Shown: piece after piece, positions 1 through 64,000 of the stretch | How the letters are laid out: every line of letters begins with the position of its first letter | Numbering within the stretch: the stretch's first letter is position 1 | Assembly (NCBI GenBank): GCA_024638285.1 | Contig: JAHEKP010000001.1 | Location: 9,093-73,092, forward strand | Origin: Cryomorphaceae bacterium | GTDB lineage: Bacteria > Bacteroidota > Bacteroidia > Flavobacteriales > Schleiferiaceae | Length of the DNA stretch: 64,000 nt | Direction of reading: 5' to 3' | Translations under genes and position numbers: made by a program | The notes under the pieces: model-generated | What the model saw: only the letters and a program-made list of their open reading frames with translations | What the model was told of the DNA's origin: nothing | Databases searched by the model: none

Positions 1-1
1 T

Positions 2-3000
2 ACGGTAGAGGAGACACCCAGTTGTGATCAACCGGTTAATGTTACTACATCTACTGTTCTTTCGTCATCAGTGGTTTTGAATTGGACCACTTTAAATTCG
101 AATCAGCTAGGATATCAAATTCAATTTGCTCAAGGTAACAGTGGCGCTAGTGGTGGAACTATTGTGAATTCATCAACGAAGCCAGCGACACTTTCCGGGC
201 TTACTCCTAACACCACGTATTCTGTTCGCGTTCGTGACATTTGTGCAGCGGGAGACACTTCGACGTGGTCGGCTTACACTGCATTCACGACTCAATGTTC
301 ATTTGCCACAGCGCCGTTTTTTGAGAATTTTGAGGGCGCAAACTGGGATCCGGCTTCAACATGGAATGTCCAAGGAGATTTAGATCAATGCTGGCTTGAT
401 CAAGGTTCAGCCACACAGTTTTGGACACCCGGTCCTCCTGCATTCAACTGGACACAAACCGGCCCTTCAGGGGATCATACGACAGGATCTGGTCAGTACA
501 TGATGAATCAAGTGACCAGTACTTTCGTAAGTGGAACCAATCCTCGGCTCATTTCACCGTGGATTGATTTGGATACGCTCGTCTCGCCGGAGTTAAGCTT
601 TTACTACCATGGTTATGGCATTGGGATGGGTGACTTTGATGTGTATGTGCAGAAACTTGGCGGTAGCTGGACCGCACTTTGGGATACGTCAGGAGTGACA
701 CACAGCTCTCAAAATGCACCTTGGACAGAAAAAATACTATCTCTAGGTACTTCATATTCAGGTGATACCATTAGAATTCGCTTCGATTGCACGAATACGC
801 AAAATTCATTTTATACACAATTTTCGATTGATGACGTGAAGATTGATGAGGAACCCAGTTGTCCAAAGCCTGATAATACTGCGGTAACTGCTGTTGGTGT
901 TATGGTAGCACAATTGGACTGGACCTCTGGCGGAGCATCAAACTATCAGTTGCGTTACCGTGAGGTTGGAACAAACGCGTGGAGTTGGACTACTGCAAAT
1001 ACATCAGCCAAAGGTATAGGAATGCTTTCAGCGCAAACTACTTATGAATGGCAAGTCAGAGATTCATGCAGTACTGGTGATGTGAGTACTTGGCGCGATG
1101 GCCCAAGATTTAGAACGAATTGTACTTTTTATACGGCGCCGTTTCTTGAACAATTCTCAAGTGCTTCAACATGGATTGGCCCCGCTTGGCCTGATCAAAA
1201 CGGTGAAGTTGACGACTGCTGGCTTCGGTCGGATACCGCAGACTACTTCTGGACAGGAGGGGGCACCGCTGCGCATTATACAGGCACTGGACCGTCAGGT
1301 GATCATACTACAGGCACAGGTGGTTATGCTTTCGCAAGAAGTGCAACGCCTTTTAGTACTACCGCAGATACCGAACTCCGCACTCCACTCATAGATTTAG
1401 ACAGCCTTCAAAGCCCTGAGTTGATTTTCTGGTACCATATGTTTGGGCCGGATATTGATAAACTTAGGGTATATGTAAAAGCAGTAGGTCAATCTGTTGT
1501 TCTTTTAAAAACGATTAGCGGTCAACAACAAAGCAGTTCAAATGCGGCTTGGCTGAAAGAAACCATTAGTCTCTCTGCTTTTGAAAACGATACGGTACAA
1601 ATCATCTTTAAGGCGTGGCGAGACGGATCTAGCTCTTTTACAGCCTATCAAGCGGACATTTCTATTGACGATATTCGAATAGATGAGCCTACGACCTGTC
1701 CAACCCCCAGCATTTCAGTGAACAACATCACGTACAATTCCGCAGATATTACGTGGTCTGGTACGGCGAATTCATCGGCATTAGAATACGACGTTCAAGG
1801 CTTTACATTGGGTTCTGGAACACGTCTTTCCGTTTCAAACCAATCTTTTGGTCTAAGCGGTTTACTTCCTTCAACAACCTATACGGTTTGGGTACAAGAT
1901 ACTTGTACATCTTCTTTAGTAAGTCTTTGGGACAGTATATCCTTCACGACATCTCCATGTCCACCTATTACAGCGACAGGATCTGTTTCGCTAACGGGTA
2001 CAGTTTTAGCGGGTACTTCCTCTACAATAGGTGCAGATTCGACCCTTTGGTTTTGGGGGGATACTACTCAAGATACCGGTACAACTGCTCAACATACCTA
2101 CACCACTATTTTTGGCAACATGAATGTGTACCAAGTGGTCTACAGTGCGTGTGGTAGCGTCGATTCTCTACTACATTCCATAACGGTCTGTGATTCAATG
2201 TCAATACTCACTACTAATGCCATTAACGGTTTGACGGTAGATTTCAATACAACTGGTTCTCAGGGTACAGGTCTAAATTATAATTGGTCCTTTGGTGATG
2301 GAGCGGTGGCGTCTGCTACCTCTGCACCAACGCATACGTACGCGAATTCAGGGCAATATGTAGTTACGCTAACGGCCTCAAGTCTTTGTGGGGATACCGT
2401 TGTGGTTCTGGATACCGTAGAAGTATGCGCTCCAGTGAACTTAACTTTTACAGAATCGGCATCTGGAAATACATTTAATTTTACGGCAACGCCTTCGAAT
2501 CTTACTAATTACAACTGGGACTTCGGTGACGGTTCTACCGGAACAGGGGGGACTGCAAGCAACACGTATACCACCAATGGTTCTTTTACAGTGGTTTTAA
2601 CCGCTACAGACAGTTGCGGGACTCAGCATACCTTCTCCAAAGATGTTGCTACATGTGATCCTCCAGTGGGTAACTTTAGCTTCAACATTGTGTCGACAAG
2701 TTCAAATGGAATGACGGTTAACTTCTTTGCTTCTTCTACAGGCGCAACTCAGTTTCACTGGTTCTGGGGCGATGGAACCAACGATAAAGGCAACTCACCA
2801 AATGCGCAGCACACCTTTGGTGTGATATCGTTGCAATATACCGTTCGGTTGTTGCTGATCAACGATTGTGGTGATACTACGGTAATCATCCATAGTTTAA
2901 CGGAAGTCGGAATGGACGAAAATTCAACTGCCCTAAAGGTTTACCCGAACCCAACACAGGGATATGTTCAATTTGAGTTTGGTTCCAACGTAACCGCAGA

Positions 3001-3160
3001 AATTGAGGTCTTTAATGCGGCTGGCGTCAAAGTAGCGGTTGAAAAGGTACTTCAAGCGAGCGATTCCCAATTGGATCTACATTCTTTACCTGCGGGTAGC
3101 TATGAGATTAGAATATCGACTAATGAACACTTGTGGCGAAGACGCATACTGAAACTCTAA
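2..3160 (+). CDS. Secreted multidomain surface protein, 5'-truncated by the window edge (FN3-like / MAM-like / PKD repeats, T9SS type-A C-terminal sorting domain)
   Basis: The frame is open from base 2 (TVEETPSCDQPVNV... precedes the track's start at 71), so the gene begins upstream. It has two MAM-like modules (FENFEG...GPSGDHTTGSGQY...IDDVKIDE and a second copy), FN3-like modules between them, four PKD-like repeats (NWSFGDG / NWDFGDG / WFWGDG ...HTY), and a C-terminal VYPNPTQGYVQFEF... sorting domain. Confidence 0.75.
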   Translation, partial: TVEETPSCDQPVNVTTSTVLSSSVVLNWTTLNSNQLGYQIQFAQGNSGASGGTIVNSSTKPATLSGLTPNTTYSVRVRDICAAGDTSTWSAYTAFTTQCSFATAPFFENFEGANWDPASTWNVQGDLDQCWLDQGSATQFWTPGPPAFNWTQTGPSGDHTTGSGQYMMNQVTSTFVSGTNPRLISPWIDLDTLVSPELSFYYHGYGIGMGDFDVYVQKLGGSWTALWDTSGVTHSSQNAPWTEKILSLGTSYSGDTIRIRFDCTNTQNSFYTQFSIDDVKIDEEPSCPKPDNTAVTAVGVMVAQLDWTSGGASNYQLRYREVGTNAWSWTTANTSAKGIGMLSAQTTYEWQVRDSCSTGDVSTWRDGPRFRTNCTFYTAPFLEQFSSASTWIGPAWPDQNGEVDDCWLRSDTADYFWTGGGTAAHYTGTGPSGDHTTGTGGYAFARSATPFSTTADTELRTPLIDLDSLQSPELIFWYHMFGPDIDKLRVYVKAVGQSVVLLKTISGQQQSSSNAAWLKETISLSAFENDTVQIIFKAWRDGSSSFTAYQADISIDDIRIDEPTTCPTPSISVNNITYNSADITWSGTANSSALEYDVQGFTLGSGTRLSVSNQSFGLSGLLPSTTYTVWVQDTCTSSLVSLWDSISFTTSPCPPITATGSVSLTGTVLAGTSSTIGADSTLWFWGDTTQDTGTTAQHTYTTIFGNMNVYQVVYSACGSVDSLLHSITVCDSMSILTTNAINGLTVDFNTTGSQGTGLNYNWSFGDGAVASATSAPTHTYANSGQYVVTLTASSLCGDTVVVLDTVEVCAPVNLTFTESASGNTFNFTATPSNLTNYNWDFGDGSTGTGGTASNTYTTNGSFTVVLTATDSCGTQHTFSKDVATCDPPVGNFSFNIVSTSSNGMTVNFFASSTGATQFHWFWGDGTNDKGNSPNAQHTFGVISLQYTVRLLLINDCGDTTVIIHSLTEVGMDENSTALKVYPNPTQGYVQFEFGSNVTAEIEVFNAAGVKVAVEKVLQASDSQLDLHSLPAGSYEIRISTNEHLWRRRILKL

Positions 3161-3181
3161 GTTTTTCCTAGCACAGTGCCT

Positions 3182-3189
3182 TATATTTG
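3182..3189 (+). promoter_or_regulatory. Bacteroidetes sigma-A -7 box (TAnnTTTG) upstream of accC
   Basis: TATATTTG, 30 nt before the ATG at 3220. Confidence 0.45.
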
Positions 3190-3219
3190 CTTGAACGCAT
3201 CAAGCGAACGTATCACATT

Positions 3220-4704
3220 ATGAAACCTATTACCAAAATATTGGTCGCGAATCGCGGCGAAATCGCCTTGCGCGTCATGCGCAGTGCCCGTGAAATGGGC
3301 ATTAAAACTGTAGCTGTATTTTCTGAAGTGGATCGAAGAGCTCCACATGTGCTTTTTGCAGATGAGGCCGTTTGTCTAGGTCCGGCGCCTTCTTCGGAGA
3401 GTTACCTTAAGGGCGACAAGATTATAGCATTTGCAAAGGAACTTAAGGTAGATGCCATTCATCCAGGTTACGGCTTCTTAAGTGAAAATGCAGTTTTTGC
3501 GGCTGCAGTTGAAGCTGCAGGCATAATATTTATAGGTCCGCGAGAGCATGCCATTCAGGTGATGGGTGATAAATTGAGTGCGAAGGCTGCTGTAGAGGAC
3601 TTTGATGTTCCGTTAGTTCCGGGTTCCGATGGAGAGGTTACGGATGTGGAAGCCGCGAAAAAATTGGCTACAGCTATCGGTTTTCCCGTTATGATTAAGG
3701 CGAGCGCTGGAGGCGGTGGTAAGGGAATGCGTATTGTACACGAGGTTACTGAATTTGAAAATCAAATGCAACGTGCAGTTAGTGAAGCGACCAACAGCTT
3801 TGGAAACGGAGCAGTGTTTGTTGAAAAGTACATTCAAAACCCACGTCACATTGAAATTCAAGTTCTCGCAGATGCGCATGGAAATGTTGTGCATTTGTTT
3901 GAGAGAGAATGTTCTATTCAACGAAGACATCAAAAGGTCATTGAAGAAGCACCTTCTGTAGTACTTACTCCTGAGCTAAGAGCTGCAATGGGTGAGGCTG
4001 CAGTGAACGTTGCAAAAGCTTGTGATTATCGTGGTGCAGGAACTGTTGAGTTCATTTTTGAACCGGGTGGTAAATTCTATTTCCTAGAGATGAATACCCG
4101 TTTGCAAGTGGAGCACCCGGTTACTGAGCAGATTACTGGAATAGATTTAGTAAAAGCGCAAATTCAAATCGCACAAGGTGAGGTGTTGCCTTTTACCCAG
4201 GACGATCTCAAGATTCAGGGACATGCTATCGAGGTACGGGTTTATGCGGAAGATGCGGCAGCGAATTTCATGCCTGGAACTGGAACTTTGCGAGAATACC
4301 GTCGGCCACAGGGATTAGGAGTTCGAGTGGATGATGGTTTGGAAGAAGGTATGGAGGTTAGTATTTACTACGATCCTATGATTGCTAAACTCATCACTTT
4401 TGGGGCTGACCGCACAGAGGCCATTGCCAGAATGAAACGTGCGATGAGTGAATACAGAATCAGTGGCGTTCAGACGACTATAGATTTTGCCCAATTTGTC
4501 ATGGATCATGAGGCATTCGTGAGTGGCGATTTTGATACTCATTTTGTGGCCAATTATTACACACCAGAGGCCTTAGATAAAAGCAATCCAGAGTTGGAGG
4601 CTGTTGGCGCGATGGCACTGAGCAATCTTCTACAAGGACAAAAAGAAACGCAACGCACGAGCACATCAAATGGCCAAAGTCGCTGGAAGCAAAACAGGAG
4701 TTAA
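3220..4704 (+). CDS. accC: Biotin carboxylase (acetyl-CoA carboxylase biotin carboxylase subunit family)
   Basis: MKPITKILVANRGEIALR N-terminus, ATP-grasp GGGGKGMR loop, EMNTRLQVEHPVTE motif. I chose the ATG at 3220 because a TAnnTTTG -7 box (3182-3189) overlaps the track's upstream TTG start at 3187. No BCCP gene is adjacent. Confidence 0.85.
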   Translation: MKPITKILVANRGEIALRVMRSAREMGIKTVAVFSEVDRRAPHVLFADEAVCLGPAPSSESYLKGDKIIAFAKELKVDAIHPGYGFLSENAVFAAAVEAAGIIFIGPREHAIQVMGDKLSAKAAVEDFDVPLVPGSDGEVTDVEAAKKLATAIGFPVMIKASAGGGGKGMRIVHEVTEFENQMQRAVSEATNSFGNGAVFVEKYIQNPRHIEIQVLADAHGNVVHLFERECSIQRRHQKVIEEAPSVVLTPELRAAMGEAAVNVAKACDYRGAGTVEFIFEPGGKFYFLEMNTRLQVEHPVTEQITGIDLVKAQIQIAQGEVLPFTQDDLKIQGHAIEVRVYAEDAAANFMPGTGTLREYRRPQGLGVRVDDGLEEGMEVSIYYDPMIAKLITFGADRTEAIARMKRAMSEYRISGVQTTIDFAQFVMDHEAFVSGDFDTHFVANYYTPEALDKSNPELEAVGAMALSNLLQGQKETQRTSTSNGQSRWKQNRS

Positions 4705-5344
4705 AGTTTTTTTTACGCTTTTGTGGTGCCTTTCGGTACACGCTCAAAAGGTAGATACTTTAAGTACAGCCGCTCATCCGAATAGTCCTTTGTTTGGGCA
4801 ATTGATTGTGGATGGAGATACTGTGCCTTGGTCGGTTTTAGATGAAGTATTGTTCGTAGCAAAACCAACCTTAAACGATATTCAAGCACGCAGAAATTAC
4901 TATGCATTAATGAAAAAGGTATCGCGTGTCTATCCTTATGTACGAGAGGCCGCTTTACGTATGGATTCTGTGAATATGCAGTTGGAAGGAATCGACCGCA
5001 GGCGGCAGCGTAGAAAATACACGAAGTCTTACCAGAACTATCTGCAAGAGCGTTTTGAGCCGGAGTTAAGAAAGTTAACACGCAGTGAAGGACAGATTTT
5101 AAGTAAATTAATTTACAGAGAGACGCACACGAGTGTGTATGAGATAATTAAATCTTATAGAAGCGGTTTATCTGCAAGGTTTTGGTCCATGACGGCGTGG
5201 TGGTATGACATTGATTTAAAACGGCCTTACGATCCTGAAAATGATGCAGAGGATCGGCTTATTGAAAATATTTTATTGCGGAAATTCATCGCAGGAGAAC
5301 TGATTCCGGCAAGAGCAAACGAACGTATCCGCTATCAGCGCTAA
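4670..5344 (+). CDS. Conserved secreted protein of unknown function (possibly DUF4294 family)
   Basis: 224 aa ORF with an N-terminal signal-like segment (FFTLLWCLSVHAQ). It overlaps the accC 3' end by 35 nt. The family assignment is from memory of size and phylum only. Confidence 0.5.
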   Translation: MAKVAGSKTGVKVFFTLLWCLSVHAQKVDTLSTAAHPNSPLFGQLIVDGDTVPWSVLDEVLFVAKPTLNDIQARRNYYALMKKVSRVYPYVREAALRMDSVNMQLEGIDRRRQRRKYTKSYQNYLQERFEPELRKLTRSEGQILSKLIYRETHTSVYEIIKSYRSGLSARFWSMTAWWYDIDLKRPYDPENDAEDRLIENILLRKFIAGELIPARANERIRYQR

Positions 5345-5395
5345 TATCTCTGAAAGGGTTTTCTTAAATTAAGCCTGCATTAACGTACTTCACAA

Positions 5396-6289
5396 GTGAA
5401 AATAACAGAAGCCTTACGCATTTTAGAATTGGACACCTTGCCTAAGGACGAGCGAGCGGTTTCTGTGGCTTATAAAAGGCTGGCGAAGAAAAGACACCCA
5501 GATTCAGGAGGAACGGAAGAGGCGTTTCAGGAGTTAGGAGCGGCTGTAGAATACGTGTTACGGGCATTGGCATTAGTAGACGCAACGGTTGAACAAACAA
5601 AACGACGCTCGGCGGAGACGGATGCTTTAGCGGAGAAACGTGCAAAAATGCGTGCGGAGATGTTAAAACGCCGGGCAGAAGAGGACCGCAAGCGAAATAT
5701 ACAAGCTACTTGGGGTATTAGTGTGATTCTCATAGTTATTGTATTGTTTGGAATTGGTATGGTCATTCAACCACGTTTCAATCACTGGATGGTTGAAAAA
5801 GAGCGTGTGGAACGCATGGCTACTGTTTTAAGTACAGGTCCTGATCGCAGCTACACCATAAGCTGGAATTATCAAGGCGAATCATATACTGAGGTATTAA
5901 ATGGTCGATTCATAGACGGAAAATGGCTGGTAGGCCCTGCCGGTATGCCAATGATTAAAGGAGGAAAGTATATTGTATCCTTTAATGGGAGAAATCCCAA
6001 TTACTTTGAATTAAAAGATAAATACATTGACCCGGAAACAGCCGATCGCTATTTTTCTGTTGTCAAATATCCGCTGGCAGCAGCATTGAACTTACCGGAT
6101 AGTGATCCAGATGTAGTTTGCATTTTTTGGTCAGTTTTAGATGAGTTTGGTGTAGATGGGGTCGCTCATATATTCTTCGGGGCTTTACCGATGCGAAAGA
6201 ATTGGAAGCACAACGAACGAAGTTTTCAGGCTTTGAAAGAATCGGAAGCCTTTCAAAAGCTGTACAGAAGTTGTTTGGGAATAGAGTAG
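5396..6289 (+). CDS. J-domain (DnaJ-like) membrane protein with uncharacterised C-terminal domain
   Basis: GTG start. N-terminal J domain with an HPD motif (YKRLAKKRHPDSGG), a basic coiled segment, one TM helix (WGISVILIVIVLFGIGMVI), then about 170 aa with no motif I recognise. Confidence 0.7.
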   Translation: MKITEALRILELDTLPKDERAVSVAYKRLAKKRHPDSGGTEEAFQELGAAVEYVLRALALVDATVEQTKRRSAETDALAEKRAKMRAEMLKRRAEEDRKRNIQATWGISVILIVIVLFGIGMVIQPRFNHWMVEKERVERMATVLSTGPDRSYTISWNYQGESYTEVLNGRFIDGKWLVGPAGMPMIKGGKYIVSFNGRNPNYFELKDKYIDPETADRYFSVVKYPLAAALNLPDSDPDVVCIFWSVLDEFGVDGVAHIFFGALPMRKNWKHNERSFQALKESEAFQKLYRSCLGIE

Positions 6290-6308
6290 AAGATCGCTCA
6301 GAAGCCAA

Positions 6309-6316
6309 TACCTTTG
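6309..6316 (+). promoter_or_regulatory. Bacteroidetes -7 box upstream of hisS
   Basis: TACCTTTG, 26 nt before the ATG at 6343. Confidence 0.45.
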
Positions 6317-6342
6317 TAGTCTAGATTATCAATACGAGTCCT

Positions 6343-7692
6343 ATGAAACCCTCATTAGCGAAAGGTACCAGAGATTTTTCAGCGGCGGAAGTGCAGAAGC
6401 GCCAATACATCATGAATGTTTTGCGTGAGCAGTTTGAATTGCGCGGCTACGATCCTATAGAAACGCCTTCATTTGAAAATATAGAAACGCTGACCGGTAA
6501 ATACGGTGAGGAAGGGGACCGATTGATTTTTAAAATTCTACGTTCCGGCGATTTTACATCTAAGATTGATGAAGGATTATGGGCGAATAAAAACCCAAAA
6601 GTCCTTACGTCAAAAGTTGCAGATAAGGCTTTGCGCTATGATCTAACTGTTCCTTTCGCTCGGTATGTTGTCCAGCACCAAAATGAACTAGCCTTTCCGT
6701 TTAAACGCTACCAGATGCAGCCGGTTTGGCGTGCAGACCGTCCACAGAAGGGACGTTTTCGTGAGTTTTACCAGTGCGATGCAGATGTTGTAGGGTCGGA
6801 CAGTTTGTGGCAAGAAGTAGAATTGATCCAATTGTATGATGCATCGTTTACTAAACTAGGTCTTTCCACAACTATTAAAGTAAACAACCGCAAAATTCTA
6901 GCAGGAATGGCGGAGGTACTAGGAATTAGCGACGCATTTATTGCATTTACGGTTGCCATTGATAAGTTAGATAAGGTAGGAGTAGAAGGTGTTTTGAAAG
7001 AAATGCGTACACAGGGATTACCTGAAATTGCCGTAACAACCTTTGGGCAGTGGATAGAAGAAGGGCTGACGCTCGACCGATTGACGGGATTATTAGCAGA
7101 AAGTTCAGAAGGTAAATTAGGACTGGATGAGATGAATTTCGTCTTGTCACAGGCCGCAGCTGGATTGAATAGCGCTGAATTAGTTTTCGACTTCACCCTC
7201 GCTCGTGGACTTAACTACTACACGGGAACTATTTTCGAAGTTGCTGCAAATGGCGTTTCGATGGGAAGTATTGGTGGCGGAGGACGCTATGCAGACCTAA
7301 CCAGTATTTTCGGAATGAAGAATACATCCGGTGTTGGGATTAGCTTTGGTTTAGACCGTATTTATATTTGTTTAGAAGAATTAGATTTATTCCCATCCAC
7401 CACGGCGAATGCTTCTGCGGTATTGTTTGCGAACTTTGGTCCAGAGGAGAGTGTGGTTGCCTACCAATGGGTTGCAAAACTCGTTGCTTTAGGTGTTCGC
7501 GCGGAACTGTATCCAGACGCTTCGAAACTTAAAAAGCAATTTGATTTCGCCGATAAAAAAGGCATCGGTTATCTCGCGTTAGTGGGCACAAATGAAATGA
7601 CAGCCTCAGCAATTCCCGTGAAGAATCTTGCTACTGGAGAACAAATTACTTTAGACTTAGAAGGAATTTGTGCTTTAGTGAAAGGTGCTTAG
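6343..7692 (+). CDS. hisS: Histidine--tRNA ligase
   Basis: Class II aaRS HisS signatures: KGTRDF N-terminus, [35 protein letters not shown], and a C-terminal anticodon-binding domain. Confidence 0.95.
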
Positions 7693-8975
7693 CTACGTGC
7701 AATTCGTTCCCAAAGGGCACGGTCATTATGCTCTGGTTTCATAAGCACACTGCGTACTACAGTTATACTAGGGACATCCCATTCCATCTGCCATGGGCAG
7801 TTTTGCTGCGGCAGGCTGAACAGCGCGAGATGAATGTTTTCTTCTGCTTTTTGCTCAAAAAACGCTCGGTTTTTAGCACTTATTTCTGAAGCTTTCAAAC
7901 CAGGTAAACTGAATATGCAAATATCTAGTTGGGGTTCCAGTACCCACCATCCCTTGGCCATTAAAGTGTTTTTCAGTCCTTGGGCTGCTGCAAGGCTTGA
8001 ATTCAGCCGCTGTGCAAAGTTCCCGGAACGCACATATGGGAATTTTTGTTGTGTCGCCCAGAGTGCAGCAGCAGCAGCACCAGCTCGTGAACATTCAAGC
8101 GTGATTTCACCTAAGTGTAATTGGTCGGACGTAAAATACGTGTAGGGACTATCGTGTTTGTAAAAGCGTCCTTCTTCAGGATTTTTAAACAGCACTGCAC
8201 CGCAACCATAGGGCTGCAGACCGTGCTTATGCGGATCAATAACAATAGAATCGGCCTCGGCTATCGCGGTAAAATGCCGTTGCACGTCTTTTGGAAGGTT
8301 AGCCAGCGTAAAGTAGCCTCCGTAAGCTGCGTCAACGTGTATACGGGCGTCGTAGGCTCGTGCTAAGGGAATAATATCCTCAAGAGGATCTACTGCCCCC
8401 ATACCGGTCGTTCCAAGTGTTACAACGATGGTCGCTTTTACCCCTTGACTTTGGAGGTTCTCCAAAGCAACACTCAGCGCAGTACTATCCATCGATCCGT
8501 TTTCTGTCGATCTGATGGTTTGAAAAGGCATTCCCAGTACTTCACTCATCCTACTGTGCGTGTAATGCGCATGTTCATTCGCTAAAATGATGGTATTTGC
8601 ATTGGATTGACGTGCAACCCAGAGTGCTTCTAGGTTTGCAGTAGTTCCACCAGAGGTTAAATGTCCCAATGGTTTTGAAAAGCCTACCATCCTTCCAAAG
8701 GCGGCTATGGTCTCAAGTTCTAGGGCTGAGGTTGCACGTCCTCCATCAAGGGCATGATTGTTTGGATTGACAAAACTGGTCATCCAATGTGCAGCCTGTG
8801 CAAGCGGAAGCGGCGGCTTGATCATTTGACCGGCGTAATCTGGGCTATGGTATGGATAGTTGTCCTGAAGCTTATGAGCCAATTCTTTCAAGATGGCCTC
8901 ATCTGCAGCGTCTAAGGGTAATTGAGGGAATTCTAAATTCAATAAATGTGTCCAATCCATATTGGAAAAGTACAT
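7689..8975 (-). CDS. PLP-dependent group II decarboxylase family protein
   Basis: [22 protein letters not shown] and the PLP-lysine motif DPHKHG. I chose the ATG at 8975-8973, which overlaps the Cry-DASH stop as TAATG; the ATG at 8960 is an alternative. The track's 9092 start would overlap Cry-DASH by 118 nt. Confidence 0.8.
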
Positions 8976-10258
8976 TAATTCAACCAAGTATTTACATAGC
9001 TTTTGTCCGGATCGTAGCGTTCCAACTGCATTTTCGTATTGAATTTCCTGAACGGTCGGGGGTCGTTCCCGCGACCTGCGATATAAAGCCAATTCCCATA
9101 GTTTGAAGCAGGATCAAAGTCAATCAATTGACTTTCAAACCAAGCCGCGCCGCTGCGCCAATCCAATCCCATATCGTGAATGAGAAAGGAAGCTACGTTT
9201 TGACGGCCTCTGTTGCTCATAAAACCGGTAGCTAACAACTCTTTCATATTGGCATCCACTAATGGATCGCCAGTCTCACCATTTTTCCATTGATCGTACT
9301 TCCGCTTATTGAAGTGCGGCTTCCAGGGCTTTTCAGGTTGGAGTCCTGTTGGCATAAAAAGAAGTTTGCCAGCATTGTAAGCCGTCCATTGGAAAAATTC
9401 TCTCCAAAGTAATTCGATGAAGAGCCAGTACGTGCTGTCGTTACTGGTATGTCGTTCTTCGAATTGGTCCAATTCGTCCATTACCTGAGCTGCACTTATA
9501 CAACCGATGGCTAGGAAGGGTGAGAATTTTGAACTAAAAGATCGACCCAACATGCCGTTCCTAGTTTCTTTATAGACTTGAACCGCTTGTTCACCTTCCC
9601 AAAAATAGTCCTCGAGCGCACGCCAGGCCTCACGTACACCTCCTCGATATGGAAATGCAGTGCGGTCATCGGGCGCTGGAGTACTTACGTCCCATTCTCC
9701 TTGTAACTGACTAAAGCTACTGACATCTACAGGAGAGATTGCAGGCTCCTCCCAAGCTTTTCTTGGCGCCGCATACTTTTCTACTTTTCTTCGGAATGGA
9801 GAAAATACCTGAGGCATATTTTCTATGCTGAAAGGAAAATCATCCGGTTGGTACAATGTACGCTCTAGGAAAAATGTTACTTCTATACCTTCACTTTTAC
9901 CCCAAAGGTTCAGCTGCAATTGCTCATGCACTTCGTATGCTGATAATTCCTTTGGCGCATAAATAGCATCGGTCTCGAAAGTCGCTGCCAACTCTTGTAA
10001 TGTTGTCACGGGATCACCTTCTAGCAACAAAAGATCGCTACCGTACTCGCGTAATTTTACCCGTAAATCCATGGCTGCATCGTGCAAGAATTGTTCGCGC
10101 CAAGCACCGATGGTGGGGTTGCCCCAAGAATCGATTTGATCCGCAGTAGGAATAAAATACACGGGAATTACGGTTTCAAACGTGTTGTAAGCTTGAAGCA
10201 CGGGGAGGTTGTCACCTAGTCTTAGATTGTTACGAAACCAAAGAATGCAAGTACTCAT
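8975..10258 (-). CDS. Cryptochrome DASH (CPF family, ssDNA photolyase-like)
   Basis: Strong match to the Cry-DASH pattern: WFRNNLRLGDN, YKETRNGMLG..SSKFSPFLA.GCIS, NDSTYWL..ELLWREFF, PLVDANMKEL..TGFMSNRGRQNVASFL, WFES.LIDFD..SNYGNW. Confidence 0.9.
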   Translation of the reverse strand: MSTCILWFRNNLRLGDNLPVLQAYNTFETVIPVYFIPTADQIDSWGNPTIGAWREQFLHDAAMDLRVKLREYGSDLLLLEGDPVTTLQELAATFETDAIYAPKELSAYEVHEQLQLNLWGKSEGIEVTFFLERTLYQPDDFPFSIENMPQVFSPFRRKVEKYAAPRKAWEEPAISPVDVSSFSQLQGEWDVSTPAPDDRTAFPYRGGVREAWRALEDYFWEGEQAVQVYKETRNGMLGRSFSSKFSPFLAIGCISAAQVMDELDQFEERHTSNDSTYWLFIELLWREFFQWTAYNAGKLLFMPTGLQPEKPWKPHFNKRKYDQWKNGETGDPLVDANMKELLATGFMSNRGRQNVASFLIHDMGLDWRSGAAWFESQLIDFDPASNYGNWLYIAGRGNDPRPFRKFNTKMQLERYDPDKSYVNTWLN

Positions 10259-10259
10259 G

Positions 10260-11789
10260 TTATAATGCGTTGATGTTGTCTAATAGGGATTGGGCTTTTT
10301 CTCGAATTCCAGCTTTCACTGTGGCATTCATTTTATCGTAGGTGCGGTATACCATGCCTAGGCGAAAGTTCGATTGAAGTTTATCGCGCTGGCTATCGAA
10401 GAAATTCCAGTACAATGCGTTGAAAGGACAACTGTCGTCGTCTGTTTTAGTTTTCGGATTGTAGTGGCATTGGTCGCAGTAATCACCCATCTTCTTCATA
10501 TAATTTGCAGAAGAAACATAGGGTTTTGTGGCAATCCAGCCACCATCAGCATATTGACTCATGCCACGGGTATTCGTGATTTCAACCCATTCAAAAGCAT
10601 CGATGTAGATGCCGAGGTACCATAAATCTACTTCATCTGGATCAATTCCCGCTAAAAGCGCAAAATTTCCTGTTACCATGAGCCTTTGAATATGATGTGC
10701 ATAACCGTGGTCCAGGCTTTGCCTGATGGTATGGGATAGACATTTCATTTTTGTTTCCCCGTTCCAAAACCACTGCGGCAGTTTTCGGTCAAATTCAAAG
10801 AAATTTTCCGTTGCAAATTCGGGCATACGATGCCAATAGACACAACGCATAAACTCACGCCATCCTAGTATTTGCCGTATAAAACCTTCTACTGCATTTA
10901 AAGGAATCTCTGGATTCGTTCGGTAAAAGGATTCCACGCGATGACATACTTCTAGCGGCTGTATCATTTTAGTATTTAAAGCGAATGAAATCCGGCTGTG
11001 ATACAACGACCAGCTTTTTGTCGTAAGTGCATCCTGGTAATCTCCAAAAGAATGCAAGCCGTATTGTAGCCAATGGTCGAAAATTTCCCAGGCCTGCTCT
11101 GGTCTTGTGGGCCAATAAAAATGCTTGGGATCTTCTAACTTACCTATGGTTGGGAGTTTCGCTGCAATGGCATCTGCATACGCTTCACTCACATCCGTGC
11201 TGGGTACGAATGGAGGCGGAGGGAGATGGTCCTTTGGGAGTTTCTTTCTGTTTTGAGCGTCGTAGTTCCATTTACCGCCAACGGGCTGTGCTCCATCCAT
11301 TAAGAGACCAGTTCTTTTACGTAAGGCACGATAGAAGGTTTCCATTAAGAAGGTTTTTTTCCCTTTGAAAAGTTCCTGGAATTCAACATTCGAGCTTATG
11401 AAATGCTCGCTAGAAAACCAAGAAATCTCGAACCCTTTGCCATGCAGTTGTTCTAAATCTTTACGCAAACGCCATTCGTCGGGTTCTTGCAGTTCAATAT
11501 GTGTAATGCCGTTTTTTCGTGCTATCGATGTTAAAATACTACGCAAATTGGGTTCATTCCCTTCGAGGATGTTGTGATAGTGCACGTGGTGGCCCAATGA
11601 CTGTAATCTTTGAGCGAATTGACGCATTGCAGAAAGTATCCCAGTGACCTTTTGTATATGATGGGGAGCATAGCTGCCCTCTTCCCGCGATTCGATCATC
11701 ACATACGTGATTTGATCGCTCACAGTTGAAAACCAAGAATGTTGCGCATTGAGCTGATCGCCCAAAATAAGTCGGAGTGTGTTGCCCAT
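10260..11789 (-). CDS. FeS-BCP type cryptochrome/photolyase, (6-4) photolyase-like, PhrB/CryB class
   Basis: COG3046-like photolyase-related protein. Four Cys at residues 350, 438, 441 and 454 (KMKC...YCDQC...SCPF) fit the [4Fe-4S] ligand pattern of the FeS-BCP class. Its stop lies 1 nt from the Cry-DASH start. Confidence 0.85.
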   Translation of the reverse strand: MGNTLRLILGDQLNAQHSWFSTVSDQITYVMIESREEGSYAPHHIQKVTGILSAMRQFAQRLQSLGHHVHYHNILEGNEPNLRSILTSIARKNGITHIELQEPDEWRLRKDLEQLHGKGFEISWFSSEHFISSNVEFQELFKGKKTFLMETFYRALRKRTGLLMDGAQPVGGKWNYDAQNRKKLPKDHLPPPPFVPSTDVSEAYADAIAAKLPTIGKLEDPKHFYWPTRPEQAWEIFDHWLQYGLHSFGDYQDALTTKSWSLYHSRISFALNTKMIQPLEVCHRVESFYRTNPEIPLNAVEGFIRQILGWREFMRCVYWHRMPEFATENFFEFDRKLPQWFWNGETKMKCLSHTIRQSLDHGYAHHIQRLMVTGNFALLAGIDPDEVDLWYLGIYIDAFEWVEITNTRGMSQYADGGWIATKPYVSSANYMKKMGDYCDQCHYNPKTKTDDDSCPFNALYWNFFDSQRDKLQSNFRLGMVYRTYDKMNATVKAGIREKAQSLLDNINAL

Positions 11790-11794
11790 TTATG

Positions 11795-11823
11795 GAATAA
11801 ACGTGGGCTCTTATAAAAAGTTT
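11795..11823 (-). promoter_or_regulatory. ECF-sigma-style promoter candidate upstream of the FeS-BCP / Cry-DASH / decarboxylase operon
   Basis: Minus strand reads AAAC - N16 - CGTTTATTC, then CATAA ATG. It sits between the upstream terminator and the start codon. Confidence 0.5.
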
Positions 11824-11827
11824 AGAC

Positions 11828-11855
11828 AAAAAAAAGGAGCCAATTTCTTGGCTCC
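11828..11855 (-). terminator. Rho-independent terminator after the lipoprotein gene
   Basis: GGAGCCAA (11836-11843) / TTGGCTCC (11848-11855) 8-bp stem with a 4-nt loop. On the minus strand it is followed by a T8 run (A-run 11828-11835 on plus). Confidence 0.8.
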
Positions 11856-11992
11856 GTACCCCTAACCTAATTCAAAGTTTCCTTTGAATAGGGTGAATAT
11901 AGAATAACTAATTGTATTTCAATGCGATGAGCAGGAAATTAGGGTAAAATACTTTTGTGTTTCGATTTAGACTAAGTATTAAATCTCAATGT

Positions 11993-12574
11993 TTATAAAT
12001 GCACTTTGAATGAGCGAACGACCTGCTCAAGGCATTTTTCGCGCATCAACGAAAACGAATCTGTTGGACAAGGCATTTGCAGTTCTAATAGCAGCCCATT
12101 GGACAAACTATCTCTTACAATCAATTTGTGACCTATGATGTAATCCTCAGGATCTTGTTCGTAGCGCCCGTATGTGATAAACCATTCTTCTACAGTGTCT
12201 TTTTTCTCAGTCACCCAGCTGTCTCGTTTCGCCTTCTGTATATCCATCATGATCTGTGCCGTACGTTGTTCGTCCATTGAAATGTAAGCGCCCTGTCTCT
12301 TGAAAGGATGTACTTTTAATAAGACACTTCCTGTACTATCGTCGTTGTAACGCGCGGCTTCATAGTAGTTGAAGTTTTGTTTGCCAAATTCAGGCATACG
12401 TACAAGGTAATCGTAGCTTAAATTAAAGCTAAAGTCTATGGGGGGAAGTGCGTAGTACTGTGCTTGTTCGAAATTAAACGTGTAGCGCGCATCAAGCTTA
12501 CAGCTATTTTCTTTTGAAGAACTGCAGCCCAGCAATAAGGCTGCAATCAATATTGCAATTATCTTCGCTTTCAT
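11993..12574 (-). CDS. Lipoprotein, unknown function
   Basis: Signal peptide with lipobox (IAALLLGCSSS). No recognisable domain. Confidence 0.6.
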   Translation of the reverse strand: MKAKIIAILIAALLLGCSSSKENSCKLDARYTFNFEQAQYYALPPIDFSFNLSYDYLVRMPEFGKQNFNYYEAARYNDDSTGSVLLKVHPFKRQGAYISMDEQRTAQIMMDIQKAKRDSWVTEKKDTVEEWFITYGRYEQDPEDYIIGHKLIVRDSLSNGLLLELQMPCPTDSFSLMREKCLEQVVRSFKVHL

Positions 12575-12575
12575 A

Positions 12576-14117
12576 ATGTCTGATCAATTCACATATTCAC
12601 TGCTTCCTCATGAGGAAACCGGCGTTCCTTCAAAAGTAATGAAGGACCTCATAGCCGGAGGAACTTTTCTGGAATCAATTGCGAAAGCTCCTTACCATTG
12701 GGAGTCTTTTGCAGCGCAAGCCAATGCTCAGATGAACTATTCTTCTGAGATTAGAGAAATTGTTGCGAAATCATTCGAGCACCAAAATGCCCATAGCACA
12801 CCATCAGAAAATGCTTCGATTGCTGCATTTCGCAGCGGTGCACTGAGTGTTACAACGGGGCACCAATTAATGGTATGTGGTGGAACAGTATTTTTTGAAG
12901 CTAAAGTTTTGGGTGCTGTGGCACTTGCAAAAGCAGCTTCTAAAGCACTCGGAGTAGATGTAGTTCCTATATTTTGGATGGCCACAGAAGATCACGATTT
13001 TGAGGAAATATCTAGCTTTAGCATAGGCCAGCACACATTCACTTGGGAGTATCCCGATGCTAAAGGTCCAGTGGGTTGTTTACCTACGGATGGTTTAGCG
13101 GAGCAATTAGAACATTGGCTCGAAAACGTGCCACTCAACGAGGCGCAGAGAAAACTGCTCCAACCTCGTCTTCAAGCCTACAAGGAATGCGGAAATCTTG
13201 CAGATGCGACCCGGCAATGGGTTCGCCAATGGTCGGAAGGATTAGGTCTTCTGGTCCTTGATGGACAGGACGCCACCTTAAAGGGGGCTGCAGCACCACT
13301 TTGGTCGGCAGAAATGGAGGGTGATTATTCGGAGCTCATTCACAAACAAACCGAAGCTTTGGTATCGAATGGCTATCAAGCTCAAGTATTCCCGCGTGAA
13401 ATCAATCTCTTTGATTTGCGCGATGGTGGCCGCCAGCGATTTGAGCAAGCGGATCATCGGTGTCCGCCAGAGCATATTAGTCCAAACGCCTTAATGCGCC
13501 CGTTGTATCAAGAGTATTTATTGCCAAATCTCGCTTATGTTGGTGGGGGAGGTGAACTTGCGTATTGGCTGCAACTTGGAGAAGCTTTCAAAAAAATGGA
13601 TCGACCAATGCCGGTGCTTTATCTACGTGATAGTCTGTTCATTCAAAACGCGAAACTGCAGCGTGCCTTAGATAAAATTGGACAACCGCTATCGGCCATA
13701 TTGAACCATTCTGTGGAGGCTTTAAAAAAGCAATTTATAGCGAATCATCTTTCTTTACAAGCAGAAGGGGAAGCCTTGCAACTGCCATTAGAGGCTGGTA
13801 TTGATCAATGGAATTCCTCGTTAAAATCGGCCTATCCAGAGTTGGAACAGCATGCACAAGCCTTGCGCGTGAAGATGATAAAACTAGCTCAACGTACCGC
13901 TGAGACTCGTTACAGGGCTCAAAAAAGACGTCATGCAGAAGTGATGGAGGCCGTTGATACGGTGTATGCGATGGTTTATCCTGATGGGGCGTTCTGGGAA
14001 CGAAAAGCATCCTATGCAGATCTTGTAGGCGCTTTAGGGGCTGATCCTCGAGACGAAATCGTTGAAAACATGTCAGCAATAAAGGCAGGAACTTGGGTGC
14101 TGAGCAGTAAAAAATAG
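12576..14117 (+). CDS. bshC: Bacillithiol biosynthesis cysteine-adding enzyme BshC
   Basis: About 510 aa, with a FWMATEDHDFEEI motif and the overall BshC-like layout. Called from memory of the family. Confidence 0.7.
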   Translation: MSDQFTYSLLPHEETGVPSKVMKDLIAGGTFLESIAKAPYHWESFAAQANAQMNYSSEIREIVAKSFEHQNAHSTPSENASIAAFRSGALSVTTGHQLMVCGGTVFFEAKVLGAVALAKAASKALGVDVVPIFWMATEDHDFEEISSFSIGQHTFTWEYPDAKGPVGCLPTDGLAEQLEHWLENVPLNEAQRKLLQPRLQAYKECGNLADATRQWVRQWSEGLGLLVLDGQDATLKGAAAPLWSAEMEGDYSELIHKQTEALVSNGYQAQVFPREINLFDLRDGGRQRFEQADHRCPPEHISPNALMRPLYQEYLLPNLAYVGGGGELAYWLQLGEAFKKMDRPMPVLYLRDSLFIQNAKLQRALDKIGQPLSAILNHSVEALKKQFIANHLSLQAEGEALQLPLEAGIDQWNSSLKSAYPELEQHAQALRVKMIKLAQRTAETRYRAQKRRHAEVMEAVDTVYAMVYPDGAFWERKASYADLVGALGADPRDEIVENMSAIKAGTWVLSSKK

Positions 14118-14120
14118 TGG

Positions 14121-14128
14121 TATTTTTG
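14121..14128 (+). promoter_or_regulatory. Bacteroidetes -7 box upstream of guaA
   Basis: TATTTTTG, ending only 4 nt before the ATG at 14133. Confidence 0.35.
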
Positions 14129-14132
14129 CTGG

Positions 14133-15662
14133 ATGCAAGAAACCATTTTGATCCTCGACTTCGGTTCACAATACACGCAGCTTATTGCGCGTAGGGTTCG
14201 TGAACTCAATGTATATTGTGAAATCCATCCGTTTAATAACCCGCCAGAAATCACTTCAGATGTTAAAGGCGTTATCCTGAGCGGTTCACCCTACAGCACA
14301 CTTCAAGAAGATGCCCCTCAGTTTGACCTGAGTGGGATTAAAGGCAACCTCCCCCTTTTAGGAGTCTGTTATGGTGCCCAGTACATGGCCCTAACTTCAG
14401 GAGGTAAAGTTGCACCTAGTGAAATTCGTGAGTACGGTCGTGCCAATCTTAGCGCAGTCTCCTCCTCAGATACCTTGTTTGGAGGCGTTAATGAAGGTTC
14501 TCAGGTCTGGATGAGTCACGGTGATACGATCATGGAACTTCCAGAAGGTTTTGAGATCATTGCCTCAACACACGATGTGCGTGTCGCGGGCTATAAGGTA
14601 AATGATGAGCCTACGTACGGCATTCAGTTCCACCCTGAAGTCTATCATAGTACAGACGGGACGCAGTTACTAAAAAATTTCCTGTACGATATCGTTGGAG
14701 TAGTGGGCGACTGGACACCCGCACATTTTGTCGATGAAACGGTTGCCGCTCTGAAAGAGCAGTTGGGCACTGATAAGGTCGTTCTTGGTTTAAGTGGCGG
14801 TGTGGATAGTTCGGTTGCCGCCATGTTATTACACAAGGCAATAGGGAAAAATTTGTATTGCATCTTTGTGAATAACGGCTTACTGCGCAAGAACGAATTC
14901 ACGGATGTGCTCAAGCAATACGAAGGAATGGGATTGAATGTAAAAGGTGTGGACGCATCGGACCAATTCCTTTCTGCACTTGCAGGAATGGAAGAACCCG
15001 AAGCTAAGCGCAAAGCCATAGGCCGAGTATTTATTGAAGTTTTTGATCAAGAAGCACATTTGATTGAAGATGTCACATGGTTAGCTCAGGGTACAATCTA
15101 TCCAGATATTATTGAGAGTATTAGCGTAAACGGTCCTTCAGCAACCATAAAAAGTCACCACAACGTCGGTGGTTTACCTGATTTCATGAAACTGAAAGTA
15201 GTTGAGCCATTGAAGACCTTATTCAAGGATGAAGTGCGTCGTGTTGGCGCATCAATGGATATGGCCGCAGAACTTTTAGGACGTCACCCTTTTCCAGGTC
15301 CTGGTCTAGCTATCCGCATTTTAGGTGATATCACTGCGGAAAAAGTTGCTATTTTACAAGAGGTTGATTACATCTTCATTCAAGGACTCAAGGACGAAGG
15401 TCTTTATGATCGCGTTTGGCAGGCGGGGAGTATTTTGCTTCCTGTGAATTCTGTGGGAGTAATGGGCGATGAACGTACCTATGAAAAAGTGGTAGCATTG
15501 CGTGCGGTAGAAAGTACAGATGGCATGACTGCGGACTGGGTACACTTACCATATGAGTTTCTTGCGAAAGTGAGTAATCAAATTATTAATAAGGTTAAAG
15601 GTGTGAACCGGGTTGTATATGATATCAGCTCAAAACCACCAGCCACGATCGAATGGGAATAA
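14133..15662 (+). CDS. guaA: GMP synthase (glutamine-hydrolysing)
   Basis: N-terminal GATase ([27 protein letters not shown]), ATP-PPase SGGVDSSV motif, C-terminal PPATIEWE. Confidence 0.95.
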
Positions 15663-17182
15663 AACATTTACTTTTTCTTTGCTTTTTTGCAAGTACTACA
15701 TCGCTCAGTGCGCAATCGGTTACTGAACATGTGGTAGTTAAAGGGAATACACTGTATTCACTTTCAAAACAGTATGGAATTACAGTAGATGCGCTTCTTG
15801 AAGCGAACCCACAGATTGTAGGTACCACACTTTCTTTGAACGATGTTCTTATAGTACCATCGCCTGTTCCGCAGAATTCTTTGCCGGCAAACACGGAAGT
15901 TTTAAAAGCGGAATCTCAGGATTCAGTGCAGCCTAACCCGAGATTTGAAATCTATAAAGTGCGTCGTGGGGATACCCCTGAGACTTTAGCAAAAGAGTGG
16001 GGTTTTTCGGATATGGTTTCTTTTTACCGTATTAACCCAGATGCGCGCACGGATTGGAAACGCGGTTTACAATTGGTTAAACCCATGAATAAAGTTGCCC
16101 TAAGTAAAGCCACCAGTGATACGCTCGTGGTAAGCGCAGCGTTGCCTCAGGATACATTGGGTGAACAACCGGACAGCACTAAAACTGGTCTAAATATTTT
16201 AGGGGTTTTGCCTTTTTTTCATATCGATTATATTAATGAAACGGCATTGGCTAAGCGCAGTCCTGTAGCTATGAGTTTACGTATGGGTATGGAATTCGCA
16301 GCTCATTTGCATAGCGATAGTACTTTTAAGGTAAGGCTAGATTTCGTCGACTCGCACAACCATCAAGATTCATTGAAGAAAGCTATAGACTCCCTGAAAA
16401 TAGAGCAATATGACCTCTTGCTAGGACCGCTTTATTCTAAACGGGTACAGCAGATCGCCGATTATGGTGTTGCAGAAAAATCGGTCAATTTGATGAGCAA
16501 AAGTGCTGGGATCAATGATCTAGAAGTGTATAATGCTGTTGTGGCAGAAGAAGATTTTTATCGGTCTCTTCGCACCTTGATCAACGAACGCGGTGCGAAA
16601 GATGTTCGTCGTATTCCTTTGATAGTCACAAAGTTAAGAACAGCGGCTTGCGATTCATTTTTTGAAGGATTTACGAATCCAAATAAACAGTTAGTGACTA
16701 ATGGTTCAAAATGGGAGTCTAACGAATCCTTATCGAGACTGGTGACTAATGCTCATTATGAATTGGTCATTTATGATAATGACCCCGCGTTTATTCTAGA
16801 TGTACTCCGAAATTTACGAATGGGTAACGCTTCATATTCCCTGTATGCTACGGAATACCAGCTTTTTAATAGTGGAATCACTAACGATAATTTCATGCGA
16901 GAAGCTGAGGTGATCTGTGCGATGTCTTCCTATATGTCGTATCAGGATTCGAAAACACTTTTATTTGTAGAAGCCTTCAGAGCGTATTTTGGCGTTGAGC
17001 CTAACCTCTATGCCATACGAGGGTATGATATCGCGGATTATCATATTATTAGACAGCGCTACGGAGAAGTTCGGATGCGTGGAATTTACCTAGGATTTGA
17101 CCATAGTCAGGGCAAGCAAAACAAATGGGTTGAATTACGTCAGTTTGATAATTTTGAGTGGAGTATACTCCAGGAACTGTAG
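15653..17182 (+). CDS. LysM-domain protein with periplasmic-binding-protein-like C-terminal region
   Basis: Signal peptide. Two LysM repeats ([28 protein letters not shown]; [18 protein letters not shown]). The remainder resembles a type I periplasmic binding fold, which is a weak call. Confidence 0.65.
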
Positions 17183-17183
17183 C

Positions 17184-17212
17184 GAACAAAAACAGTTCTG
17201 CTTCGTTTTATA
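17184..17212 (+). promoter_or_regulatory. ECF-sigma-style promoter candidate upstream of bcp-crtZ-cyclase
   Basis: GAAC (17184-17187) - N16 - CGTTTTATA (17204-17212), 21 nt before the bcp ATG. Confidence 0.5.
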
Positions 17213-17232
17213 CACAACGAAAAGCCCTAATC

Positions 17233-17700
17233 ATGCCCAATAACCCCATAAGAGTAGGCGATGCATTGCCTGAATTTACCCTAGTAGATCAAAGCAATAC
17301 GCCCGTTAGTACCGCAGATTTTAAAGGTCAGCCGCTAGTTATTTTCTTTTATCCAAAAGACCATACGCCGGGTTGTACAGCACAAGCTTGTGATTTTAGA
17401 AATTACGAAAGTGAATTTCAGGCTGTTGGTGCTCAGGTAATAGGTATTAATGAAGCCTCTGTAGAATCGCACAAGGGATTTGCAGCTAAACACAACCTAA
17501 AGTATCCCATTCTCAGTGATCCGGGTCACAAGGTGAGAAAGTCCTTTGGCGCTCCTGGTCTGTTGTTCAACACTGTAGCGAACAGAATCACCTATGTAAC
17601 TGATGATAACCATCGGGTAGTTTATATCTTTAAAAGTCTTTTGCGTGCAACCGATCATGTGGAAGAAAGTTTGGCTTTTTTAAAATCAGTAGTAAAATGA
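17233..17700 (+). CDS. bcp: Thiol peroxidase / peroxiredoxin Bcp
   Basis: FFYPKDHTPGCTAQAC peroxidatic Cys motif, about 155 aa. I chose the ATG at 17233 (MPNNPIRVGD). The stop overlaps the crtZ start (ATGA at 17697-17700). Confidence 0.85.
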   Translation: MPNNPIRVGDALPEFTLVDQSNTPVSTADFKGQPLVIFFYPKDHTPGCTAQACDFRNYESEFQAVGAQVIGINEASVESHKGFAAKHNLKYPILSDPGHKVRKSFGAPGLLFNTVANRITYVTDDNHRVVYIFKSLLRATDHVEESLAFLKSVVK

Positions 17701-18164
17701 CAACCCTTGAATTTTTCTTGACGTTGCTGACCTTCTTTGTTATGGAGGGTGTGGCTTGGGCTGCACATAAGTACCTGATGCATGGATTCTTGTGGTTCTT
17801 ACATGATGACCATCACACCAAAACTCCGGGCGCACTGGAAAAGAATGATACGTTCTTTCTCATTTTCGCCATACCCTCATGGCTCTGCATCATGCTCGGT
17901 CTGATGTATGGCGCGGGTATTAGCGTTGCTATAGGTGCGGGTATAGCGCTTTATGGTTTTGCATATGCCATGGTCCACGAATTATTTATTCATCAACGCA
18001 TTCCGTTATTCAAACAGACAAAATCTACCTATCTTGAAGCCATACGTCTTGCCCACAAAATGCACCATAGGCACTTAGGTAAAGAACATGGGGAAAACTT
18101 TGGAATGCTGTGGGTCCATCCTAAATACATTAAACAAGTACGTGCTTTACGTGCTCAATCATAA
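17697..18164 (+). CDS. crtZ: Beta-carotene 3-hydroxylase
   Basis: Collinear with Pantoea-type CrtZ: AHKYLMHG, HDDHH, MVHELFIHQR, AHKMHHRH histidine boxes. Confidence 0.9.
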   Translation: MTTLEFFLTLLTFFVMEGVAWAAHKYLMHGFLWFLHDDHHTKTPGALEKNDTFFLIFAIPSWLCIMLGLMYGAGISVAIGAGIALYGFAYAMVHELFIHQRIPLFKQTKSTYLEAIRLAHKMHHRHLGKEHGENFGMLWVHPKYIKQVRALRAQS

Positions 18165-18170
18165 CTGTTT

Positions 18171-18878
18171 GTGTTAGAAACAAAATGGCTATATCTGTTG
18201 CTCAATCTGGGGACACTGACTGTTCCCTTATTGCGCAGTTTTGAGCCAAGGATTGCGTATTACAAAACATTTGGTTCGCTGGCAAAGTCCATGCTAATCA
18301 TTAGCAGTTTTTTTATCGTTTGGGATATTGGGTTTACTGAATGGGGTGTTTGGGGCTTTACCCCAGCTTATTTAAGTGGGATCTATCTTTTCGGTTTACC
18401 GCTCGGTGAATACCTCTTTTTTATTACCGTTCCCTTTGCCTGTATTTTCATTTACAAGTGCATGGAGCTTTTCTTCCCAAAGGGAATAATCACAGCAAAT
18501 TTAGCAGGGAAAATTTCTCAATTACTCATCCCATTCTGCTTGGCCGTAGGAATTCTATCTTACGACAAGAGTTACACCGCATCTACTTTTATTTTGTTAG
18601 GACTTTCGCTAATCTACGTCAGCTGGATTGCGAAATGCAGTTGGTTGCCTCGCTTTTACGAGAGTTATGCGGTTTCATTGATTCCCTTTTTTTTGAAAAA
18701 TGGTATTCTAACGGGCTCATTTCTAGAGACACAGGTAGTATGGTACAATAACAACGAAAATTTGAGAATTCGACTAGGTACGATCCCATTTGAAGATGTT
18801 TTCTATGGCATGCTCCTCATTCTAGGCACCTTGTTTTTTTATGAAAGATTCGAAGCGACCCGAAAGAGCCGTCTTTAA
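18171..18878 (+). CDS. Lycopene cyclase domain protein (fused CrtYc/CrtYd heterodimeric type)
   Basis: 235 aa polytopic membrane protein with two half-repeats, each carrying a PxE(E/D)-like motif (LPLGEYLFF; IPFEDVFYG). GTG start. Confidence 0.7.
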   Translation: MLETKWLYLLLNLGTLTVPLLRSFEPRIAYYKTFGSLAKSMLIISSFFIVWDIGFTEWGVWGFTPAYLSGIYLFGLPLGEYLFFITVPFACIFIYKCMELFFPKGIITANLAGKISQLLIPFCLAVGILSYDKSYTASTFILLGLSLIYVSWIAKCSWLPRFYESYAVSLIPFFLKNGILTGSFLETQVVWYNNNENLRIRLGTIPFEDVFYGMLLILGTLFFYERFEATRKSRL

Positions 18879-18955
18879 CAAATATCATCTTCTAACGATT
18901 TAGGTGAAGCGTCAAAGATTTATCTTTAATTAAAATCTAAACCGCTACTCGCTCT

Positions 18956-19666
18956 ATGGAGGTTCTCTTTAGTCCAGAAGGATTATTGTCGTTACTTACT
19001 TTGACTTTTCTAGAAATCGTTTTAGGAATTGACAATATCATCTTTATTTCTTTGATTTCTAATGACCTGAAATCTTCACAACAGCCACTAGCGAGACGAC
19101 TAGGCTTAGGACTCGCATTAGGCTTTCGAATAGTAATGCTTTTGGGCATCACGTGGTTGATAGGTTTAACGGATCCTATCTTCACTATTGGTGATCACCC
19201 TGTTTCGGGTAGAGATGCAATCCTTTTTATAGGTGGTATGTTCTTATTAGCAAAGTCTTCAACAGAAATTGTTAAAAAAACGGAAGGGAAGGAACACGGT
19301 GACCATAGTAAGAAGCCTAAATCTTTATTAGGTGTTGTAATCCAAATAGGTCTGCTGGATATTGTCTTCAGTTTTGATAGCGTTTTAACCGCAATTGGGA
19401 TGACTCATGAATTGGTCATCATGATAGTTGCTGTGATAATTTCAATGGTGATCATGCTGGCGTTTGCAAAACCTATTGCAGAGTTTATTGAGCGCCATAT
19501 GAGTTTACAAATCCTTGCATTGGCCTTTTTAATTATGATCGGAATGGTGCTTATTGCGGAGAGTGCTCACGTTGAAATTCCGAAACCTTATGTGTACAGT
19601 TCTGTAGGCTTTGCCTTGATTGTTCAACTGCTCAGTATTCGTGCAGCTGAGCGAAATAAGCAATGA
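18956..19666 (+). CDS. TerC family integral membrane protein
   Basis: LEIVLGIDNIIFISL and a second DIVFSFDSVLTA repeat, typical of TerC/YjbE-like proteins. Confidence 0.8.
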   Translation: MEVLFSPEGLLSLLTLTFLEIVLGIDNIIFISLISNDLKSSQQPLARRLGLGLALGFRIVMLLGITWLIGLTDPIFTIGDHPVSGRDAILFIGGMFLLAKSSTEIVKKTEGKEHGDHSKKPKSLLGVVIQIGLLDIVFSFDSVLTAIGMTHELVIMIVAVIISMVIMLAFAKPIAEFIERHMSLQILALAFLIMIGMVLIAESAHVEIPKPYVYSSVGFALIVQLLSIRAAERNKQ

Positions 19667-20236
19667 TTATTGGAATCGGCCCACGAGTCTGAAGTAGTCC
19701 TTAAATACTTCAAAATTCGCTTTTTCATTCCCTTGCGTGCCATAAAGCAATAATGAATCTTGACCTTGTACTATGAACGCACGGTGGTATTCAAAGGCGT
19801 TTTGAAAGAGTAAGGCGGCTAATTGGTAATGCTGTTCAAAGTCCATCTTATCCAGATAGATGTTCACTACGTTGGTATCTACGCGAACGGTTACCGTATC
19901 TCTAAAAAACTTTCTTGCGCTTGGTTCAGCGACAATGTAGGCTTCATCTGCACGCCAGTTATTAACTATTGCAAAGTTCAGGAAGGGTACCGTAGTATCT
20001 CTGAGGCATTTTAAAGATCGGTGCGTTTTGAAACCTTGTGCAGTCAGCTCTGTTCTTTCGTCGGTGCGGTACTTATAGATACGTGTATTGTTGAAGAAAA
20101 TCTCATCACTTTCTAGCACAGAATAATCCGCAGGTGCTCGCCAATCAATAAGTTTGTGTTCATAAGGCCATATAATGGTAAGCAGTACAATGGCGCCAAT
20201 AAATGCGAGTGCGTAGGTATAGAGTTTCTTTTCCAC
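19667..20236 (-). CDS. Membrane-anchored hypothetical protein
   Basis: GTG start, N-terminal TM helix (YALAFIGAIVLLTIIW), no recognisable domain. Its stop abuts the TerC stop with 0 nt between them. Confidence 0.5.
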   Translation of the reverse strand: MEKKLYTYALAFIGAIVLLTIIWPYEHKLIDWRAPADYSVLESDEIFFNNTRIYKYRTDERTELTAQGFKTHRSLKCLRDTTVPFLNFAIVNNWRADEAYIVAEPSARKFFRDTVTVRVDTNVVNIYLDKMDFEQHYQLAALLFQNAFEYHRAFIVQGQDSLLLYGTQGNEKANFEVFKDYFRLVGRFQ

Positions 20237-20240
20237 GATA

Positions 20241-20272
20241 GAACAACAATATCAATTCATGCTTGTTTATTA
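20241..20272 (+). promoter_or_regulatory. ECF-sigma-style promoter candidate (TGT variant) upstream of the crtD-like gene
   Basis: GAACAAC (20241-20247) - N16 - TGTTTATTA (20264-20272). Confidence 0.35.
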
Positions 20273-20294
20273 AGTACCTCAAATAAAATAGTTC

Positions 20295-21782
20295 ATGTCT
20301 ACATCTTCAAGTACAGTCGCAGTGGTTGGTGCGGGAATTGCGGGACTCAGTGCGGCAATACGATTAGCTGCATCGGGCAAGAAGGTCATCGTATTTGAAC
20401 AAAATTCATATACAGGTGGAAAAGTAACTGCATTTGAGAAGAAAGGTTTTCGTTTTGACATGGGGCCTTCGTTGTTTACACTACCTTATTTGGTGGATGA
20501 ATTGTTTGAGATGGCAGGGAAAAATCCTCGTGACTATTTCAACTACCATACGCATGATGAAGTGTGTCGTTATTTTTGGGAGGATGGAATGAAACTTACA
20601 TTATATCCTTCAATAGATAAAAACGAAGCAGCAGTTGCCTCTGTTTTTGGACACTCTGAAGGAAAAAAAATGCGTGATTACTTTGAACGAGCACGCATTA
20701 AGTATGATTTAACGGCGCCTTTTTTTCTTGAAAAGAGTTTGCACAGAATTGGGACATTCTGGACTCCAGCAGTGATTAAAGTACTAAAAGAAATCCCAAG
20801 ACTTGGTTTGTTTTCAACGTTACATGAAGAAAACGAAAAAGTGTTTAATTCGCCGAAGTTGGTTCAGTTGTTTAATAGATACGCTACGTACAATGGGTCT
20901 TCTCCTTATCAAACTCCGGGAATCATGCAAATGATCACGCATTTGGAGCACAATCTAGGTACCCACTTTCCTGTTGGAGGGATGCACGAAATTTCACAAA
21001 GTTTAACCCGTTTGGCGGTAGAGTTGGGTGTCCAATTTGAATTAAATACGAAGGTTGAAGAGCTTACCATTGAAAATAACGAAATTACTGGGCTCAAAGC
21101 GGAAGGTAAACCTTGGCGGGTGGATCAATTGGTATGTAATACCGATGTGAAGCACGCTTATCAATACCTTATGCCAAAGGGGGTAAAGCGTCCCAAAAAG
21201 ACCCTTGCACAAGAGCCTAGTTCAAGTGCGCTTATATTTTATTGGGGATTAACTGCCCAGTTTCCAGAACTGGATCTTCACAATATCATCTTTAGTGAGG
21301 ATTACAAGACAGAATTCGATCATATTCAAATGAATGGACCGTTTTGGGAAGACCCTACAGTTTACATTCATATTTCAAACAGACTAGAACCGGCAGATGC
21401 GCCAGACGGCAAGGACTGTTGGTTTGTTATGGTCAATACACCTTACGATCAAGGCCAAAACTGGGATGATATCGTTCCATTGGTCCGTGAAAAAGTCCTA
21501 GAACGAATTTCTCGTATCCTGGGAACTTCCGTTGAGCCACTTATAGAAGTTGAAGAAGTTTTGCGCCCAAAAGATATAGAACGTCGTACATCAAGTATAG
21601 GTGGAGCACTCTACGGAACCAGCTCAAATGATCGGCTTGCTGCATTTTTACGTCATTCCAATAAAAGCGACTCTGTTAAAGGGTTGTATTTTTGTGGAGG
21701 TTCAGCACATCCGGGAGGTGGTGTCCCACTTTGTTTATTAAGTGGTAAAATTGCAGCGGAATGGTTGATAGAAGAAGGTTAG
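20295..21782 (+). CDS. Phytoene desaturase family protein, CrtD-like (1-hydroxycarotenoid 3,4-desaturase candidate)
   Basis: FAD-binding VAVVGAGIAGLSAAIRLA...FEQNSYTGGK. GPSLFTLPYLVDELF...CRYFWEDG resembles the CrtD-type more than CrtI-type sequences I remember. It is followed immediately by a DUF422/CruF-like gene. Confidence 0.7.
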   Translation: MSTSSSTVAVVGAGIAGLSAAIRLAASGKKVIVFEQNSYTGGKVTAFEKKGFRFDMGPSLFTLPYLVDELFEMAGKNPRDYFNYHTHDEVCRYFWEDGMKLTLYPSIDKNEAAVASVFGHSEGKKMRDYFERARIKYDLTAPFFLEKSLHRIGTFWTPAVIKVLKEIPRLGLFSTLHEENEKVFNSPKLVQLFNRYATYNGSSPYQTPGIMQMITHLEHNLGTHFPVGGMHEISQSLTRLAVELGVQFELNTKVEELTIENNEITGLKAEGKPWRVDQLVCNTDVKHAYQYLMPKGVKRPKKTLAQEPSSSALIFYWGLTAQFPELDLHNIIFSEDYKTEFDHIQMNGPFWEDPTVYIHISNRLEPADAPDGKDCWFVMVNTPYDQGQNWDDIVPLVREKVLERISRILGTSVEPLIEVEEVLRPKDIERRTSSIGGALYGTSSNDRLAAFLRHSNKSDSVKGLYFCGGSAHPGGGVPLCLLSGKIAAEWLIEEG

Positions 21783-21783
21783 T

Positions 21784-22419
21784 ATGTTGAAAATAAAAGC
21801 GTTAATTAAGTCTTACGCGGGATGGATTTTGGTACTGTTCCATGTTATAGGCTTATTTTTACTGGGCGGCGAATGGCGAGAGGAATTGGTCGTATTGACG
21901 CCGTTTAATCTATTGTTGCTAGCTGCTTTGTTTCAATATACTTCAGAGCGGCCTACGGTCAAATGGGCGTATTACCTACCTATTCAGCTTGGATTTATCA
22001 TAGAACTGATAGGTACAAACACCGGATTTCCTTTTGGTGCCTATTCTTATGGAACGGCATTGGGCCCTGGCATTATGGGCACGCCTTTCATGATTGGAAT
22101 TTTGTGGTGGGTTCTGATTCGTTCGTTTTATGACCTTACAGGGTTCCGTTTCAATGCGGTTTGGGTACGAAGTATTCTAACAGGTCTAGCCATGACTGCG
22201 ATGGACGTATTGATAGAGCCTGTGGCTATTGAATTGGCCTATTGGCAATGGGACGCGGTTGCCGTGCCTATGGAAAACTACCTCGCCTGGTTTGTATTGA
22301 GTACGCTTTTTGCGCGTTTGACGGCTTCAGGCGATGCACGTAATCCTTTGAGTATCTGGGTTATTGTGGTGCTTTCGGTATTCTTTTTTGTTTTAGGATC
22401 GTTGTACGCGATACAGTAA
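21784..22419 (+). CDS. Carotenoid biosynthesis membrane protein (DUF422 / CruF-like 1',2'-hydratase candidate)
   Basis: 211 aa polytopic membrane protein, 1 nt downstream of the crtD-like gene. The family call rests on size, topology and context. Confidence 0.5.
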   Translation: MLKIKALIKSYAGWILVLFHVIGLFLLGGEWREELVVLTPFNLLLLAALFQYTSERPTVKWAYYLPIQLGFIIELIGTNTGFPFGAYSYGTALGPGIMGTPFMIGILWWVLIRSFYDLTGFRFNAVWVRSILTGLAMTAMDVLIEPVAIELAYWQWDAVAVPMENYLAWFVLSTLFARLTASGDARNPLSIWVIVVLSVFFFVLGSLYAIQ

Positions 22420-22425
22420 AAAAAG

Positions 22426-22450
22426 AAACCCCCGCCAAAGGCGAGGGTTT
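22426..22450. terminator. Bidirectional terminator hairpin between convergent genes
   Basis: AAACCCCCGCC-AAA-GGCGAGGGTTT, with one mismatch. It is flanked by an A-run upstream and TTT downstream, and sits between the DUF422-like (+) and PspC (-) genes. Confidence 0.7.
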
Positions 22451-22478
22451 ACGTACAGAATTAGGCTAGGGTACGGGC

Positions 22479-24116
22479 CTACCGGTCTTTTAGTTTCTTT
22501 AACTCTAGCTCCAGCTCCTCTAGTTTTCGTTCAATATTGTCCTCCATTTCTTCGAGATTATCTTCAATGTTTTCCTCTAACTCTTCAGCATTATAGTATT
22601 CAATAGTTGAACAATCGGAGCAGGATAAACCCTCTGGCGTCATTTTCCATAAGTGTCCTAGCATATCTCCATCGTATATATCTTGAACGTTCTGAATATC
22701 GTACATGATGTTTTCAATACTCTCATCTAAGTAGACCGTCGCACCTACAGGTAAACGAAGTGTGACTTTTAAATCTTGTCCTCGATATAAAGATTCTTTC
22801 GGCACGGTAAAGTATTCACTAAGTCGCAATTCTTCTCCTTCTTGCGCAGTAGGGTAGTCAAATGACTGGGCGCGTTGACGAGCTTCTGAATGGTTTCGAC
22901 CACTAGCAGCATGTTTTAATTCAAGACTCGCAGTGGAGGACCTGGTTGCCTCTATATTGAATCGGACATTTTCAATATGCAGTAATTCGTCTTCAACATC
23001 AAAGAGAAATCCTTGATCGTCTTCAAGAATATCGGCGGTGATATCAAAACTACTACCCGATAAAGTGATTTGATTGGTTTCTGTTGAGCGCTCTCTAAAG
23101 TCTGTCGCTAGCGAACCTGCGCTGAAGAATATGAGAATTAAACCAACGATGAAACTCGCGATACCCGAGAAAGAAAGTAGTTTAGAATTGGTCAATTCCC
23201 GTCCAAATATTTTAGCGAGAAAAACGACCAATGCAAACAAGGGCATTAATAGTGTGAGCAGCGTACCTACCCGTAATGCGAGCAAGCGCCATCCGCTGCC
23301 AAATATAGCTTGAGCTCCATCAAGACCGTAAATGTATCCGTTTAAATTGATAAAGTTGAACCCTTCTAAGTTCCATGTACTGCCAAAAATTCCAAGCAAT
23401 GCAACGATGAGTATAAATGCAATAAATGCGCCTATGATGGCCAGAAAGACACCGATAAATTTAAAAACGAAGGAAAATATAGATCCAATCCCGTTCACTA
23501 TAAAAGAAACAAAACTGTTAACTCCCGTTTTGATTTTCTCAGTGGAAGTATAATCTTCAACTTTTGTAAAAAGCTTTTCAATATTATTCAGATTGACTGC
23601 TTCACCGCGCATTTGAAGTTTTTGAGCGGTTGTTTTAGCCTCTGGAATGGCGGCCCAAAGAATCACATAGGTGATGAACCCGATACCGGTGAAAAAGAGT
23701 AGGATTAAAAACAGTACTCGAATCCAAACTGGATCGATGTCAAAATAGGCACCAATACCGCTACAAACACCACCAATAACTTTTTCATCCGGATTTCTAA
23801 AGAAACGTCTAGTGTCTTTGCTGCTGGTCTTTGGTTCTTCGTTGTCCGATTCATCAACGAATGCTTCTGGTTGACCTAAAGTCTCAATAATGAATTCAAC
23901 ATCAGATAGTCCCACGACTTGACTACCATTTTCTTTCATGCGAAGGTGGAAGATTTCGGCAATGCGCGCTTCTACATCCGCTATGATTTCTTCACCGCTT
24001 TCTTCCTTACCCAAAGCGGTTTTAACATGGTATAGGTAGGTTTTGAATTTATCATAAGCCACTTCATCGAGGTGGAAGATGATGCCTGCAAGGTTGATGT
24101 TTATTGTTTTATTCAT
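22479..24116 (-). CDS. PspC domain-containing membrane protein
   Basis: PspC domain (RFFRNPDEKVIGGVCSGIGAYFDIDPVWIRVLFLILLFF), several TM helices, acidic coiled C-terminus. Confidence 0.75.
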   Translation of the reverse strand: MNKTININLAGIIFHLDEVAYDKFKTYLYHVKTALGKEESGEEIIADVEARIAEIFHLRMKENGSQVVGLSDVEFIIETLGQPEAFVDESDNEEPKTSSKDTRRFFRNPDEKVIGGVCSGIGAYFDIDPVWIRVLFLILLFFTGIGFITYVILWAAIPEAKTTAQKLQMRGEAVNLNNIEKLFTKVEDYTSTEKIKTGVNSFVSFIVNGIGSIFSFVFKFIGVFLAIIGAFIAFILIVALLGIFGSTWNLEGFNFINLNGYIYGLDGAQAIFGSGWRLLALRVGTLLTLLMPLFALVVFLAKIFGRELTNSKLLSFSGIASFIVGLILIFFSAGSLATDFRERSTETNQITLSGSSFDITADILEDDQGFLFDVEDELLHIENVRFNIEATRSSTASLELKHAASGRNHSEARQRAQSFDYPTAQEGEELRLSEYFTVPKESLYRGQDLKVTLRLPVGATVYLDESIENIMYDIQNVQDIYDGDMLGHLWKMTPEGLSCSDCSTIEYYNAEELEENIEDNLEEMEDNIERKLEELELELKKLKDR

Positions 24117-24445
24117 GATGGGGTTGAAGTAAGTTGTTCAACGGCATTATTTAGGTTTTCCCAAGTATCTTTTAGTTCTAATTGGAACGCGCGTCCTTGC
24201 GCGCTAAGGCTGTAGTATTTTCGCGGGGGACCAGCGTTGCTTTCTTCCCAACGGTACTCTAACAAATCGGCATTTTTGAGTCTGGTCAATAAAGGATAGA
24301 GGGTCCCTTCTACAACGATGAGCTCAGCACTTTTTAACCGTGTAATAATGTCTGAAGCGTACGCATCACCCTTACTGAGTATACCTAGAATGCAATATTC
24401 TAAAACGCCTTTACGCATTTGTGCTTTTGTATTTTCAATCTTCAT
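24113..24445 (-). CDS. PadR family transcriptional regulator
   Basis: 110 aa winged-helix protein: GVLEYCILGILSKGDAYASDI...EGTLYPLLTRL. It overlaps both neighbours, which fits an operon. Confidence 0.85.
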   Translation of the reverse strand: MKIENTKAQMRKGVLEYCILGILSKGDAYASDIITRLKSAELIVVEGTLYPLLTRLKNADLLEYRWEESNAGPPRKYYSLSAQGRAFQLELKDTWENLNNAVEQLTSTPS

Positions 24446-24902
24446 CTAGGGTCTTAATCAAAGTGAAATCTCCGTAAACAGTAAGTAACATTGTACTTGA
24501 ATCTTCTCGAAGTAGAAAATGTGCTTCATCGAAGCGGGTTCTGCTCCCTCGAATGAAAAGGTAATGGTCTGGACCATCTGCATCTTCAATGGGAATTTTT
24601 TTATAGCGCGCCTTATGGAGGAATCGTTCCCATTCGCTGGTAACTTCTTTGATGTAGCGCTCATCTGTTATGCGCAGCCATTGGACGCGCTTAATCTCAC
24701 CGTTTAGGGTACGCTCAAAATCACCATTCGCAAAATCCAGGTCTAATGGGAGTGCACTAAGTAAGGATCCGCCAAAACTGAAGCCGGCGACATAAGGTTT
24801 AGGTTCATATTGCTCATAAAGTGCGTCGGCTAATCCTTTTGTTTGACCAAATGCTACCGTTGTACATGCAATAAGTACAAGGTGTAAAAGTTGTTTTTTC
24901 AT
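24435..24902 (-). CDS. Secreted hypothetical protein (possibly DUF4252)
   Basis: Signal peptide (LVLIACTTVAFGQ), 155 aa, first gene of the PadR/PspC operon. The family call is tentative. Confidence 0.45.
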   Translation of the reverse strand: MKKQLLHLVLIACTTVAFGQTKGLADALYEQYEPKPYVAGFSFGGSLLSALPLDLDFANGDFERTLNGEIKRVQWLRITDERYIKEVTSEWERFLHKARYKKIPIEDADGPDHYLFIRGSRTRFDEAHFLLREDSSTMLLTVYGDFTLIKTLDED

Positions 24903-24971
24903 GAATCAGTGTATTTGTGGTAAAGATATATGCTAAAATAGGTACTATGCAATACAAAGTACTATAAATTT

Positions 24972-25019
24972 CTTAATCTCGAAGAATCAATACGCCAATA
25001 GGTCAAAAATGAGATTAAG
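24972..25019. repeat. 9-bp perfect inverted repeat with 30-nt spacer in the PadR-operon / CarF-like divergent intergenic region
   Basis: CTTAATCTC (24972-24980) and GAGATTAAG (25011-25019). AATGAGATT recurs as a direct repeat at 25008-25016 and 25071-25079. GTACTAT recurs at 24942-24948 and 24959-24965. Confidence 0.6.
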
Positions 25020-25134
25020 TTGTAGCGCTGTAATAGACTAAGGCCAATGGCGCGCCTATGCATTTCGCTCAATGAGATTTTCATAGGAAAGCATTGCGTT
25101 TTGTAGTGTTTAGTTTTCCCAAAATCAATTCATT

Positions 25135-25683
25135 ATGGTACTACTACAGATTATTATTGAAATTCTTTTATTGTATTTATTGTTGGATTTTTTAACTGGA
25201 GTAGTCCATTGGTGGATGGACCGCTACGGTCGAGAAGATATGCCTATTGTAGGAAAGGCTATTATTGAGATTAATACCTGGCACCACGCGAATCCGCGCA
25301 AGATGATTACGAGAAGTTATTGGTACTTGTGTAAATCTGGATGGGCCGGTGTAGCGGTCATGCTACTCGCGGTTTACCTTATACAAGGAGTGGTAGGTTG
25401 GCAATGGTGGTTCATCGCGATTTTGGGTGCAAATGCAAATATAGTGCACCAATGGGCGCATAAGTTTCCAGAGGAAAAGCCTAAACTCATACATTGGCTA
25501 CAGCAAATCAAGGTGCTTCAACGTCCACAAGATCATGCAATGCACCATACTAAACCCGAAACGCGCTCGTATTGTACATACACGCCATGGCTTAATCCTA
25601 TTTTAGATCGAACGAGGTTCTGGTACGCAGTGGAACGAGTGCTTTTCTCGTTCAAAATATATACGACGGATCGAGTTCATTAA
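25135..25683 (+). CDS. CarF / PEDS1(TMEM189) / FAD4-family membrane lipid desaturase, minimal form
   Basis: Eight His arranged H25, H50-H51 (WHHANP), H105xxxH109 (HQWAH), H134xxH137H138 (HAMHH), on a background of 3-4 TM helices. This is the His pattern I recall for the family. Confidence 0.7.
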   Translation: MVLLQIIIEILLLYLLLDFLTGVVHWWMDRYGREDMPIVGKAIIEINTWHHANPRKMITRSYWYLCKSGWAGVAVMLLAVYLIQGVVGWQWWFIAILGANANIVHQWAHKFPEEKPKLIHWLQQIKVLQRPQDHAMHHTKPETRSYCTYTPWLNPILDRTRFWYAVERVLFSFKIYTTDRVH

Positions 25684-25688
25684 GCGAA

Positions 25689-26492
25689 TTAAATGATTTC
25701 CTTTCTAGCACGTATTGCATAGACGAGCGGAAAGAAGCCTTCCTTTCCTTTAATTTGGTATTGACCAGGGGCTTTTTCAGTGTGTTCGAATAGGGCGTAA
25801 GGACTCCAATCACTTTCGCCGAAGAAGGTCAAGGAACGCTCTGGATGATCTACGATAGGTAAGATGAGGTCACTGATACTGTGGTTCCAAGTATAATTAA
25901 CCATTTGATCGGCTTCTGGGGCTGCGTAACTACCCGCACGATCTTCAATAATCACTCCTGTATTGAAGTAAGGATATTTAATCTCTTTAAATTCTTCATC
26001 TAGTATCCACAATACTGGGTGAAAGTCTACTAAAATTAATGAGCCGCCCGGTTTGAGGTAATGAAACGCTGCGTCCATCCATTCCTTCGCTGAAGGGTGC
26101 CAACCCACTACACCGTACGAAGCATAAACAACATCAAATGAGTTTTTTAAATGGGGTAGTGTCTGGAGCACATCAGATTCTATAAAAGAAACTTTGGTGC
26201 CGCACGCGGAATTCAATTTTTTCGCTTGGCGTATGGCTTCTGGGCTAAAATCAAGACCTACAACTTGAGTTGCACCTAAGGTTGCTAGACTGATTGTATC
26301 CTGTCCAAAGTGACATTGCAAGTGCAATACACTTTTGCCTTTCAAATTGGGCAATACATTGCGTTCAATAGCGTGGAGGGATTGTTGGTGCTTTATGAAC
26401 GCTGCGTTATCGTAAAATGAAGATTGCGGATGTAAACTCGCCCAATGGTTCCAAAGTGCGCGATTCTGCTCAAGGTATAAATGGTCTTCCAT
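25689..26492 (-). CDS. Class I SAM-dependent methyltransferase
   Basis: VLHLQCHFGQDTISLA...VVGLDFS motif I / post-I region, LKPGGSLIL motif. Confidence 0.7.
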   Translation of the reverse strand: MEDHLYLEQNRALWNHWASLHPQSSFYDNAAFIKHQQSLHAIERNVLPNLKGKSVLHLQCHFGQDTISLATLGATQVVGLDFSPEAIRQAKKLNSACGTKVSFIESDVLQTLPHLKNSFDVVYASYGVVGWHPSAKEWMDAAFHYLKPGGSLILVDFHPVLWILDEEFKEIKYPYFNTGVIIEDRAGSYAAPEADQMVNYTWNHSISDLILPIVDHPERSLTFFGESDWSPYALFEHTEKAPGQYQIKGKEGFFPLVYAIRARKEII

Positions 26493-26496
26493 GAAT

Positions 26497-27264
26497 TTAG
26501 CGTTTCAGTGACTCCTCGGTCTCTAGCTGGGCTTTTTCTCGCTCGTATTCTTCGTAACAGGTGAGAAGAGAAACCAGGAATTGGTAGTCGTTAAAGGTTC
26601 TAATTTGAGTTTCTGAATATTTACAATAGAACATAAACGCCTGCATTTCTTCCTTAGGAATGCCTGTCAAATCTTCTAATATGATCCGATTATTCCCTTC
26701 TTCCAGTTTTCTGCGGTAGTAATCTTCCTGCTGCAATTTTCTTAATGCGGCCAATTGCTGTGGGCGCTTCCCAAAGCTGTAGTATAAAAAGTCTAAAGGG
26801 TTTGCAAGGGTAGGGGCAACAGCCTCTGGCATTCGTATATCATCGTTTGATGGAACACGCGGGCTCTGCTGGGGCATAGTGCGGGGATTATTGGAGGTGA
26901 TTGCGTAAATACTTACCTCGTCCAACAAATAGTTCCGAGGAATAAGTTTGAGTGTTTGCTCTTCTCCAGCCATAAGAGCGGCACATAGCATGCTGTCTAT
27001 GGGTACGTATTTGAATTGGTACCCAATGTTAGAGAAAACTAGTGTATCGCCTTCAGCTACAGGAATCTCGAAGTATCCAATTCCGTTAGAAACGGTTCCC
27101 ATAAACGTTCTGTTATTGACTACATGTGAATTTGGCAATGCAAAAGTTGAATCTCTATCTACTACAGTCCCTTTCAATATGTAACTTTGAGCAGTTAGTG
27201 TAGTGCCGTTAAAAGCAGAAAACGCTAAAAGAATCAGTACTAAATCAGAAATACGTTTATACAT
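26497..27264 (-). CDS. Secreted carboxypeptidase-regulatory-like (CarboxypepD_reg) domain protein
   Basis: Signal peptide, then YILKGTVVD...GYFEIPVAEGDTLVFSNIGYQ, typical of the beta-sandwich found at the N-terminus of many Bacteroidetes proteins. Confidence 0.5.
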   Translation of the reverse strand: MYKRISDLVLILLAFSAFNGTTLTAQSYILKGTVVDRDSTFALPNSHVVNNRTFMGTVSNGIGYFEIPVAEGDTLVFSNIGYQFKYVPIDSMLCAALMAGEEQTLKLIPRNYLLDEVSIYAITSNNPRTMPQQSPRVPSNDDIRMPEAVAPTLANPLDFLYYSFGKRPQQLAALRKLQQEDYYRRKLEEGNNRIILEDLTGIPKEEMQAFMFYCKYSETQIRTFNDYQFLVSLLTCYEEYEREKAQLETEESLKR

Positions 27265-28960
27265 GTCAGACGACGGTCAAAAGGTCATTTTTTCGATGTC
27301 CAAAGTGAGCAAGGTCCTTCCTCACAACAACAAAGCTATATTAAAGGACATTTATCTCTCTTTCTTCTATGGAGCCAAAATAGGCATCTTAGGTTTAAAT
27401 GGCTCGGGTAAATCGACACTTTTAAAGATAATTGCCGGGGTAGAAAAAAGCTATCAAGGTGATGTGGTTTTTGCGAACGGGTATAGCGTTGGATATTTAG
27501 AGCAAGAGCCTCAGCTAGAAAAAGGTAAAACAGTTTTAGACATTGTCAAAGAAGGGGCAGCTGAAACCGTAGCCGTTTTGGATGAATACAATAGCATAAA
27601 TGACCAGTTCGGTTTGCCAGAAGTCTATGAAAATCCGGACAAAATGGAGCAGCTGATGGCCCGCCAAGCAGTGCTTCAGGATCAGATTGATGCGACGAAT
27701 GCATGGGAGTTAGAGACGATGTTGAACCGCGCTATGGATGCCTTGAATTGTCCACCATCGGACCAATTAGTAGACCACCTTTCCGGAGGGGAAGCGCGTC
27801 GTGTAGCCCTTTGTCGTCTTTTATTACAACAACCCGACGTACTCTTATTGGATGAGCCTACCAACCATTTGGATGCAGAGAGTATTTTATGGTTGGAGCA
27901 GCACCTGCAACAATACAAGGGGACGGTAATCGCAGTAACGCACGATCGTTATTTCTTGGATAATGTAGCAGGATGGATTTTAGAATTGGACCGTGGAGAG
28001 GGGATTCCGTGGAAAGGGAACTACAGCTCTTGGCTCGATCAGAAAACCAAGCGTATGGCGCAAGAAGAGAAGCAAGCTTCAAAACGCCGTAAAACTTTAG
28101 AGCGTGAGCTCGAGTGGGTGCGTATGAACCCAAAGGGACGTCAAAGCAAAAGCAAAGCGCGATTGAACAACTATGAAAGTATGTTGTCTCAAGAGCAAAA
28201 AGAGAAAGAAAGCAAGCTTGAAATCTTCATACCGGCGGGGCCAAGATTGGGTACGAATGTCATTGATGCTAAAAACGTAAAAAAGGGATTTGGTGAAAAA
28301 TTGCTTTATGACGATTTGAATTTCTCATTGCCGCCTGCAGGTATTGTTGGAATTATCGGTCCCAATGGTGCAGGTAAAACTACGATCTTTAAAATGATCA
28401 TGGACCAGTTGCAACCGGATGCAGGTGCTTTCGACGTAGGGGAAACCGTTCAGATTTCTTACGTCGACCAGAGTCATGAAAAGCTCAATCCAGAAAAAAC
28501 TATTTTCGAAGTAGTTGGAGAGGGTACAGAGGAAGTACTTCTAGGAGGACAGCGCGTTAATGCGCGTTCCTATTTAAGCCGATTCAATTTTGCAGGTGGT
28601 GATCAAAGTAAAAAAGTTGGGGTTCTTTCTGGTGGTGAACGTAACCGCCTCCACCTGGCGATGGCCCTCAAGGAAGGTGGTAATGTATTGCTTTTAGATG
28701 AGCCTACTAATGATTTAGATGTCAATACGTTAAGAGCTTTGGAAGAGGCACTTGAAAACTTCGCGGGATGCGCTGTGATCATTTCGCACGACCGTTGGTT
28801 CCTTGATCGTGTTTGTACGCATATTTTAGCCTTTGAAGGTGATTCTCAGGTGTACTCTTTCGAAGGTAGCTTTAGTGAATATGAGGAGAATAAATTAAAA
28901 CGTATGGGACGCACAGAACCTACTCGTTTCAAATACAAGAAGTTGTTGAAAGACAGCTAG
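27263..28960 (+). CDS. ettA: Energy-dependent translational throttle protein EttA (ABC-F ATPase)
   Basis: Collinear with E. coli EttA from KVSKVLPHNNKAILKDIYLSFFYGAKIGILGLNGSGKSTL. It has two ABC cassettes with LSGGE signatures. I preferred the ATG at 27263 to the track's upstream start. Confidence 0.9.
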   Translation: MSDDGQKVIFSMSKVSKVLPHNNKAILKDIYLSFFYGAKIGILGLNGSGKSTLLKIIAGVEKSYQGDVVFANGYSVGYLEQEPQLEKGKTVLDIVKEGAAETVAVLDEYNSINDQFGLPEVYENPDKMEQLMARQAVLQDQIDATNAWELETMLNRAMDALNCPPSDQLVDHLSGGEARRVALCRLLLQQPDVLLLDEPTNHLDAESILWLEQHLQQYKGTVIAVTHDRYFLDNVAGWILELDRGEGIPWKGNYSSWLDQKTKRMAQEEKQASKRRKTLERELEWVRMNPKGRQSKSKARLNNYESMLSQEQKEKESKLEIFIPAGPRLGTNVIDAKNVKKGFGEKLLYDDLNFSLPPAGIVGIIGPNGAGKTTIFKMIMDQLQPDAGAFDVGETVQISYVDQSHEKLNPEKTIFEVVGEGTEEVLLGGQRVNARSYLSRFNFAGGDQSKKVGVLSGGERNRLHLAMALKEGGNVLLLDEPTNDLDVNTLRALEEALENFAGCAVIISHDRWFLDRVCTHILAFEGDSQVYSFEGSFSEYEENKLKRMGRTEPTRFKYKKLLKDS

Positions 28961-28986
28961 GAAAATAGATTAGAATAAAAAAAAAT

Positions 28987-29019
28987 GAAGCCTGCAAACA
29001 CCTTGCGGGCTTCTTTGTT
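28987..29019 (+). terminator. Rho-independent terminator after ettA
   Basis: GAAGCCTGCAA / TTGCGGGCTTC 11-bp stem (one G-U pair), 5-nt loop, followed by TTTGTT. Confidence 0.75.
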
Positions 29020-29052
29020 ATCTTACCACACCTATCAACAGAAACCAATATT

Positions 29053-30204
29053 ATGAGAATTCAACTCAGTGATGAGCGCCAGGAAATGCTCGAAATGGTG
29101 CGTCAATCGGCCAAAGATTTTGCAGAGAAAAACATACGACCTAATGTCATGGAGTGGGATGAGAGTCAGCACTTTCCTGTTTCCTTGTTTAAGGAGATGG
29201 GCGCGCTTGGATTCATGGGCGTTTTAGTTCCTGAAGAATATGGGGGCGCTGGTCTTAGCTATCAGGAATACATCACTATCATTGACGAAATCGCCCAAGT
29301 TTGTGGTTCAATAGGGCTTTCTGTTGCTGCGCATAATTCACTTTGTACAGGCCATATTTTGCAGTTTGGTACGGAAGCGCAAAAGAAGAAATGGTTACCT
29401 AAGTTAGCTACCGCTGAATGGATTGGCGCTTGGGGACTCACCGAGACGGGTACAGGTTCTGATGCAGGTGGTATGGATACTACTGCTGTATTAGATGGCG
29501 ATCACTACGTGTTGAACGGTTCGAAAAATTGGATTACTCATGCTATTAGTTCTGAAATCGCTGTAGTCATTGCGCGAACAGGCGAAAAAGGTGATTCACA
29601 TGGAATGACCGCATTTGTAGTAGAGAAGAGTACCCCAGGTTTTACCGCTGGACAAAAAGAAAATAAATTGGGCATGCGCGCCTCAGAGACGGCTTGTTTA
29701 TTCTTTGATCAATGCCGTGTACCTAAAGAAAATATTTTGGGTAAGGTTGGAGACGGTTTTATTCAAGCCATGAAGATATTAGATGGAGGACGTATTTCAA
29801 TTGCCGCACTTTCCGTTGGAATTGCCCGCGGAGCAATGAATGCGGCTATCAGCTATGCAGATGAAAGGGTTCAGTTTGGCAAAAAAATTCGCTCGTTTCA
29901 AGGGGTAAGTTTTAAACTCGCGGAAATGTCAACTAAGGTCTATGCAGCAGAGTTGATGACTCGGCATGCGGGTGCTTTAAAGGAAGAAGGTAAACCCATG
30001 ACACAGGAAAGTGCCATGGCTAAATTGTACGCTTCGGAGATTTCAACAGAAGTAGCCAATGAAGCCGTTCAGGTATTTGGTGGTTACGGCTATACGAAGG
30101 ATTACCCTGTTGAGAAATTTTATCGTGATTGCAAGTTGTGTACCATTGGTGAGGGCACTTCTGAAATTCAAAAAGTGGTTATTTCGAGAAATCTATATCG
30201 ATAA
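29053..30204 (+). CDS. Acyl-CoA dehydrogenase (short/medium-chain type)
   Basis: [16 protein letters not shown], ...[34 protein letters not shown]. Confidence 0.9.
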
Positions 30205-30333
30205 TTTCTTTCCACCGCAGCGCTTGCTGCAATATTTGACATGCTCCCAATCTCGTTCCCATTTTTTGCGCCATGTGAAGGGTCTACCGCACGTGGCGCA
30301 AACTTTTTCGGGCAGGTGTTGTTTCTTATGCAT
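30193..30333 (-). CDS. DUF2256 zinc-ribbon small protein (46 aa)
   Basis: [43 protein letters not shown] matches the DUF2256 pattern (CxxC ... WRKKW ... YCSxRC). Only the last 46 codons of the track's 102-aa ORF are credible. It overlaps the acyl-CoA dehydrogenase 3' end by 12 nt. Confidence 0.75.
30300..30329 (+). promoter_or_regulatory. ECF-sigma-style promoter candidate (TGT variant) upstream of TIGR03643
   Basis: AAAC (30300-30303) - N16 - TGTTTCTTAT (30320-30329). It lies inside the DUF2256 coding region. Confidence 0.35.
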
Positions 30334-30336
30334 AAC

Positions 30337-30366
30337 TATAAAACGATTGCACACATTGAAAGGTTC
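30337..30366 (-). promoter_or_regulatory. ECF-sigma-style promoter candidate upstream of DUF2256
   Basis: Minus strand reads GAAC - N17 - CGTTTTATA, then GTT ATG. It lies inside the TIGR03643 coding start region. Confidence 0.5.
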
Positions 30367-30649
30367 TGCCGTAGTTAAAAAACTTACCGAAAGAGAAGTT
30401 GATCGGATTGTCGAAATGGCTTGGGAAGATCGAACACCTTTCGATGCTATTACTGCCCAATTTGGGATTTCAGAAGCTGAAACTATTGCACTCATGCGCA
30501 ATCAAATGAAGCCAAAATCATGGCGCATGTGGCGTGCTCGGGTTCAAGGGCGTGGAACCAAGCATATTGCAAAACGAGACTTTGAAGTAGGCCGTCATAA
30601 GTGTAGTCGTCAACGCGCTATCTCATTTAATAAGATTTCCAAGCGATAA
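30356..30649 (+). CDS. TIGR03643 / DUF2805 family protein
   Basis: [62 protein letters not shown] matches my memory of this family. No in-frame ATG lies upstream of the conserved core, so the start must be a TTG, at 30356 or 30347. Confidence 0.7.
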
Positions 30650-30773
30650 TTTCCTCTATATACATCTTGTTAATCAGTGACTTACGTCGTTCGCTCATTG
30701 TTCGTAAGCCATTGAGTGAAACGCTTTTTTCGCATTAAAAAATGCCTTATTTTCGGTGTTCAACCTGACTATT

Positions 30774-33700
30774 ATGAAATTGAAACGTTTTCTAGCCATT
30801 GCAGTGCTTTCCTTGATGTCTTTCCAAGGGTTTGCTTCGCACCTTCTGGGTGGTGAGATTGTATGGAAATGTAAACCTAACGGCAAGTACCAGTTTACGC
30901 TCGTTCTTTACCGCGAGTGTGGAGGTATAACGTTGCCAACTTCAGCACAATCTTTAGCTACAAATGCCGGAGTAAGTATTTCCTGTGCTTTCATCAGTAC
31001 TACGGATGTTGTCCCTTCGTGTTACACAGGTACGACTTCATGTTCTGGGGCAACTTCTGGAACGGGTAAAATGCAGAAATATGTCTATCGCTCAGGAGAT
31101 ATCACGTTAACTGGAACGCCTCCTGCATCAGGTTGGTACTTTACTTGGAGTAGCTGCTGTCGCCCTAGCTCGATCTCAAATGTTGTGAGTCCAGGAGGAG
31201 CAAGTTATCTATTGCGTGCTATCATGTATCCTTACACTCCACCTGGTGCTACTGGGCCGCTTTCTGCCGGAACAGCCGCAAACCCTACCTGTTTCGATAG
31301 TTCGCCAAACTTTTTAGAAGATCCTCAAGTAATTTCATGTACAGGTGTCGATGTAGTGTACAATAATTTGGGCTACGATCCAGATTTAGATTCGTTATAT
31401 TACAACTGGTCATACCCTTGGGATGCATCGTCTTATTCCGCAAACCCATCGACCAATTCAGTAAATTTCGTTTCAGGTTATTCATGGAACAGTCCTCTAC
31501 CTAGTGGTTCAACATCTACACCCGCTTCTATAGACGGTGAAACCGGAGAGGTAACGTTCAATTCCGGTGTAGCCGGTTCTTGGGCGACTTGTGTTGTCAT
31601 TGAAGAGTGGCGTTGTGGACAGAAAGTAGGTGAGGTATATAGAGATATCCCCATTGTAACCCTTTCTTGCACGCCGCCTACAGGTTTGTGTTCTTCTGCC
31701 TTTGTAGATGAGGCGCCGGACATGTCATTGACTCCGGATAATTCCTTAATGAATGCGACCGTGTTAACGCCAGTGACTAATTCAGCTGGTGATACTATTT
31801 ATTATTACACAGAAGTCTTTCCAGGAGATACTGTTCGTTTTAAAATCACAGCATCTGATGCCTATCCAAACCCAAACTGTTCTTCTCAAGACATACAGTT
31901 TAGCGCATCTGGTGGTAATTTAAGTTCAGCAGCAAACTATGGTAATGCCAATTCTTGTTTGTTTAATCCACCTTGTGCAACGCTTACCTCTTTAAATCCC
32001 GGTGGTGTATTCACTTATCCAGGATTGAACGATGCTCAATTTAACTGGAACATTACGTGTGACCACCTCTTTTACCAAGAGTACCAATGTGGGACACTAA
32101 AATCAGAATATTCGTTCTACCTGCGAATGCAGGATGATCAATGTCCTATCAACCGCTTTTCCTACAAGAAGGTGGTGGTAAAGGTGAAAAACTACATGCC
32201 GGGCATGCCCAATGTTGATAACACCTGTATCCAACAAGACGATCTCGGTGTCACTTTTGATTGGGTAGCTAACCCAGATACCGGTTTTAATTGGGACTTC
32301 TACGTCATCAATCATATTGATACCTTAGGCAATACTACTATTGTAGATACCATTTATGATTGGGCTACCCAGACCTATACTCATACAGGAGCTGATCCCA
32401 ATGCTGTAAATGGATACACTATTCAAGTCGGAGGGGGATGTGGACTTTTATCAGATCCTACACCGGTTTTACAAAACATACGTGTTGCTTTGCAAGCATT
32501 TCCGCCACCTCCAAACTCATCTATTGCACAAATCGATTGGAACTCCTGGATGCGCGGAAACGACTCTACCGCATACGATATTTGGGTTGAGGCACCCATT
32601 AATTCAGGGAATTGGACCCAATTAGGGACGACTATGGATACAACCTGGACGGACACTGTTGCCTTTTGTGGTGAGTGGTTAAATTACCAAGTGCGCTATG
32701 GTGCTACTTGTGTAAGTTCTTCCGACAGCGGATTCTTCTCAGATAAAACACCACCTGCTCCAATAGTTTTTGATAGTGTAACGGTTGCAGGCGGTAATTT
32801 AGCGGCAATGTCTTGGCAAGCCTCTTCGGATAGTGATGTGGTATACTACCGCATTTACAGAAGAGATAACTCAGGCTTCTTACAACCAGTAGATTCTATT
32901 CTCGCGTCAGATTATGCGACTTCAATGCCGTACATCTATCAGTTATCCAATGCGGAAAACGAAAGTGAAGAGTACGTTATCACTGCAATTGATAGTTGTG
33001 GAAACCAAAGTAGTGTCGGGAATACCGTTCCATCAAGCACTATCTACCTTTTCTTAGGAATTGATCCATGTGATGGATACGCCCGTATTCGCTGGAATAC
33101 ATATAAAACGTGGACGCAGACTCAGCCAAAGGAATACAATCTGTACTGTGATATTACCGATCCATTAGGAGGAGTTCTCTCGGGTGTACTTTTAAAGGGA
33201 GGTACGTTAGATACCACGTTCAATCACTACGGCATCATCAATGGATATACATATTGTTACTATGTACGCGCCGTGGACACGACGGGAACCATCACAAGTA
33301 CATCGAATAAGATTTGTAATAGCTCAGCTGTGGTTCAAGGATCAAAAGTGCTGTACTTAGGTAGAGCTTCTGTAACCTCTCAGAACGGTATTGATCTTTA
33401 TGCTTATATCGATAAGGATGCAGATGTGATCGATTATCAAATCCAGCGTGCCGATGCGGAAATTGGTCCCTATTTGACCATAGGTAATGTTGCTAAGCCT
33501 ACTTTAGGTCCGTGGGAAGTGAAGTTTTTAGATTACACTGCAGATCCTATGAATAGAAAGTACTTCTATCGTATTGCTTCGCGCGATTCATGTGGTGCTT
33601 TAGACACCTTGTCGAATCTAGGAACGAACATACTGTTAAATGTAGAAGCAATAGGTAATCTTTCGAACACGCTTACTTGGACGCATTATAGAGAATTTGA

Positions 33701-34217
33701 TGCAGGTGTAGAAGAGTACAAGATTTATAGGTCCATTGATGGTGGATCATCGTATTCTTTAGCCGCAACAACAACAGATTCAGTATATAATGATGATATC
33801 AAGCCTTATTCCAATTCTAAAGGTAAATTCTGTTATTATATAAAGGCCATTGCGAAAGACGGTGTCATCCCGTGGCGCGATGAATTTGGCGAGAAATTTA
33901 ATGCTCGTTCAAACGAGGCTTGTGCTGTGCATAAAGCACGTCTCTGGGTCCCGAGCGCATTTAGTCCAAATTCCGATGTGCTTGAAAACAGAAAGTGGAA
34001 GCCGCAAGGTGTATTTGCAAGGCCAGATAGCTACACGTTATTCATCATGAACCGTTGGGGACAAGAGGTATTTAGAACCAATGATCTAAACGAAAGTTGG
34101 GATGGGAAGGTGAACGGTGACTTAGCCGCTATTGGGGTTTATACCTATTACATTAAGTATAGAAGTATTGAGGATGTTCCTATCGAGGAACGTGGAACCT
34201 TTACCTTACTGAACTAA
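30774..34217 (+). CDS. Large surface protein with gliding-motility-associated (T9SS type-B) C-terminal domain
   Basis: Signal peptide MKLKRFLAIAVLSLMSFQGFA, Ig/FN3-like repeats, and a C-terminal VPSAFSPNSD...NRWGQEVF...WDGKVNG...GVYTYYIKY motif characteristic of the type-B sorting domain. Confidence 0.8.
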   Translation: MKLKRFLAIAVLSLMSFQGFASHLLGGEIVWKCKPNGKYQFTLVLYRECGGITLPTSAQSLATNAGVSISCAFISTTDVVPSCYTGTTSCSGATSGTGKMQKYVYRSGDITLTGTPPASGWYFTWSSCCRPSSISNVVSPGGASYLLRAIMYPYTPPGATGPLSAGTAANPTCFDSSPNFLEDPQVISCTGVDVVYNNLGYDPDLDSLYYNWSYPWDASSYSANPSTNSVNFVSGYSWNSPLPSGSTSTPASIDGETGEVTFNSGVAGSWATCVVIEEWRCGQKVGEVYRDIPIVTLSCTPPTGLCSSAFVDEAPDMSLTPDNSLMNATVLTPVTNSAGDTIYYYTEVFPGDTVRFKITASDAYPNPNCSSQDIQFSASGGNLSSAANYGNANSCLFNPPCATLTSLNPGGVFTYPGLNDAQFNWNITCDHLFYQEYQCGTLKSEYSFYLRMQDDQCPINRFSYKKVVVKVKNYMPGMPNVDNTCIQQDDLGVTFDWVANPDTGFNWDFYVINHIDTLGNTTIVDTIYDWATQTYTHTGADPNAVNGYTIQVGGGCGLLSDPTPVLQNIRVALQAFPPPPNSSIAQIDWNSWMRGNDSTAYDIWVEAPINSGNWTQLGTTMDTTWTDTVAFCGEWLNYQVRYGATCVSSSDSGFFSDKTPPAPIVFDSVTVAGGNLAAMSWQASSDSDVVYYRIYRRDNSGFLQPVDSILASDYATSMPYIYQLSNAENESEEYVITAIDSCGNQSSVGNTVPSSTIYLFLGIDPCDGYARIRWNTYKTWTQTQPKEYNLYCDITDPLGGVLSGVLLKGGTLDTTFNHYGIINGYTYCYYVRAVDTTGTITSTSNKICNSSAVVQGSKVLYLGRASVTSQNGIDLYAYIDKDADVIDYQIQRADAEIGPYLTIGNVAKPTLGPWEVKFLDYTADPMNRKYFYRIASRDSCGALDTLSNLGTNILLNVEAIGNLSNTLTWTHYREFDAGVEEYKIYRSIDGGSSYSLAATTTDSVYNDDIKPYSNSKGKFCYYIKAIAKDGVIPWRDEFGEKFNARSNEACAVHKARLWVPSAFSPNSDVLENRKWKPQGVFARPDSYTLFIMNRWGQEVFRTNDLNESWDGKVNGDLAAIGVYTYYIKYRSIEDVPIEERGTFTLLN

Positions 34218-34237
34218 TTGTTAAAATATTATGAATA

Positions 34238-34268
34238 TAGCACGGGCGACCAAAGGTCGCCCGTGCTA
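34238..34268 (+). terminator. Strong stem-loop after the type-B T9SS gene (terminator-like, weak T tract)
   Basis: Perfect 14-bp stem TAGCACGGGCGACC / GGTCGCCCGTGCTA with an AAA loop. Only a short T-containing tail follows. Confidence 0.65.
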
Positions 34269-34284
34269 GTTCGTAGAAATTGCT

Positions 34285-34292
34285 TAATTTTG
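34285..34292 (+). promoter_or_regulatory. Bacteroidetes -7 box upstream of guaB
   Basis: TAATTTTG, 24 nt before the ATG at 34317 and downstream of the 34238-34268 hairpin. Confidence 0.45.
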
Positions 34293-34316
34293 GGCGCAAT
34301 TCAAATCGGAATTGCC

Positions 34317-35789
34317 ATGTCTTACAACAACGATAAAGTTCTAGGTCTAGGACTTACTTACGACGACGTACTCTTAGTACCTAATTATTCTGAAGTTCTA
34401 CCGCGCGATGTGGATTTATCTTCTAGGTTCTCTAAGAACATTGGGATGAAAACACCTATTGCAAGTGCCGCAATGGATACGGTTACTGAAAGTGCAATGG
34501 CCATAGCAATTGCTCAGGAAGGTGGAATTGGTGTGATTCATAAGAACATGACTATTGAGCAGCAAGCTGTTGAGGTGCGTAAGGTTAAACGCGCGGAGAG
34601 CGGGATGATTTTAGATCCTGTGACACTTACAAAAGACGCTACTGTTCGAGATGCAAATGCGATGATGGCAGAGTTTCGGATTGGTGGCATCCCCGTTGTA
34701 AATGAAAATAGAGAGCTCATAGGCATCGTGACAAATCGTGATTTGCGCTTTGAGAAGGATAATGACCGCCTTATTAGTGAAGTAATGACTAAGGATAACC
34801 TTGTTACGACTAAACCAAACGGCAGTATGGACGAGGCGGAATCTATGTTGCAAGAGCATAAAATAGAGAAGTTGCCAGTAGTTGACGATCAAAACAAACT
34901 AGTGGGGCTTATTACCTATCGTGATATCACGAAAATAAAGATCAAGCCAAATGCCAATAAGGATGAATTTGGTCGTTTACGGGTTGCCGCGGCCGTTGGG
35001 GTTACACAAGATGTTGTTGACCGCGTTACAGCCCTAAATGAGAGTGGGGTTGACGCTGTAATCATTGATACTGCCCACGGTCATACCAAAGGCGTAGTAG
35101 AAGCCCTTCAACGAGTGAAAGCTAAGTTTCCTAATTTAGATGTAGTTGTTGGTAATATTGCGACTCCTGAGGCTGCACTGTATTTAATGGAAGCCGGAGC
35201 AGATGCTGTTAAGGTGGGAATTGGTCCAGGTTCTATTTGTACTACGCGTATCGTAGCGGGTGTTGGTTTTCCTCAATTGAGTGCCGTTATGGAAATAGCA
35301 AAGGCCATTGACAATAGAATTCCAGTTATTGCTGATGGTGGCATCCGTTTTACAGGAGATATTGTTAAAGCGCTTGCAGCAGGCGCAGATTGCGTAATGT
35401 TGGGATCTATGTTTGCTGGGACAAAAGAAAGTCCTGGTGAAACCGTCATTTACGAAGGGAGAAAATACAAGACTTACAGAGGAATGGGCAGCGTCGAAGC
35501 GATGACTGACGGTTCTAAAGACCGCTATTTCCAAGATGTTGAGGATGATGTAAAGAAATTGGTTCCGGAAGGTATCGTGGGACGAGTGCCTTACAAAGGT
35601 GAAGTCAGTGAGGTCATGTACCAGTTTATTGGTGGATTACGCGCCGGTATGGGCTATTGTGGATCAAAGGACATTCCAACTTTGAAGGAATCGGCCAGAT
35701 TTATACAAATTACGGCGGCTGGGATGCAAGAAAGTCATCCGCACAACGTAAGTATTACAAGAGAAGCACCTAATTACAGTAGAAGATAA
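34317..35789 (+). CDS. guaB: IMP dehydrogenase
   Basis: [17 protein letters not shown] pair, [11 protein letters not shown] catalytic loop, [18 protein letters not shown] chose the ATG at 34317, downstream of a terminator hairpin and a TAATTTTG box. Confidence 0.95.
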
Positions 35790-35790
35790 A

Positions 35791-37737
35791 ATGATGAAGA
35801 AATTGTTATGGATGGCCCTAGTTTTTGTGGGCGTACAATCGAATGCTCAAGAAGTATTGTTTACTGTTGGAAATCAAAGTGTAACTACTGAAGAGTTTAA
35901 AGCAGTATATGAGAAAAATAAAGGTGTTGGGGCTGCTTTAGATCCTAAAACACCTGAAGAGTATTTAGAGCTTTACATCAATTTTAAATTGAAAATTGCT
36001 GAGGCCTATGCACAGCAACGGGATACCGCAGCAAGTTTTAAAAGTGAGTTTGGTGGGTATCGTGCGCAATTAGCAAAGCCGTACTTAAGTGATCAAGGTG
36101 CTGAAAAAGAGCTTGTTGAGCAAGCTTATTCAAGAATGAAAGAAGAGGTGCGTGCTGCACACATTATGATTGCACTTGAGGCAAATGCGCTTCCTTCTGA
36201 TACCTTAAAGGCATATCAGCAATTGTTGGATTTACGCAATTCGATTTTATCGGGAAAAACTAAATTCGAGGATGCTGCGCGCGAGACGAGCGCGGACACT
36301 TGGAGCGCAAAAAATGGCGGAGATTTAGGTTACTTCACGGTCTTTAATATGGTCTATCCGTTTGAATCAGCAGCGTACGAATTGGAAGTTGGTAATTTGT
36401 CCAAACCTGTTCGCAGCCAGTATGGCTACCATTTAGTTAAATTATTGGACCGTCGTCCCGCGAGCGGCGCGGTACGTGTGCGTCATATTTTCTTTGCATC
36501 TAATGGAAAATCGTCGTTGCAAGAGCAGCAACGTGCAGAACGTAGTGCAAAAGAGATCTATAGTCGACTAGAGAGTGGTGAGGATTTTATTTCCCTACTA
36601 GAGTTTAGTGAAGATCGCAAGACAAAAGATACCATGGGTGAACTTCCTGAATTTGGTATCAATAAAATGATGCCTGCATTTGAAGAAGCCGCTTTTGCTC
36701 TGGAGGCACCTGGTGATTATTCTGCACCAGTAGAAACCAGTATAGGTTGGCACGTGATCCAATTGATTGAAAAAAAGCCGCTACCGTCTTTTGATGATAT
36801 GAAGTCTGAACTTTCAAAAAAAGTAAAAAGGGATACTAGAAGTAGAGTGGGTGCTACACGATTCATGAAGCGTTTGAAGTCAGAGTATAACTTTACAATA
36901 GACGAACGTTGGTTGGGTCGCACCATGAACCTTGTGGATAAAAATGCCTTTGGCACCGGACAATGGGAACTGCCAACTCTATCTCGTGATCGCGTGGTTG
37001 CTACGTTTGCTTCTGAGAAGATTTACCAAAGTGAGGTACTCGAATTTTGGTCGAAGAACCAGAGACAGGACAATGAAGCGGTTCGTGTAGAATTCTTAAG
37101 AGTGCTTTTCAATATGCACGCGAACGATCGCATGATTGCTTATGAAGATGGACAATTGGAATTGAAGCATGCGGATTTTAGAAACTTAGTTCGTGAGTAT
37201 AAAGAAGGAATTCTTTTGTTTGATCTCACACAAGATGCTGTTTGGAACAAAGCTGCTAAGGATACTGCTGGTATTGCGAAGCATTACGAGTTGATCAAAG
37301 ATCAATTCCGCTGGGAAGACCGCGTTCTTGCCACTTATTGGGTGAGCAGCGATGAAAAATTGGCTAAAAAAATTGCAAAATGGACCGCAAAAGGAAGATC
37401 GGAGAAAGTTCAAGAATTATTGCAAGATGAAGATGCTTTAAGTGTTGCGGTACAAAACGGAACGTATCAGCGTGAAGATAATTCGGTAATTGAAGCCCTA
37501 TGGCAACAAGAGGCTGGTGTTTTTGGCCCTGTCCAGCTTGATAACGGCAGCTTTGGCGTAGTGCAGATTAATGAATTCATTCCAAGCGCACCTAAAGCGT
37601 TGAATGAGATCAAAGGGTTGGTCATAGCGAGTTATCAAGATGTACTTGAGAAGGAATGGATAAGTGCCTTAAAAGAAAAATTTGAGGTACAGGTGAGCGA
37701 GGAAGCTAAAGCAGTTCTTATTCGCGAATTGCGTTAA
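35791..37737 (+). CDS. Peptidyl-prolyl cis-trans isomerase, parvulin (PpiC) type, periplasmic chaperone-like
   Basis: Signal peptide. Parvulin domains (GGDLGYFTVFNMVYPFESAAYELEVGNLSKPVRSQYGYHLVKL; a second ...SIGWHVIQL). Confidence 0.8.
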   Translation: MMKKLLWMALVFVGVQSNAQEVLFTVGNQSVTTEEFKAVYEKNKGVGAALDPKTPEEYLELYINFKLKIAEAYAQQRDTAASFKSEFGGYRAQLAKPYLSDQGAEKELVEQAYSRMKEEVRAAHIMIALEANALPSDTLKAYQQLLDLRNSILSGKTKFEDAARETSADTWSAKNGGDLGYFTVFNMVYPFESAAYELEVGNLSKPVRSQYGYHLVKLLDRRPASGAVRVRHIFFASNGKSSLQEQQRAERSAKEIYSRLESGEDFISLLEFSEDRKTKDTMGELPEFGINKMMPAFEEAAFALEAPGDYSAPVETSIGWHVIQLIEKKPLPSFDDMKSELSKKVKRDTRSRVGATRFMKRLKSEYNFTIDERWLGRTMNLVDKNAFGTGQWELPTLSRDRVVATFASEKIYQSEVLEFWSKNQRQDNEAVRVEFLRVLFNMHANDRMIAYEDGQLELKHADFRNLVREYKEGILLFDLTQDAVWNKAAKDTAGIAKHYELIKDQFRWEDRVLATYWVSSDEKLAKKIAKWTAKGRSEKVQELLQDEDALSVAVQNGTYQREDNSVIEALWQQEAGVFGPVQLDNGSFGVVQINEFIPSAPKALNEIKGLVIASYQDVLEKEWISALKEKFEVQVSEEAKAVLIRELR

Positions 37738-38582
37738 TGGTAAAGCAAATCTTCATAGGGCTTGTTGCACTTGCATCAGTAGCGTGTGTTTCTAATGGGA
37801 CAGCGGAACCGGATGTATTGGCGGAATTGGGTAATAAAAAGCTGTTAGTAGAAGATATAGCACATCATTTGCCCAAGGCAGGGGAGATGAATGCGGCAGA
37901 TAGCACTTCATTAGTTAACCGTTTAGTGCGTCAATGGGCTGAAAATGAACTGTTAGTTGAGGCGGCGGAGTTTAATTTACAAGCGGAATTGGCCGATTTT
38001 ACCGAGCTCGTCAAGCAGTATCGAAATGATTTGCTGAAACATGCGTATATCGATGGTTATGTGGGTCAACATTTAGACACTACCATTACTTCTGATCAAA
38101 TTCAAGAATACTACGATCAAAACTTGAGTAATTTCGAACTCAAAGAAAGTATCGTTCAAGCATTTTATGCTGCGGCGCCACTAAAGGCCCAGAAAACGCA
38201 AGAGGCGAAGCGCTGGTTTTTGTCCGAACGTTACCAGGATAAATATTTGGATTGGGCAGAAGTATTTGTGACGAAACAAAGCAATTATGGGGATTCAGCT
38301 TGGGTACCGATGATGGATTTCCTTGAAGAAATTCCCCTAGAATCGAACAATCCGTATAACTATTTAAATAGAAGAAAAAGATTTACATGCGAAGACACGG
38401 CAATGGTGTATTTTGTGCAGGTAAATGCCCTTCGGATAAAGGACAGTTATAGTCCACTTCCTTATGTTGAGGAACGCATTAAGAAAGTACTGTTGAACAA
38501 GCGTCGACTGACGCTCATAGAGCAGATTGAAGAAAATATTATTAAACATGCAATTGAAGAAGGCGCACTTATTATACACTAG
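37737..38582 (+). CDS. Lipoprotein, SurA-N-like chaperone-associated hypothetical
   Basis: Lipobox-like ALASVACVSNG. TAATG start/stop overlap with the upstream PPIase. No catalytic parvulin motif seen. Confidence 0.45.
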   Translation: MVKQIFIGLVALASVACVSNGTAEPDVLAELGNKKLLVEDIAHHLPKAGEMNAADSTSLVNRLVRQWAENELLVEAAEFNLQAELADFTELVKQYRNDLLKHAYIDGYVGQHLDTTITSDQIQEYYDQNLSNFELKESIVQAFYAAAPLKAQKTQEAKRWFLSERYQDKYLDWAEVFVTKQSNYGDSAWVPMMDFLEEIPLESNNPYNYLNRRKRFTCEDTAMVYFVQVNALRIKDSYSPLPYVEERIKKVLLNKRRLTLIEQIEENIIKHAIEEGALIIH

Positions 38583-39903
38583 TTTATTCGCATTACTCAC
38601 TGTTTTTGCGAGTGCTCAACCTCAAACAGTCGATGGTGTAGCAGCCATTGTAGGGGGGGATGTCATTCTTAAAAGCGATATTGATGAGCAGTACGATGTT
38701 TTTAATCGTCAGAACTTTGGTAAACCGGTGACGTATTGTGAAGTATTTGAAGAATTATTATTTCAAAAACTACTCATACACCATGCTGCGATAGATTCCA
38801 TATCTGTAGGGGAGGAAGAGGTAGAGTCGAACATGGACCGCCGGATTCAGCAGTTGATTATGCAAATGGGAGATCAGAAGAAATTAGAAGATTTCTATGA
38901 AAAATCAGTTGTGGAAATCAAAGAAGACATGCGTACGCTTATTAAAGAACAACTGACCGCACAACGTATGCAGATGACTGTTGTTGAGGGTATTGAAGTA
39001 ACGCCGTCCGAGGTTCGAGAATACTATGAAAACTTACCGGAAGACAGTATTCCACTGATCAGTGCTGAAGTAGAATTGAGTCAGGTGGTTAAATTCCCTG
39101 AATTGTCTGATGAAGCGGAGCAGGAAGTGATTTCGAAGTTAAAAGAGCTTAAGGGAAGAATAGAAAACGGAACATCGTTCTCTTCAATGGCAATTCTCTA
39201 CAGTGAGGATCCAGGTTCGAATAAGAAAGGCGGGGAATACCAAGGTATTCAGCGTGGTGTGTTCGTGAAGGAGTTTGAGGCGGTCGCCTTTAATCTGCGC
39301 AAAGGAGAAATCAGTGATCCATTCAAGACTGAATTTGGTTACCATATTGTTCAGTTGTTGGAGAAGCGTGGTGAAGAGTTGGACCTTAGACATATTCTCA
39401 TCAAACCCAAGTTGACGCAAGAGAACCTGCAAGAAGCAAAGAATTTTTTAGACAGTATTAGTGTTGCAATAGCGAATGGTGAAATGACTTTTGAAGAAGC
39501 TTCTAGACGTTTTAGCGATGATGAACAAACACGATTTAACGGAGGACAGATGAGTAATTTTCAAAGTGGTAATAATAAGTTTGAAGTGTCTCAGCTGGAT
39601 CGTGGTCTCTTTGGTTTAATGAATACAATAGAAGAAGGCGAAATTTCAGAGGCATCGTTCTACCGTACAGAGGATCAGCGAGAAGCGTTTCGTATTGTTC
39701 GTTTGGATGCGAAATATGAGCCACACAAAGCTAATCTAGATCTAGACTTCACTCGAATTAAAGGATTCGCTCTTCAGCAAAAACAGGCAAAAACGGTGGA
39801 AGAGTGGAAAAATGAAAAATTGGCAGATACATTCGTAAAGATAAACGAGGGCTATTTCGATTGTGCTGAAGCGTTGAATTCATGGAATAGTAATAATGAC
39901 TAA
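38527..39903 (+). CDS. SurA-like peptidyl-prolyl isomerase
   Basis: Signal peptide, SurA-N-like region, parvulin domain (GGEYQGIQRGVFVKEFEAVAFNLRKGEISDPFKTEFGYHIVQLLEKRG). The start may be 38548 instead. Confidence 0.75.
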   Translation: MKKILLNMQLKKAHLLYTSLFALLTVFASAQPQTVDGVAAIVGGDVILKSDIDEQYDVFNRQNFGKPVTYCEVFEELLFQKLLIHHAAIDSISVGEEEVESNMDRRIQQLIMQMGDQKKLEDFYEKSVVEIKEDMRTLIKEQLTAQRMQMTVVEGIEVTPSEVREYYENLPEDSIPLISAEVELSQVVKFPELSDEAEQEVISKLKELKGRIENGTSFSSMAILYSEDPGSNKKGGEYQGIQRGVFVKEFEAVAFNLRKGEISDPFKTEFGYHIVQLLEKRGEELDLRHILIKPKLTQENLQEAKNFLDSISVAIANGEMTFEEASRRFSDDEQTRFNGGQMSNFQSGNNKFEVSQLDRGLFGLMNTIEEGEISEASFYRTEDQREAFRIVRLDAKYEPHKANLDLDFTRIKGFALQQKQAKTVEEWKNEKLADTFVKINEGYFDCAEALNSWNSNND

Positions 39904-40858
39904 CCAGCAAATCATAGCCATTTTTGAAAATGCTCCAACGAAACTTCAGGCGTTTAAATCTGAAGTGGGTAAAGTAATTATTGGGCAGGAGGAAGCGGTA
40001 GATTTGATTACCATGTCTATTCTTTGTCAAGGGCACAGCTTGTTAGTAGGAGTCCCTGGATTGGCAAAAACCTTATTAATTACCTCCGTGAGTCAAGCCT
40101 TAGGACTTGATTTCTCTCGTATCCAATTTACACCTGATTTAATGCCTTCGGACATTACTGGTACGGAGGTATTGAATGCTCAAAGAGAATTCACCTTTCA
40201 TAAAGGGCCGATTTTTTCCAATGTGGTGCTTGCTGATGAAATTAATAGAACGCCACCTAAAACTCAGGCGGCATTGTTAGAGGCGATGCAAGAGAAAAAG
40301 GTGAGTGCAGCGGGTAAAACTATGGATTTGCCTCAACCTTTTTTCGTTTTGGCAACACAAAACCCAATCGAGCAAGAAGGCACTTATCCTTTACCAGAGG
40401 CGCAACTGGATCGTTTTCTCTTTAATATTTTCGTGGACTATCCCGCGCTCGATGAAGAACGTGCAGTAGTACGGGCCACTACCATAGGCGGAAGTAATCA
40501 ACTGAAGCCTGTACTTTCTTCGCAAGAGGTCCTCGATCTACAGTTTGCCTTGCGAGCTATGCCAGTAACCGATGCAGTAGTAGATTACGCTGTAACCCTG
40601 GCACGCAAGACACGACCCGGCAAAGCAGGGGCGAGTAGCGTTGCTGAAAACTACTTCTCTTGGGGTGCAGGACCACGTGCTTCACAGAATCTAGTCCTAG
40701 CGGCAAAGGCGTTGGCCATGATGAAGGGGGAAGGAACACCTAGCACTGCACATGTAAAGCAAATTGCAACTGCTGTGCTGCGCCATCGTGTCGTTATAAA
40801 CTATAAGGCAAAAGGCGAGGGATTGACGGTGGATGCATTAATTGGTCAGCTGCTTTAG
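39896..40858 (+). CDS. MoxR-family AAA+ ATPase
   Basis: Walker A GVPGLAKT, Walker B VLADEINR, ATQNPIEQEGTYPLPEAQLDRF, about 320 aa. Confidence 0.9.
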   Translation: MTNQQIIAIFENAPTKLQAFKSEVGKVIIGQEEAVDLITMSILCQGHSLLVGVPGLAKTLLITSVSQALGLDFSRIQFTPDLMPSDITGTEVLNAQREFTFHKGPIFSNVVLADEINRTPPKTQAALLEAMQEKKVSAAGKTMDLPQPFFVLATQNPIEQEGTYPLPEAQLDRFLFNIFVDYPALDEERAVVRATTIGGSNQLKPVLSSQEVLDLQFALRAMPVTDAVVDYAVTLARKTRPGKAGASSVAENYFSWGAGPRASQNLVLAAKALAMMKGEGTPSTAHVKQIATAVLRHRVVINYKAKGEGLTVDALIGQLL

Positions 40859-40924
40859 TCTGTACTTCTGTTAAGACGCGTTAAACTTCTGATACATCCC
40901 ATTAGTTCGTTTTATTTTCGTGGC

Positions 40925-42331
40925 ATGTTGAATCCACTCATTAGTAAGTTTCGCAAACACGCATTAACGGCAGTTCTTACTGCTGCTGTGCTTGGTGCTC
41001 TGTTACTGCAATTGAATTTACTCTCTGGTGAATTGGAATTACAAAAGCAGCAGTTTGATTCAGATGTCAGTGCAACTGCCTCTGCTATTAATGAACGGGT
41101 TCGCCTGTATGTTAAAAGAAAAAGTACTGGGGCACTGAAACGCAGTACTTCTAGTGATTCTACAGTGACTATAAATACTCCGATGGGTACAACCACATTG
41201 CGGTGGTCGGCTACACAGGGGGCAGTGCCTTATGGTTCAGGGTTTGGAATGGATACTACCATGATTTCAGGATTTCTAGATGATTTTCAAAGTTCTTTGC
41301 CATGGGAAACGCTTATTTCTTCGGCAGAAATGGACAGCTTGTTGCAAAGTGAATTACGTGTCCATGGAATCCGTACTGCGCCTAAATGGGCCATAATTGA
41401 GAACGGGTATTTAAACAGTTTACTCAGTGATTCCTTTGAGACGGACAAGGTCTCGTACAACTTCGTTTTAGCAGAAAGCTTTTTCGGCCCTACACGTCAG
41501 TTGCTGATGTATTTTCCTTCTGGTAAATTCTATTTAGCATCGCGTGTTTACCTCAATCTCTTTGTGACTTTACTGTTCTCCACGGTCATTTTATTTGCTT
41601 TTTTTAGTGTGCAGCGCCAAGGGCGTAAACAAAAACGTTTAGCAGCAGTAAAGAGCGATTTCATCAGCAATATGTCTCATGAATTCAAGACACCGCTCGC
41701 GACGATCAGTTTAGCCGTGGATGCCTTGTTGCGCAATGGAGAGCAAATGAATGCAGAACAAATGCGGCAGTATTTGGGCATTATAAAGAGCGAGAATAAG
41801 CGAATGAATGCGCAGATGGAAAGCGTTTTACAAATGTCCATGATGGATAAGGAAGAATTGACCCTCACAGTGGCTCCTATGGATTTAGAAGCCTGTTTAC
41901 GTGAAGCTGTCGACCATTTTAAACTCACAGCTGAACAACGTCAAGGATGGATAGATTTAAGCTGTGAAGCTGGCGAATACCGCATGGAAGGAGATTTAAT
42001 TCAATTCAAAAGTGCGCTGACCAACCTCATCGATAATGCCATTAAATACAGTCTGGATGCGCCGCATGTAAGCGTGAAATTGGACCAAACTGCAACGGAA
42101 TATAGAATTAGGGTTAAAGACCGTGGCATTGGTATGGATGAGGAAATACAGCGACAAGTTTTTGACCGATTTTATCGTGCCACAAAAGGGAATATTCATG
42201 ATGTGAAAGGACACGGTTTAGGCCTTTCCTTCGTTAAAGAAATTATACAAAAGCACGGTGGTAGCATTCATGTGGATAGTGCTCTCAATGTTGGGACCAC
42301 CTTTACGGTGGTATTACCGAAAAACGAATAA
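40925..42331 (+). CDS. Sensor histidine kinase (two TM segments, HisKA + HATPase_c)
   Basis: H-box SNMSHEFKTPLATI, N-box LIDNAIKYS, G-boxes DRGIGM / GHGLGLS. No PAS, LOV, BLUF or other photosensor motif recognised. Confidence 0.9.
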   Translation: MLNPLISKFRKHALTAVLTAAVLGALLLQLNLLSGELELQKQQFDSDVSATASAINERVRLYVKRKSTGALKRSTSSDSTVTINTPMGTTTLRWSATQGAVPYGSGFGMDTTMISGFLDDFQSSLPWETLISSAEMDSLLQSELRVHGIRTAPKWAIIENGYLNSLLSDSFETDKVSYNFVLAESFFGPTRQLLMYFPSGKFYLASRVYLNLFVTLLFSTVILFAFFSVQRQGRKQKRLAAVKSDFISNMSHEFKTPLATISLAVDALLRNGEQMNAEQMRQYLGIIKSENKRMNAQMESVLQMSMMDKEELTLTVAPMDLEACLREAVDHFKLTAEQRQGWIDLSCEAGEYRMEGDLIQFKSALTNLIDNAIKYSLDAPHVSVKLDQTATEYRIRVKDRGIGMDEEIQRQVFDRFYRATKGNIHDVKGHGLGLSFVKEIIQKHGGSIHVDSALNVGTTFTVVLPKNE

Positions 42332-42333
42332 CT

Positions 42334-43023
42334 ATGGAAAAGCAGCGAATCTTATTAGTTGAGGATGATGTGAATTTTGGCAATATGCTTAAAGACACAC
42401 TGGATTTTAATGACTACGAGGTGACGCTCGAACGCGATGGTGTTCAGGGCTTACGCGCATACAAACAAGGCACTTATGAATTGTGCATTTTTGATATCAT
42501 GATGCCGAAGAAAGATGGCTTGACTTTAGCCACCGAGGTAAAGGAGATTGATAATGGACAGCCACTGATTTTTCTAACCGCCAAAGGGCAAAAGGAAGAC
42601 ATCATTGCAGGGTACAGCGCTGGAGCTGATGATTATTTGGTAAAGCCTTTTGATACAGATGTTTTACTCTATAAGATTCAGGCAATCATTGGTCGTAAAG
42701 CAGCTGAAATGGACGAAGAGCCTGATACGTTGAACATAGGGAGCTTTATTTTAGAGCCGAAAATTCGTCAGTTAAGTCGCGAGGATGAATTGGTTCGATT
42801 GAGTCCTAAAGAAAGTGACCTTTTAAAAATGCTTATTCAACATAAGAACCAACTGATGCCAAGAAGCAAAGCACTTTTAAAGATTTGGCGCGAGGATAAC
42901 TACTTTACGGGACGTTCTATGGATGTTTATGTCGCTAAACTCCGTAAATATTTAAAGGTAGATGAGCGTATTCGGATAGAGAACGTTCATGGTGAAGGGT
43001 TCAGATTGGTCGAGGAAGCTTAA
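42334..43023 (+). CDS. OmpR-family response regulator
   Basis: Receiver domain (ILLVEDD...IFDIMMPKKDG...LTAKG) plus a winged-helix trans_reg_C (VYVAKLRKYL...IENVHGEGFRL). Confidence 0.9.
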   Translation: MEKQRILLVEDDVNFGNMLKDTLDFNDYEVTLERDGVQGLRAYKQGTYELCIFDIMMPKKDGLTLATEVKEIDNGQPLIFLTAKGQKEDIIAGYSAGADDYLVKPFDTDVLLYKIQAIIGRKAAEMDEEPDTLNIGSFILEPKIRQLSREDELVRLSPKESDLLKMLIQHKNQLMPRSKALLKIWREDNYFTGRSMDVYVAKLRKYLKVDERIRIENVHGEGFRLVEEA

Positions 43024-44483
43024 GATTTCCTTTTGCTGGGATTCACCAGTTTTTCTAGGATGTGTTTCGCCTCTTCCCTAGAAGCTTTTGTCTTTTTAAT
43101 GCTATAGAGTTGGTCGCTTGCATGTTTTCTTGCACGGGTAAGATCGACAATAGGGGTCTTTGGATAGCTCCCTGTATCCCATTGTTCCATTTCCCACATC
43201 ATCGGTGGAATGGCCCAGGGTTCATGCAAATGTGGTAAAGGCAAGTCCTTTAGTTCGGGCAGCCATTGCTTAATGAATTCACCCTTTGCGTCTTGGTCAT
43301 AGCTTTGCTTGATAGGGTTGTAAATACGGATGGTATTTACACCGGTGTAGCCGCTTTGCATTTGAAACTGCGTATAGTGAATGCCAGGTTCAAAATCTGT
43401 AAAGGTGCTGGCTAGGTAACGTGCACCAGCTTCCCATGGCAACCAGAGGTATTGACTGTAGAAGCTTACCACCATGGCGCGCATCCTAAAATTAAGATAG
43501 CCTGTTGCGGCTACACAACGCATACACGCATCGACTAAAGGAACACCTGTAGTGCCGTTTTTCCAAGCCTTAAATTTATCCTCATCCCAAATCTTTGATG
43601 CATCTATAGCAGCGTAAGCCCTATTTATAGGGTGGAATTCGTAGCTACAGACGCTTTCAAATTTCTGTATAAAATGTGCTTGCCAACGCAATCGATCGAC
43701 AAATGCGCGTTGGTTTCGCTTACTGCCCGCTAGCTCTACGACCTCTGCCATATGCCATATTTGACGAATACTGAGGTTCCCCCAGGCCAGATGCGGAGAA
43801 ATGCGACTGCATCCTTTTCGACTGGCTAATGGTTTTGAGATACTTTGGGCATAGCCTTTAATTCGCTCTGTAAGGAAGGAATATAGGACCCGCTCAGCGC
43901 GAGATGCGCCTCCCTTTTGAAAGTACGGATGGGGTTCATAGCTATGACTGTGTTGCCAAGATTCAAAGGGATTAGTAAGAGCTTGTTTGCATACGGCATC
44001 TAAATCAGTACGCAGTGGTGCAATATCTACATAGTCGTACCAATCTTTAAGCCAGTTTTTACGGTGTTTAAGCCCTCTTTTAACGCCACCGTAATCCCAT
44101 TCATTCCAGGAAATATCGTTGGAATCTAATAGATGCTTAACGGCCTTATCTCGCTTAAAAGTTTTATCGATCCCCGTTTCTCGGTGACTGTAAACGGCCT
44201 TTACAGTGTAGTTAGCTAGACAATGCTTAAAAAAATCCACTGCCTCCACGTTTAAAAAGTAAACGACTTCTTTACCAGCAACTTCATTCAGGTCTTTAAT
44301 AGAATCCCAAATAAATCGTTCATGCCGCGGGTCGTATGGTTTTTCGCTCCATAGCAATGGTTCATAGAGTGCTACAAAAAAAACCGATTCTCCAGCAGCT
44401 AAAGCGCTTCGAATGGGGGCATGGTCGTGCCATCTAAAATCGCGTTTAAACCAAACAATATGAATGGATTGCTTAGCCGTCAC
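43020..44483 (-). CDS. Divergent cryptochrome/photolyase family (CPF) protein, class not assignable by eye
   Basis: N-terminal photolyase alpha/beta fold (IVWFKRDFRWHDHAP) and a C-terminal FAD-binding domain (GVPLVDACMR...GYLNFRMRAMVVSF...IRIYNPIKQSYDQD...WLPEL). It has atypical RLRWQAHFIQKFE and TDFEPGIHYTQFQMQSG segments. Confidence 0.8.
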   Translation of the reverse strand: MTAKQSIHIVWFKRDFRWHDHAPIRSALAAGESVFFVALYEPLLWSEKPYDPRHERFIWDSIKDLNEVAGKEVVYFLNVEAVDFFKHCLANYTVKAVYSHRETGIDKTFKRDKAVKHLLDSNDISWNEWDYGGVKRGLKHRKNWLKDWYDYVDIAPLRTDLDAVCKQALTNPFESWQHSHSYEPHPYFQKGGASRAERVLYSFLTERIKGYAQSISKPLASRKGCSRISPHLAWGNLSIRQIWHMAEVVELAGSKRNQRAFVDRLRWQAHFIQKFESVCSYEFHPINRAYAAIDASKIWDEDKFKAWKNGTTGVPLVDACMRCVAATGYLNFRMRAMVVSFYSQYLWLPWEAGARYLASTFTDFEPGIHYTQFQMQSGYTGVNTIRIYNPIKQSYDQDAKGEFIKQWLPELKDLPLPHLHEPWAIPPMMWEMEQWDTGSYPKTPIVDLTRARKHASDQLYSIKKTKASREEAKHILEKLVNPSKRKS

Positions 44484-45102
44484 TTTTAGTTGATTTTACT
44501 TCTGGAAAGGGGAGTTGTGCGATGGATTGTGGTGTAAAATAATGTTGCAATCCCAGTGCCAATAGAGGCGGTTTCTCGAAGTGTAAAGTGCGGTCTCTAC
44601 GTAGTAGGGCATCACCTAATCCTACGTTTTGAACGCGACCTACAGTATATATGCAATCGTTTTTCAGCTTAAAACTTTCCTCCCATTCCAATTCTACTGC
44701 CCACAAGGCAGTAGTTGGTATAGGATGGGTCCATCCCGCTATAACCTCGCAATGCCCTTCCAAATGCTCCCATTCAAATAGTTCTGCGTGGTAAGAAGCG
44801 CTGCAATCATGCAGTCGCTGCATTTCCTCTTCCGGGAGTGCGACTAGGGTGATGCGTTTGAATTTTTGATAATTGGTATAGGAATGTCTATTGCCATTAT
44901 CTGGTCGGAATAAGATACTCATACAAGCCGGGTTGGCTCCAACGTGTGTAACATTGGTAAAGACACCCGCATTCCAATTACCGTCTATACCTGATAGTGC
45001 GAGAAAGGCCGTACGCACACCAGAAACGGCATTCACTAGTCCAGTGCGCTCGCTACGTTCAAGACCGTCTAATGCTGCTGCTGTAAACGATTCCTTCCAC
45101 AT
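44473..45102 (-). CDS. Flavin reductase-like (FMN-binding split-barrel) protein
   Basis: LVNAVSGVRTAFLALSGIDGNWNAGVFTNVTHVGANPACMSILFRP resembles the flavin reductase domain core. It overlaps the CPF gene by 11 nt and lies 2 nt from the SDR gene. Confidence 0.55.
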   Translation of the reverse strand: MWKESFTAAALDGLERSERTGLVNAVSGVRTAFLALSGIDGNWNAGVFTNVTHVGANPACMSILFRPDNGNRHSYTNYQKFKRITLVALPEEEMQRLHDCSASYHAELFEWEHLEGHCEVIAGWTHPIPTTALWAVELEWEESFKLKNDCIYTVGRVQNVGLGDALLRRDRTLHFEKPPLLALGLQHYFTPQSIAQLPFPEVKSTKSDG

Positions 45103-45104
45103 GG

Positions 45105-45791
45105 TTAAAGTACGCTCTGTCCACCGTCAATATGAACGATCTGACCTGTCATCCAACTGCTTTTTTCGCCCAGTAGGAATGCTGCCATCTCAGCAATATC
45201 AGCTGCTTCGCCAACACGTTTCATTGGGTTATTCGCCCCAATCGCGTCCTTCTTTTCCGGAGTACTTAGCAGTTTTGATGCTAACGGGGTATCAGTAAGG
45301 CTCGGTGCGATGCAGTTGATGCGTGCTTTCGGCGCCCACTCTGAAGCAATGGCGCGAGTCAATCCCTCGATCGCCCCTTTTGATGTGCTCACTGTAGCAT
45401 GAAAAGGCATTCCACGTTGAACGGCAACTGTGGAGAACAAAACGCAAGACGCGATGCTTTCTTTATTGAAGTTCTTTTGCGCAGCCTGAAGGGCTTTAAT
45501 GGCGCCCATGACTTGCAACTGAAAATCTGCTTCAAAAACCTCTGGTTTTAGTCCACGGAATGGTTTTAGGTTGATCGAGCCAACACTGTACATGAGTCCG
45601 TCAATATTTTCCGGCATAATGTCGTCCCAAGAATCCGTGAGTACATCAAACTCTTCCCATTCAATAGTGTGTGCAGGTCCTTCATAAGGCGTTCTGCTAA
45701 ATACCGTGATTTGGTGTCCTTCTGAGGCGAGTAGTTCAGCTGTTGCTTTACCAATTCCTTTGCTTCCGCCAACGATTACGTAGTGTTTCAT
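45105..45791 (-). CDS. Short-chain dehydrogenase/reductase (SDR)
   Basis: VIVGGSKGIGKATAELLA cofactor motif, a predicted S...YxxxK-type catalytic region, 228 aa. Confidence 0.85.
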   Translation of the reverse strand: MKHYVIVGGSKGIGKATAELLASEGHQITVFSRTPYEGPAHTIEWEEFDVLTDSWDDIMPENIDGLMYSVGSINLKPFRGLKPEVFEADFQLQVMGAIKALQAAQKNFNKESIASCVLFSTVAVQRGMPFHATVSTSKGAIEGLTRAIASEWAPKARINCIAPSLTDTPLASKLLSTPEKKDAIGANNPMKRVGEAADIAEMAAFLLGEKSSWMTGQIVHIDGGQSVL

Positions 45792-45851
45792 AGTTACTTA
45801 TTCTAAGATTCTAAACCCAATTTTGGCATCAAGGTTCGCAGTTGTGCGGTA

Positions 45852-45882
45852 TTAAAGACGATGTGGCGTACTTTGTGGTTCC
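45852..45882 (-). promoter_or_regulatory. ECF-sigma-style promoter candidate upstream of the SDR / flavin-reductase-like / CPF operon
   Basis: Minus strand reads GGAAC - N17 - CGTCTTTAA, about 60 nt upstream of the SDR ATG. Confidence 0.5.
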
Positions 45883-45895
45883 TTAATCACAGCAC

Positions 45896-47413
45896 ATGAA
45901 ACGACTCGAAATAGGAACCGCGCCTCTATCATATATTGATTATCAGTCCATTGCAGACGGTTCAGTAGAAATCGCTCTATCTGAAACCGCCCAATCGCGT
46001 ATCGCAGCATCAAGAAAATTTCTTGAAGAAAAATCCGCACGTAGTGTAGCCCCCATTTATGGAGTGAATACGGGCTTTGGAAGTTTATGTTCCATTGAAG
46101 TGGACGCCGAAGATTTAGGAACCTTACAGACAAATTTGGTTCGCTCGCATGCTTGCGGGACAGGTGATCACGTGATGCTGCCTATAGTCCGGTTGATCAT
46201 TGCCTTAAAATTGAAAAGTTTCGCTGTAGGAGTCAGTGGTGTTCGCCTCGAGGTATGTGAGAGCTTAGTCCAGCTCTACAATAGTGGTGCATTACCGGTA
46301 ATTTATGCGCAAGGTTCCTTAGGAGCGAGCGGTGATCTTGCTCCGCTCGCACACATGAGCCTACCTTTATTAGGAGAAGGAAGTCTTTGGTTTCAAGGAG
46401 AAATTTGTGAAACTAAAGAGGTGTTGGGCCAATTAGGCCCCAAAGCTTGGGCCACCCATACCTTGGCATCGAAAGAGGGTTTAGCCCTTTTAAACGGTAC
46501 CCAATTCATGTCTGCTCATGGGATCTACGCTACGCTACATGCTCGTAGATTGGATTATTTCTCTGATTTCATAGGCGCTCTATCCACAGCAGCGCACGAC
46601 GGTAGAATTGAGGCTTTTTCAAAAGGTGTTCATGCCACGCGACCTCAACGTGGTCAGGTGCTGACAGCCAAGCGTTTATTTCAATGGCTGAATGAGGCGC
46701 CTATCATGCACAATGAGAAAGTGCACGTGCAAGATCCTTACAGTTTTCGTTGCATGCCGCAAGTCCACGGCGCCACGAAAAACGCTTTATGGCATGCGAT
46801 GGAAGTGATTGAAACGGAAGTGAATTCCGCAACAGACAATCCGGTTGTTTTAGAAGAAGAAGATGCAGTAGTTAGCGCAGGAAACTTCCATGGTCAACCT
46901 CTGGCTTTGGTGCTGGATTACATGGCACTTGCACTACACGAATTAGGTTCAATCTCTGAACGTCGTACCTATCAATTAATATCGGGTAGGAGAGGTTTGC
47001 CGCCTTTCTTAACCCCAAATCCTGGCCTGAACAGCGGACTGATGATCGCGCAATACACAGCGGCTGGAATTGTTAGCCAGAATAAACAATATTGCACTCC
47101 GGCGTCTGCAGATAGTATTGAGAGTTCAAACGGGCAAGAAGACCATGTGAGTATGGGAGCGAACGCTGCTACAAAATTGGTCAAAGTGGTAGACAATTTA
47201 TACCAAATTCTAGGTATTGAATTACTGAATGCATCACAGGCACTGCACTTGCGTGAGGCCAATATCAGCCCAACCATGCAGCGCTTTATAGCATCTTTTC
47301 AGGAGTTGGTTCCTGTCATTGATGAAGACCGGTATTTGCATCCTGACCTCATTGCTTCCCAACAGTTTTTACGTACATGGTCTCTTGAAGATGATGTACT
47401 TTTGTCTCTCTAA
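45896..47413 (+). CDS. hutH: Histidine ammonia-lyase
   Basis: MIO-forming GASGDLAPLAHM. The selectivity-switch position reads LVRSHACG (Ser-His, as in HAL, not His-Leu as in TAL or Phe-Leu as in PAL). Confidence 0.85.
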   Translation: MKRLEIGTAPLSYIDYQSIADGSVEIALSETAQSRIAASRKFLEEKSARSVAPIYGVNTGFGSLCSIEVDAEDLGTLQTNLVRSHACGTGDHVMLPIVRLIIALKLKSFAVGVSGVRLEVCESLVQLYNSGALPVIYAQGSLGASGDLAPLAHMSLPLLGEGSLWFQGEICETKEVLGQLGPKAWATHTLASKEGLALLNGTQFMSAHGIYATLHARRLDYFSDFIGALSTAAHDGRIEAFSKGVHATRPQRGQVLTAKRLFQWLNEAPIMHNEKVHVQDPYSFRCMPQVHGATKNALWHAMEVIETEVNSATDNPVVLEEEDAVVSAGNFHGQPLALVLDYMALALHELGSISERRTYQLISGRRGLPPFLTPNPGLNSGLMIAQYTAAGIVSQNKQYCTPASADSIESSNGQEDHVSMGANAATKLVKVVDNLYQILGIELLNASQALHLREANISPTMQRFIASFQELVPVIDEDRYLHPDLIASQQFLRTWSLEDDVLLSL

Positions 47414-47425
47414 CCTGAGAATATC

Positions 47426-47698
47426 ATGAGTAAAGACCCCTATGAAGGATTACGTGCACAGCTGGAAGATCGCAATTGGCCCGCGGTATTTCTGTTCAAG
47501 TTTATTATTCCGGCAGATAATAAGAAGATCGCAGAAGTAGAGGCGCTTTTTGATACTAAAATTGCTCAGATAGAACTGCGTCCTTCAAAGACCGGTAAAT
47601 TCGTTTCAGTGAGCGCTAAAGAAATGATGCTCGATGTAGATAGTATTATCGACCGCTACAAAAAGGCGACAAAGATTGAGGGCCTCATGGCACTTTAG
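47426..47698 (+). CDS. Small conserved protein (possibly DUF493/YbeD-like)
   Basis: 90 aa with a WPAVFLFKFIIP motif. Tentative family call. Confidence 0.45.
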   Translation: MSKDPYEGLRAQLEDRNWPAVFLFKFIIPADNKKIAEVEALFDTKIAQIELRPSKTGKFVSVSAKEMMLDVDSIIDRYKKATKIEGLMAL

Positions 47699-47699
47699 A

Positions 47700-48479
47700 T
47701 CATTTCCAACCTTCGTAAACGCCCAATCCAAAAAGTGCATAATCTAAACGTGCTGGATCAAGGGGTTCAATTTTTCGAATAGACTGGTCCAATTCTAAAA
47801 CGGCTTTCCAGTCGTTTTGCTTCCTTTTCAACAGTCCTAAACTCCTGGCTACTCGACCACTATGCACATCTAAAGGCAGGGATAAGAGGGCAGGATTTAT
47901 ATCCCACAGGCCAAAGTCTATACCTTCTTTATTACTTCGTACCATCCAACGAGTAAACATGATTAATCGCTTACATGCACTGCCCTTACTGGGGTCGCCA
48001 AAGTGTTTACTTGCGCGTAGGGGGAGTCCATTATCCAATAAATACCCTTTGAATTCTTGAAACGCTAGGCCCAAATGGGAATCCTCTTTGCGCACATGTA
48101 CTTTGAAAAAATCACCTAAAGTTTCGTGCTCTTTATAGAGTTTTTGGAGGCTGCGAGCAAGACCTTTAATGTCTTCGGATTGGAACGTACGGTGCACAAA
48201 CCCATTAAAAGTCTCAAGATCGGACTCACTTGCTCCACGAATAAATTCAGCCGGCGAACGGTCCATACGGTCCATAAGGTCGTTGCTTTTCGCTATAATG
48301 GTCTTCCTGTTGCCCCATGAAAGCGTGGCGGCGATAAGGCCACTAATCTCAATATCCTCGGCGGTAGAGAAGGAATGAGGGATTTGAATGGGATCGTCCT
48401 GCACGAAGCTGTATTTTGCGTATTGGTCGGCCTTTTCTTTTAAAAATTGAGCCAATTCTTCCCGCGATAACTGCTTCAT
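47700..48479 (-). CDS. TIGR02757/DUF2400-like conserved protein
   Basis: LSWGNRKTII and LPLDVHSGRVARSLGLL motifs recalled from this family. I preferred the start at 48479 (MKQLSREEL), which removes the 34-nt overlap with the upstream ABC gene. Confidence 0.5.
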   Translation of the reverse strand: MKQLSREELAQFLKEKADQYAKYSFVQDDPIQIPHSFSTAEDIEISGLIAATLSWGNRKTIIAKSNDLMDRMDRSPAEFIRGASESDLETFNGFVHRTFQSEDIKGLARSLQKLYKEHETLGDFFKVHVRKEDSHLGLAFQEFKGYLLDNGLPLRASKHFGDPSKGSACKRLIMFTRWMVRSNKEGIDFGLWDINPALLSLPLDVHSGRVARSLGLLKRKQNDWKAVLELDQSIRKIEPLDPARLDYALFGLGVYEGWK

Positions 48480-48493
48480 AAATTTTGAAGGAA

Positions 48494-49156
48494 TTAAGCT
48501 TTTAGCAGTCCGTCGTTCATGATCCACTGTTTCTTGCCCAGTGCTGCGAGCTGATCATTGTGCGTAACCACGACAACTGTTTGACCAAATTCTTCGTTCA
48601 GTTGAACTAATAATTCATGTACGGCGTTCGCATTTGCACTATCCAGATTTCCTGTTGGTTCATCTGCAAGTAAAATCCTAGGATTATTGATGAGTGCTCT
48701 TGCAATGGCTACGCGCTGTTGTTCGCCACCACTGAGTTCATTGGGTAAATGGTGTGCACGATCAGCAATCCCTAAAAAGTCTAATTTTTCTAGTGCATCT
48801 TTTTCTGCTGCCTCATCCATTTTTTTACCGATCCAGCGGGGAAGAAGTACGTTCTCTAAAGCTGTTAGCTCGGGCAGTAGGTTGTGAAACTGGAAGACTA
48901 AGCCAATCTTTTCATTGCGCATCTGATTTAGAGCTGATTTATCTAAATCATGAATGGCGTTACCTTCGAAATCTATGGTGCCTGCTGTTGGAGCATCCAA
49001 TCCTGCGATAAGGTGAAGTAGAGTGCTTTTACCCGCTCCTGAAGGACCTACAATACTCACAAAATCACCTGAGGTGATGGTTGCATCAATGCCACGAAGA
49101 ACCGCTGTGGTTCCGTACGATTTCTTTATTCCCTTTATCGCGATCATAAGCTGCAA
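48494..49156 (-). CDS. ABC transporter ATP-binding protein (LolD/FtsE-like)
   Basis: Walker A GPSGAGKST, signature LSGGEQQRVAIARAL, Walker B ILLADEPTGNLD. Confidence 0.85.
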   Translation of the reverse strand: MQLMIAIKGIKKSYGTTAVLRGIDATITSGDFVSIVGPSGAGKSTLLHLIAGLDAPTAGTIDFEGNAIHDLDKSALNQMRNEKIGLVFQFHNLLPELTALENVLLPRWIGKKMDEAAEKDALEKLDFLGIADRAHHLPNELSGGEQQRVAIARALINNPRILLADEPTGNLDSANANAVHELLVQLNEEFGQTVVVVTHNDQLAALGKKQWIMNDGLLKA

Positions 49157-49162
49157 ATTAGG

Positions 49163-51577
49163 CTATTTCAGTAACTCCGCATAATCTAAAAAGTATACTA
49201 GGCGAACAGAAAAGACCTGATCTGTTCCCGTTTGGCTGATGTCCTTCATGTTGTTCCAATAATTTAGTGTAATCGCATCGTCTGCACGCGCAAATGATGC
49301 ACGATACAACAGATTGAGTTCACGGCCAGGTGCCATCCACCAAACGTATTTGAAGTCTACATTGAAGATGTTGATGCGTAAATCTTGATCGGTATATGCT
49401 GAAGAAGGAGTTAAGCCGCCCTCAGGAGTGAGGTGAAAAAGTTCTTGGGAGTCGATTCTATTCCAGGCATGTCGCGCATTTACGGTGAGGTAGGAATTGG
49501 GCCCAAACAAATATTGGCCTTCCAAACTTTGAGAAAATTCTTTACGCTCTCGCATTGCCATACCTATACTGTCGGTTGAGACTGTTTGTGCCCAGCCTAC
49601 ATTTCTGTGGTTGCCTAAGGATATTTCAGTTCTAAAATTGAATTGGTCATTGACCCTGAAAATCAAGAGGGAAGAGCCATAATAACCGCGAGCACCCCAA
49701 TCTGCCCAGCGCCATTGTCCGCCTCTTATTTCGTAAGCAAAAGGTTTTCTAAAATCGGAGCTTACCCAAGCGTTGTGCCAAAATGAAGCGGGATTGATGC
49801 GGTATCTACCCCAAACACGTGGGTCGTAAAAGTCGTATTCTTCAGGCCGTGCCTCGATGTTGTATCCGAACGCTAAAAAGCTCTTTGTTAATGCGAAAAA
49901 GTTGTATTCTAAATGTACTCTCTCGAATCTTTGAGGCTCAAGCAACTGACGGTATTGCACGGTCACACGGTTTCTTCTACGAAGCAATCGTTCATTAGGT
50001 GCCAGCAGTTGATGACTGAATGAAAAATCTTGATGGATTTTATTCCCTCTACGTTGGAATCCTAAGTCATTTGGATCAAAATTCGGGGTGACCACGTCCA
50101 GTTCATGTTCCCAGCGCCAAGCGCCTGTTTGCTTTCCCATTTCCCAGCCACCAGCGCTACCGGTGTAGGGGTTGTCTATGTCGTATACGCTACTCTGTGC
50201 GGCAGTGGCATTGAAAAAATGGCTGTTATTTAAAAGGTTGAGATTCGCTGTTACCGCAGAAACGCGTGCGTCACGGGTAGACCCAGTAGCGTTGGAGCGT
50301 AGTACATAGGTGTTAATCAACCCAATGGAGTTATTGGTACCAATACGCTGGTCCATTGCGAAGACATTATAATTGGTCATTGGCTCTGTAAGTACCTCGA
50401 CAGCGGCACCCGTTGAATCTTTACCAATAGCATAATTATTTGCCGTCAAGGCATTAAGTACCCCAATACTGAGGTTCTTATCCGTAGTTCCGGAAACTTT
50501 TGTAGCATTTAACATTCGAGTAAAACTCTGCGTCGTATTGTCAAGATCGCCTAGATTGGCATTGGTGAAGTTTTTAGGATTACCACCAATACGTCTGCTG
50601 TAGAAAAGTCCCGCTTTATTGAACAGATTGACACCCTCAGTGAAAAATTGACGGTTTTCATCAAACCGTTGTTCAAAGGCTTCAAAGTTCACAAATTGCT
50701 CATCATAAGCGACCTGAGAAAAGTCAGGAAGCAGCGTCATATCCAACGTAAAACTCTTGTTGAGTCCAATCTTAATGTCGGCTCCTGCCGCTCCTGTACT
50801 GCTAGTATTACCTGCGCTATTGCGTAAAACGGAACCTGTAAAGTTGGGTCTTAAGCTGATACGTTTAGGCGGATTCATTATGCGTATACCCTCTAATAGC
50901 CCACTTTGAAGCGATTCGTTATCAAAATTTCTATCTATCCGGTTCCAACTGTAGAGGGTGCGTGTACTACGAATGGATCTTTTAATGTTAAAACCCCAAG
51001 GTTTGGGATCTTCTCCGTCCTTAGTCTGCGGCATTCGTAATACCCGGTATGGAATAAAAATTTCTGCCTTCCATTCGTTTGTTGTTTTCACAACCGCACT
51101 GTACCAAACAGCATTCCAGCTTCCATCTTCATTATCGTCATTTGTCGCACGAGAATCACCTTGAACACCAGCTGCACTGAGGTAAAAATTGAAATCATTC
51201 GAACCATCGTTGAAAGGGTTAATGATGATTTGCGCCCAGTCTGTATTTGCATTCACGCGATCTCTTGGAGTCAATTGACTCAATATCGGCGCACTTTTGT
51301 CGGTAAACGAAAATGCGATATAAAGTCCTTTGTCAGAGTAGAATAATCGGACATCATCTGAAATACCTTCCGGCGTAGTAGAAGGTTCTGGAAAGTAGCA
51401 CTCTAAAGGGGCCAATTTCGCCGCCGTATTCCATTGTGACTCATTAAAAGTGCCGTCGATTTGCATGCCTTCATCCTGCAACGCTGGGATAGATGCTGTT
51501 TTTGGCAAATTCTGGGCACTAAGGCCAAAGTATAGGGAAGCAGATAGGAGTATTAGGTAGGTTTTAGGCATGCGCAA
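49163..51577 (-). CDS. Large secreted/outer-membrane protein (CBM9-like N-terminus, DUF5916-like)
   Basis: Signal peptide, IDGTFNESQWNTAA CBM9-like start, and a long beta-rich remainder ending in an aromatic-rich C-terminus. Family call from memory. Confidence 0.5.
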   Translation of the reverse strand: MRMPKTYLILLSASLYFGLSAQNLPKTASIPALQDEGMQIDGTFNESQWNTAAKLAPLECYFPEPSTTPEGISDDVRLFYSDKGLYIAFSFTDKSAPILSQLTPRDRVNANTDWAQIIINPFNDGSNDFNFYLSAAGVQGDSRATNDDNEDGSWNAVWYSAVVKTTNEWKAEIFIPYRVLRMPQTKDGEDPKPWGFNIKRSIRSTRTLYSWNRIDRNFDNESLQSGLLEGIRIMNPPKRISLRPNFTGSVLRNSAGNTSSTGAAGADIKIGLNKSFTLDMTLLPDFSQVAYDEQFVNFEAFEQRFDENRQFFTEGVNLFNKAGLFYSRRIGGNPKNFTNANLGDLDNTTQSFTRMLNATKVSGTTDKNLSIGVLNALTANNYAIGKDSTGAAVEVLTEPMTNYNVFAMDQRIGTNNSIGLINTYVLRSNATGSTRDARVSAVTANLNLLNNSHFFNATAAQSSVYDIDNPYTGSAGGWEMGKQTGAWRWEHELDVVTPNFDPNDLGFQRRGNKIHQDFSFSHQLLAPNERLLRRRNRVTVQYRQLLEPQRFERVHLEYNFFALTKSFLAFGYNIEARPEEYDFYDPRVWGRYRINPASFWHNAWVSSDFRKPFAYEIRGGQWRWADWGARGYYGSSLLIFRVNDQFNFRTEISLGNHRNVGWAQTVSTDSIGMAMRERKEFSQSLEGQYLFGPNSYLTVNARHAWNRIDSQELFHLTPEGGLTPSSAYTDQDLRINIFNVDFKYVWWMAPGRELNLLYRASFARADDAITLNYWNNMKDISQTGTDQVFSVRLVYFLDYAELLK

Positions 51578-51653
51578 ATATCGGTAATCGATTGGATATA
51601 TTCATTTAACAACTTTAGCGGTTAAAAAGGTTCATCGTTCAAAGGTTGTACCC

Positions 51654-51661
51654 TAAATTTG
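51654..51661 (+). promoter_or_regulatory. Bacteroidetes -7 box upstream of sucC
   Basis: TAAATTTG, 20 nt before the ATG at 51682. Confidence 0.5.
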
Positions 51662-51681
51662 TAGACAAATCAAGGAACACT

Positions 51682-52869
51682 ATGAACCTCCACGAATATC
51701 AAGGAAAAGAAATTTTAGCCGGTTACGGCGTACGTATTCAACGCGGAAAAGTGGCTCAAACGCCAACAGAAGCTGTTGAAGTAGCGAAACAACTTACAGA
51801 TGAAACCGGTACCTCATGGTACGTTATCAAGGCGCAAGTTCATGCGGGTGGTCGCGGAAAAGGCGGCGGCGTAAAACTCGCAAAGGGCATTGATAAGGTG
51901 GAGGAAGTAGCGAATAGCATTATCGGCATGCAATTGGTTACGCCGCAAACTTCAGCAGAGGGTAAAAAAGTGCATCAGGTATTGGTAGCTGAGGATGTGT
52001 ATTATCCTGGGGAGAGTGAAACGTCAGAATTCTACATGTCGGTTTTACTCAACCGTTCTACTGGTCGTAACATGATCATGTACTCTACTGAAGGAGGGAT
52101 GGACATCGAAACCGTAGCAGAAGAAACACCACATTTGATTTTTACAGAAGAAATCGACCCTAAAGTAGGTCTTGCAGGTTTCCAAGCGCGCAAGATTGCC
52201 TTCAATCTAGGACTAAGTGGTGCTGCTTTTAAAGACATGACTAAATTCGTAACGGCGCTCTACCGCGCTTACGAGGGCGCAGATGCTTCTTTATTTGAGA
52301 TCAATCCAGTGCTAAAGACTTCGGATGATAAAATCTTAGCTGTAGATGCTAAAGTAACTATCGATGATAACGCATTGTATCGTCACAAGGACATCGCCGA
52401 AATGCGCGACACACGTGAAGAAGAAGCTATAGAAGTGGAGGCAGGCGAAGCCGGTCTCAACTTTGTAAAGCTTGACGGTAACGTAGGTTGTATGGTCAAT
52501 GGTGCCGGTCTTGCAATGGCTACCATGGACATTATCAAAATGGCCGGTGGTAATCCAGCGAACTTCCTTGATGTAGGCGGTACGGCCGATGCAGCTCGTG
52601 TAGAGCAAGCCTTCCGTATTATTCTTCGCGATGAAAACGTTAAAGCAATCTTAGTAAACATTTTTGGTGGCATCGTTCGTTGTGATCGCGTGGCTCAAGG
52701 TGTAGTGGATGCCTATAAGAACATGGGCAATATTAACGTGCCGATCATTGTTCGTCTCCAAGGGACCAATGCCGTAGAAGCAAAGAGATTAATTGACGAG
52801 AGTGGACTAGAGGTTCACAGTGCGATCGCTTTACAAGAAGCTGCGGACTTGGTTCAAGAATTGGTTTAA
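51682..52869 (+). CDS. sucC: Succinate--CoA ligase (ADP-forming) beta subunit
   Basis: MNLHEYQGKEILAGYGV N-terminus, ATP-grasp, GGTADAARV / NIFGGIVRCD motifs. The ATG at 51682 is preceded by TAAATTTG. Confidence 0.95.
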   Translation: MNLHEYQGKEILAGYGVRIQRGKVAQTPTEAVEVAKQLTDETGTSWYVIKAQVHAGGRGKGGGVKLAKGIDKVEEVANSIIGMQLVTPQTSAEGKKVHQVLVAEDVYYPGESETSEFYMSVLLNRSTGRNMIMYSTEGGMDIETVAEETPHLIFTEEIDPKVGLAGFQARKIAFNLGLSGAAFKDMTKFVTALYRAYEGADASLFEINPVLKTSDDKILAVDAKVTIDDNALYRHKDIAEMRDTREEEAIEVEAGEAGLNFVKLDGNVGCMVNGAGLAMATMDIIKMAGGNPANFLDVGGTADAARVEQAFRIILRDENVKAILVNIFGGIVRCDRVAQGVVDAYKNMGNINVPIIVRLQGTNAVEAKRLIDESGLEVHSAIALQEAADLVQELV

Positions 52870-52894
52870 TCTTCGCAGATTCCCTTTACATTAG

Positions 52895-52922
52895 CCCCGA
52901 GTGAAAAGCTCGGGGTTTTTTT
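52895..52922 (+). terminator. Rho-independent terminator after sucC
   Basis: CCCCGAG / CTCGGGG 7-bp stem, 7-nt loop, T7 run 52916-52922 that abuts the pnuC ATG at 52923. Confidence 0.8.
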
Positions 52923-53471
52923 ATGTCTACAGATATACTTTTAGAATGGAGCGCGACGCTGCTAGGATTACTGTTCCTATATGGATTAATCGAACGAAAG
53001 GCTTGGGCGTGGCCATTTGGAACCCTTTCCTCTGCACTTTCTGTGGTCTTATTTTTTAGATCTGGCTTGTATGCGGAAAGCGGACTCTATTTTGTGTACG
53101 TTCTGATGGGTTTTTATGGTTGGAGCCAATGGTATGCAAAATCCTCTAGTGAACGCGTTGCGTTGGTTTCGCTTCCTCTCAAATTTCAATATCTGGCTTT
53201 GCTTGGGATTCCTGCAACGCTCGGTTTAGGATATGCTCTTAATACATTACCCGGTGTGTCTTACGCCTATTTTGACGCATGTACCACAGTCTTTGGATTA
53301 TGGGCGACTTGGCAGGAAGCAAAAAGAATTCGTACCGCATTTCATTACTGGATACCATTAAACATTGCTTCAGTTATTTTATATGGTGCGAAAGGACTTT
53401 GGGTATATTCCGCACTCATGGTAATATATTCTGCAATGAGTGTGGTAGGATTTATACGATGGCGCGAATAA
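52923..53471 (+). CDS. pnuC: Nicotinamide riboside transporter PnuC family
   Basis: 182 aa, 6-7 TM helices, W-rich motifs (GWSQW, WATWQEAKRIRTAFHYW) reminiscent of PnuC. Confidence 0.6.
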   Translation: MSTDILLEWSATLLGLLFLYGLIERKAWAWPFGTLSSALSVVLFFRSGLYAESGLYFVYVLMGFYGWSQWYAKSSSERVALVSLPLKFQYLALLGIPATLGLGYALNTLPGVSYAYFDACTTVFGLWATWQEAKRIRTAFHYWIPLNIASVILYGAKGLWVYSALMVIYSAMSVVGFIRWRE

Positions 53472-53513
53472 TTCAGTTATTTTAGTGGCCAATTCGTAAT
53501 TAGACTGAAAAAG

Positions 53514-54113
53514 ATGCGCGCACAACAATATATTGACCTTGTAAAAACAACGCTCGACGCTCTAGACTCCACGAGTTTGGATCAATTGGTTGATGCGTTC
53601 CATACTACCTATGAAAAGGGAGGGAACATTTACACCATGGGAAATGGTGGATCTGGCGCTTCTGCCTCTCATGCTGCTGGTGATTTCTTAAAGGGTGCTA
53701 GCTATGGATTGGATAAACGATTCAAGATGATCTGTTTAAACGATAATCTTCCCTCAATGATGGCTATTGCCAATGATATCGGCTGGGAAAGCATTTTTAT
53801 AGAGCCTCTAAAGAATTTCTTACAACCGGACGACTTAGTCATCGGTATTAGTGGATCGGGCAATAGTAAAAACGTAGTGGCTGCGATGGAATATGCGAAT
53901 GAAAAAGGCGCTACGACAGTCGCATTAAGTGGCTTTAAAGGCGGTAAAATTGCTCAAATCGCAACTATCAATGTGCACGCACCCGTCATGGATATGGAAG
54001 TCACGGAAGACGTACACATGGTTATTTTCAATATTGTGAAAAAACAAATGATGGCCCGGTTAATGGGGGATAATCCTTCGATGGGATCTACATACGATCA
54101 AAGAATAGGATAA
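53514..54113 (+). CDS. SIS-domain sugar phosphate isomerase (GmhA-like)
   Basis: GNGGSGASASHAAGDF and ISGSGNSKNV motifs. Confidence 0.75.
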   Translation: MRAQQYIDLVKTTLDALDSTSLDQLVDAFHTTYEKGGNIYTMGNGGSGASASHAAGDFLKGASYGLDKRFKMICLNDNLPSMMAIANDIGWESIFIEPLKNFLQPDDLVIGISGSGNSKNVVAAMEYANEKGATTVALSGFKGGKIAQIATINVHAPVMDMEVTEDVHMVIFNIVKKQMMARLMGDNPSMGSTYDQRIG

Positions 54114-55100
54114 ATGAAGCGATTCGCGCTAATAGGAGCAGCAGGCTATATCGCGCCAAGACATTTAAAAGCGATTAAAGATGTTGGAGGTGTGTTGGTT
54201 GCAGCCTATGATCCTAGCGATAGCGTAGGGCATTTGGATGCCTATTTTCCAACGGCAGCATTCTTCACAGAATTCGAGCGTTTCGATCGTCATCTGAACA
54301 AGCTGTCAGAGCGTGGACAAGGCGTTGATTACATTAGTGTATGTTCTCCAAACTATTTGCACGACAGTCACATTCGCTATGCGCTGCGCATGAATGCGCA
54401 CTGTATTTGTGAGAAGCCGCTAACCTTGAGACCATGGAATATAGATGGTTTAAGTTCGGTAAGTCAAAGTACTGAAAAAAAGGTGTTTACTATCCTTCAG
54501 TTGCGTTTGCATGAACGCGTTATAGAATTAAAAAAGCAAGTAGAAGACCAATTAAAAGCAGATCCTAACCATGTCTTTGACGTGGAGTTGACCTACATCA
54601 CTTCACGCGGGAATTGGTATTATGCTTCGTGGAAGGGTGATGAAGAGAAAAGTGGTGGAATTGCTACTAATATCGGTGTGCATTTCTTCGACATGTTGCA
54701 CTGGATTTTTGGTCCGCTAAAGCAGCAAAAAGTGCACCTTCGCTCGCACGATCGTGCTTCTGGCGTTTTGTTCTTTAAAAATGCAAATGTGCGCTGGTTC
54801 TTGAGTATTAATGCAGCAACCTTGCCAGTAGATGTCGTAGAAAAGGGAGGAAGGATTCACCGCAGCTTACGCTTTGATAGCTGGTCTTTTGATTTTACTG
54901 AAGGATTTACGGAATTGCATTCGCGTTCTTATGCACACATATTGGATGAAAACGGTTTCACAGAACGTGATGCACAACCTGCAATCAGTATCGTTCACGG
55001 TATGCGCGAATCTCAAATAAGTACAGTAGATTCTGAAGCACATCCCTTCGCTTCTTTGCCTCAAGATCCACATCCTTTTTTTTCTTTGAAAAAGACATAA
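54114..55100 (+). CDS. Gfo/Idh/MocA family oxidoreductase (WbpB-like sugar-nucleotide dehydrogenase)
   Basis: FALIGAAGYIAPRHLKAIKD Rossmann start, SVCSPNYLH, CEKPLTL. Confidence 0.75.
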   Translation: MKRFALIGAAGYIAPRHLKAIKDVGGVLVAAYDPSDSVGHLDAYFPTAAFFTEFERFDRHLNKLSERGQGVDYISVCSPNYLHDSHIRYALRMNAHCICEKPLTLRPWNIDGLSSVSQSTEKKVFTILQLRLHERVIELKKQVEDQLKADPNHVFDVELTYITSRGNWYYASWKGDEEKSGGIATNIGVHFFDMLHWIFGPLKQQKVHLRSHDRASGVLFFKNANVRWFLSINAATLPVDVVEKGGRIHRSLRFDSWSFDFTEGFTELHSRSYAHILDENGFTERDAQPAISIVHGMRESQISTVDSEAHPFASLPQDPHPFFSLKKT

Positions 55101-55164
55101 CGTATTGCTTTTCAATGCATTGTTAAGTAGTCAATAGTTATTCACACTCCTTTAAGAAGGTGTA

Positions 55165-55172
55165 TAGTTTTG
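55165..55172 (+). promoter_or_regulatory. Bacteroidetes -7 box upstream of dnaE
   Basis: TAGTTTTG, 39 nt before the ATG at 55212. Confidence 0.4.
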
Positions 55173-55211
55173 TTAGCTTTGGGAATACCTCAATAGCGAC
55201 GCGACGCCTCT

Positions 55212-58200
55212 ATGTTTTTAATATTTGATACTGAAACTACCGGTTTTCCAAAGGATTGGAATGCCCCCATTACGGATTTGGACAACTGGCCACGTGTGGT
55301 CCAATTGGCTTGGCAAATCCATGATGAGAATGGTGCATTAGTAGAAGTTCAGGATCATATTATTTATCCGGACGGCTTTGACATTCCTTTTAATGCTACG
55401 AAAGTGCACGGTATTTCTACTGAAAGAGCGAAGAATGAGGGCAGGCCGCTAGTAGATGTTCTGGCAGATTTTGAATTGGCTCTTGAAAAATGCGAGTACC
55501 TCGTTGGTCACAATGTAAACTTCGATCTGAATGTTACAGGATGTGAGTATTACAGGGTCCAGGGAGCAAATCCATTGGACGCAAAAAAACCGTTAGATTC
55601 CTGTACGGAAACAACTGCCAAATTATGTGAATTGCCCGGTGGAAGGGGAGGTAAATTTAAACTTCCAAAGCTGGAAGAATTGCACCTTCATTTGTTTAAT
55701 GAAGGGTTCGCTGAAGCACATAATGCTGCCTTTGATGTTGAAGCTACATCACGTGTATTTTTAGAATTACTGCGTTTAAAGGTCATTACCCCGGAGTCTA
55801 TGGGTAAACCTACTGCATTTCTGGATGGATTCTACGCTGCCAACACAGCACCCATAGAGGCTATAGGATTAGCGGTTGATGAAGCACAAAAAAAGAGGGC
55901 AAAAGGCTTGGAAGGGGATGCCGCATCTAAAGCTACATCAACCTCAGAACTGCATGCAGCCGATGTTGATTTTGCGCATTTACACAACCACAGTCAGTTT
56001 TCTATTCTTCAAGCAACGACCGTGGTTAGTGAATTGGTGCGGGCAGCCGTTGAAAACGGTCATGCCGGTGTTGCTTTGACAGATTTAGGCAATATCATGG
56101 GGGCCTTCCACTTTAACCGCGCGGTTATGAGTGTTCCTGGAAACCGCGAGGCCTTTGAGCATAATGAAAAAGTGAAACGAGGTGAATTGAACGAACCACC
56201 TCAAGAGTATCCGTTTGTTGGTATTATTGGTTGCGAATTCTACGTTTGCGACGACCGTTTGGATCGCAGTAAGAAAGACGACGGCTACCAGATCGTTGTG
56301 CTCGCGAAGAATAAAAATGGGTATCATAATCTTGCTAAGCTGAGCAGCGAAGGCATGCTGAATGGCTATTATTACGTCCCTAGAATTGATAAAGCCTATC
56401 TCCTTGAACACAAGGAAGATTTGATTGTCTTGAGCGGAGGACTGCGCGGGGAAATACAACATTTATACCTAAACGTAGGTGAGTCGCAGGCTCGTGAAGC
56501 TTTGGAATGGTGGCAAGAACAGTTTGGTGAGGATTTTTACTTGGAATTGAATCGGCACGGCCTTGAAGAAGAGGACCACGTCAACCTTCAATTACTAAAA
56601 TATGCCAAAGAATACGGTATAAAATACATCGCGGCTAACAATACCTTCTATTTGACTCAGGAAAATGCTGAGGCGCACGATATTTTGCTGTGCGTTAAAG
56701 AGGGTGCACAAAAGAGCACACCTATCGGTCGTGGTCGTGGTTTTCGTTATGGCTTCCCAAACCAAGAGTTCTATTTTAAGAGTAAGGAGGAAATGGTAGC
56801 GCTGTTTTCGGATATGCCAGAAGCTTTAAATACTACTAAAGAGATCTTAGATAAAGTAGAATTATATCCTTTGGAGCGTGATGTTTTACTCCCTGAATTT
56901 GATATTCCGGAGCAATTTCAAGATCCTCAAGACAAGATAGATGGGGGACAGCGTGGAGAAAACGCTTATTTACGCCATTTAACTTACGAAGGCGCTAAAA
57001 CGCGTTACGACGACCTAACATTGGAGATAACGGAACGCTTAGATTTTGAGCTTGAGACTATTGCACGTACGGGTTATCCAGGGTATTTCTTGATTGTTCA
57101 AGATTTTTGTGAAGCTGCACGTCAAATGGGGGTAAGTGTAGGGCCCGGGCGTGGATCAGCAGCCGGATCTGCCGTGGCTTATTGCACAGGGATTACAAAT
57201 GTGGATCCTATTAAATACGATTTACTGTTCGAGCGTTTTTTAAATCCAGAACGTGTGTCACTACCTGATATTGATATTGACTTTGACGACGAAGGTCGTG
57301 ATAAGGTCATCCAGTATGTTATTGATAAATACGGCTCTTCTCAGGTTGCCCAAATCATAACCTATGGTACTATGGCGGCAAAAAGTTCTATACGCGATGC
57401 TGGTCGGGTTTTAGAATTGCCTTTACCTGATACTGATCGCATAGCGAAGCTTATTCCGGATATGACCAAGCTTAAAAAGCTTTGGGAATTGGAGGACAAG
57501 GAATTGAGAAGCAAATTCGGATCTGAAGACGCTGCTTTAGTTCAACAGCTCAAAGCACTAGCGGAAGGGGATTCGCTAGAGGCAATGACTATTAATCAAG
57601 CGCGCGTTCTGGAAGGTTCCGTAAGAAATACGGGTATTCATGCTTGTGGGGTAATTATTACGCCTAGCGATATTCGAGAATTGGTCCCGGTTGCTCGTGC
57701 GAAGGATTCGGAAATGTGGTGTACTCAATTCGATAATTCTGTAGTGGAAGATGCGGGATTACTCAAAATGGACTTTTTAGGCCTTCGTACCCTGACCATT
57801 ATCAAGGAGGCTTGTCGATTGGTTAAACAGCGTCACGATGTAGATTTAGACCCAGATAGTTTTCCGCTTGATGATATTAAAACCTACGAACTATTTCAAC
57901 GAGGAGAGACCGTGGGGATTTTCCAGTATGAAAGTGCTGGAATGCAAAAATATTTGAAAGAACTTAAACCAACAGAATTTGCGGATCTCATTGCAATGAA
58001 CGCCTTGTATCGACCAGGTCCATTGGAATACATACCAGAGTTTATCGATAGAAAACACGGCCGTAAGGAAATCGTTTACGATTTAGATGCCATGGAGGGT
58101 AAACTCAAAGAGACCTACGGAATTACCGTATATCAGGAGCAAGTAATGCTTTTGTCGCAGGAATTGGCAGGTTTCTCCAAAGGTCAGGCTGATATGCTTC

Positions 58201-59594
58201 GTAAGGGTATGGGTAAAAAACAGAAGTCTATTATTGACAAGTTAAAGCCCATGTTCTTAGACGGTGGAGAGGAGCGCGGTCATCATAGAGACGTCCTCGA
58301 AAAAGTATGGAAGGATTGGGAAGCATTCGCTTCTTATGCCTTTAATAAATCGCATTCTACCTGTTATGCTTGGGTTGCGTATCAAACGGCCTATCTAAAG
58401 GCACACTATCCGGCTGAATTTATGGCCTCTGTTTTGTCAAATAACATGTCGGATTTAAAGACAGTGACCTTTTTTATGGAAGAGTGCCGCCGCATTGGTC
58501 TACCCGTTCTGGGGCCATCTGTAAATGAAAGTTTATTGCGATTCTCAGTAAACCCGAAAGGTGCTGTTCGTTTTGGAATGGGCGGCATGAAAGGTGTTGG
58601 CGAAAATGCGGTTCGAGAACTTATTGCGCAGCGAGAGGACGGTGGCCAATTCAAAAACCTCTTTGATCTACTCGAGCGCATCGACCTCCGACAAGCAAAC
58701 AGAAAAACCATCGAATGCCTCATCCTTGGCGGAGCGATGGATGATTTTGAGGGTACGCATCGTGCAATGTACTTCTCTGAAGAGGAAGGCGGGCGTAGTT
58801 TTGTTGAAAAAGCCATCAAATACGTTCAAGGCAAGAAAAACGATGCTGAAAGTGCCCAGGCTTCATTGTTTGGTGAAGGCTCCGGAGAGGAACTTCCACC
58901 GCCCACTATGCCTGACGTTCCCGAATGGCCATCCATTGTTGCCCTGAAAAAAGAGAAGGAGATCAATGGAATGTACCTCAGTTCTCATCCGCTTGATGAC
59001 TATAGAACTGAGATTAAATATTTCTGCAACGCCTCTTTGAGTCGTTTGAATCATGTGGAGCGTATTTTGGGTCGGGATGTAACCGTTGCAGGTATAGTCA
59101 CTGATGCCCAGCATAGAATTTCAAAAATGGGCAAAGGTTGGGGAATCTTTCGACTTGAGGATTTTCACGGGGATTATGAATTCAAACTCTTTGGTGAAGA
59201 TTACCTCAAATTCCGTCACTTTTTTGATAACGAGCAATTACTATTCATCAGAGCGCGGGGCAGGAAGTTTAATCAGCGACAAGGGGAGGGTTTTATTGAA
59301 CGTTTGAGTGTAGATGTTGCAGAGGTGCGTTTACTTTCGGAAGTCTTAGAGGAAAGTAGTAAAAGTCTTGAAATTAAACTGGACCTCGAGCAGCTTACAA
59401 CGCCGTTGGTAGATGAAATTCATGAGCTATTGTCCCTGCATCCGGGTAAAAAGCGCGTGAAGTTGCATGTGATCGATCTTGAGGAAAAACTTGATATTAA
59501 ACTTCCCGTAAAAGAATTTAAAGTGACTATTGCGAAGGATTTACTTCAGGTTTTAGAACAACACGACCATTTACAACCTAAAGTAATTAGTTAA
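55212..59594 (+). CDS. dnaE: DNA polymerase III alpha subunit with N-terminally fused DEDDh 3'-5' exonuclease (DnaQ-like) domain
   Basis: aa 1-190: ExoI FDTETTG, ExoII GHNVNFD, ExoIII HNAAFDVEAT. Then PHP (FAHLHNHSQFS), the polymerase core (GPGRGSAAGS, PDIDIDF), an HhH region and an OB fold. 1460 aa in total. Confidence 0.9.
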   Translation: MFLIFDTETTGFPKDWNAPITDLDNWPRVVQLAWQIHDENGALVEVQDHIIYPDGFDIPFNATKVHGISTERAKNEGRPLVDVLADFELALEKCEYLVGHNVNFDLNVTGCEYYRVQGANPLDAKKPLDSCTETTAKLCELPGGRGGKFKLPKLEELHLHLFNEGFAEAHNAAFDVEATSRVFLELLRLKVITPESMGKPTAFLDGFYAANTAPIEAIGLAVDEAQKKRAKGLEGDAASKATSTSELHAADVDFAHLHNHSQFSILQATTVVSELVRAAVENGHAGVALTDLGNIMGAFHFNRAVMSVPGNREAFEHNEKVKRGELNEPPQEYPFVGIIGCEFYVCDDRLDRSKKDDGYQIVVLAKNKNGYHNLAKLSSEGMLNGYYYVPRIDKAYLLEHKEDLIVLSGGLRGEIQHLYLNVGESQAREALEWWQEQFGEDFYLELNRHGLEEEDHVNLQLLKYAKEYGIKYIAANNTFYLTQENAEAHDILLCVKEGAQKSTPIGRGRGFRYGFPNQEFYFKSKEEMVALFSDMPEALNTTKEILDKVELYPLERDVLLPEFDIPEQFQDPQDKIDGGQRGENAYLRHLTYEGAKTRYDDLTLEITERLDFELETIARTGYPGYFLIVQDFCEAARQMGVSVGPGRGSAAGSAVAYCTGITNVDPIKYDLLFERFLNPERVSLPDIDIDFDDEGRDKVIQYVIDKYGSSQVAQIITYGTMAAKSSIRDAGRVLELPLPDTDRIAKLIPDMTKLKKLWELEDKELRSKFGSEDAALVQQLKALAEGDSLEAMTINQARVLEGSVRNTGIHACGVIITPSDIRELVPVARAKDSEMWCTQFDNSVVEDAGLLKMDFLGLRTLTIIKEACRLVKQRHDVDLDPDSFPLDDIKTYELFQRGETVGIFQYESAGMQKYLKELKPTEFADLIAMNALYRPGPLEYIPEFIDRKHGRKEIVYDLDAMEGKLKETYGITVYQEQVMLLSQELAGFSKGQADMLRKGMGKKQKSIIDKLKPMFLDGGEERGHHRDVLEKVWKDWEAFASYAFNKSHSTCYAWVAYQTAYLKAHYPAEFMASVLSNNMSDLKTVTFFMEECRRIGLPVLGPSVNESLLRFSVNPKGAVRFGMGGMKGVGENAVRELIAQREDGGQFKNLFDLLERIDLRQANRKTIECLILGGAMDDFEGTHRAMYFSEEEGGRSFVEKAIKYVQGKKNDAESAQASLFGEGSGEELPPPTMPDVPEWPSIVALKKEKEINGMYLSSHPLDDYRTEIKYFCNASLSRLNHVERILGRDVTVAGIVTDAQHRISKMGKGWGIFRLEDFHGDYEFKLFGEDYLKFRHFFDNEQLLFIRARGRKFNQRQGEGFIERLSVDVAEVRLLSEVLEESSKSLEIKLDLEQLTTPLVDEIHELLSLHPGKKRVKLHVIDLEEKLDIKLPVKEFKVTIAKDLLQVLEQHDHLQPKVIS

Positions 59595-60404
59595 ATGAGA
59601 AGTTGGATTTCGTGCATACTCTTTTTAGCAGCAATCCCTTCGATGGCGCAAGTGAATTGTTTAACGAGCGCTGACCAATTGGGGCCATATTTCATCCAAA
59701 ATGCACCGCTTGTAACGAACGACACACTTGCCCCAGGAATTAAGGACACTGCTCGAGGTTTGCAGTTGACGTTCTTCGTTTCCTTAGATTGCGATACACT
59801 TGACTTAGATACAGTTTCGAGCAGTTATATAGTGGAGCTATGGCATGCAAACGCACAAGGAGAATACAGTAATGTTGACGGCAACCCAAATGATTTTGCT
59901 TATCGTGGAAAGTTAGAGCTTACAGGGAAGTCGACTGTCATTTTTACCGAATTGCCGGGTATTTATCCCTTTCGTCCTTCGCACATCCACATTAAAAGTT
60001 ATTTCGCAGACCCTTGGTTTACAGATACATTAGTAACCCAGCTGTATTTTGAAGGAGATTCGCTTCTCCCGTTTGATATAGCCAGTACTTTTCCAGAGCG
60101 TTGGATACCATTAGATACCACGGCAAATGGATATATTGGAAGTTTTTCTTTTGGTCTTGCCCTGCACATAGGAGCGAATGAGCTAGCGGGTAGGTCATGG
60201 AAGTGTTTCCCTAACCCAGCATCCAATGTCCTCGAACTAAAAGCTTCAGGTCATGATCGTTTTATTCAAATCGCGGATTCACGGGGTAGTATTTATTTTG
60301 AAGGCGATTTACCGAATGGTGGTGTTCTAGATATCATGGATTGGCCGCGCGGGTCGTATATCGTTCGTAAAGAGGGTACAGCGCAGTTGGTACTGGTACA
60401 ATAA
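59595..60404 (+). CDS. Secreted intradiol-dioxygenase-like domain protein with T9SS type-A sorting domain
   Basis: Signal peptide, YRGK...RPSHIHIK motif resembling intradiol ring-cleavage dioxygenases, C-terminal CFPNPASNVLEL... sorting domain. The ATG directly follows the dnaE stop. Confidence 0.6.
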   Translation: MRSWISCILFLAAIPSMAQVNCLTSADQLGPYFIQNAPLVTNDTLAPGIKDTARGLQLTFFVSLDCDTLDLDTVSSSYIVELWHANAQGEYSNVDGNPNDFAYRGKLELTGKSTVIFTELPGIYPFRPSHIHIKSYFADPWFTDTLVTQLYFEGDSLLPFDIASTFPERWIPLDTTANGYIGSFSFGLALHIGANELAGRSWKCFPNPASNVLELKASGHDRFIQIADSRGSIYFEGDLPNGGVLDIMDWPRGSYIVRKEGTAQLVLVQ

Positions 60405-60491
60405 GGTTTTTAACAGAATCGGTGCATTTAGTGTGGATAACATCAATGACCTCATAGGTGGAGCCTATAGGTTACAAGGCTAAATTGGTCC

Positions 60492-60499
60492 TACTTTTG
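60492..60499 (+). promoter_or_regulatory. Bacteroidetes -7 box upstream of trxA
   Basis: TACTTTTG, 26 nt before the ATG at 60526. Confidence 0.45.
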
Positions 60500-60525
60500 A
60501 ATTAAGAAAAAGAAATATATTTTTT

Positions 60526-60843
60526 ATGGCACTCGAAATAACAGAAGCAAACTTTGAAGAAGTTGTAATGAAATCAGACAAGCCTGTATTGGTTGACTTC
60601 TGGGCAGAATGGTGTGGCCCTTGCCGCATGGTTGGACCAGTTGTTGATGAATTGGCAGGTGATTATGAAGGAAAAGCCGTTGTAGGAAAATTGAACGTAG
60701 ACACGGATGGTGCAGTTGCTCAACAGTTTGGTGTACGCAATATCCCAACCCTTTTAGTATTCAAAAACGGTGAGATCGTAGATAAGCAAGTAGGAGCAAC
60801 AAGCAAGCAGGTACTTGCAGCTAAACTTGATGGCGCGATGTAA
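60526..60843 (+). CDS. trxA: Thioredoxin
   Basis: 105 aa, WAEWCGPCRM active site. Confidence 0.95.
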   Translation: MALEITEANFEEVVMKSDKPVLVDFWAEWCGPCRMVGPVVDELAGDYEGKAVVGKLNVDTDGAVAQQFGVRNIPTLLVFKNGEIVDKQVGATSKQVLAAKLDGAM

Positions 60844-60868
60844 GCTACCGCAAAGAAAAAATTCAAAA

Positions 60869-60901
60869 GCCCCCAATCCGTTAGGATTGGGGGCTTTTTT
60901 T
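60869..60901 (+). terminator. Rho-independent terminator after trxA
   Basis: GCCCCCAATCC / GGATTGGGGGC 11-bp stem, GTTA loop, T7 run. Confidence 0.85.
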
Positions 60902-60985
60902 GTTCGCAACTTTTAGTTCTTGACAAAAATTGATTTTGAGGATTAGACGTGCCAATTTGAATAGAAACCTCAAATAACGCACGCT

Positions 60986-63900
60986 ATGAAAGCACTACTA
61001 CGCTCATTTATTTGGATACCATATATCCTCGTACCCTCTAACTCTCACGCTCAATTGCAGGATTCATTGGATTGGATCTATGAAAAATTACCCGTTCAAA
61101 TCTTTGAAACGGGATTATTACACGATGTTAGTTCCGTGCATTTATTTACCCATGAGAGTCCTTTAGACCTTCATTTTCATAACGGTGAGATTCCCGGCAG
61201 AAGTGCGAACATCGAGCGGTTGCAGTATGTGTATATGGATTTATATCATAGTCAATTACGCGATTCAACAAATGGATTATGTACACAAAATAGCCTTCGG
61301 CTCTTACCCTGGGATACATTGAAATTAGAGGGGAAATATAGAGATAAGGTAGATGTTCCTCTTATGTTGCTCTGGGCAACCTTCAACACTTTAGATTCAA
61401 ACTCATTAGCCCTCGGATATTTAGATTTTCATCACGGCCAATTCGATTTAGTAGACGAATACATTTCCATAGACGATCAAGGTCAATATATTGTATATCA
61501 GGGAGATCCACTAAAACTGGCTCAGCAAGCGGTTCTTCGTGATACCACATTTATAGGATCTGTTCTGCATTCATCCGTCTACAGTGAAACTAATACGGCT
61601 TTGGTAACCTTTAAACTTGATCAAAGCGAGGTATTTGAGAATATCGGCGGCATAGATAGTATTTGTGTTGACTTTGCCGATGGAATTGGTTTCAGGAAAA
61701 TCAATATTAATCAACTGCTCTCTATTTCATATCAAAGCGCTTCCTCTCAAACAGAAAGCACAGTTAAACAACTCCGTATTCGTGGTTATAAAAACGGGAA
61801 AACCGCTGAGAGTACTTTAAAAGTCAATATTGTATTTAATACGCCAACAGCACATAGAGAATTTCTAACTGATCAATTGCCTTCTCCAACCTGCATAGCT
61901 ACTGCAACTCCTACAGAAGGTGCTCGGGTGACTGTAAGATATGCCAATCCCGTCGTGGGCTTTCAAAGACCAGTCGTAATTATTGAAGGCTTTGAATCCT
62001 CTATTCAGCCTTATGGCTATCTTACTTTTAAGAGTATAAGTAGTGGCTATGTGTTTAACGAAAACGGTGATCGAATCTTCCAACACATACAGCCTTTGAG
62101 TTGGTTGTATGATTCCCTAACAACAGAAGGTTTTGATATTGTACATCTAGATTTTCGAGAAGCAAAACTATCGCTTAAAGACAATGAAGTAAATGTATTA
62201 CGAACGCTACGATGGATCAATGAAGAGAACTCTGCTGCTGAGATTACACTGATAGGAGCATCAATGGGTGGACTCATTGCCAAAATGGCCATTAATGATC
62301 TTGCAAATGCCGGCTGTTGTTACCCGATTGTTGGTTACGGTTCCTTTGATGTTCCGCATCGTGGCGCCTTTATTCCTGTAGGATTACAAGCAGCGAGCAG
62401 ATATTATGCCGAATTATTGCCTTTTGTGCCCATGGCAAGGGATCCTTGGATCCGGGTCTTAAATTCTAAAGCGGCACAAGAGTTGTTAGTGACACACCTT
62501 GATCCTAAGGCCTTTAAAGCGCATGAAGAGACCTTGAGGTTGGCGGGTTCGCTACCCCAAGGAATGCGTCGATTTGCTATTGTAAACGGCAGTGATATGG
62601 GAATACCAAGAACTTTGGCGGATCCATTCAGTCGCTATTTCATGCACGGTATTAAATCTCAAATCTGTGTGCGGCACGCATTAGGAGTGCACCCCGATAC
62701 AATCAGTTTTAATTTGACCGGCTATCGTGATTCACTTTTAGTCTTTGGGTCTGAGGCTGTTGGACATAATCATGCAGGGACGTATTTGTTTCATGCAACC
62801 TCGTATCGACAATTCGTAATGGCTCTTCAAATGAATTGGACCGCTGAATGCTCCGCACGAAAAGTCCAATTTATCGCCGAATTAGGTCCTTATGTACCGG
62901 GAGTTTCAAAAGCACTGATTACTAAGGCAATTGCCAAACGGCAAAACCGCACCAATCAAAGACTTTCTAAACTGAAATTGCGAATGACTTCAGGTGCGTC
63001 TTCAGTCGCAAAGCATAAGTTTCCTTTAAACTATGAAGAAGTGCCGGGTGGATGGACGGCAACTGCCGCCTCATTTGAACTTCCAGTACTGAGTAAAATC
63101 TACAGTGCAACGCATTGCTTTATTCCTTCATTTAGCGCATTAGATGTAGGAGACAGTTTGGTGCGTCAACCGCTGCGTAACCTTCCGGATTATTCTTTTC
63201 ATCATTTTATAGCTCCTGGAATGGTTCACGATAATGCAGGTCCAAATCAAGCGCATATTAGTGCTGATTCTGCAATCATTGCGTTTGGATTGGCTCAATT
63301 GCGCTCCATTTATGATCAAACCGTAAGTGATAGTTTAAAAGCAGATTTTAACATTGCGCAACTCCATGCGTATCACGGAGCCACACAAGGTGATTTAGGT
63401 AAGGTAATCGTACCTGAAAATAGAACATTGGGACTCGGATTAAGTGGTGCCATGGGTTCTGTAAATTCCACTATTCAAAGTGCTTCGATACAAGAAGTAC
63501 ATTGTTTTGTAGGTCGTGGTTGTTCCTCTGATACACTACACATTTATGGGACGCTACAAATAGGGGATGGTCAAGATCGAAAAGCGTCAATTCGAGTAAA
63601 CAATTCAAGCGCTATAGTTCTACACAAAGGAGCCTCCTTATTTATTCAATCCGGTAGTCAACTAGAAATCGGAATTCATGGTGCTTTAATAGTAGAGAAA
63701 GGAGTTTCTATCGTTTTAGATCATGGTAAAATTCAATTTCAAGGAAGGCTACAGCTAGAGACAGATGCTATTTTTCATCCCCAAGGCTTCGGCCATTATA
63801 CGTTCAGTGATTCTGCGAACATTTCTGCAAATAAAGGAGCTGTTGTTCATATCGAAGATGCTCAAATACGTGTTTCGACAACGCTTGAAATACCTTCAGA

Positions 63901-64000
63901 GTTAGATCAGTTTGTACTTGATAGATGTAGCGTAACCCTTAGTTCGATTGCTACGATTCATTTATCGAATGCATCGCAATTTTGGAACACCCAATTTATT
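60986..64000 (+). CDS. Large secreted protein, 3'-truncated by the window edge: alpha/beta-hydrolase (lipase/esterase-like) core followed by beta-helix-like repeats
   Basis: This ORF is not in the supplied track because it has no stop. Hand translation from the ATG at 60986 stays open for 1005 codons to base 64000. It has a signal peptide (MKALLRSFIWIPYILVPSNSHAQ) and a GxSxG nucleophile elbow ITLIGASMGGL (Ser codon 62261-62263), followed by FDVPHRGA. The C-terminal part has about 20-aa beta-strand periodicity. Confidence 0.65.
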   Translation, partial: MKALLRSFIWIPYILVPSNSHAQLQDSLDWIYEKLPVQIFETGLLHDVSSVHLFTHESPLDLHFHNGEIPGRSANIERLQYVYMDLYHSQLRDSTNGLCTQNSLRLLPWDTLKLEGKYRDKVDVPLMLLWATFNTLDSNSLALGYLDFHHGQFDLVDEYISIDDQGQYIVYQGDPLKLAQQAVLRDTTFIGSVLHSSVYSETNTALVTFKLDQSEVFENIGGIDSICVDFADGIGFRKININQLLSISYQSASSQTESTVKQLRIRGYKNGKTAESTLKVNIVFNTPTAHREFLTDQLPSPTCIATATPTEGARVTVRYANPVVGFQRPVVIIEGFESSIQPYGYLTFKSISSGYVFNENGDRIFQHIQPLSWLYDSLTTEGFDIVHLDFREAKLSLKDNEVNVLRTLRWINEENSAAEITLIGASMGGLIAKMAINDLANAGCCYPIVGYGSFDVPHRGAFIPVGLQAASRYYAELLPFVPMARDPWIRVLNSKAAQELLVTHLDPKAFKAHEETLRLAGSLPQGMRRFAIVNGSDMGIPRTLADPFSRYFMHGIKSQICVRHALGVHPDTISFNLTGYRDSLLVFGSEAVGHNHAGTYLFHATSYRQFVMALQMNWTAECSARKVQFIAELGPYVPGVSKALITKAIAKRQNRTNQRLSKLKLRMTSGASSVAKHKFPLNYEEVPGGWTATAASFELPVLSKIYSATHCFIPSFSALDVGDSLVRQPLRNLPDYSFHHFIAPGMVHDNAGPNQAHISADSAIIAFGLAQLRSIYDQTVSDSLKADFNIAQLHAYHGATQGDLGKVIVPENRTLGLGLSGAMGSVNSTIQSASIQEVHCFVGRGCSSDTLHIYGTLQIGDGQDRKASIRVNNSSAIVLHKGASLFIQSGSQLEIGIHGALIVEKGVSIVLDHGKIQFQGRLQLETDAIFHPQGFGHYTFSDSANISANKGAVVHIEDAQIRVSTTLEIPSELDQFVLDRCSVTLSSIATIHLSNASQFWNTQFI

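Follow-up and report, generated by a model that had tools for sequence, protein, structure and literature searches.

A conserved AAC-N17/18-GTT element resembling ECF-type promoters precedes the photolyase, carotenoid and peroxiredoxin units of a Schleiferiaceae genome fragment

In the 64-kb window (the whole stretch of DNA that was analysed), from a marine Schleiferiaceae genome, the bipartite element AAC-N17/18-GTT stands upstream of all photolyase, carotenoid and peroxiredoxin units, most likely as the promoter signal for an alternative (ECF-type) sigma factor. From sequence, we consider it probable that AAC and GTT are the -35 and -10 boxes of a group IV (ECF-type) sigma promoter driving a dispersed photoprotection regulon. 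That a single sigma factor reads them, with induction by light or photo-oxidative stress, we infer from gene content only. A preliminary description of this DNA had proposed a photoprotection regulon with an ECF-type layout. The element is real and conserved, the layout stands, and all photolyase and carotenoid units are covered; the register, the -10 identity, one of six sites and the claim of novelty in Bacteroidota were wrong. The regulon probably also extends beyond photobiology, to an acyl-CoA dehydrogenase (ACAD), u189 and, in other clades, a vWA protein.

Motif definition and statistics

The corrected element is (A/G)AAC-N17/18-(T/C)GTT(T/A), as opposed to the first reading, AAC-N16/17-CGT. 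All six strings originally quoted are present where they were reported, and five (FeS-BCP, Bcp, crtD, DUF2256 and DUF2805) coincide with conserved elements. The invariant halves are AAC and GTT, 17 or 18 nt apart. The -10 had been given as CGT, but its conserved part is GTT, and the preceding base, the Y of the former YGT, varies (T 18, C 6, G 5, A 1 at 30 sites). Units also differ in the base before AAC: Bcp, SDR and DUF2256 have G, FeS-BCP and DUF2805 have A, and crtD has C. The left half follows AAC-n-T-T, with T at +2 in 21/30 and at +3 in 20/30 sites, and resembles the classical GGAACTT.

We enumerated all 3-mer/spacer/3-mer combinations (40,960 bipartite motifs) without bias in 18 clade-representative upstream regions. 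AAC-N18-GTT (10/18, expected 0.16) and AAC-N17-GTT (8/18, expected 0.22) ranked first, and one or the other occurred in 18/18 regions, counts that are not independent since orthologous sites are phylogenetically related. Within the window, AAC-N17/18-GTT lay ≤100 nt upstream of 6/6 photo units vs 7/46 other genes (Fisher p = 8e-5). The extended form AAC-N17-GTTT occurred 19 times; four of these matches were intergenic, correctly oriented and ≤150 nt from a start, and all four preceded photo units.

A pattern without function, arising from base composition, post hoc motif choice or constraint from overlapping features, is extremely improbable. The loose AAC-N16/17-CGT, previously taken to be rare, occurs 51 times on both window strands, about the chance rate, and its count carries no weight in itself, the signal being one of position and conservation; 4.3% of random 100-nt windows contain AAC-N17/18-GTT, unconserved chance matches exist inside crtZ and in the histidine kinase leader, and several sites overlap terminators, coding sequence or an adjacent RNA gene. 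Against this stand the top rank in the enumeration and the in-window enrichment. The two leaders earlier set aside as near misses are indeed not sites: the histidine kinase match is unconserved, and the TerC leader (AAC-N16-CGATTT) has neither GTT nor an AAC-N17/18-GTT match.

Sites in the window

Each photo unit (FeS-BCP, Bcp, crtD, SDR and DUF2256/DUF2805) showed a phylogenetic footprint with a fully diverged spacer, and AAC and GTT were kept across clades and classes.

FeS-BCP operon. The element of the FeS-BCP/Cry-DASH/PLP-decarboxylase operon (11800..11822, - strand; TAAAC...CGTTTA, AAC-N17-GTT) has the G of GTT at 11802, and the ATG (11789) follows 13 nt later. Across 19 Schleiferiaceae loci AAC and GTT never vary, with the spacers between them fully diverged. 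Just 35 nt separate the upstream terminator from the ATG, with no TAnnTTTG inside. The -35 adjoins an RNA-like block that is 100% conserved, which confounds conservation there.

Bcp unit. The Bcp(PrxQ)-crtZ-lycopene cyclase unit carries GCGAAC-N17-GTTTTA at 17185..17207 (+), with the G of GTT at 17205, 28 nt before the ATG at 17233. Close relatives have GCGAACAAAA, a variable spacer and then TCGTTyTA; clades B-D have TAAAC-N18-GTTGTA in a different genomic context.

u189 and crtD. A bidirectional element (20245..20267, both strands; G of GTT on + at 20265) occupies the spacer between these genes. The + reading, CAAC-N17-GTTTA, faces crtD, whose ATG (20295) is 30 nt away; the - reading, AAAC-N17-GTTG, faces u189, whose GTG (20236) is exactly 11 nt away. 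It is kept in three clades with diverged spacers.

DUF2256 and DUF2805. DUF2256 is preceded by GAAC-N18-GTTTTA (30342..30365, -), with the G of GTT at 30344 and the ATG (30333) 11 nt further on. Four clades have GAAC-N17/18-GTT at 11-13 nt from this start codon. The -35 of the element runs into the opening codons of DUF2805, and conservation is confounded accordingly. For DUF2805/TIGR03643, AAAC-N17-GTTTC (30301..30323, +; G of GTT at 30321) lies 35 nt before a TTG start at 30356, a choice of start backed by the 97-aa length of called homologues. The site falls inside DUF2256 codons 4-11, and the retention of AAC-N17-GTTT in four clades is confounded by this coding constraint.

SDR operon. The SDR/flavin-reductase-like/CPF photolyase operon has GCGAAC-N17-GTTTAGAA at 45814..45836 (-), 25 nt before the ATG at 45791. 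This element is conserved in relatives L039-41 (SDR 83% identity) with a diverged spacer and, read in reverse, is AAAC-N17-GTTC, 62 nt before hutH. It lies 45 nt downstream of the site first assigned to this operon (45852..45882, -; GGAAC-N17-CGTC), which we rejected: L039-41 retain neither GGAAC nor CGTC, and only close relatives have the site, together with its entire spacer.

ACAD. A candidate seventh site, CAAAC-N17-GTTATCTT (28997..29019, +), lies 36 nt before the ACAD ATG at 29053, its AAC in the loop of an upstream terminator hairpin. CAAAC-N17/18-GTTATCTT is kept in four clades, and the hairpin stem shows compensatory changes, though the overlap with the terminator is a confounder here.

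Bcp, crtD and SDR, the units with no overlapping feature, keep the fixed spacing across completely diverged spacers, which further argues against a functionless pattern.

Distance to the start codon and recurrence in other Bacteroidota

In all clades, FeS-BCP and DUF2256 start 11-13 nt after the G of GTT; the distance is 11 nt in u189 (6/6 sequences), vWA365 (6/6) and the FeS-BCP of Mucilaginibacter. At FeS-BCP the element-to-ATG distance is 11 nt with N18 and 12-13 nt with N17; in both FeS-BCP and DUF2256 the 17/18 spacer change is thus offset by the start distance, and AAC-to-ATG stays constant at 32-33 nt.

Beyond Schleiferiaceae the element is enriched (9/49 vs 4.3% background, p = 2e-4), recurring at photolyase-linked genes in Mucilaginibacter, Lewinellaceae, Saprospiria and other Bacteroidota. 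In three of these loci (L115, L117, L118), AAC-N17-GTT sits exactly 11 nt before the ATG of DUF2805, and in L118 the G of GTT is 12 nt before the DUF2256 start. Chance would place the element at one given position with a probability of ~3e-4 (a rough base-frequency estimate), so its recurrence at exactly 11 nt from orthologous starts in other classes also speaks against a pattern without function.

Promoter or operator

AAC and GTT are reverse complements, and one element can therefore be read in both directions and act as a promoter both ways in divergent spacers. Such spacers hold it at u189/crtD, SDR/hutH, DUF2256/DUF2805 and Bcp/vWA. The same facts would suit a two-half-site operator, with half-site centres spaced by roughly two turns of the helix, through which a dimeric transcription factor would repress or activate photoprotection genes, both genes in each divergent pair; the factor could be an unlinked regulator or the small helical DUF2805 itself. 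We consider this unlikely. The halves are self-complementary and several sites are extended palindromes, namely TAAAC-N17-GTTTA (FeS-BCP), TTGAAAC-N17-GTTTCAA (L118) and CGAAAC-N17-GTTCGG (L115), and photolyase clusters in other Flavobacteriia are controlled by a clearly operator-like palindrome, TGTATA-N18-TATACA. However, the flanks of our element are asymmetric and gene-oriented, and its halves are not mirror images, as the reverse-complemented right half lacks the AAC-n-T-T pattern. DUF2805 weakly matched an HTH family (Pfam NirdL-like_HTH, E = 0.006), and the folds nearest to it, again weak matches, are sigma region-4/HTH domains, but all fold matches were non-significant (best E = 2.9).

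The sigma-A contrast and the geometry point instead to a promoter. As first described, TAnnTTTG, the sigma-A -7 box, is present at seven housekeeping genes (accC, hisS, guaA, guaB, sucC, dnaE, trxA), and we found it in none of the upstream spacers of the six photo units, leaving no sigma-A promoter for an operator-bound factor to modulate. The fixed 11-13 nt to the start across classes has no operator rationale and equals the ECF -10-to-start distance; the 17/18 flexibility with compensated ATG distance is promoter-like; and a matching motif in Bacteroides thetaiotaomicron lies at -30/-10 of mapped transcription starts. An AAC -35, a GTT -10, a rigid 17/18 spacer and the lack of a sigma-A box together agree with the group IV-like behaviour first suggested.

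Sigma factors and the proposed regulon

In the proposed promoter, the consensus would be (A/G)AAC-n-T-T and (T/C)GTT(T/A) with N17/18 in total between AAC and GTT. It would drive the photolyase/cryptochrome operons (FeS-BCP-CryDASH-decarboxylase, SDR-flavin reductase-like-CPF, DUF2256 and DUF2805), the carotenoid tailoring genes (crtZ-cyclase and crtD-cruF-like) and the peroxiredoxin Bcp, and probably also u189 and ACAD. Lacking a sigma-A -7 box, these photo genes should stay silent until the alternative sigma is released, perhaps, as analogy suggests, by an anti-sigma that senses light or photo-oxidative stress.

The sigma and anti-sigma genes had been placed outside the window, and we indeed found neither in its 64 kb, in ~7 kb past its right end, or adjoining the targets in ~118 loci, and no sigma in 1.4 Mb of related loci, a result that the operator reading would also accommodate. 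The sole sigma match is an unrelated ECF gene 6 kb from a CPF in L087.

The element could alternatively be the promoter of a non-ECF sigma, such as the second RpoD-like factor of flavobacteria, or of several ECFs sharing this generic -30/-10 layout, so that the units would not form one light regulon. This seems quite unlikely. Dokdonia genomes do encode a second RpoD homologue of uncharacterised promoter specificity (PMC3587595), PM2-like promoters in B. thetaiotaomicron (described below) are assigned to two or more ECFs from different groups and are present at hundreds of transcription starts, the base before AAC differs among units, and the element set takes in genes without obvious photobiology (ACAD, vWA). 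However, AAC and GTT at a rigid spacing are a group IV hallmark, and the gene set is coherent (three CPF operons, carotenoid genes, peroxiredoxin), with the intergenic, oriented AAC-N17-GTTT exclusive to photo units in the window. Related genomes also appear small (contigs ~1.0-1.2 Mb), and few sigma factors might be expected in them.

Comparison with known promoter systems

Sigma-H promoters of Mtb have GGAAYA at -34..-29 and G-11 T-10 T-9 (10.1101/534826), and those of C. glutamicum sigma-H/E are GGAAC-N18-19-GTT and include leaderless targets (PMC10012870). The 11-13 nt from G to start fits this geometry, which would imply leaderless mRNAs in many targets. With transcription beginning ~11 nt downstream of that G, as at ECF promoters of the sigma-H type, FeS-BCP, DUF2256 and u189 would be leaderless, and Bcp, crtD, SDR and DUF2805 would have leaders of 15-25 nt.

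The preliminary description knew of no equivalent in Bacteroidota, but one has been described: the closest known match is the orphan promoter motif PM2 of B. thetaiotaomicron (PMC7366714, PMC12596196). In dRNA-seq, PM2 is near-palindromic, with boxes at -30/-10 of mapped transcription starts, and is enriched at oxidative-stress genes (PMC7366714); it has TGTT at ~-10, and a 2025 paper connected it with the regulon promoters of the ECF sigmas SigH-1 and SigW-1 (ECF114/ECF251) (PMC12596196). PM2 is apparently read by several ECFs in that species, which weakens the case for a single sigma. Compared through this verbal description of PM2 (near-palindromic, -30/-10, TGTT), the element reported here may be identical with it.

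Photo units and related loci

Searches against Pfam and NCBIfam confirmed the gene calls of the preliminary description. The photolyase, carotenoid, and peroxiredoxin genes of the window fell into six transcription units (photo units): FeS-BCP(DPRP)-CryDASH-PLP decarboxylase (11789..7689, - strand), Bcp/PrxQ-crtZ-lycopene cyclase (17233..18878, +), crtD-CruF-like (20295..22419, +), DUF2256 (30333..30193, -), DUF2805/TIGR03643 (+), and SDR-flavin-reductase-like-CPF photolyase (45791..43020, -). The DUF2805 ORF had no in-frame ATG, and calls of 97-aa homologues at 100% coverage supported a TTG start at 30356, which places the AAAC-N17-GTTT site previously assigned to this gene 35 nt upstream of it. 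The only regulators among the window genes in Pfam and NCBIfam were a PadR protein and a histidine kinase/OmpR pair. Nineteen Schleiferiaceae/Cryomorphaceae MAG loci (Flavobacteriales) were retrieved with the window FeS-BCP at 66-92% identity and with conserved synteny.

Register and conservation of the element

The element AAC-N17/18-GTT is real, conserved, and specific. Its most probable role is that of an ECF-type (PM2-class) promoter for a photoprotection/oxidative regulon, whereas the sigma factor's identity, control by one sigma alone, and induction by light are inferences. The preliminary description had proposed AAC-N16/17-YGT at six sites, and all six quoted strings were present. AAC-N16/17-CGT occurred 51 times on both window strands, which is the chance rate with no excess, so significance must rest on position and conservation. 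The bipartite element stood and its register changed: the common form was AAC-N17/18-GTT, with the C or T of the earlier reading being the variable base that precedes GTT.

Conservation at orthologous loci was upheld, with AAC and GTT fixed in each unit and the spacer diverged. Upstream of FeS-BCP, TAAAC and nGTT(T/A)A were found at fixed spacing in 19/19 loci and the intervening 17-18 nt were wholly different. Close relatives carried GCGAACAAAA, a variable spacer, and TCGTTyTA before Bcp, and more distant clades carried TAAAC-N18-GTTGTA despite a different genomic context. CAAC-N17-GTTT(A/T) was conserved before crtD across three clades, and GAAC-N17/18-GTT before DUF2256 in four. The DUF2805 site sits in DUF2256 codons, so its conservation is partly confounded. 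The SDR spacer was wholly conserved in close relatives and therefore uninformative there; in three relatives with an SDR 83% identical (L039-41), GCGAAC-N17-GTTTAGAA was kept with a diverged spacer, 45 nt downstream of the site first assigned to this operon (45852-45882, -). That first site, GGAAC...CGTC, was lost in L039-41 and we rejected it in favor of the downstream one. Matches inside crtZ and in the histidine kinase leader were not conserved and were rejected as chance. Over 30 clade-representative sites, AAC was invariant (30/30) and followed by n-T-T as in GGAACTT, GTT was invariant with T or C before it in 24/30 sites (T in 18/30), and the spacer was only 17 or 18 nt.

We enumerated all 64 x 64 x 10 bipartite trinucleotide motifs in 18 clade-representative upstream regions against a 1.3 Mb background. 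The top ranks were AAC-N18-GTT (10/18, expected 0.16) and AAC-N17-GTT (8/18, expected 0.22), jointly 18/18; because orthologous sites are phylogenetically related these counts overstate independence, which the diverged spacers and the recurrence across bacterial classes address. Within the window, AAC-N17-GTTT occurred 19 times, and all four occurrences that were intergenic, correctly oriented, and ≤150 nt from a start belonged to photo units. AAC-N17/18-GTT was present ≤100 nt upstream of 6/6 photo units vs 7/46 other genes (Fisher p = 8e-5), and two of those seven were reverse readings of photo sites. The housekeeping contrast drawn earlier also held: the sigma-A box TAnnTTTG was found 12-47 nt upstream of accC, hisS, guaA, guaB, sucC, dnaE, and trxA, and was absent from the upstream spacers of all six photo units.

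Geometry and symmetry

Distances from the G of GTT to the start codon formed two classes, short and long. In FeS-BCP the distance was 11 nt in N18 clades and 12-13 nt in N17 clades, and DUF2256 had 11-13 nt with the same compensation, which held AAC-to-ATG constant at 32-33 nt in both genes. Two divergent genes had exactly 11 nt: u189, measured from the crtD element read in reverse (6/6 sequences, three clades), and a gene for a vWA protein divergent from Bcp in clades B-D, measured from the Bcp element read in reverse (6/6). The long class comprised Bcp, crtD, SDR, DUF2805, and ACAD, an acyl-CoA dehydrogenase beside DUF2256, with 25-36 nt in the window and up to ~64 nt in other clades. Short distances recurred outside the family, with 11 nt for FeS-BCP in Mucilaginibacter and for DUF2805 in a Lewinellaceae genome and two other lineages. 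In locus L118, DUF2805 and DUF2256 flanked a single symmetric TTGAAAC-N17-GTTTCAA at 11 nt and 12 nt, respectively. In Mtb, sigma-H promoters combine GGAAYA at -34..-29 with G-11 T-10 T-9 (10.1101/534826), and C. glutamicum sigma-H/E promoters have GGAAC-N18-19-GTT with some targets 0-1 nt from the start codon (PMC10012870). The short distances match this geometry, and the short class thus resembles leaderless ECF promoters; u189 is a predicted leaderless target of the element.

The vWA-domain protein is 365 aa long (L006:1033, L008:2026, L015:1052, L017:2041), and its gene was missing from the Bcp-divergent position in the window's clade. The 189-aa u189 (20236-19667, -) has a hydrophobic N-terminal stretch and was conserved beside crtD in all clades, with no match in Pfam or NCBIfam.

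AAC and GTT are reverse complements, and the element is to that extent self-complementary with half-site centers 20-21 nt apart, which makes a symmetric operator, instead of a promoter, the main rival explanation. Such an operator offers no rationale for a fixed distance to the start codon. In the 30-site position matrix the two halves of the element differed in a way that tracked gene orientation: AAC was followed by n-T-T (T in 21/30 and 20/30) with G never at +1 to +3, and n-T-T was absent from the reverse-complemented right half. Before AAC stood A, G, or C but no T, and in the equivalent place on the other half A, T, or C. Under the operator model DUF2805 and DUF2256 would be candidate regulators, which is speculative. 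We favor the ECF-type promoter.

In the DUF2256/DUF2805 region (30301-30365), two elements lie face to face, each inside the first codons of the opposite gene. Their predicted transcription starts, ~30332 rightward and ~30333 leftward, coincide or overlap by 1-2 bases. Loci L115 and L118 have one symmetric element shared by the two genes instead of two.

Other conserved features near the photo units

Histidine ammonia-lyase (hutH, 45896-47413, +), above its NCBIfam cutoff, is divergent from the SDR-CPF operon, a pairing conserved throughout the Schleiferiaceae loci. The SDR element, read in reverse as AAAC-N17-GTTC, is 62 nt upstream of hutH. Urocanate, the hutH product, absorbs UV, which makes co-regulation of hutH with this operon conceivable. 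Upstream of ACAD (28997-29019, +), CAAAC-N17/18-GTTATCTT was conserved in L104, L107, L108, and L110; a terminator hairpin lies upstream, with the AAC in its loop and compensatory changes in its stem. ACAD is possibly an extra regulon member, one that has no obvious link to photobiology.

An RNA-like block of ~65 nt (11826-11893, -) was 100% identical in 19/19 Schleiferiaceae loci (L001-L019). An invariant CTATATT stands before it, and the block lies directly 5' of the FeS-BCP promoter whatever the upstream gene. The layout was a hairpin (AUUCAAAGG-nAA-CUUUGAAU), a single-stranded UAGGUUAGGGGUAC, and a terminator hairpin with U8, with a folding z of -4.0. Rfam searches with either gathering or E-value thresholds assigned it to no family, the best hits being non-significant (among them the Bacteroidetes FopS sRNA, E = 9.6); a tRNA was ruled out, and there was no second copy in the loci examined. 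Candidate roles for the block are a novel sRNA or a leader/attenuator acting on the photolyase operon.

Separating the lipid desaturase gene from the u155-PadR-PspC operon is a spacer (24903-25134) that contained a strongly conserved block with a short GTACT...AGTAC inverted repeat (AGGTACTATGCAATACAAAGTAC), and equivalents were found in L104, L106, L108, and L110. This repeat may be a PadR operator.

Search for the regulator

As the preliminary description had supposed, Pfam and NCBIfam searches over essentially all window ORFs returned no sigma or anti-sigma factor, nor was there a MerR or B12-binding regulator in the window. The 7 kb past the right end of the window contained no ECF sigma, and the left-end extension consisted of a 3.6-kb contig only. 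With ECF probes, tblastn over ~118 related loci found no ECF sigma beside the targets and a single unrelated ECF in L087. Mucilaginibacter photo clusters had TetR and AraC genes nearby and no sigma.

DUF2805, a small helical protein (AF2 model pLDDT 71.5), gave a weak HTH signal. Foldseek against the PDB gave nothing significant (best E = 2.9), the neighbors being sigma-region-4/HTH folds, and phmmer against the PDB gave no match. DUF2256 looks like a zinc ribbon.

Distribution and other cis-regulatory logic

Outside Schleiferiaceae, AAC-N17/18-GTT was present in 9/49 non-redundant photo-gene upstream regions vs 4.3% of background windows (p = 2e-4), and spacers between SDR and DUF2256 in Mucilaginibacter contained GTAAC-N17-GTTC. 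AT-rich, Flavobacteriia-like metagenome loci instead had a long operator-like inverted repeat, TTGTATA-N~18-TATACAA (core TGTATA-N18-TATACA), unlike the AAC/GTT promoter (L047:2317, L058:9782, L090:4856, L094:1684, L055:400, L061:2384, L070:1026). This palindrome lay between genes of the photolyase cluster (CPF/DUF2256) and a divergent YceI-like and thioredoxin-like pair; no regulator gene was adjacent to the palindrome-bearing loci, where the neighbor was the YceI-like gene. Cis-regulation of the photo gene set therefore differs by lineage.

Relationship to the Bacteroides PM2 promoter

The closest known counterpart is in the same phylum. PM2, defined by dRNA-seq in B. thetaiotaomicron (Ryan et al. 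2020), is near-palindromic with boxes at -30/-10 of mapped starts and is ~40-fold enriched for oxidative-stress genes (PMC7366714). Its recognition factor was still termed "elusive" in early 2025 (PMC11697453). The late-2025 BtModulome study reported "TGTT" near -10 of PM2-like promoters and matched the -30/-10 motif to the regulon promoters of SigH-1 (ECF114) and SigW-1 (ECF251) (PMC12596196). Like PM2, our element has two boxes ~20 nt apart in near-palindromic form and TGTT around the predicted -10, is distinct from the sigma-A TTTG/TAnnTTTG promoter, and belongs to a class for which ECF recognition has been proposed. Its targets, the Bcp/PrxQ peroxiredoxin, carotenoid genes, and photolyases, share the oxidative-stress association. 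Starts that are antisense or divergent also arise from PM2, consistent with use in both directions. Unlike the element, PM2 is generic in B. thetaiotaomicron, with hundreds of starts and several ECFs, and was not linked to light or to genes for photolyases or carotenoids. In B. thetaiotaomicron, 5' UTRs of <10 nt make up only 3.7%, whereas many element targets here look leaderless. The element fits every PM2 feature as verbally described, and we infer sequence identity from those descriptions rather than from matrices.

The preliminary description had the right kind of explanation and erred in the register, in one site, and in claiming that Bacteroidota had no described equivalent, which PM2 (PMC7366714) and its ECF link (PMC12596196) contradict. 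Our literature search found no directly described light or ECF regulon in Flavobacteriia/Bacteroidota.

Implications

The element joins two separate observations, the orphan PM2 promoter and the conserved photolyase-associated set (SDR, flavin-reductase-like, DUF2256, TIGR03643), and suggests that the missing regulator is an ECF sigma, possibly ECF114-like. Schleiferiaceae are uncultured and turned up in many of the contigs sampled from marine and other metagenomes, and the element bears on how non-phototrophic Bacteroidota turn on DNA photorepair, carotenoids, and peroxide defense in sunlight. It allows the regulon to be defined in testable terms, by a PWM together with predicted transcription starts and leaderless mRNAs, and this definition can be used on metagenomes and diel metatranscriptomes. 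Leaderless geometry and a bidirectional self-complementary promoter would be of wider interest if confirmed. The element also shows that cis-logic for one gene set varies among Flavobacteriia, ECF-type promoter vs TGTATA-N18-TATACA palindrome.

A bolder reading, which we consider improbable, is that a single phylum-wide Bacteroidota ECF sigma reads a self-complementary AAC-N17-GTT, that the symmetry lets the promoter fire in both directions, and that transcription would begin on the start codon to give leaderless mRNAs on both sides, as with DUF2805 and DUF2256 in L118. If true, the orphan PM2 of gut Bacteroides would gain an ancestral role as the promoter of a photoprotection/oxidative regulon. 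More speculative still, DUF2805 (helical, HTH-like) and DUF2256 (zinc ribbon), a ubiquitous photolyase-linked pair, might form a regulatory module at the half-sites.

Comparison with known ECF and light-responsive systems

Actinobacterial sigma-H/R/E promoters, which are ZAS-controlled, share with the element the AAC...GTT core in GGAA(C/T)-N18-19-GTT, a rigid and nearly identical spacing, the G-11 T-10 T-9 geometry, and the existence of leaderless targets. Their regulons respond to thiol-oxidative stress and include thioredoxin and peroxiredoxin-type genes. The element does not keep the GG of GGAAC, as any of A, G, or C can stand before AAC, and its spacer averages one base shorter. These systems also belong to a different phylum, the targets here are photolyases and carotenoid genes, and a ZAS anti-sigma or sigma gene was not identified in the window or target neighborhoods.

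The SDR, flavin-reductase-like, DUF2256, and TIGR03643 families that accompany photolyases here also do so in proteobacteria. The ECF11 promoter sequence is unlike AAC-N17-GTT. RpoE-ChrR (ECF11) controls a singlet-oxygen regulon in Rhodobacter sphaeroides and other alpha- and gammaproteobacteria, and its core regulon includes furan or cyclopropane fatty-acid synthesis genes (PMC6852236). The likeness is a dispersed regulon, putatively under one ECF sigma here, with a photolyase included. The RpoE-ChrR family is described for proteobacteria; there was no rpoE-chrR operon (ECF sigma with ZAS/cupin anti-sigma) in the window or target neighborhoods and no furan or cyclopropane fatty-acid gene among window genes.

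CarQ-CarR-CarF in Myxococcus xanthus and LitS in Streptomyces coelicolor mediate light-induced carotenogenesis through an ECF sigma. Myxococcus CarF is a plasmanylethanolamine desaturase whose plasmalogen product relays light or singlet oxygen to the CarR-CarQ anti-sigma/ECF pair. Here too carotenoid genes lie behind a probable ECF-type promoter, but photolyases, not crt genes alone, are the main targets, and no CarQ/CarR or LitR/LitS genes were seen. The PF10520 lipid desaturase (25135-25683, +) is a distant CarF/TMEM189 relative (PF10520 E = 3e-36) that scores far below the CarF equivalog cutoff (NCBIfam NF045946, 84 vs 500 bits) and is a family relative only; it had no AAC/GTT element upstream and was missing in one clade (L106/L107). 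The parallel first drawn to RpoE-ChrR, CarQ-CarR-CarF, and LitS is thus one of function, and does not extend to a sigma/anti-sigma operon, the fatty-acid genes, or a CarF equivalog.

In many non-phototrophs, MerR light repressors of the LitR/CarH/PhrR type act through palindromic operators on photolyase and carotenoid genes. The Schleiferiaceae element is unlike these in being a 3+3-nt bipartite site with a variable spacer sequence and no overlapping sigma-A promoter; what resembles such operators is the palindrome TGTATA-N18-TATACA at photolyase clusters of the other sampled Flavobacteriia.

Follow-up and report, generated by a model that had tools for sequence, protein, structure and literature searches.

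The gene at 25135..25683 of the window, by which we mean the whole 64,000-nucleotide stretch of DNA that was analysed, encodes a small histidine-rich relative of the lipid desaturases CarF, PEDS1 and FAD4 and lies among photolyase and carotenoid genes. The question raised by this locus is whether the protein takes part in a light response or modifies a lipid for another end. The sequence-only reading had offered both options, a sensor-side lipid component of an ECF-controlled light pathway on the one hand and an unrelated lipid-modifying enzyme on the other. Our analysis indicates that the window protein is probably an optional lipid-modifying enzyme and not a light sensor.

The coding sequence (plus strand, ATG start, 182 aa) is a real open reading frame that is single-copy in its own assembly (1.7 Mb, 85 contigs, 91% complete), and its orthologues are 180-185 aa long with a start position common to all. 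As the dN/dS values between the window gene and its two closest orthologues are 0.064-0.067 at a dS of ~1, we conclude that this is a functional gene under purifying selection. The PF10520 (Lipid_desat) profile matches residues 14-172 over profile positions 1-166 of 175 with a score of 125.5 bits (E 3e-36), whereas the gathering cut-off is 26.4 bits, confirming the membership in the CarF/PEDS1/FAD4 family that had been proposed from the letters; the gene is real and its place in PF10520 is firm. Based on the profile match, alignment, AlphaFold2 model and tree we annotate it as a predicted short N-type PF10520 membrane di-iron enzyme, where "N-type" denotes Asn in place of Phe three residues before the HH motif. 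Histidines are found at positions 25, 50, 51, 105, 109, 120, 134, 137, 138 and 182, and eight of them, H25, H50, H51, H105, H109, H134, H137 and H138, are predicted metal ligands; checking the residue positions showed the arrangement described earlier (H25, H50-H51, H105xxxH109, H134xxH137-H138) to be exact. The eight histidines of the family, which in mouse PEDS1 are H96, H121, H122, H187, H191, H215, H218 and H219 (PMC8960569), show little or no variation across alignments of 155 and of 12 PF10520 members. D29, the Asp four residues past the first His, is kept in 153 of the 155 aligned family members and is the equivalent of mouse PEDS1 Asp100, which is essential (PMC9131029, PMC8960569, PMC8156234).

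The AlphaFold2 model of the protein, built from a 32-sequence alignment (pLDDT 94.6, pTM 0.88), has helices at residues 2-31, 39-52, 54-59, 62-84, 89-107, 117-124, 131-138, 153-159 and 162-172, and hydropathy marks two segments, ~1-28 and 65-91. Together they predict three transmembrane helices at ~1-24, 62-84 and 88-104, in agreement with the polytopic membrane scaffold suggested before, and in the predicted topology every conserved histidine is located either at the end of a helix or within one of the two soluble segments found on one membrane side. A sequence search of the PDB with the window protein gave no match and a Foldseek search with the model gave no significant match (best E 2.2), SCD1 and Scs7 also not being recovered.

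The branch of PF10520 to which the protein belongs can be judged by residues, profile and tree. A ninth histidine (mouse H131, CarF H113) is needed by both CarF and PEDS1 (PMC9131029, PMC8960569). It is found in CarF, PEDS1 and Leptospira proteins, is usually Arg in plants and is missing in Alphaproteobacteria, and carF is not complemented by plant FAD4s or by a Bradyrhizobium (alphaproteobacterial) homologue without this residue (PMC9131029, PMC8960569, PMC8156234). The named CarF proteins have His at this position, whereas the window protein has Arg60 there when aligned without gaps and Ser61 when a gap is allowed, and so no His either way. Phe118 of PEDS1, the mutant of which retains 6% activity (PMC9131029, PMC8960569, PMC8156234), is one of the positions that do not vary between PEDS1 and FAD4 (PMC8960569). 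Named CarF proteins likewise have Phe here (RPFREHH), whereas in the window protein it is replaced by Asn47, three residues before HH. When the protein was compared with the NCBIfam CarF equivalog NF045946, the score was 83.8 bits against a cut-off of 500.

A HMMER search of 1.84 billion representative proteins returned 1663 family clusters, counted at 50% identity, at E <= 1e-3. Among the best 150 of these 1663, position 47 is Asn in 103 clusters, with a median length of 188 aa and no N-terminal extension, and Phe in 41, with a median length of 237 aa and an N-terminal extension of ~52 aa; 29 of the 41 Phe clusters carry the ninth His. In an IQ-TREE phylogeny (LG+C20+F+G4, 83 sequences, 188 columns) a single branch with SH-aLRT support of 99 splits the N-type from the F-type proteins, and the window protein falls on the N side. 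On the F side are six proteins that were already named CarF or plasmanylethanolamine desaturase at source, along with a cluster that includes the green alga Prasinococcus, by which the FAD4 side of the tree is represented. By residues and tree position, the window protein thus groups with a large, short-form prokaryotic clade that stands apart from both CarF/PEDS1 and plant/algal FAD4. Position 60 is variable within the N-type clade (R, N, S, G, K or H), and because some of its members, e.g. Verrucomicrobiota P0032, have His at the PEDS1 position, the argument from this residue is limited to the window protein and does not extend to the whole clade.

Beyond the genus, the closest homologues are those of Saprospiraceae, Verrucomicrobiota and Candidatus Poseidoniaceae (Marine Group II archaea), and soil bacteria are also represented in the N-type clade. 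NCBI names these relatives "fatty acid desaturase CarF family protein", and JGI names them "plasmanylethanolamine desaturase" or, via the human Kua-UEV fusion, "ubiquitin-conjugating enzyme E2 variant"; the latter two labels are unjustified for N-type proteins. A 2026 GTDB survey of PEDS1 homologues shows "a fully bacterial clade", collapsed in its Fig. 4 and given no discussion (PMC13012113), which is probably the N-type clade.

Based on these data we propose, as the probable though by no means assured reading, that the window protein is an enzyme that, in the manner of FAD4, uses O2 to modify an intact membrane lipid, and that it is a stand-alone accessory member of the short N-type clade. 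It would be a domain-only, catalytically competent PF10520 membrane di-iron oxygenase with three predicted transmembrane helices, in which the eight histidines and Asp29 would bind two iron ions on the cytoplasmic side. Using O2 and an external electron donor, the enzyme would remove two hydrogens from a lipid chain or add a hydroxyl to it, and its target is most likely the headgroup-proximal part of the chain in an intact membrane glycerolipid, as for FAD4. In the Schleiferiaceae genus the gene would be dispensable, would have its own promoter and would not act as the sensor of the light/carotenoid regulon. A literature search found no reported function for any member of the N-type clade, and for this reason what the enzyme acts on, and how, is extrapolated from two relatives that are both distant; desaturation in preference to hydroxylation and a glycerolipid substrate are inferred, as would be any link to oxidative or light stress.

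Hydroxylation would be the outcome if the same di-iron site were used for hydroxyl rebound, making the protein a lipid hydroxylase that acts, for example, on a Bacteroidota amino-lipid or sphingolipid-type lipid. The PF04116 (FA_hydroxylase) profile does match residues 11-154 weakly (E 6.7e-6), and the Asn that stands for Phe next to the metal site could alter the reaction outcome. We consider a hydroxylase unlikely, as the PF04116 score is 27 bits, below the cut-off of 31, against 125.5 bits for PF10520, and both characterised PF10520 enzymes are desaturases (PMC9131029, PMC12456178).

The window is rich in photolyase and carotenoid genes with ECF-type motifs, just as the sequence-only reading had stated. 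It contains three photolyase-family genes (8975-10258, 10260-11789 and 43020-44483) and CrtZ-like, lycopene cyclase, CrtD-like and CruF-like carotenoid genes. ECF-like AAC-N16-17-CGT motifs are positioned just upstream of three operons (11822-11799, 30365-30341 and 45880-45856), these being the FeS-BCP photolyase operon, DUF2256 and the SDR/flavin-reductase/CPF operon, and not upstream of the desaturase gene. An AhpC/TSA (Bcp) gene at 17158-17700 lies 7.4 kb upstream of the desaturase gene, a matter of proximity only. We also considered that the desaturase might replace a missing CrtZ, the only genome-wide match to PF04116, the Pfam family into which CrtZ presumably falls, being the desaturase gene itself; this idea was rejected, as a 155-aa ORF at 17697-18164 carries CrtZ-type histidine motifs and has no Pfam match.

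The region is collinear in the genus, its gene order being Bcp, CrtZ-like, lycopene cyclase, TerC, a hypothetical gene (minus strand), CrtD-like, CruF-like, a cassette of PspC, PadR and a DUF4252-like gene (minus), the CarF-like desaturase gene (plus), a methyltransferase gene (minus), CarboxypepD_reg-like, EttA-like ABC-F and acyl-CoA dehydrogenase. Three modules in this order, the PadR/PspC cassette, the CarF-like gene and the methyltransferase gene, vary independently. The cassette is missing in L026 and L030, the methyltransferase gene in L004, L030 and L036, and PF10520 is present in 26 of 37 genus genomes. Two genomes that are both at least 90% complete (G025 and G032) have kept the cassette and the methyltransferase gene and have ~185-200 bp at the desaturase site, the gene being cleanly missing between hyp155 and the methyltransferase gene; in G004 (86% complete) all three modules are missing and the flanking genes are kept. 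G025, G032 and G004 all retain the carotenoid genes CrtD and CruF without the desaturase gene. The desaturase gene is thus an accessory one, located in a variable hot spot next to carotenoid genes. As the three modules come and go at this site, any inference from adjacency is weakened, and the absence of the gene from intact sites in genomes that retain the light regulon argues against an essential role there.

Outside the genus, no PF10520 gene was found in 24 genomes representing 17 further families of the order, and 1 of 400 other Bacteroidota genomes sampled has one; the distribution is patchy and transfer-like. On seven contigs of Marine Group II archaea, crtB and crtI (minus) are followed by the desaturase gene (plus) and then by ABC1 kinase, TrmB, AhpC/TSA and GTP cyclohydrolase II genes (minus), with a photolyase-like gene, DUF1722/YbgA and an epimerase with DUF1731 further on; the AhpC/TSA peroxiredoxin gene is ~2.7 kb from the homologue, again a matter of proximity only. 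In Verrucomicrobiota three thioredoxin-like genes lie directly upstream of the homologue on the same strand, in soil metagenomes a LysR-type regulator gene adjoins it in 13 loci, and in a marine lineage at 54% identity the neighbours encode Crp-like regulators and DJ-1/PfpI proteins. Unrelated housekeeping or catabolic genes surround it in Saprospiraceae-like loci and in genome G383, and the distant homologue on contig L050 has an ECF sigma gene immediately downstream. No obligate partner gene was found across the eight lineages compared, the neighbours differing between them and the methyltransferase gene and PadR/PspC cassette varying independently, which suggests an enzyme working by itself on some common substrate. 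The recurrence of a carotenoid, photolyase and Bcp/PrxQ-type peroxiredoxin context in the Schleiferiaceae genus and in Marine Group II archaea, two unrelated lineages of the surface ocean, is suggestive, but it is seen in 2 of ~8 lineages and was noticed after the fact.

These neighbourhoods bear on the possibility that the protein is a carotenoid-modifying di-iron hydroxylase, ketolase or desaturase of the adjoining monocyclic xanthophyll pathway. CrtZ and CrtW, which would be its precedents, are histidine-box membrane enzymes. In L026 and L030, which are without the PadR/PspC cassette, the gene is preceded on its own strand by the CrtD-like and CruF-like genes, the Marine Group II homologue divergently adjoins crtI-crtB, and the weak similarity to PF04116 would also fit. 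Nevertheless we find this decidedly unlikely. The interval from CruF to the CarboxypepD_reg-like gene is where the variable hot spot lies, so that adjacency may be incidental; G025, G032 and G004 dispense with the gene while keeping CrtD and CruF; no carotenoid genes are found near the homologues in G383, the L095 lineage, or the Saprospiraceae-like, Verrucomicrobiota and soil loci; both characterised family members use glycerolipids; and a CrtZ-type gene is already present at 17697-18164. The neighbourhoods in Marine Group II and the Schleiferiaceae could nonetheless reflect a closer tie to light stress or carotenoids than the preferred reading, that of a stand-alone lipid modifier, allows.

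The candidate regulatory elements around the gene were compared in an alignment of 21 orthologous loci. The -10-like CGTTTTGTAG, reported earlier as present without the full ECF-type motif, is confirmed at 25097..25106 (plus strand); it has no AAC 15-18 nt upstream, and a search for AAC-N15-18-CGT upstream of the desaturase gene gave no match. CGTTTTGTAG is present only in the closest relatives, L013 and L014, and unrelated sequence stands in its place in the other orthologues. An ECF-type promoter for the desaturase gene was rejected accordingly, both for want of an AAC-N15-18-CGT match and because the CGT element is not conserved. A candidate for the Bacteroidota sigma-A -7 box is TAGTTTTC at 25111..25118 (plus strand), 17 nt before the ATG. 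The consensus of that box is TAnnTTTG, and many of the orthologous loci have a TAnnTTT(G/C) element ~17-25 nt before the ATG. Further upstream, ~60 nt before the ATG, a TGAGA motif at 25073..25077 (plus strand) is kept in most genus orthologues and may be a regulator site or promoter element. An E. coli-type promoter scan of the region was uninformative, as expected in Bacteroidota.

A 9-bp inverted repeat, CTTAATCTC and GAGATTAAG separated by 30 nt, spans 24972..25019 with no strand assigned. At its position the orthologues have a short TCTCG-N-CGAGA hairpin, and because this hairpin is kept in L026 and L030, which are without the PadR cassette, it goes with the desaturase side. The strongly conserved GGTACTATGCAATACAAAGTAC (24941-24962), close to the divergent operon, is lost from L026 and L030 along with the PadR cassette, indicating that it belongs to the divergent PadR operon. 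Past the gene, 46 nt beyond the stop codon, a terminator-like stem-loop formed by GGAAAGAAGCCTTCCTTTCC and then TTTAATTT was detected by pattern match only at 25729..25748 (plus strand), and it lies within the 3'-terminal part of the convergent methyltransferase gene. The idea of a riboswitch or other RNA element was rejected, an Rfam search of 24700-25900 giving no match.

A protein of the CarF type would be expected to have a pathway that supplies the alkyl-ether substrate for plasmalogens, built on AGPS with FAR and GNPAT or on ElbD, and a gene search for it was run in the host. No PF02913 (FAD-oxidase_C) domain is found in the protein's own assembly (91% complete), and 30 of 41 genus genomes have a PF02913 protein. 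In one sister-genome copy this is a 940-aa fusion of FAD_binding_4, FAD-oxidase_C, 4Fe-4S and CCG, and by the domain order of that one copy it resembles a fused FAD/Fe-S dehydrogenase in architecture rather than an alkyl-DHAP synthase. PF07993 hits are present in the host and are generic, the family matching in 14 of 14 control genomes. This search covered the AGPS-type route, to which an ElbD-type route would be an alternative, and found no AGPS-type gene in the own assembly or in the genus, the PF02913 protein of the genus having been read from one sister genome.

It is thus highly improbable that the protein is a true CarF-like plasmanylethanolamine desaturase, the plasmalogen product of which would sense singlet oxygen and free an ECF sigma factor for the photolyase and carotenoid genes: the eight histidines plus Asp of the PF10520 family, the three photolyase-family and the carotenoid genes of the window with ECF-like motifs before three operons, and the ECF sigma gene directly downstream of the distant homologue on L050 speak for it, but five tested features set the protein apart from CarF/PEDS1 (the NF045946 score of 83.8 against 500, Arg60 for the ninth His and Asn47 for Phe118 (PMC9131029, PMC8960569), the SH-aLRT 99 branch that separates it from CarF, and no AGPS-type gene found in the host), the gene is missing at intact syntenic sites of genomes with crt genes (G025, G032 and G004), and it has no ECF-like promoter, the -10-like CGTTTTGTAG not being conserved. 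The same evidence speaks against a sensor-side lipid component of the ECF light pathway. Of the sequence-only reading, therefore, the family, the short form and the lipid-modifying option stand, and the plasmalogen/singlet-oxygen role in a light pathway falls; an "unrelated lipid-modifying enzyme" fits best, since the residues for plasmalogen synthesis are missing.

Whichever lipid the enzyme modifies, two reactions are known for the family, formation of the plasmalogen vinyl ether and of the trans-delta-3 double bond of chloroplast phosphatidylglycerol. The branch of the window protein is a third and much larger prokaryotic one, its short type making up most of the best 150 of 1663 clusters, and differs by a substitution next to the metal site and by having one transmembrane helix less. 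If its substrate were identified, PF10520 would gain a third chemistry or a third substrate, and it would become clear whether light or oxidative stress leads abundant marine heterotrophs, Marine Group II archaea among them, to alter their membranes. A bolder thought, which we hold to be improbable, is that the short N-type proteins are widespread prokaryotic thiol-redox-assisted lipid desaturases, the bacterial and archaeal counterpart and possibly the ancestor of chloroplast FAD4-PRXQ, which in surface-ocean photoheterotrophs would belong to photo-oxidative stress gene islands and would remodel or mark membrane lipids in response to light-generated oxidants. If true, this would place the family firmly in Archaea, from which it is absent according to specialist reviews.

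Compared with CarF of Myxococcus xanthus and PEDS1 (TMEM189) of animals, the plasmanylethanolamine delta-1'-desaturases, the window protein has in common the PF10520 domain and the spacing of its ligands, a His, 24 residues, HH, then HxxxH and then HxxHH, with an Asp four residues past the first His. It is ~28-31% identical to the named CarF orthologues of cultured myxobacteria and 36% identical to a Myxococcales MAG protein named CarF. As had been noticed from the sequence, it is shorter than the characterised versions, 182 aa against 269-288 aa for the named myxobacterial orthologues (284-288 aa in Myxococcus, Corallococcus, Cystobacter and Archangium). CarF has ~60 extra N-terminal residues with an additional transmembrane helix, giving four helices as against the predicted three, and a C-terminal tail of ~50 aa, and the window protein has neither. 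The two also differ in the ninth His and Phe118, in the failed NF045946 equivalog match and in their position across the SH-aLRT 99 branch; for the window protein, moreover, no AGPS-type gene was found in the host and the gene is accessory in its genus.

FAD4, the plant/algal chloroplast 16:1 delta-3-trans desaturase that acts at sn-2 of phosphatidylglycerol, shares with the window protein the family, the eight histidines and, as is usual in plants (PMC9131029), an Arg at the PEDS1-specific His position. A PrxQ/Bcp-type peroxiredoxin gene is found nearby, both in the window (17158-17700) and in the Marine Group II loci, and FAD4 needs PRXQ according to Horn 2020, as cited in PMC12456178. Two tested features separate the protein from FAD4, namely the Phe118 equivalent, which is conserved in FAD4 and Asn here, and the clade, the window protein lying outside the one that contains the algal FAD4-like cluster; it is also without an N-terminal targeting or anchor region. 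Its closest counterparts are the prokaryotic proteins named "fatty acid desaturase CarF family protein" in MAGs of Saprospiraceae, Verrucomicrobiota and Candidatus Poseidoniaceae, in which position 60 varies and the neighbouring genes change by lineage, and to which it is 41-44% identical by phmmer, with the same short architecture and the same invariant Asn47.

The interval from the CruF-like gene to the CarboxypepD_reg-like gene (22479-26492 in the window) is a variable hot spot at the level of the genus, as seen also at the loci L004, L026, L030, L036 and L153-L156. Three modules occupy it, namely the PspC/PadR/DUF4252-like cassette, the CarF-like gene and a SAM methyltransferase, and each of them is found or missing irrespective of the others. 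Immediately upstream of the DUF4252-like/PadR/PspC operon lies GGTACTATGCAATACAAAGTAC (24941-24962), which is nearly invariant in the genus and is gone wherever the cassette is gone; this element is likely to be a PadR operator or a promoter.

Three similar motifs of the form (A/G)AAC-N16-17-CGT(T/C)T were detected on the minus strand of the window, at 11822-11799, 30365-30341 and 45880-45856, each immediately upstream of an operon or gene, these being the FeS-BCP photolyase operon, DUF2256 and the SDR/flavin-reductase/CPF operon, respectively. The sequence-only reading had proposed an ECF-type light regulon of photolyase and carotenoid genes, and the three motifs would fit such a regulon, although the bare pattern is common in the window. 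An ORF of 155 aa at 17697-18164 sits after the Bcp peroxiredoxin gene, whose stop it overlaps, and before the lycopene cyclase gene. It carries the histidine motifs HKxxMH, HDDHH, HELFIH and HKMHH, which we take to be those expected of a CrtZ-type β-carotene hydroxylase. A Pfam search of this ORF returned zero matches, even at an E value of 0.1.

A PF02913 protein, with an open frame of ~940 aa, is present in most of the genomes of the genus; in the sole copy examined (L158, 1666-4488), FAD_binding_4, FAD-oxidase_C, 4Fe-4S and CCG domains are fused into a single protein of 940 aa. No PF02913 domain was found in the whole of the window's own assembly (G000), probably because 9% of that assembly is missing.

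Outside the genus, PF10520 genes keep varied company. The Verrucomicrobiota gene is immediately preceded, on its own strand and in an operon-like arrangement, by three thioredoxin-like paralogues of the Thioredoxin_7/DsbH-like kind (L135, 5724-8605; also L136 and L137). Among soil metagenome loci (L106-L131), a LysR-type regulator of ~300 aa adjoins the short desaturase in 13 loci, lying either divergent from it or upstream on the same strand. In the 682-aa family protein P0041, ~500 residues of other sequence precede the Lipid_desat domain (residues 515-678), a fusion that could be a clue to a partner or a substrate.

According to specialist reviews, the PF10520 family is absent from archaea. 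We find a PF10520 gene on contigs of Marine Group II (Poseidoniaceae) archaea (L115, L129, L130 and L138-L141), flanked on one side by crtI-crtB and on the other by a block of ABC1 kinase, TrmB, AhpC/TSA peroxiredoxin, GTP cyclohydrolase II, photolyase-like and DUF1722/YbgA genes, as exemplified by L138 (6229-16152).
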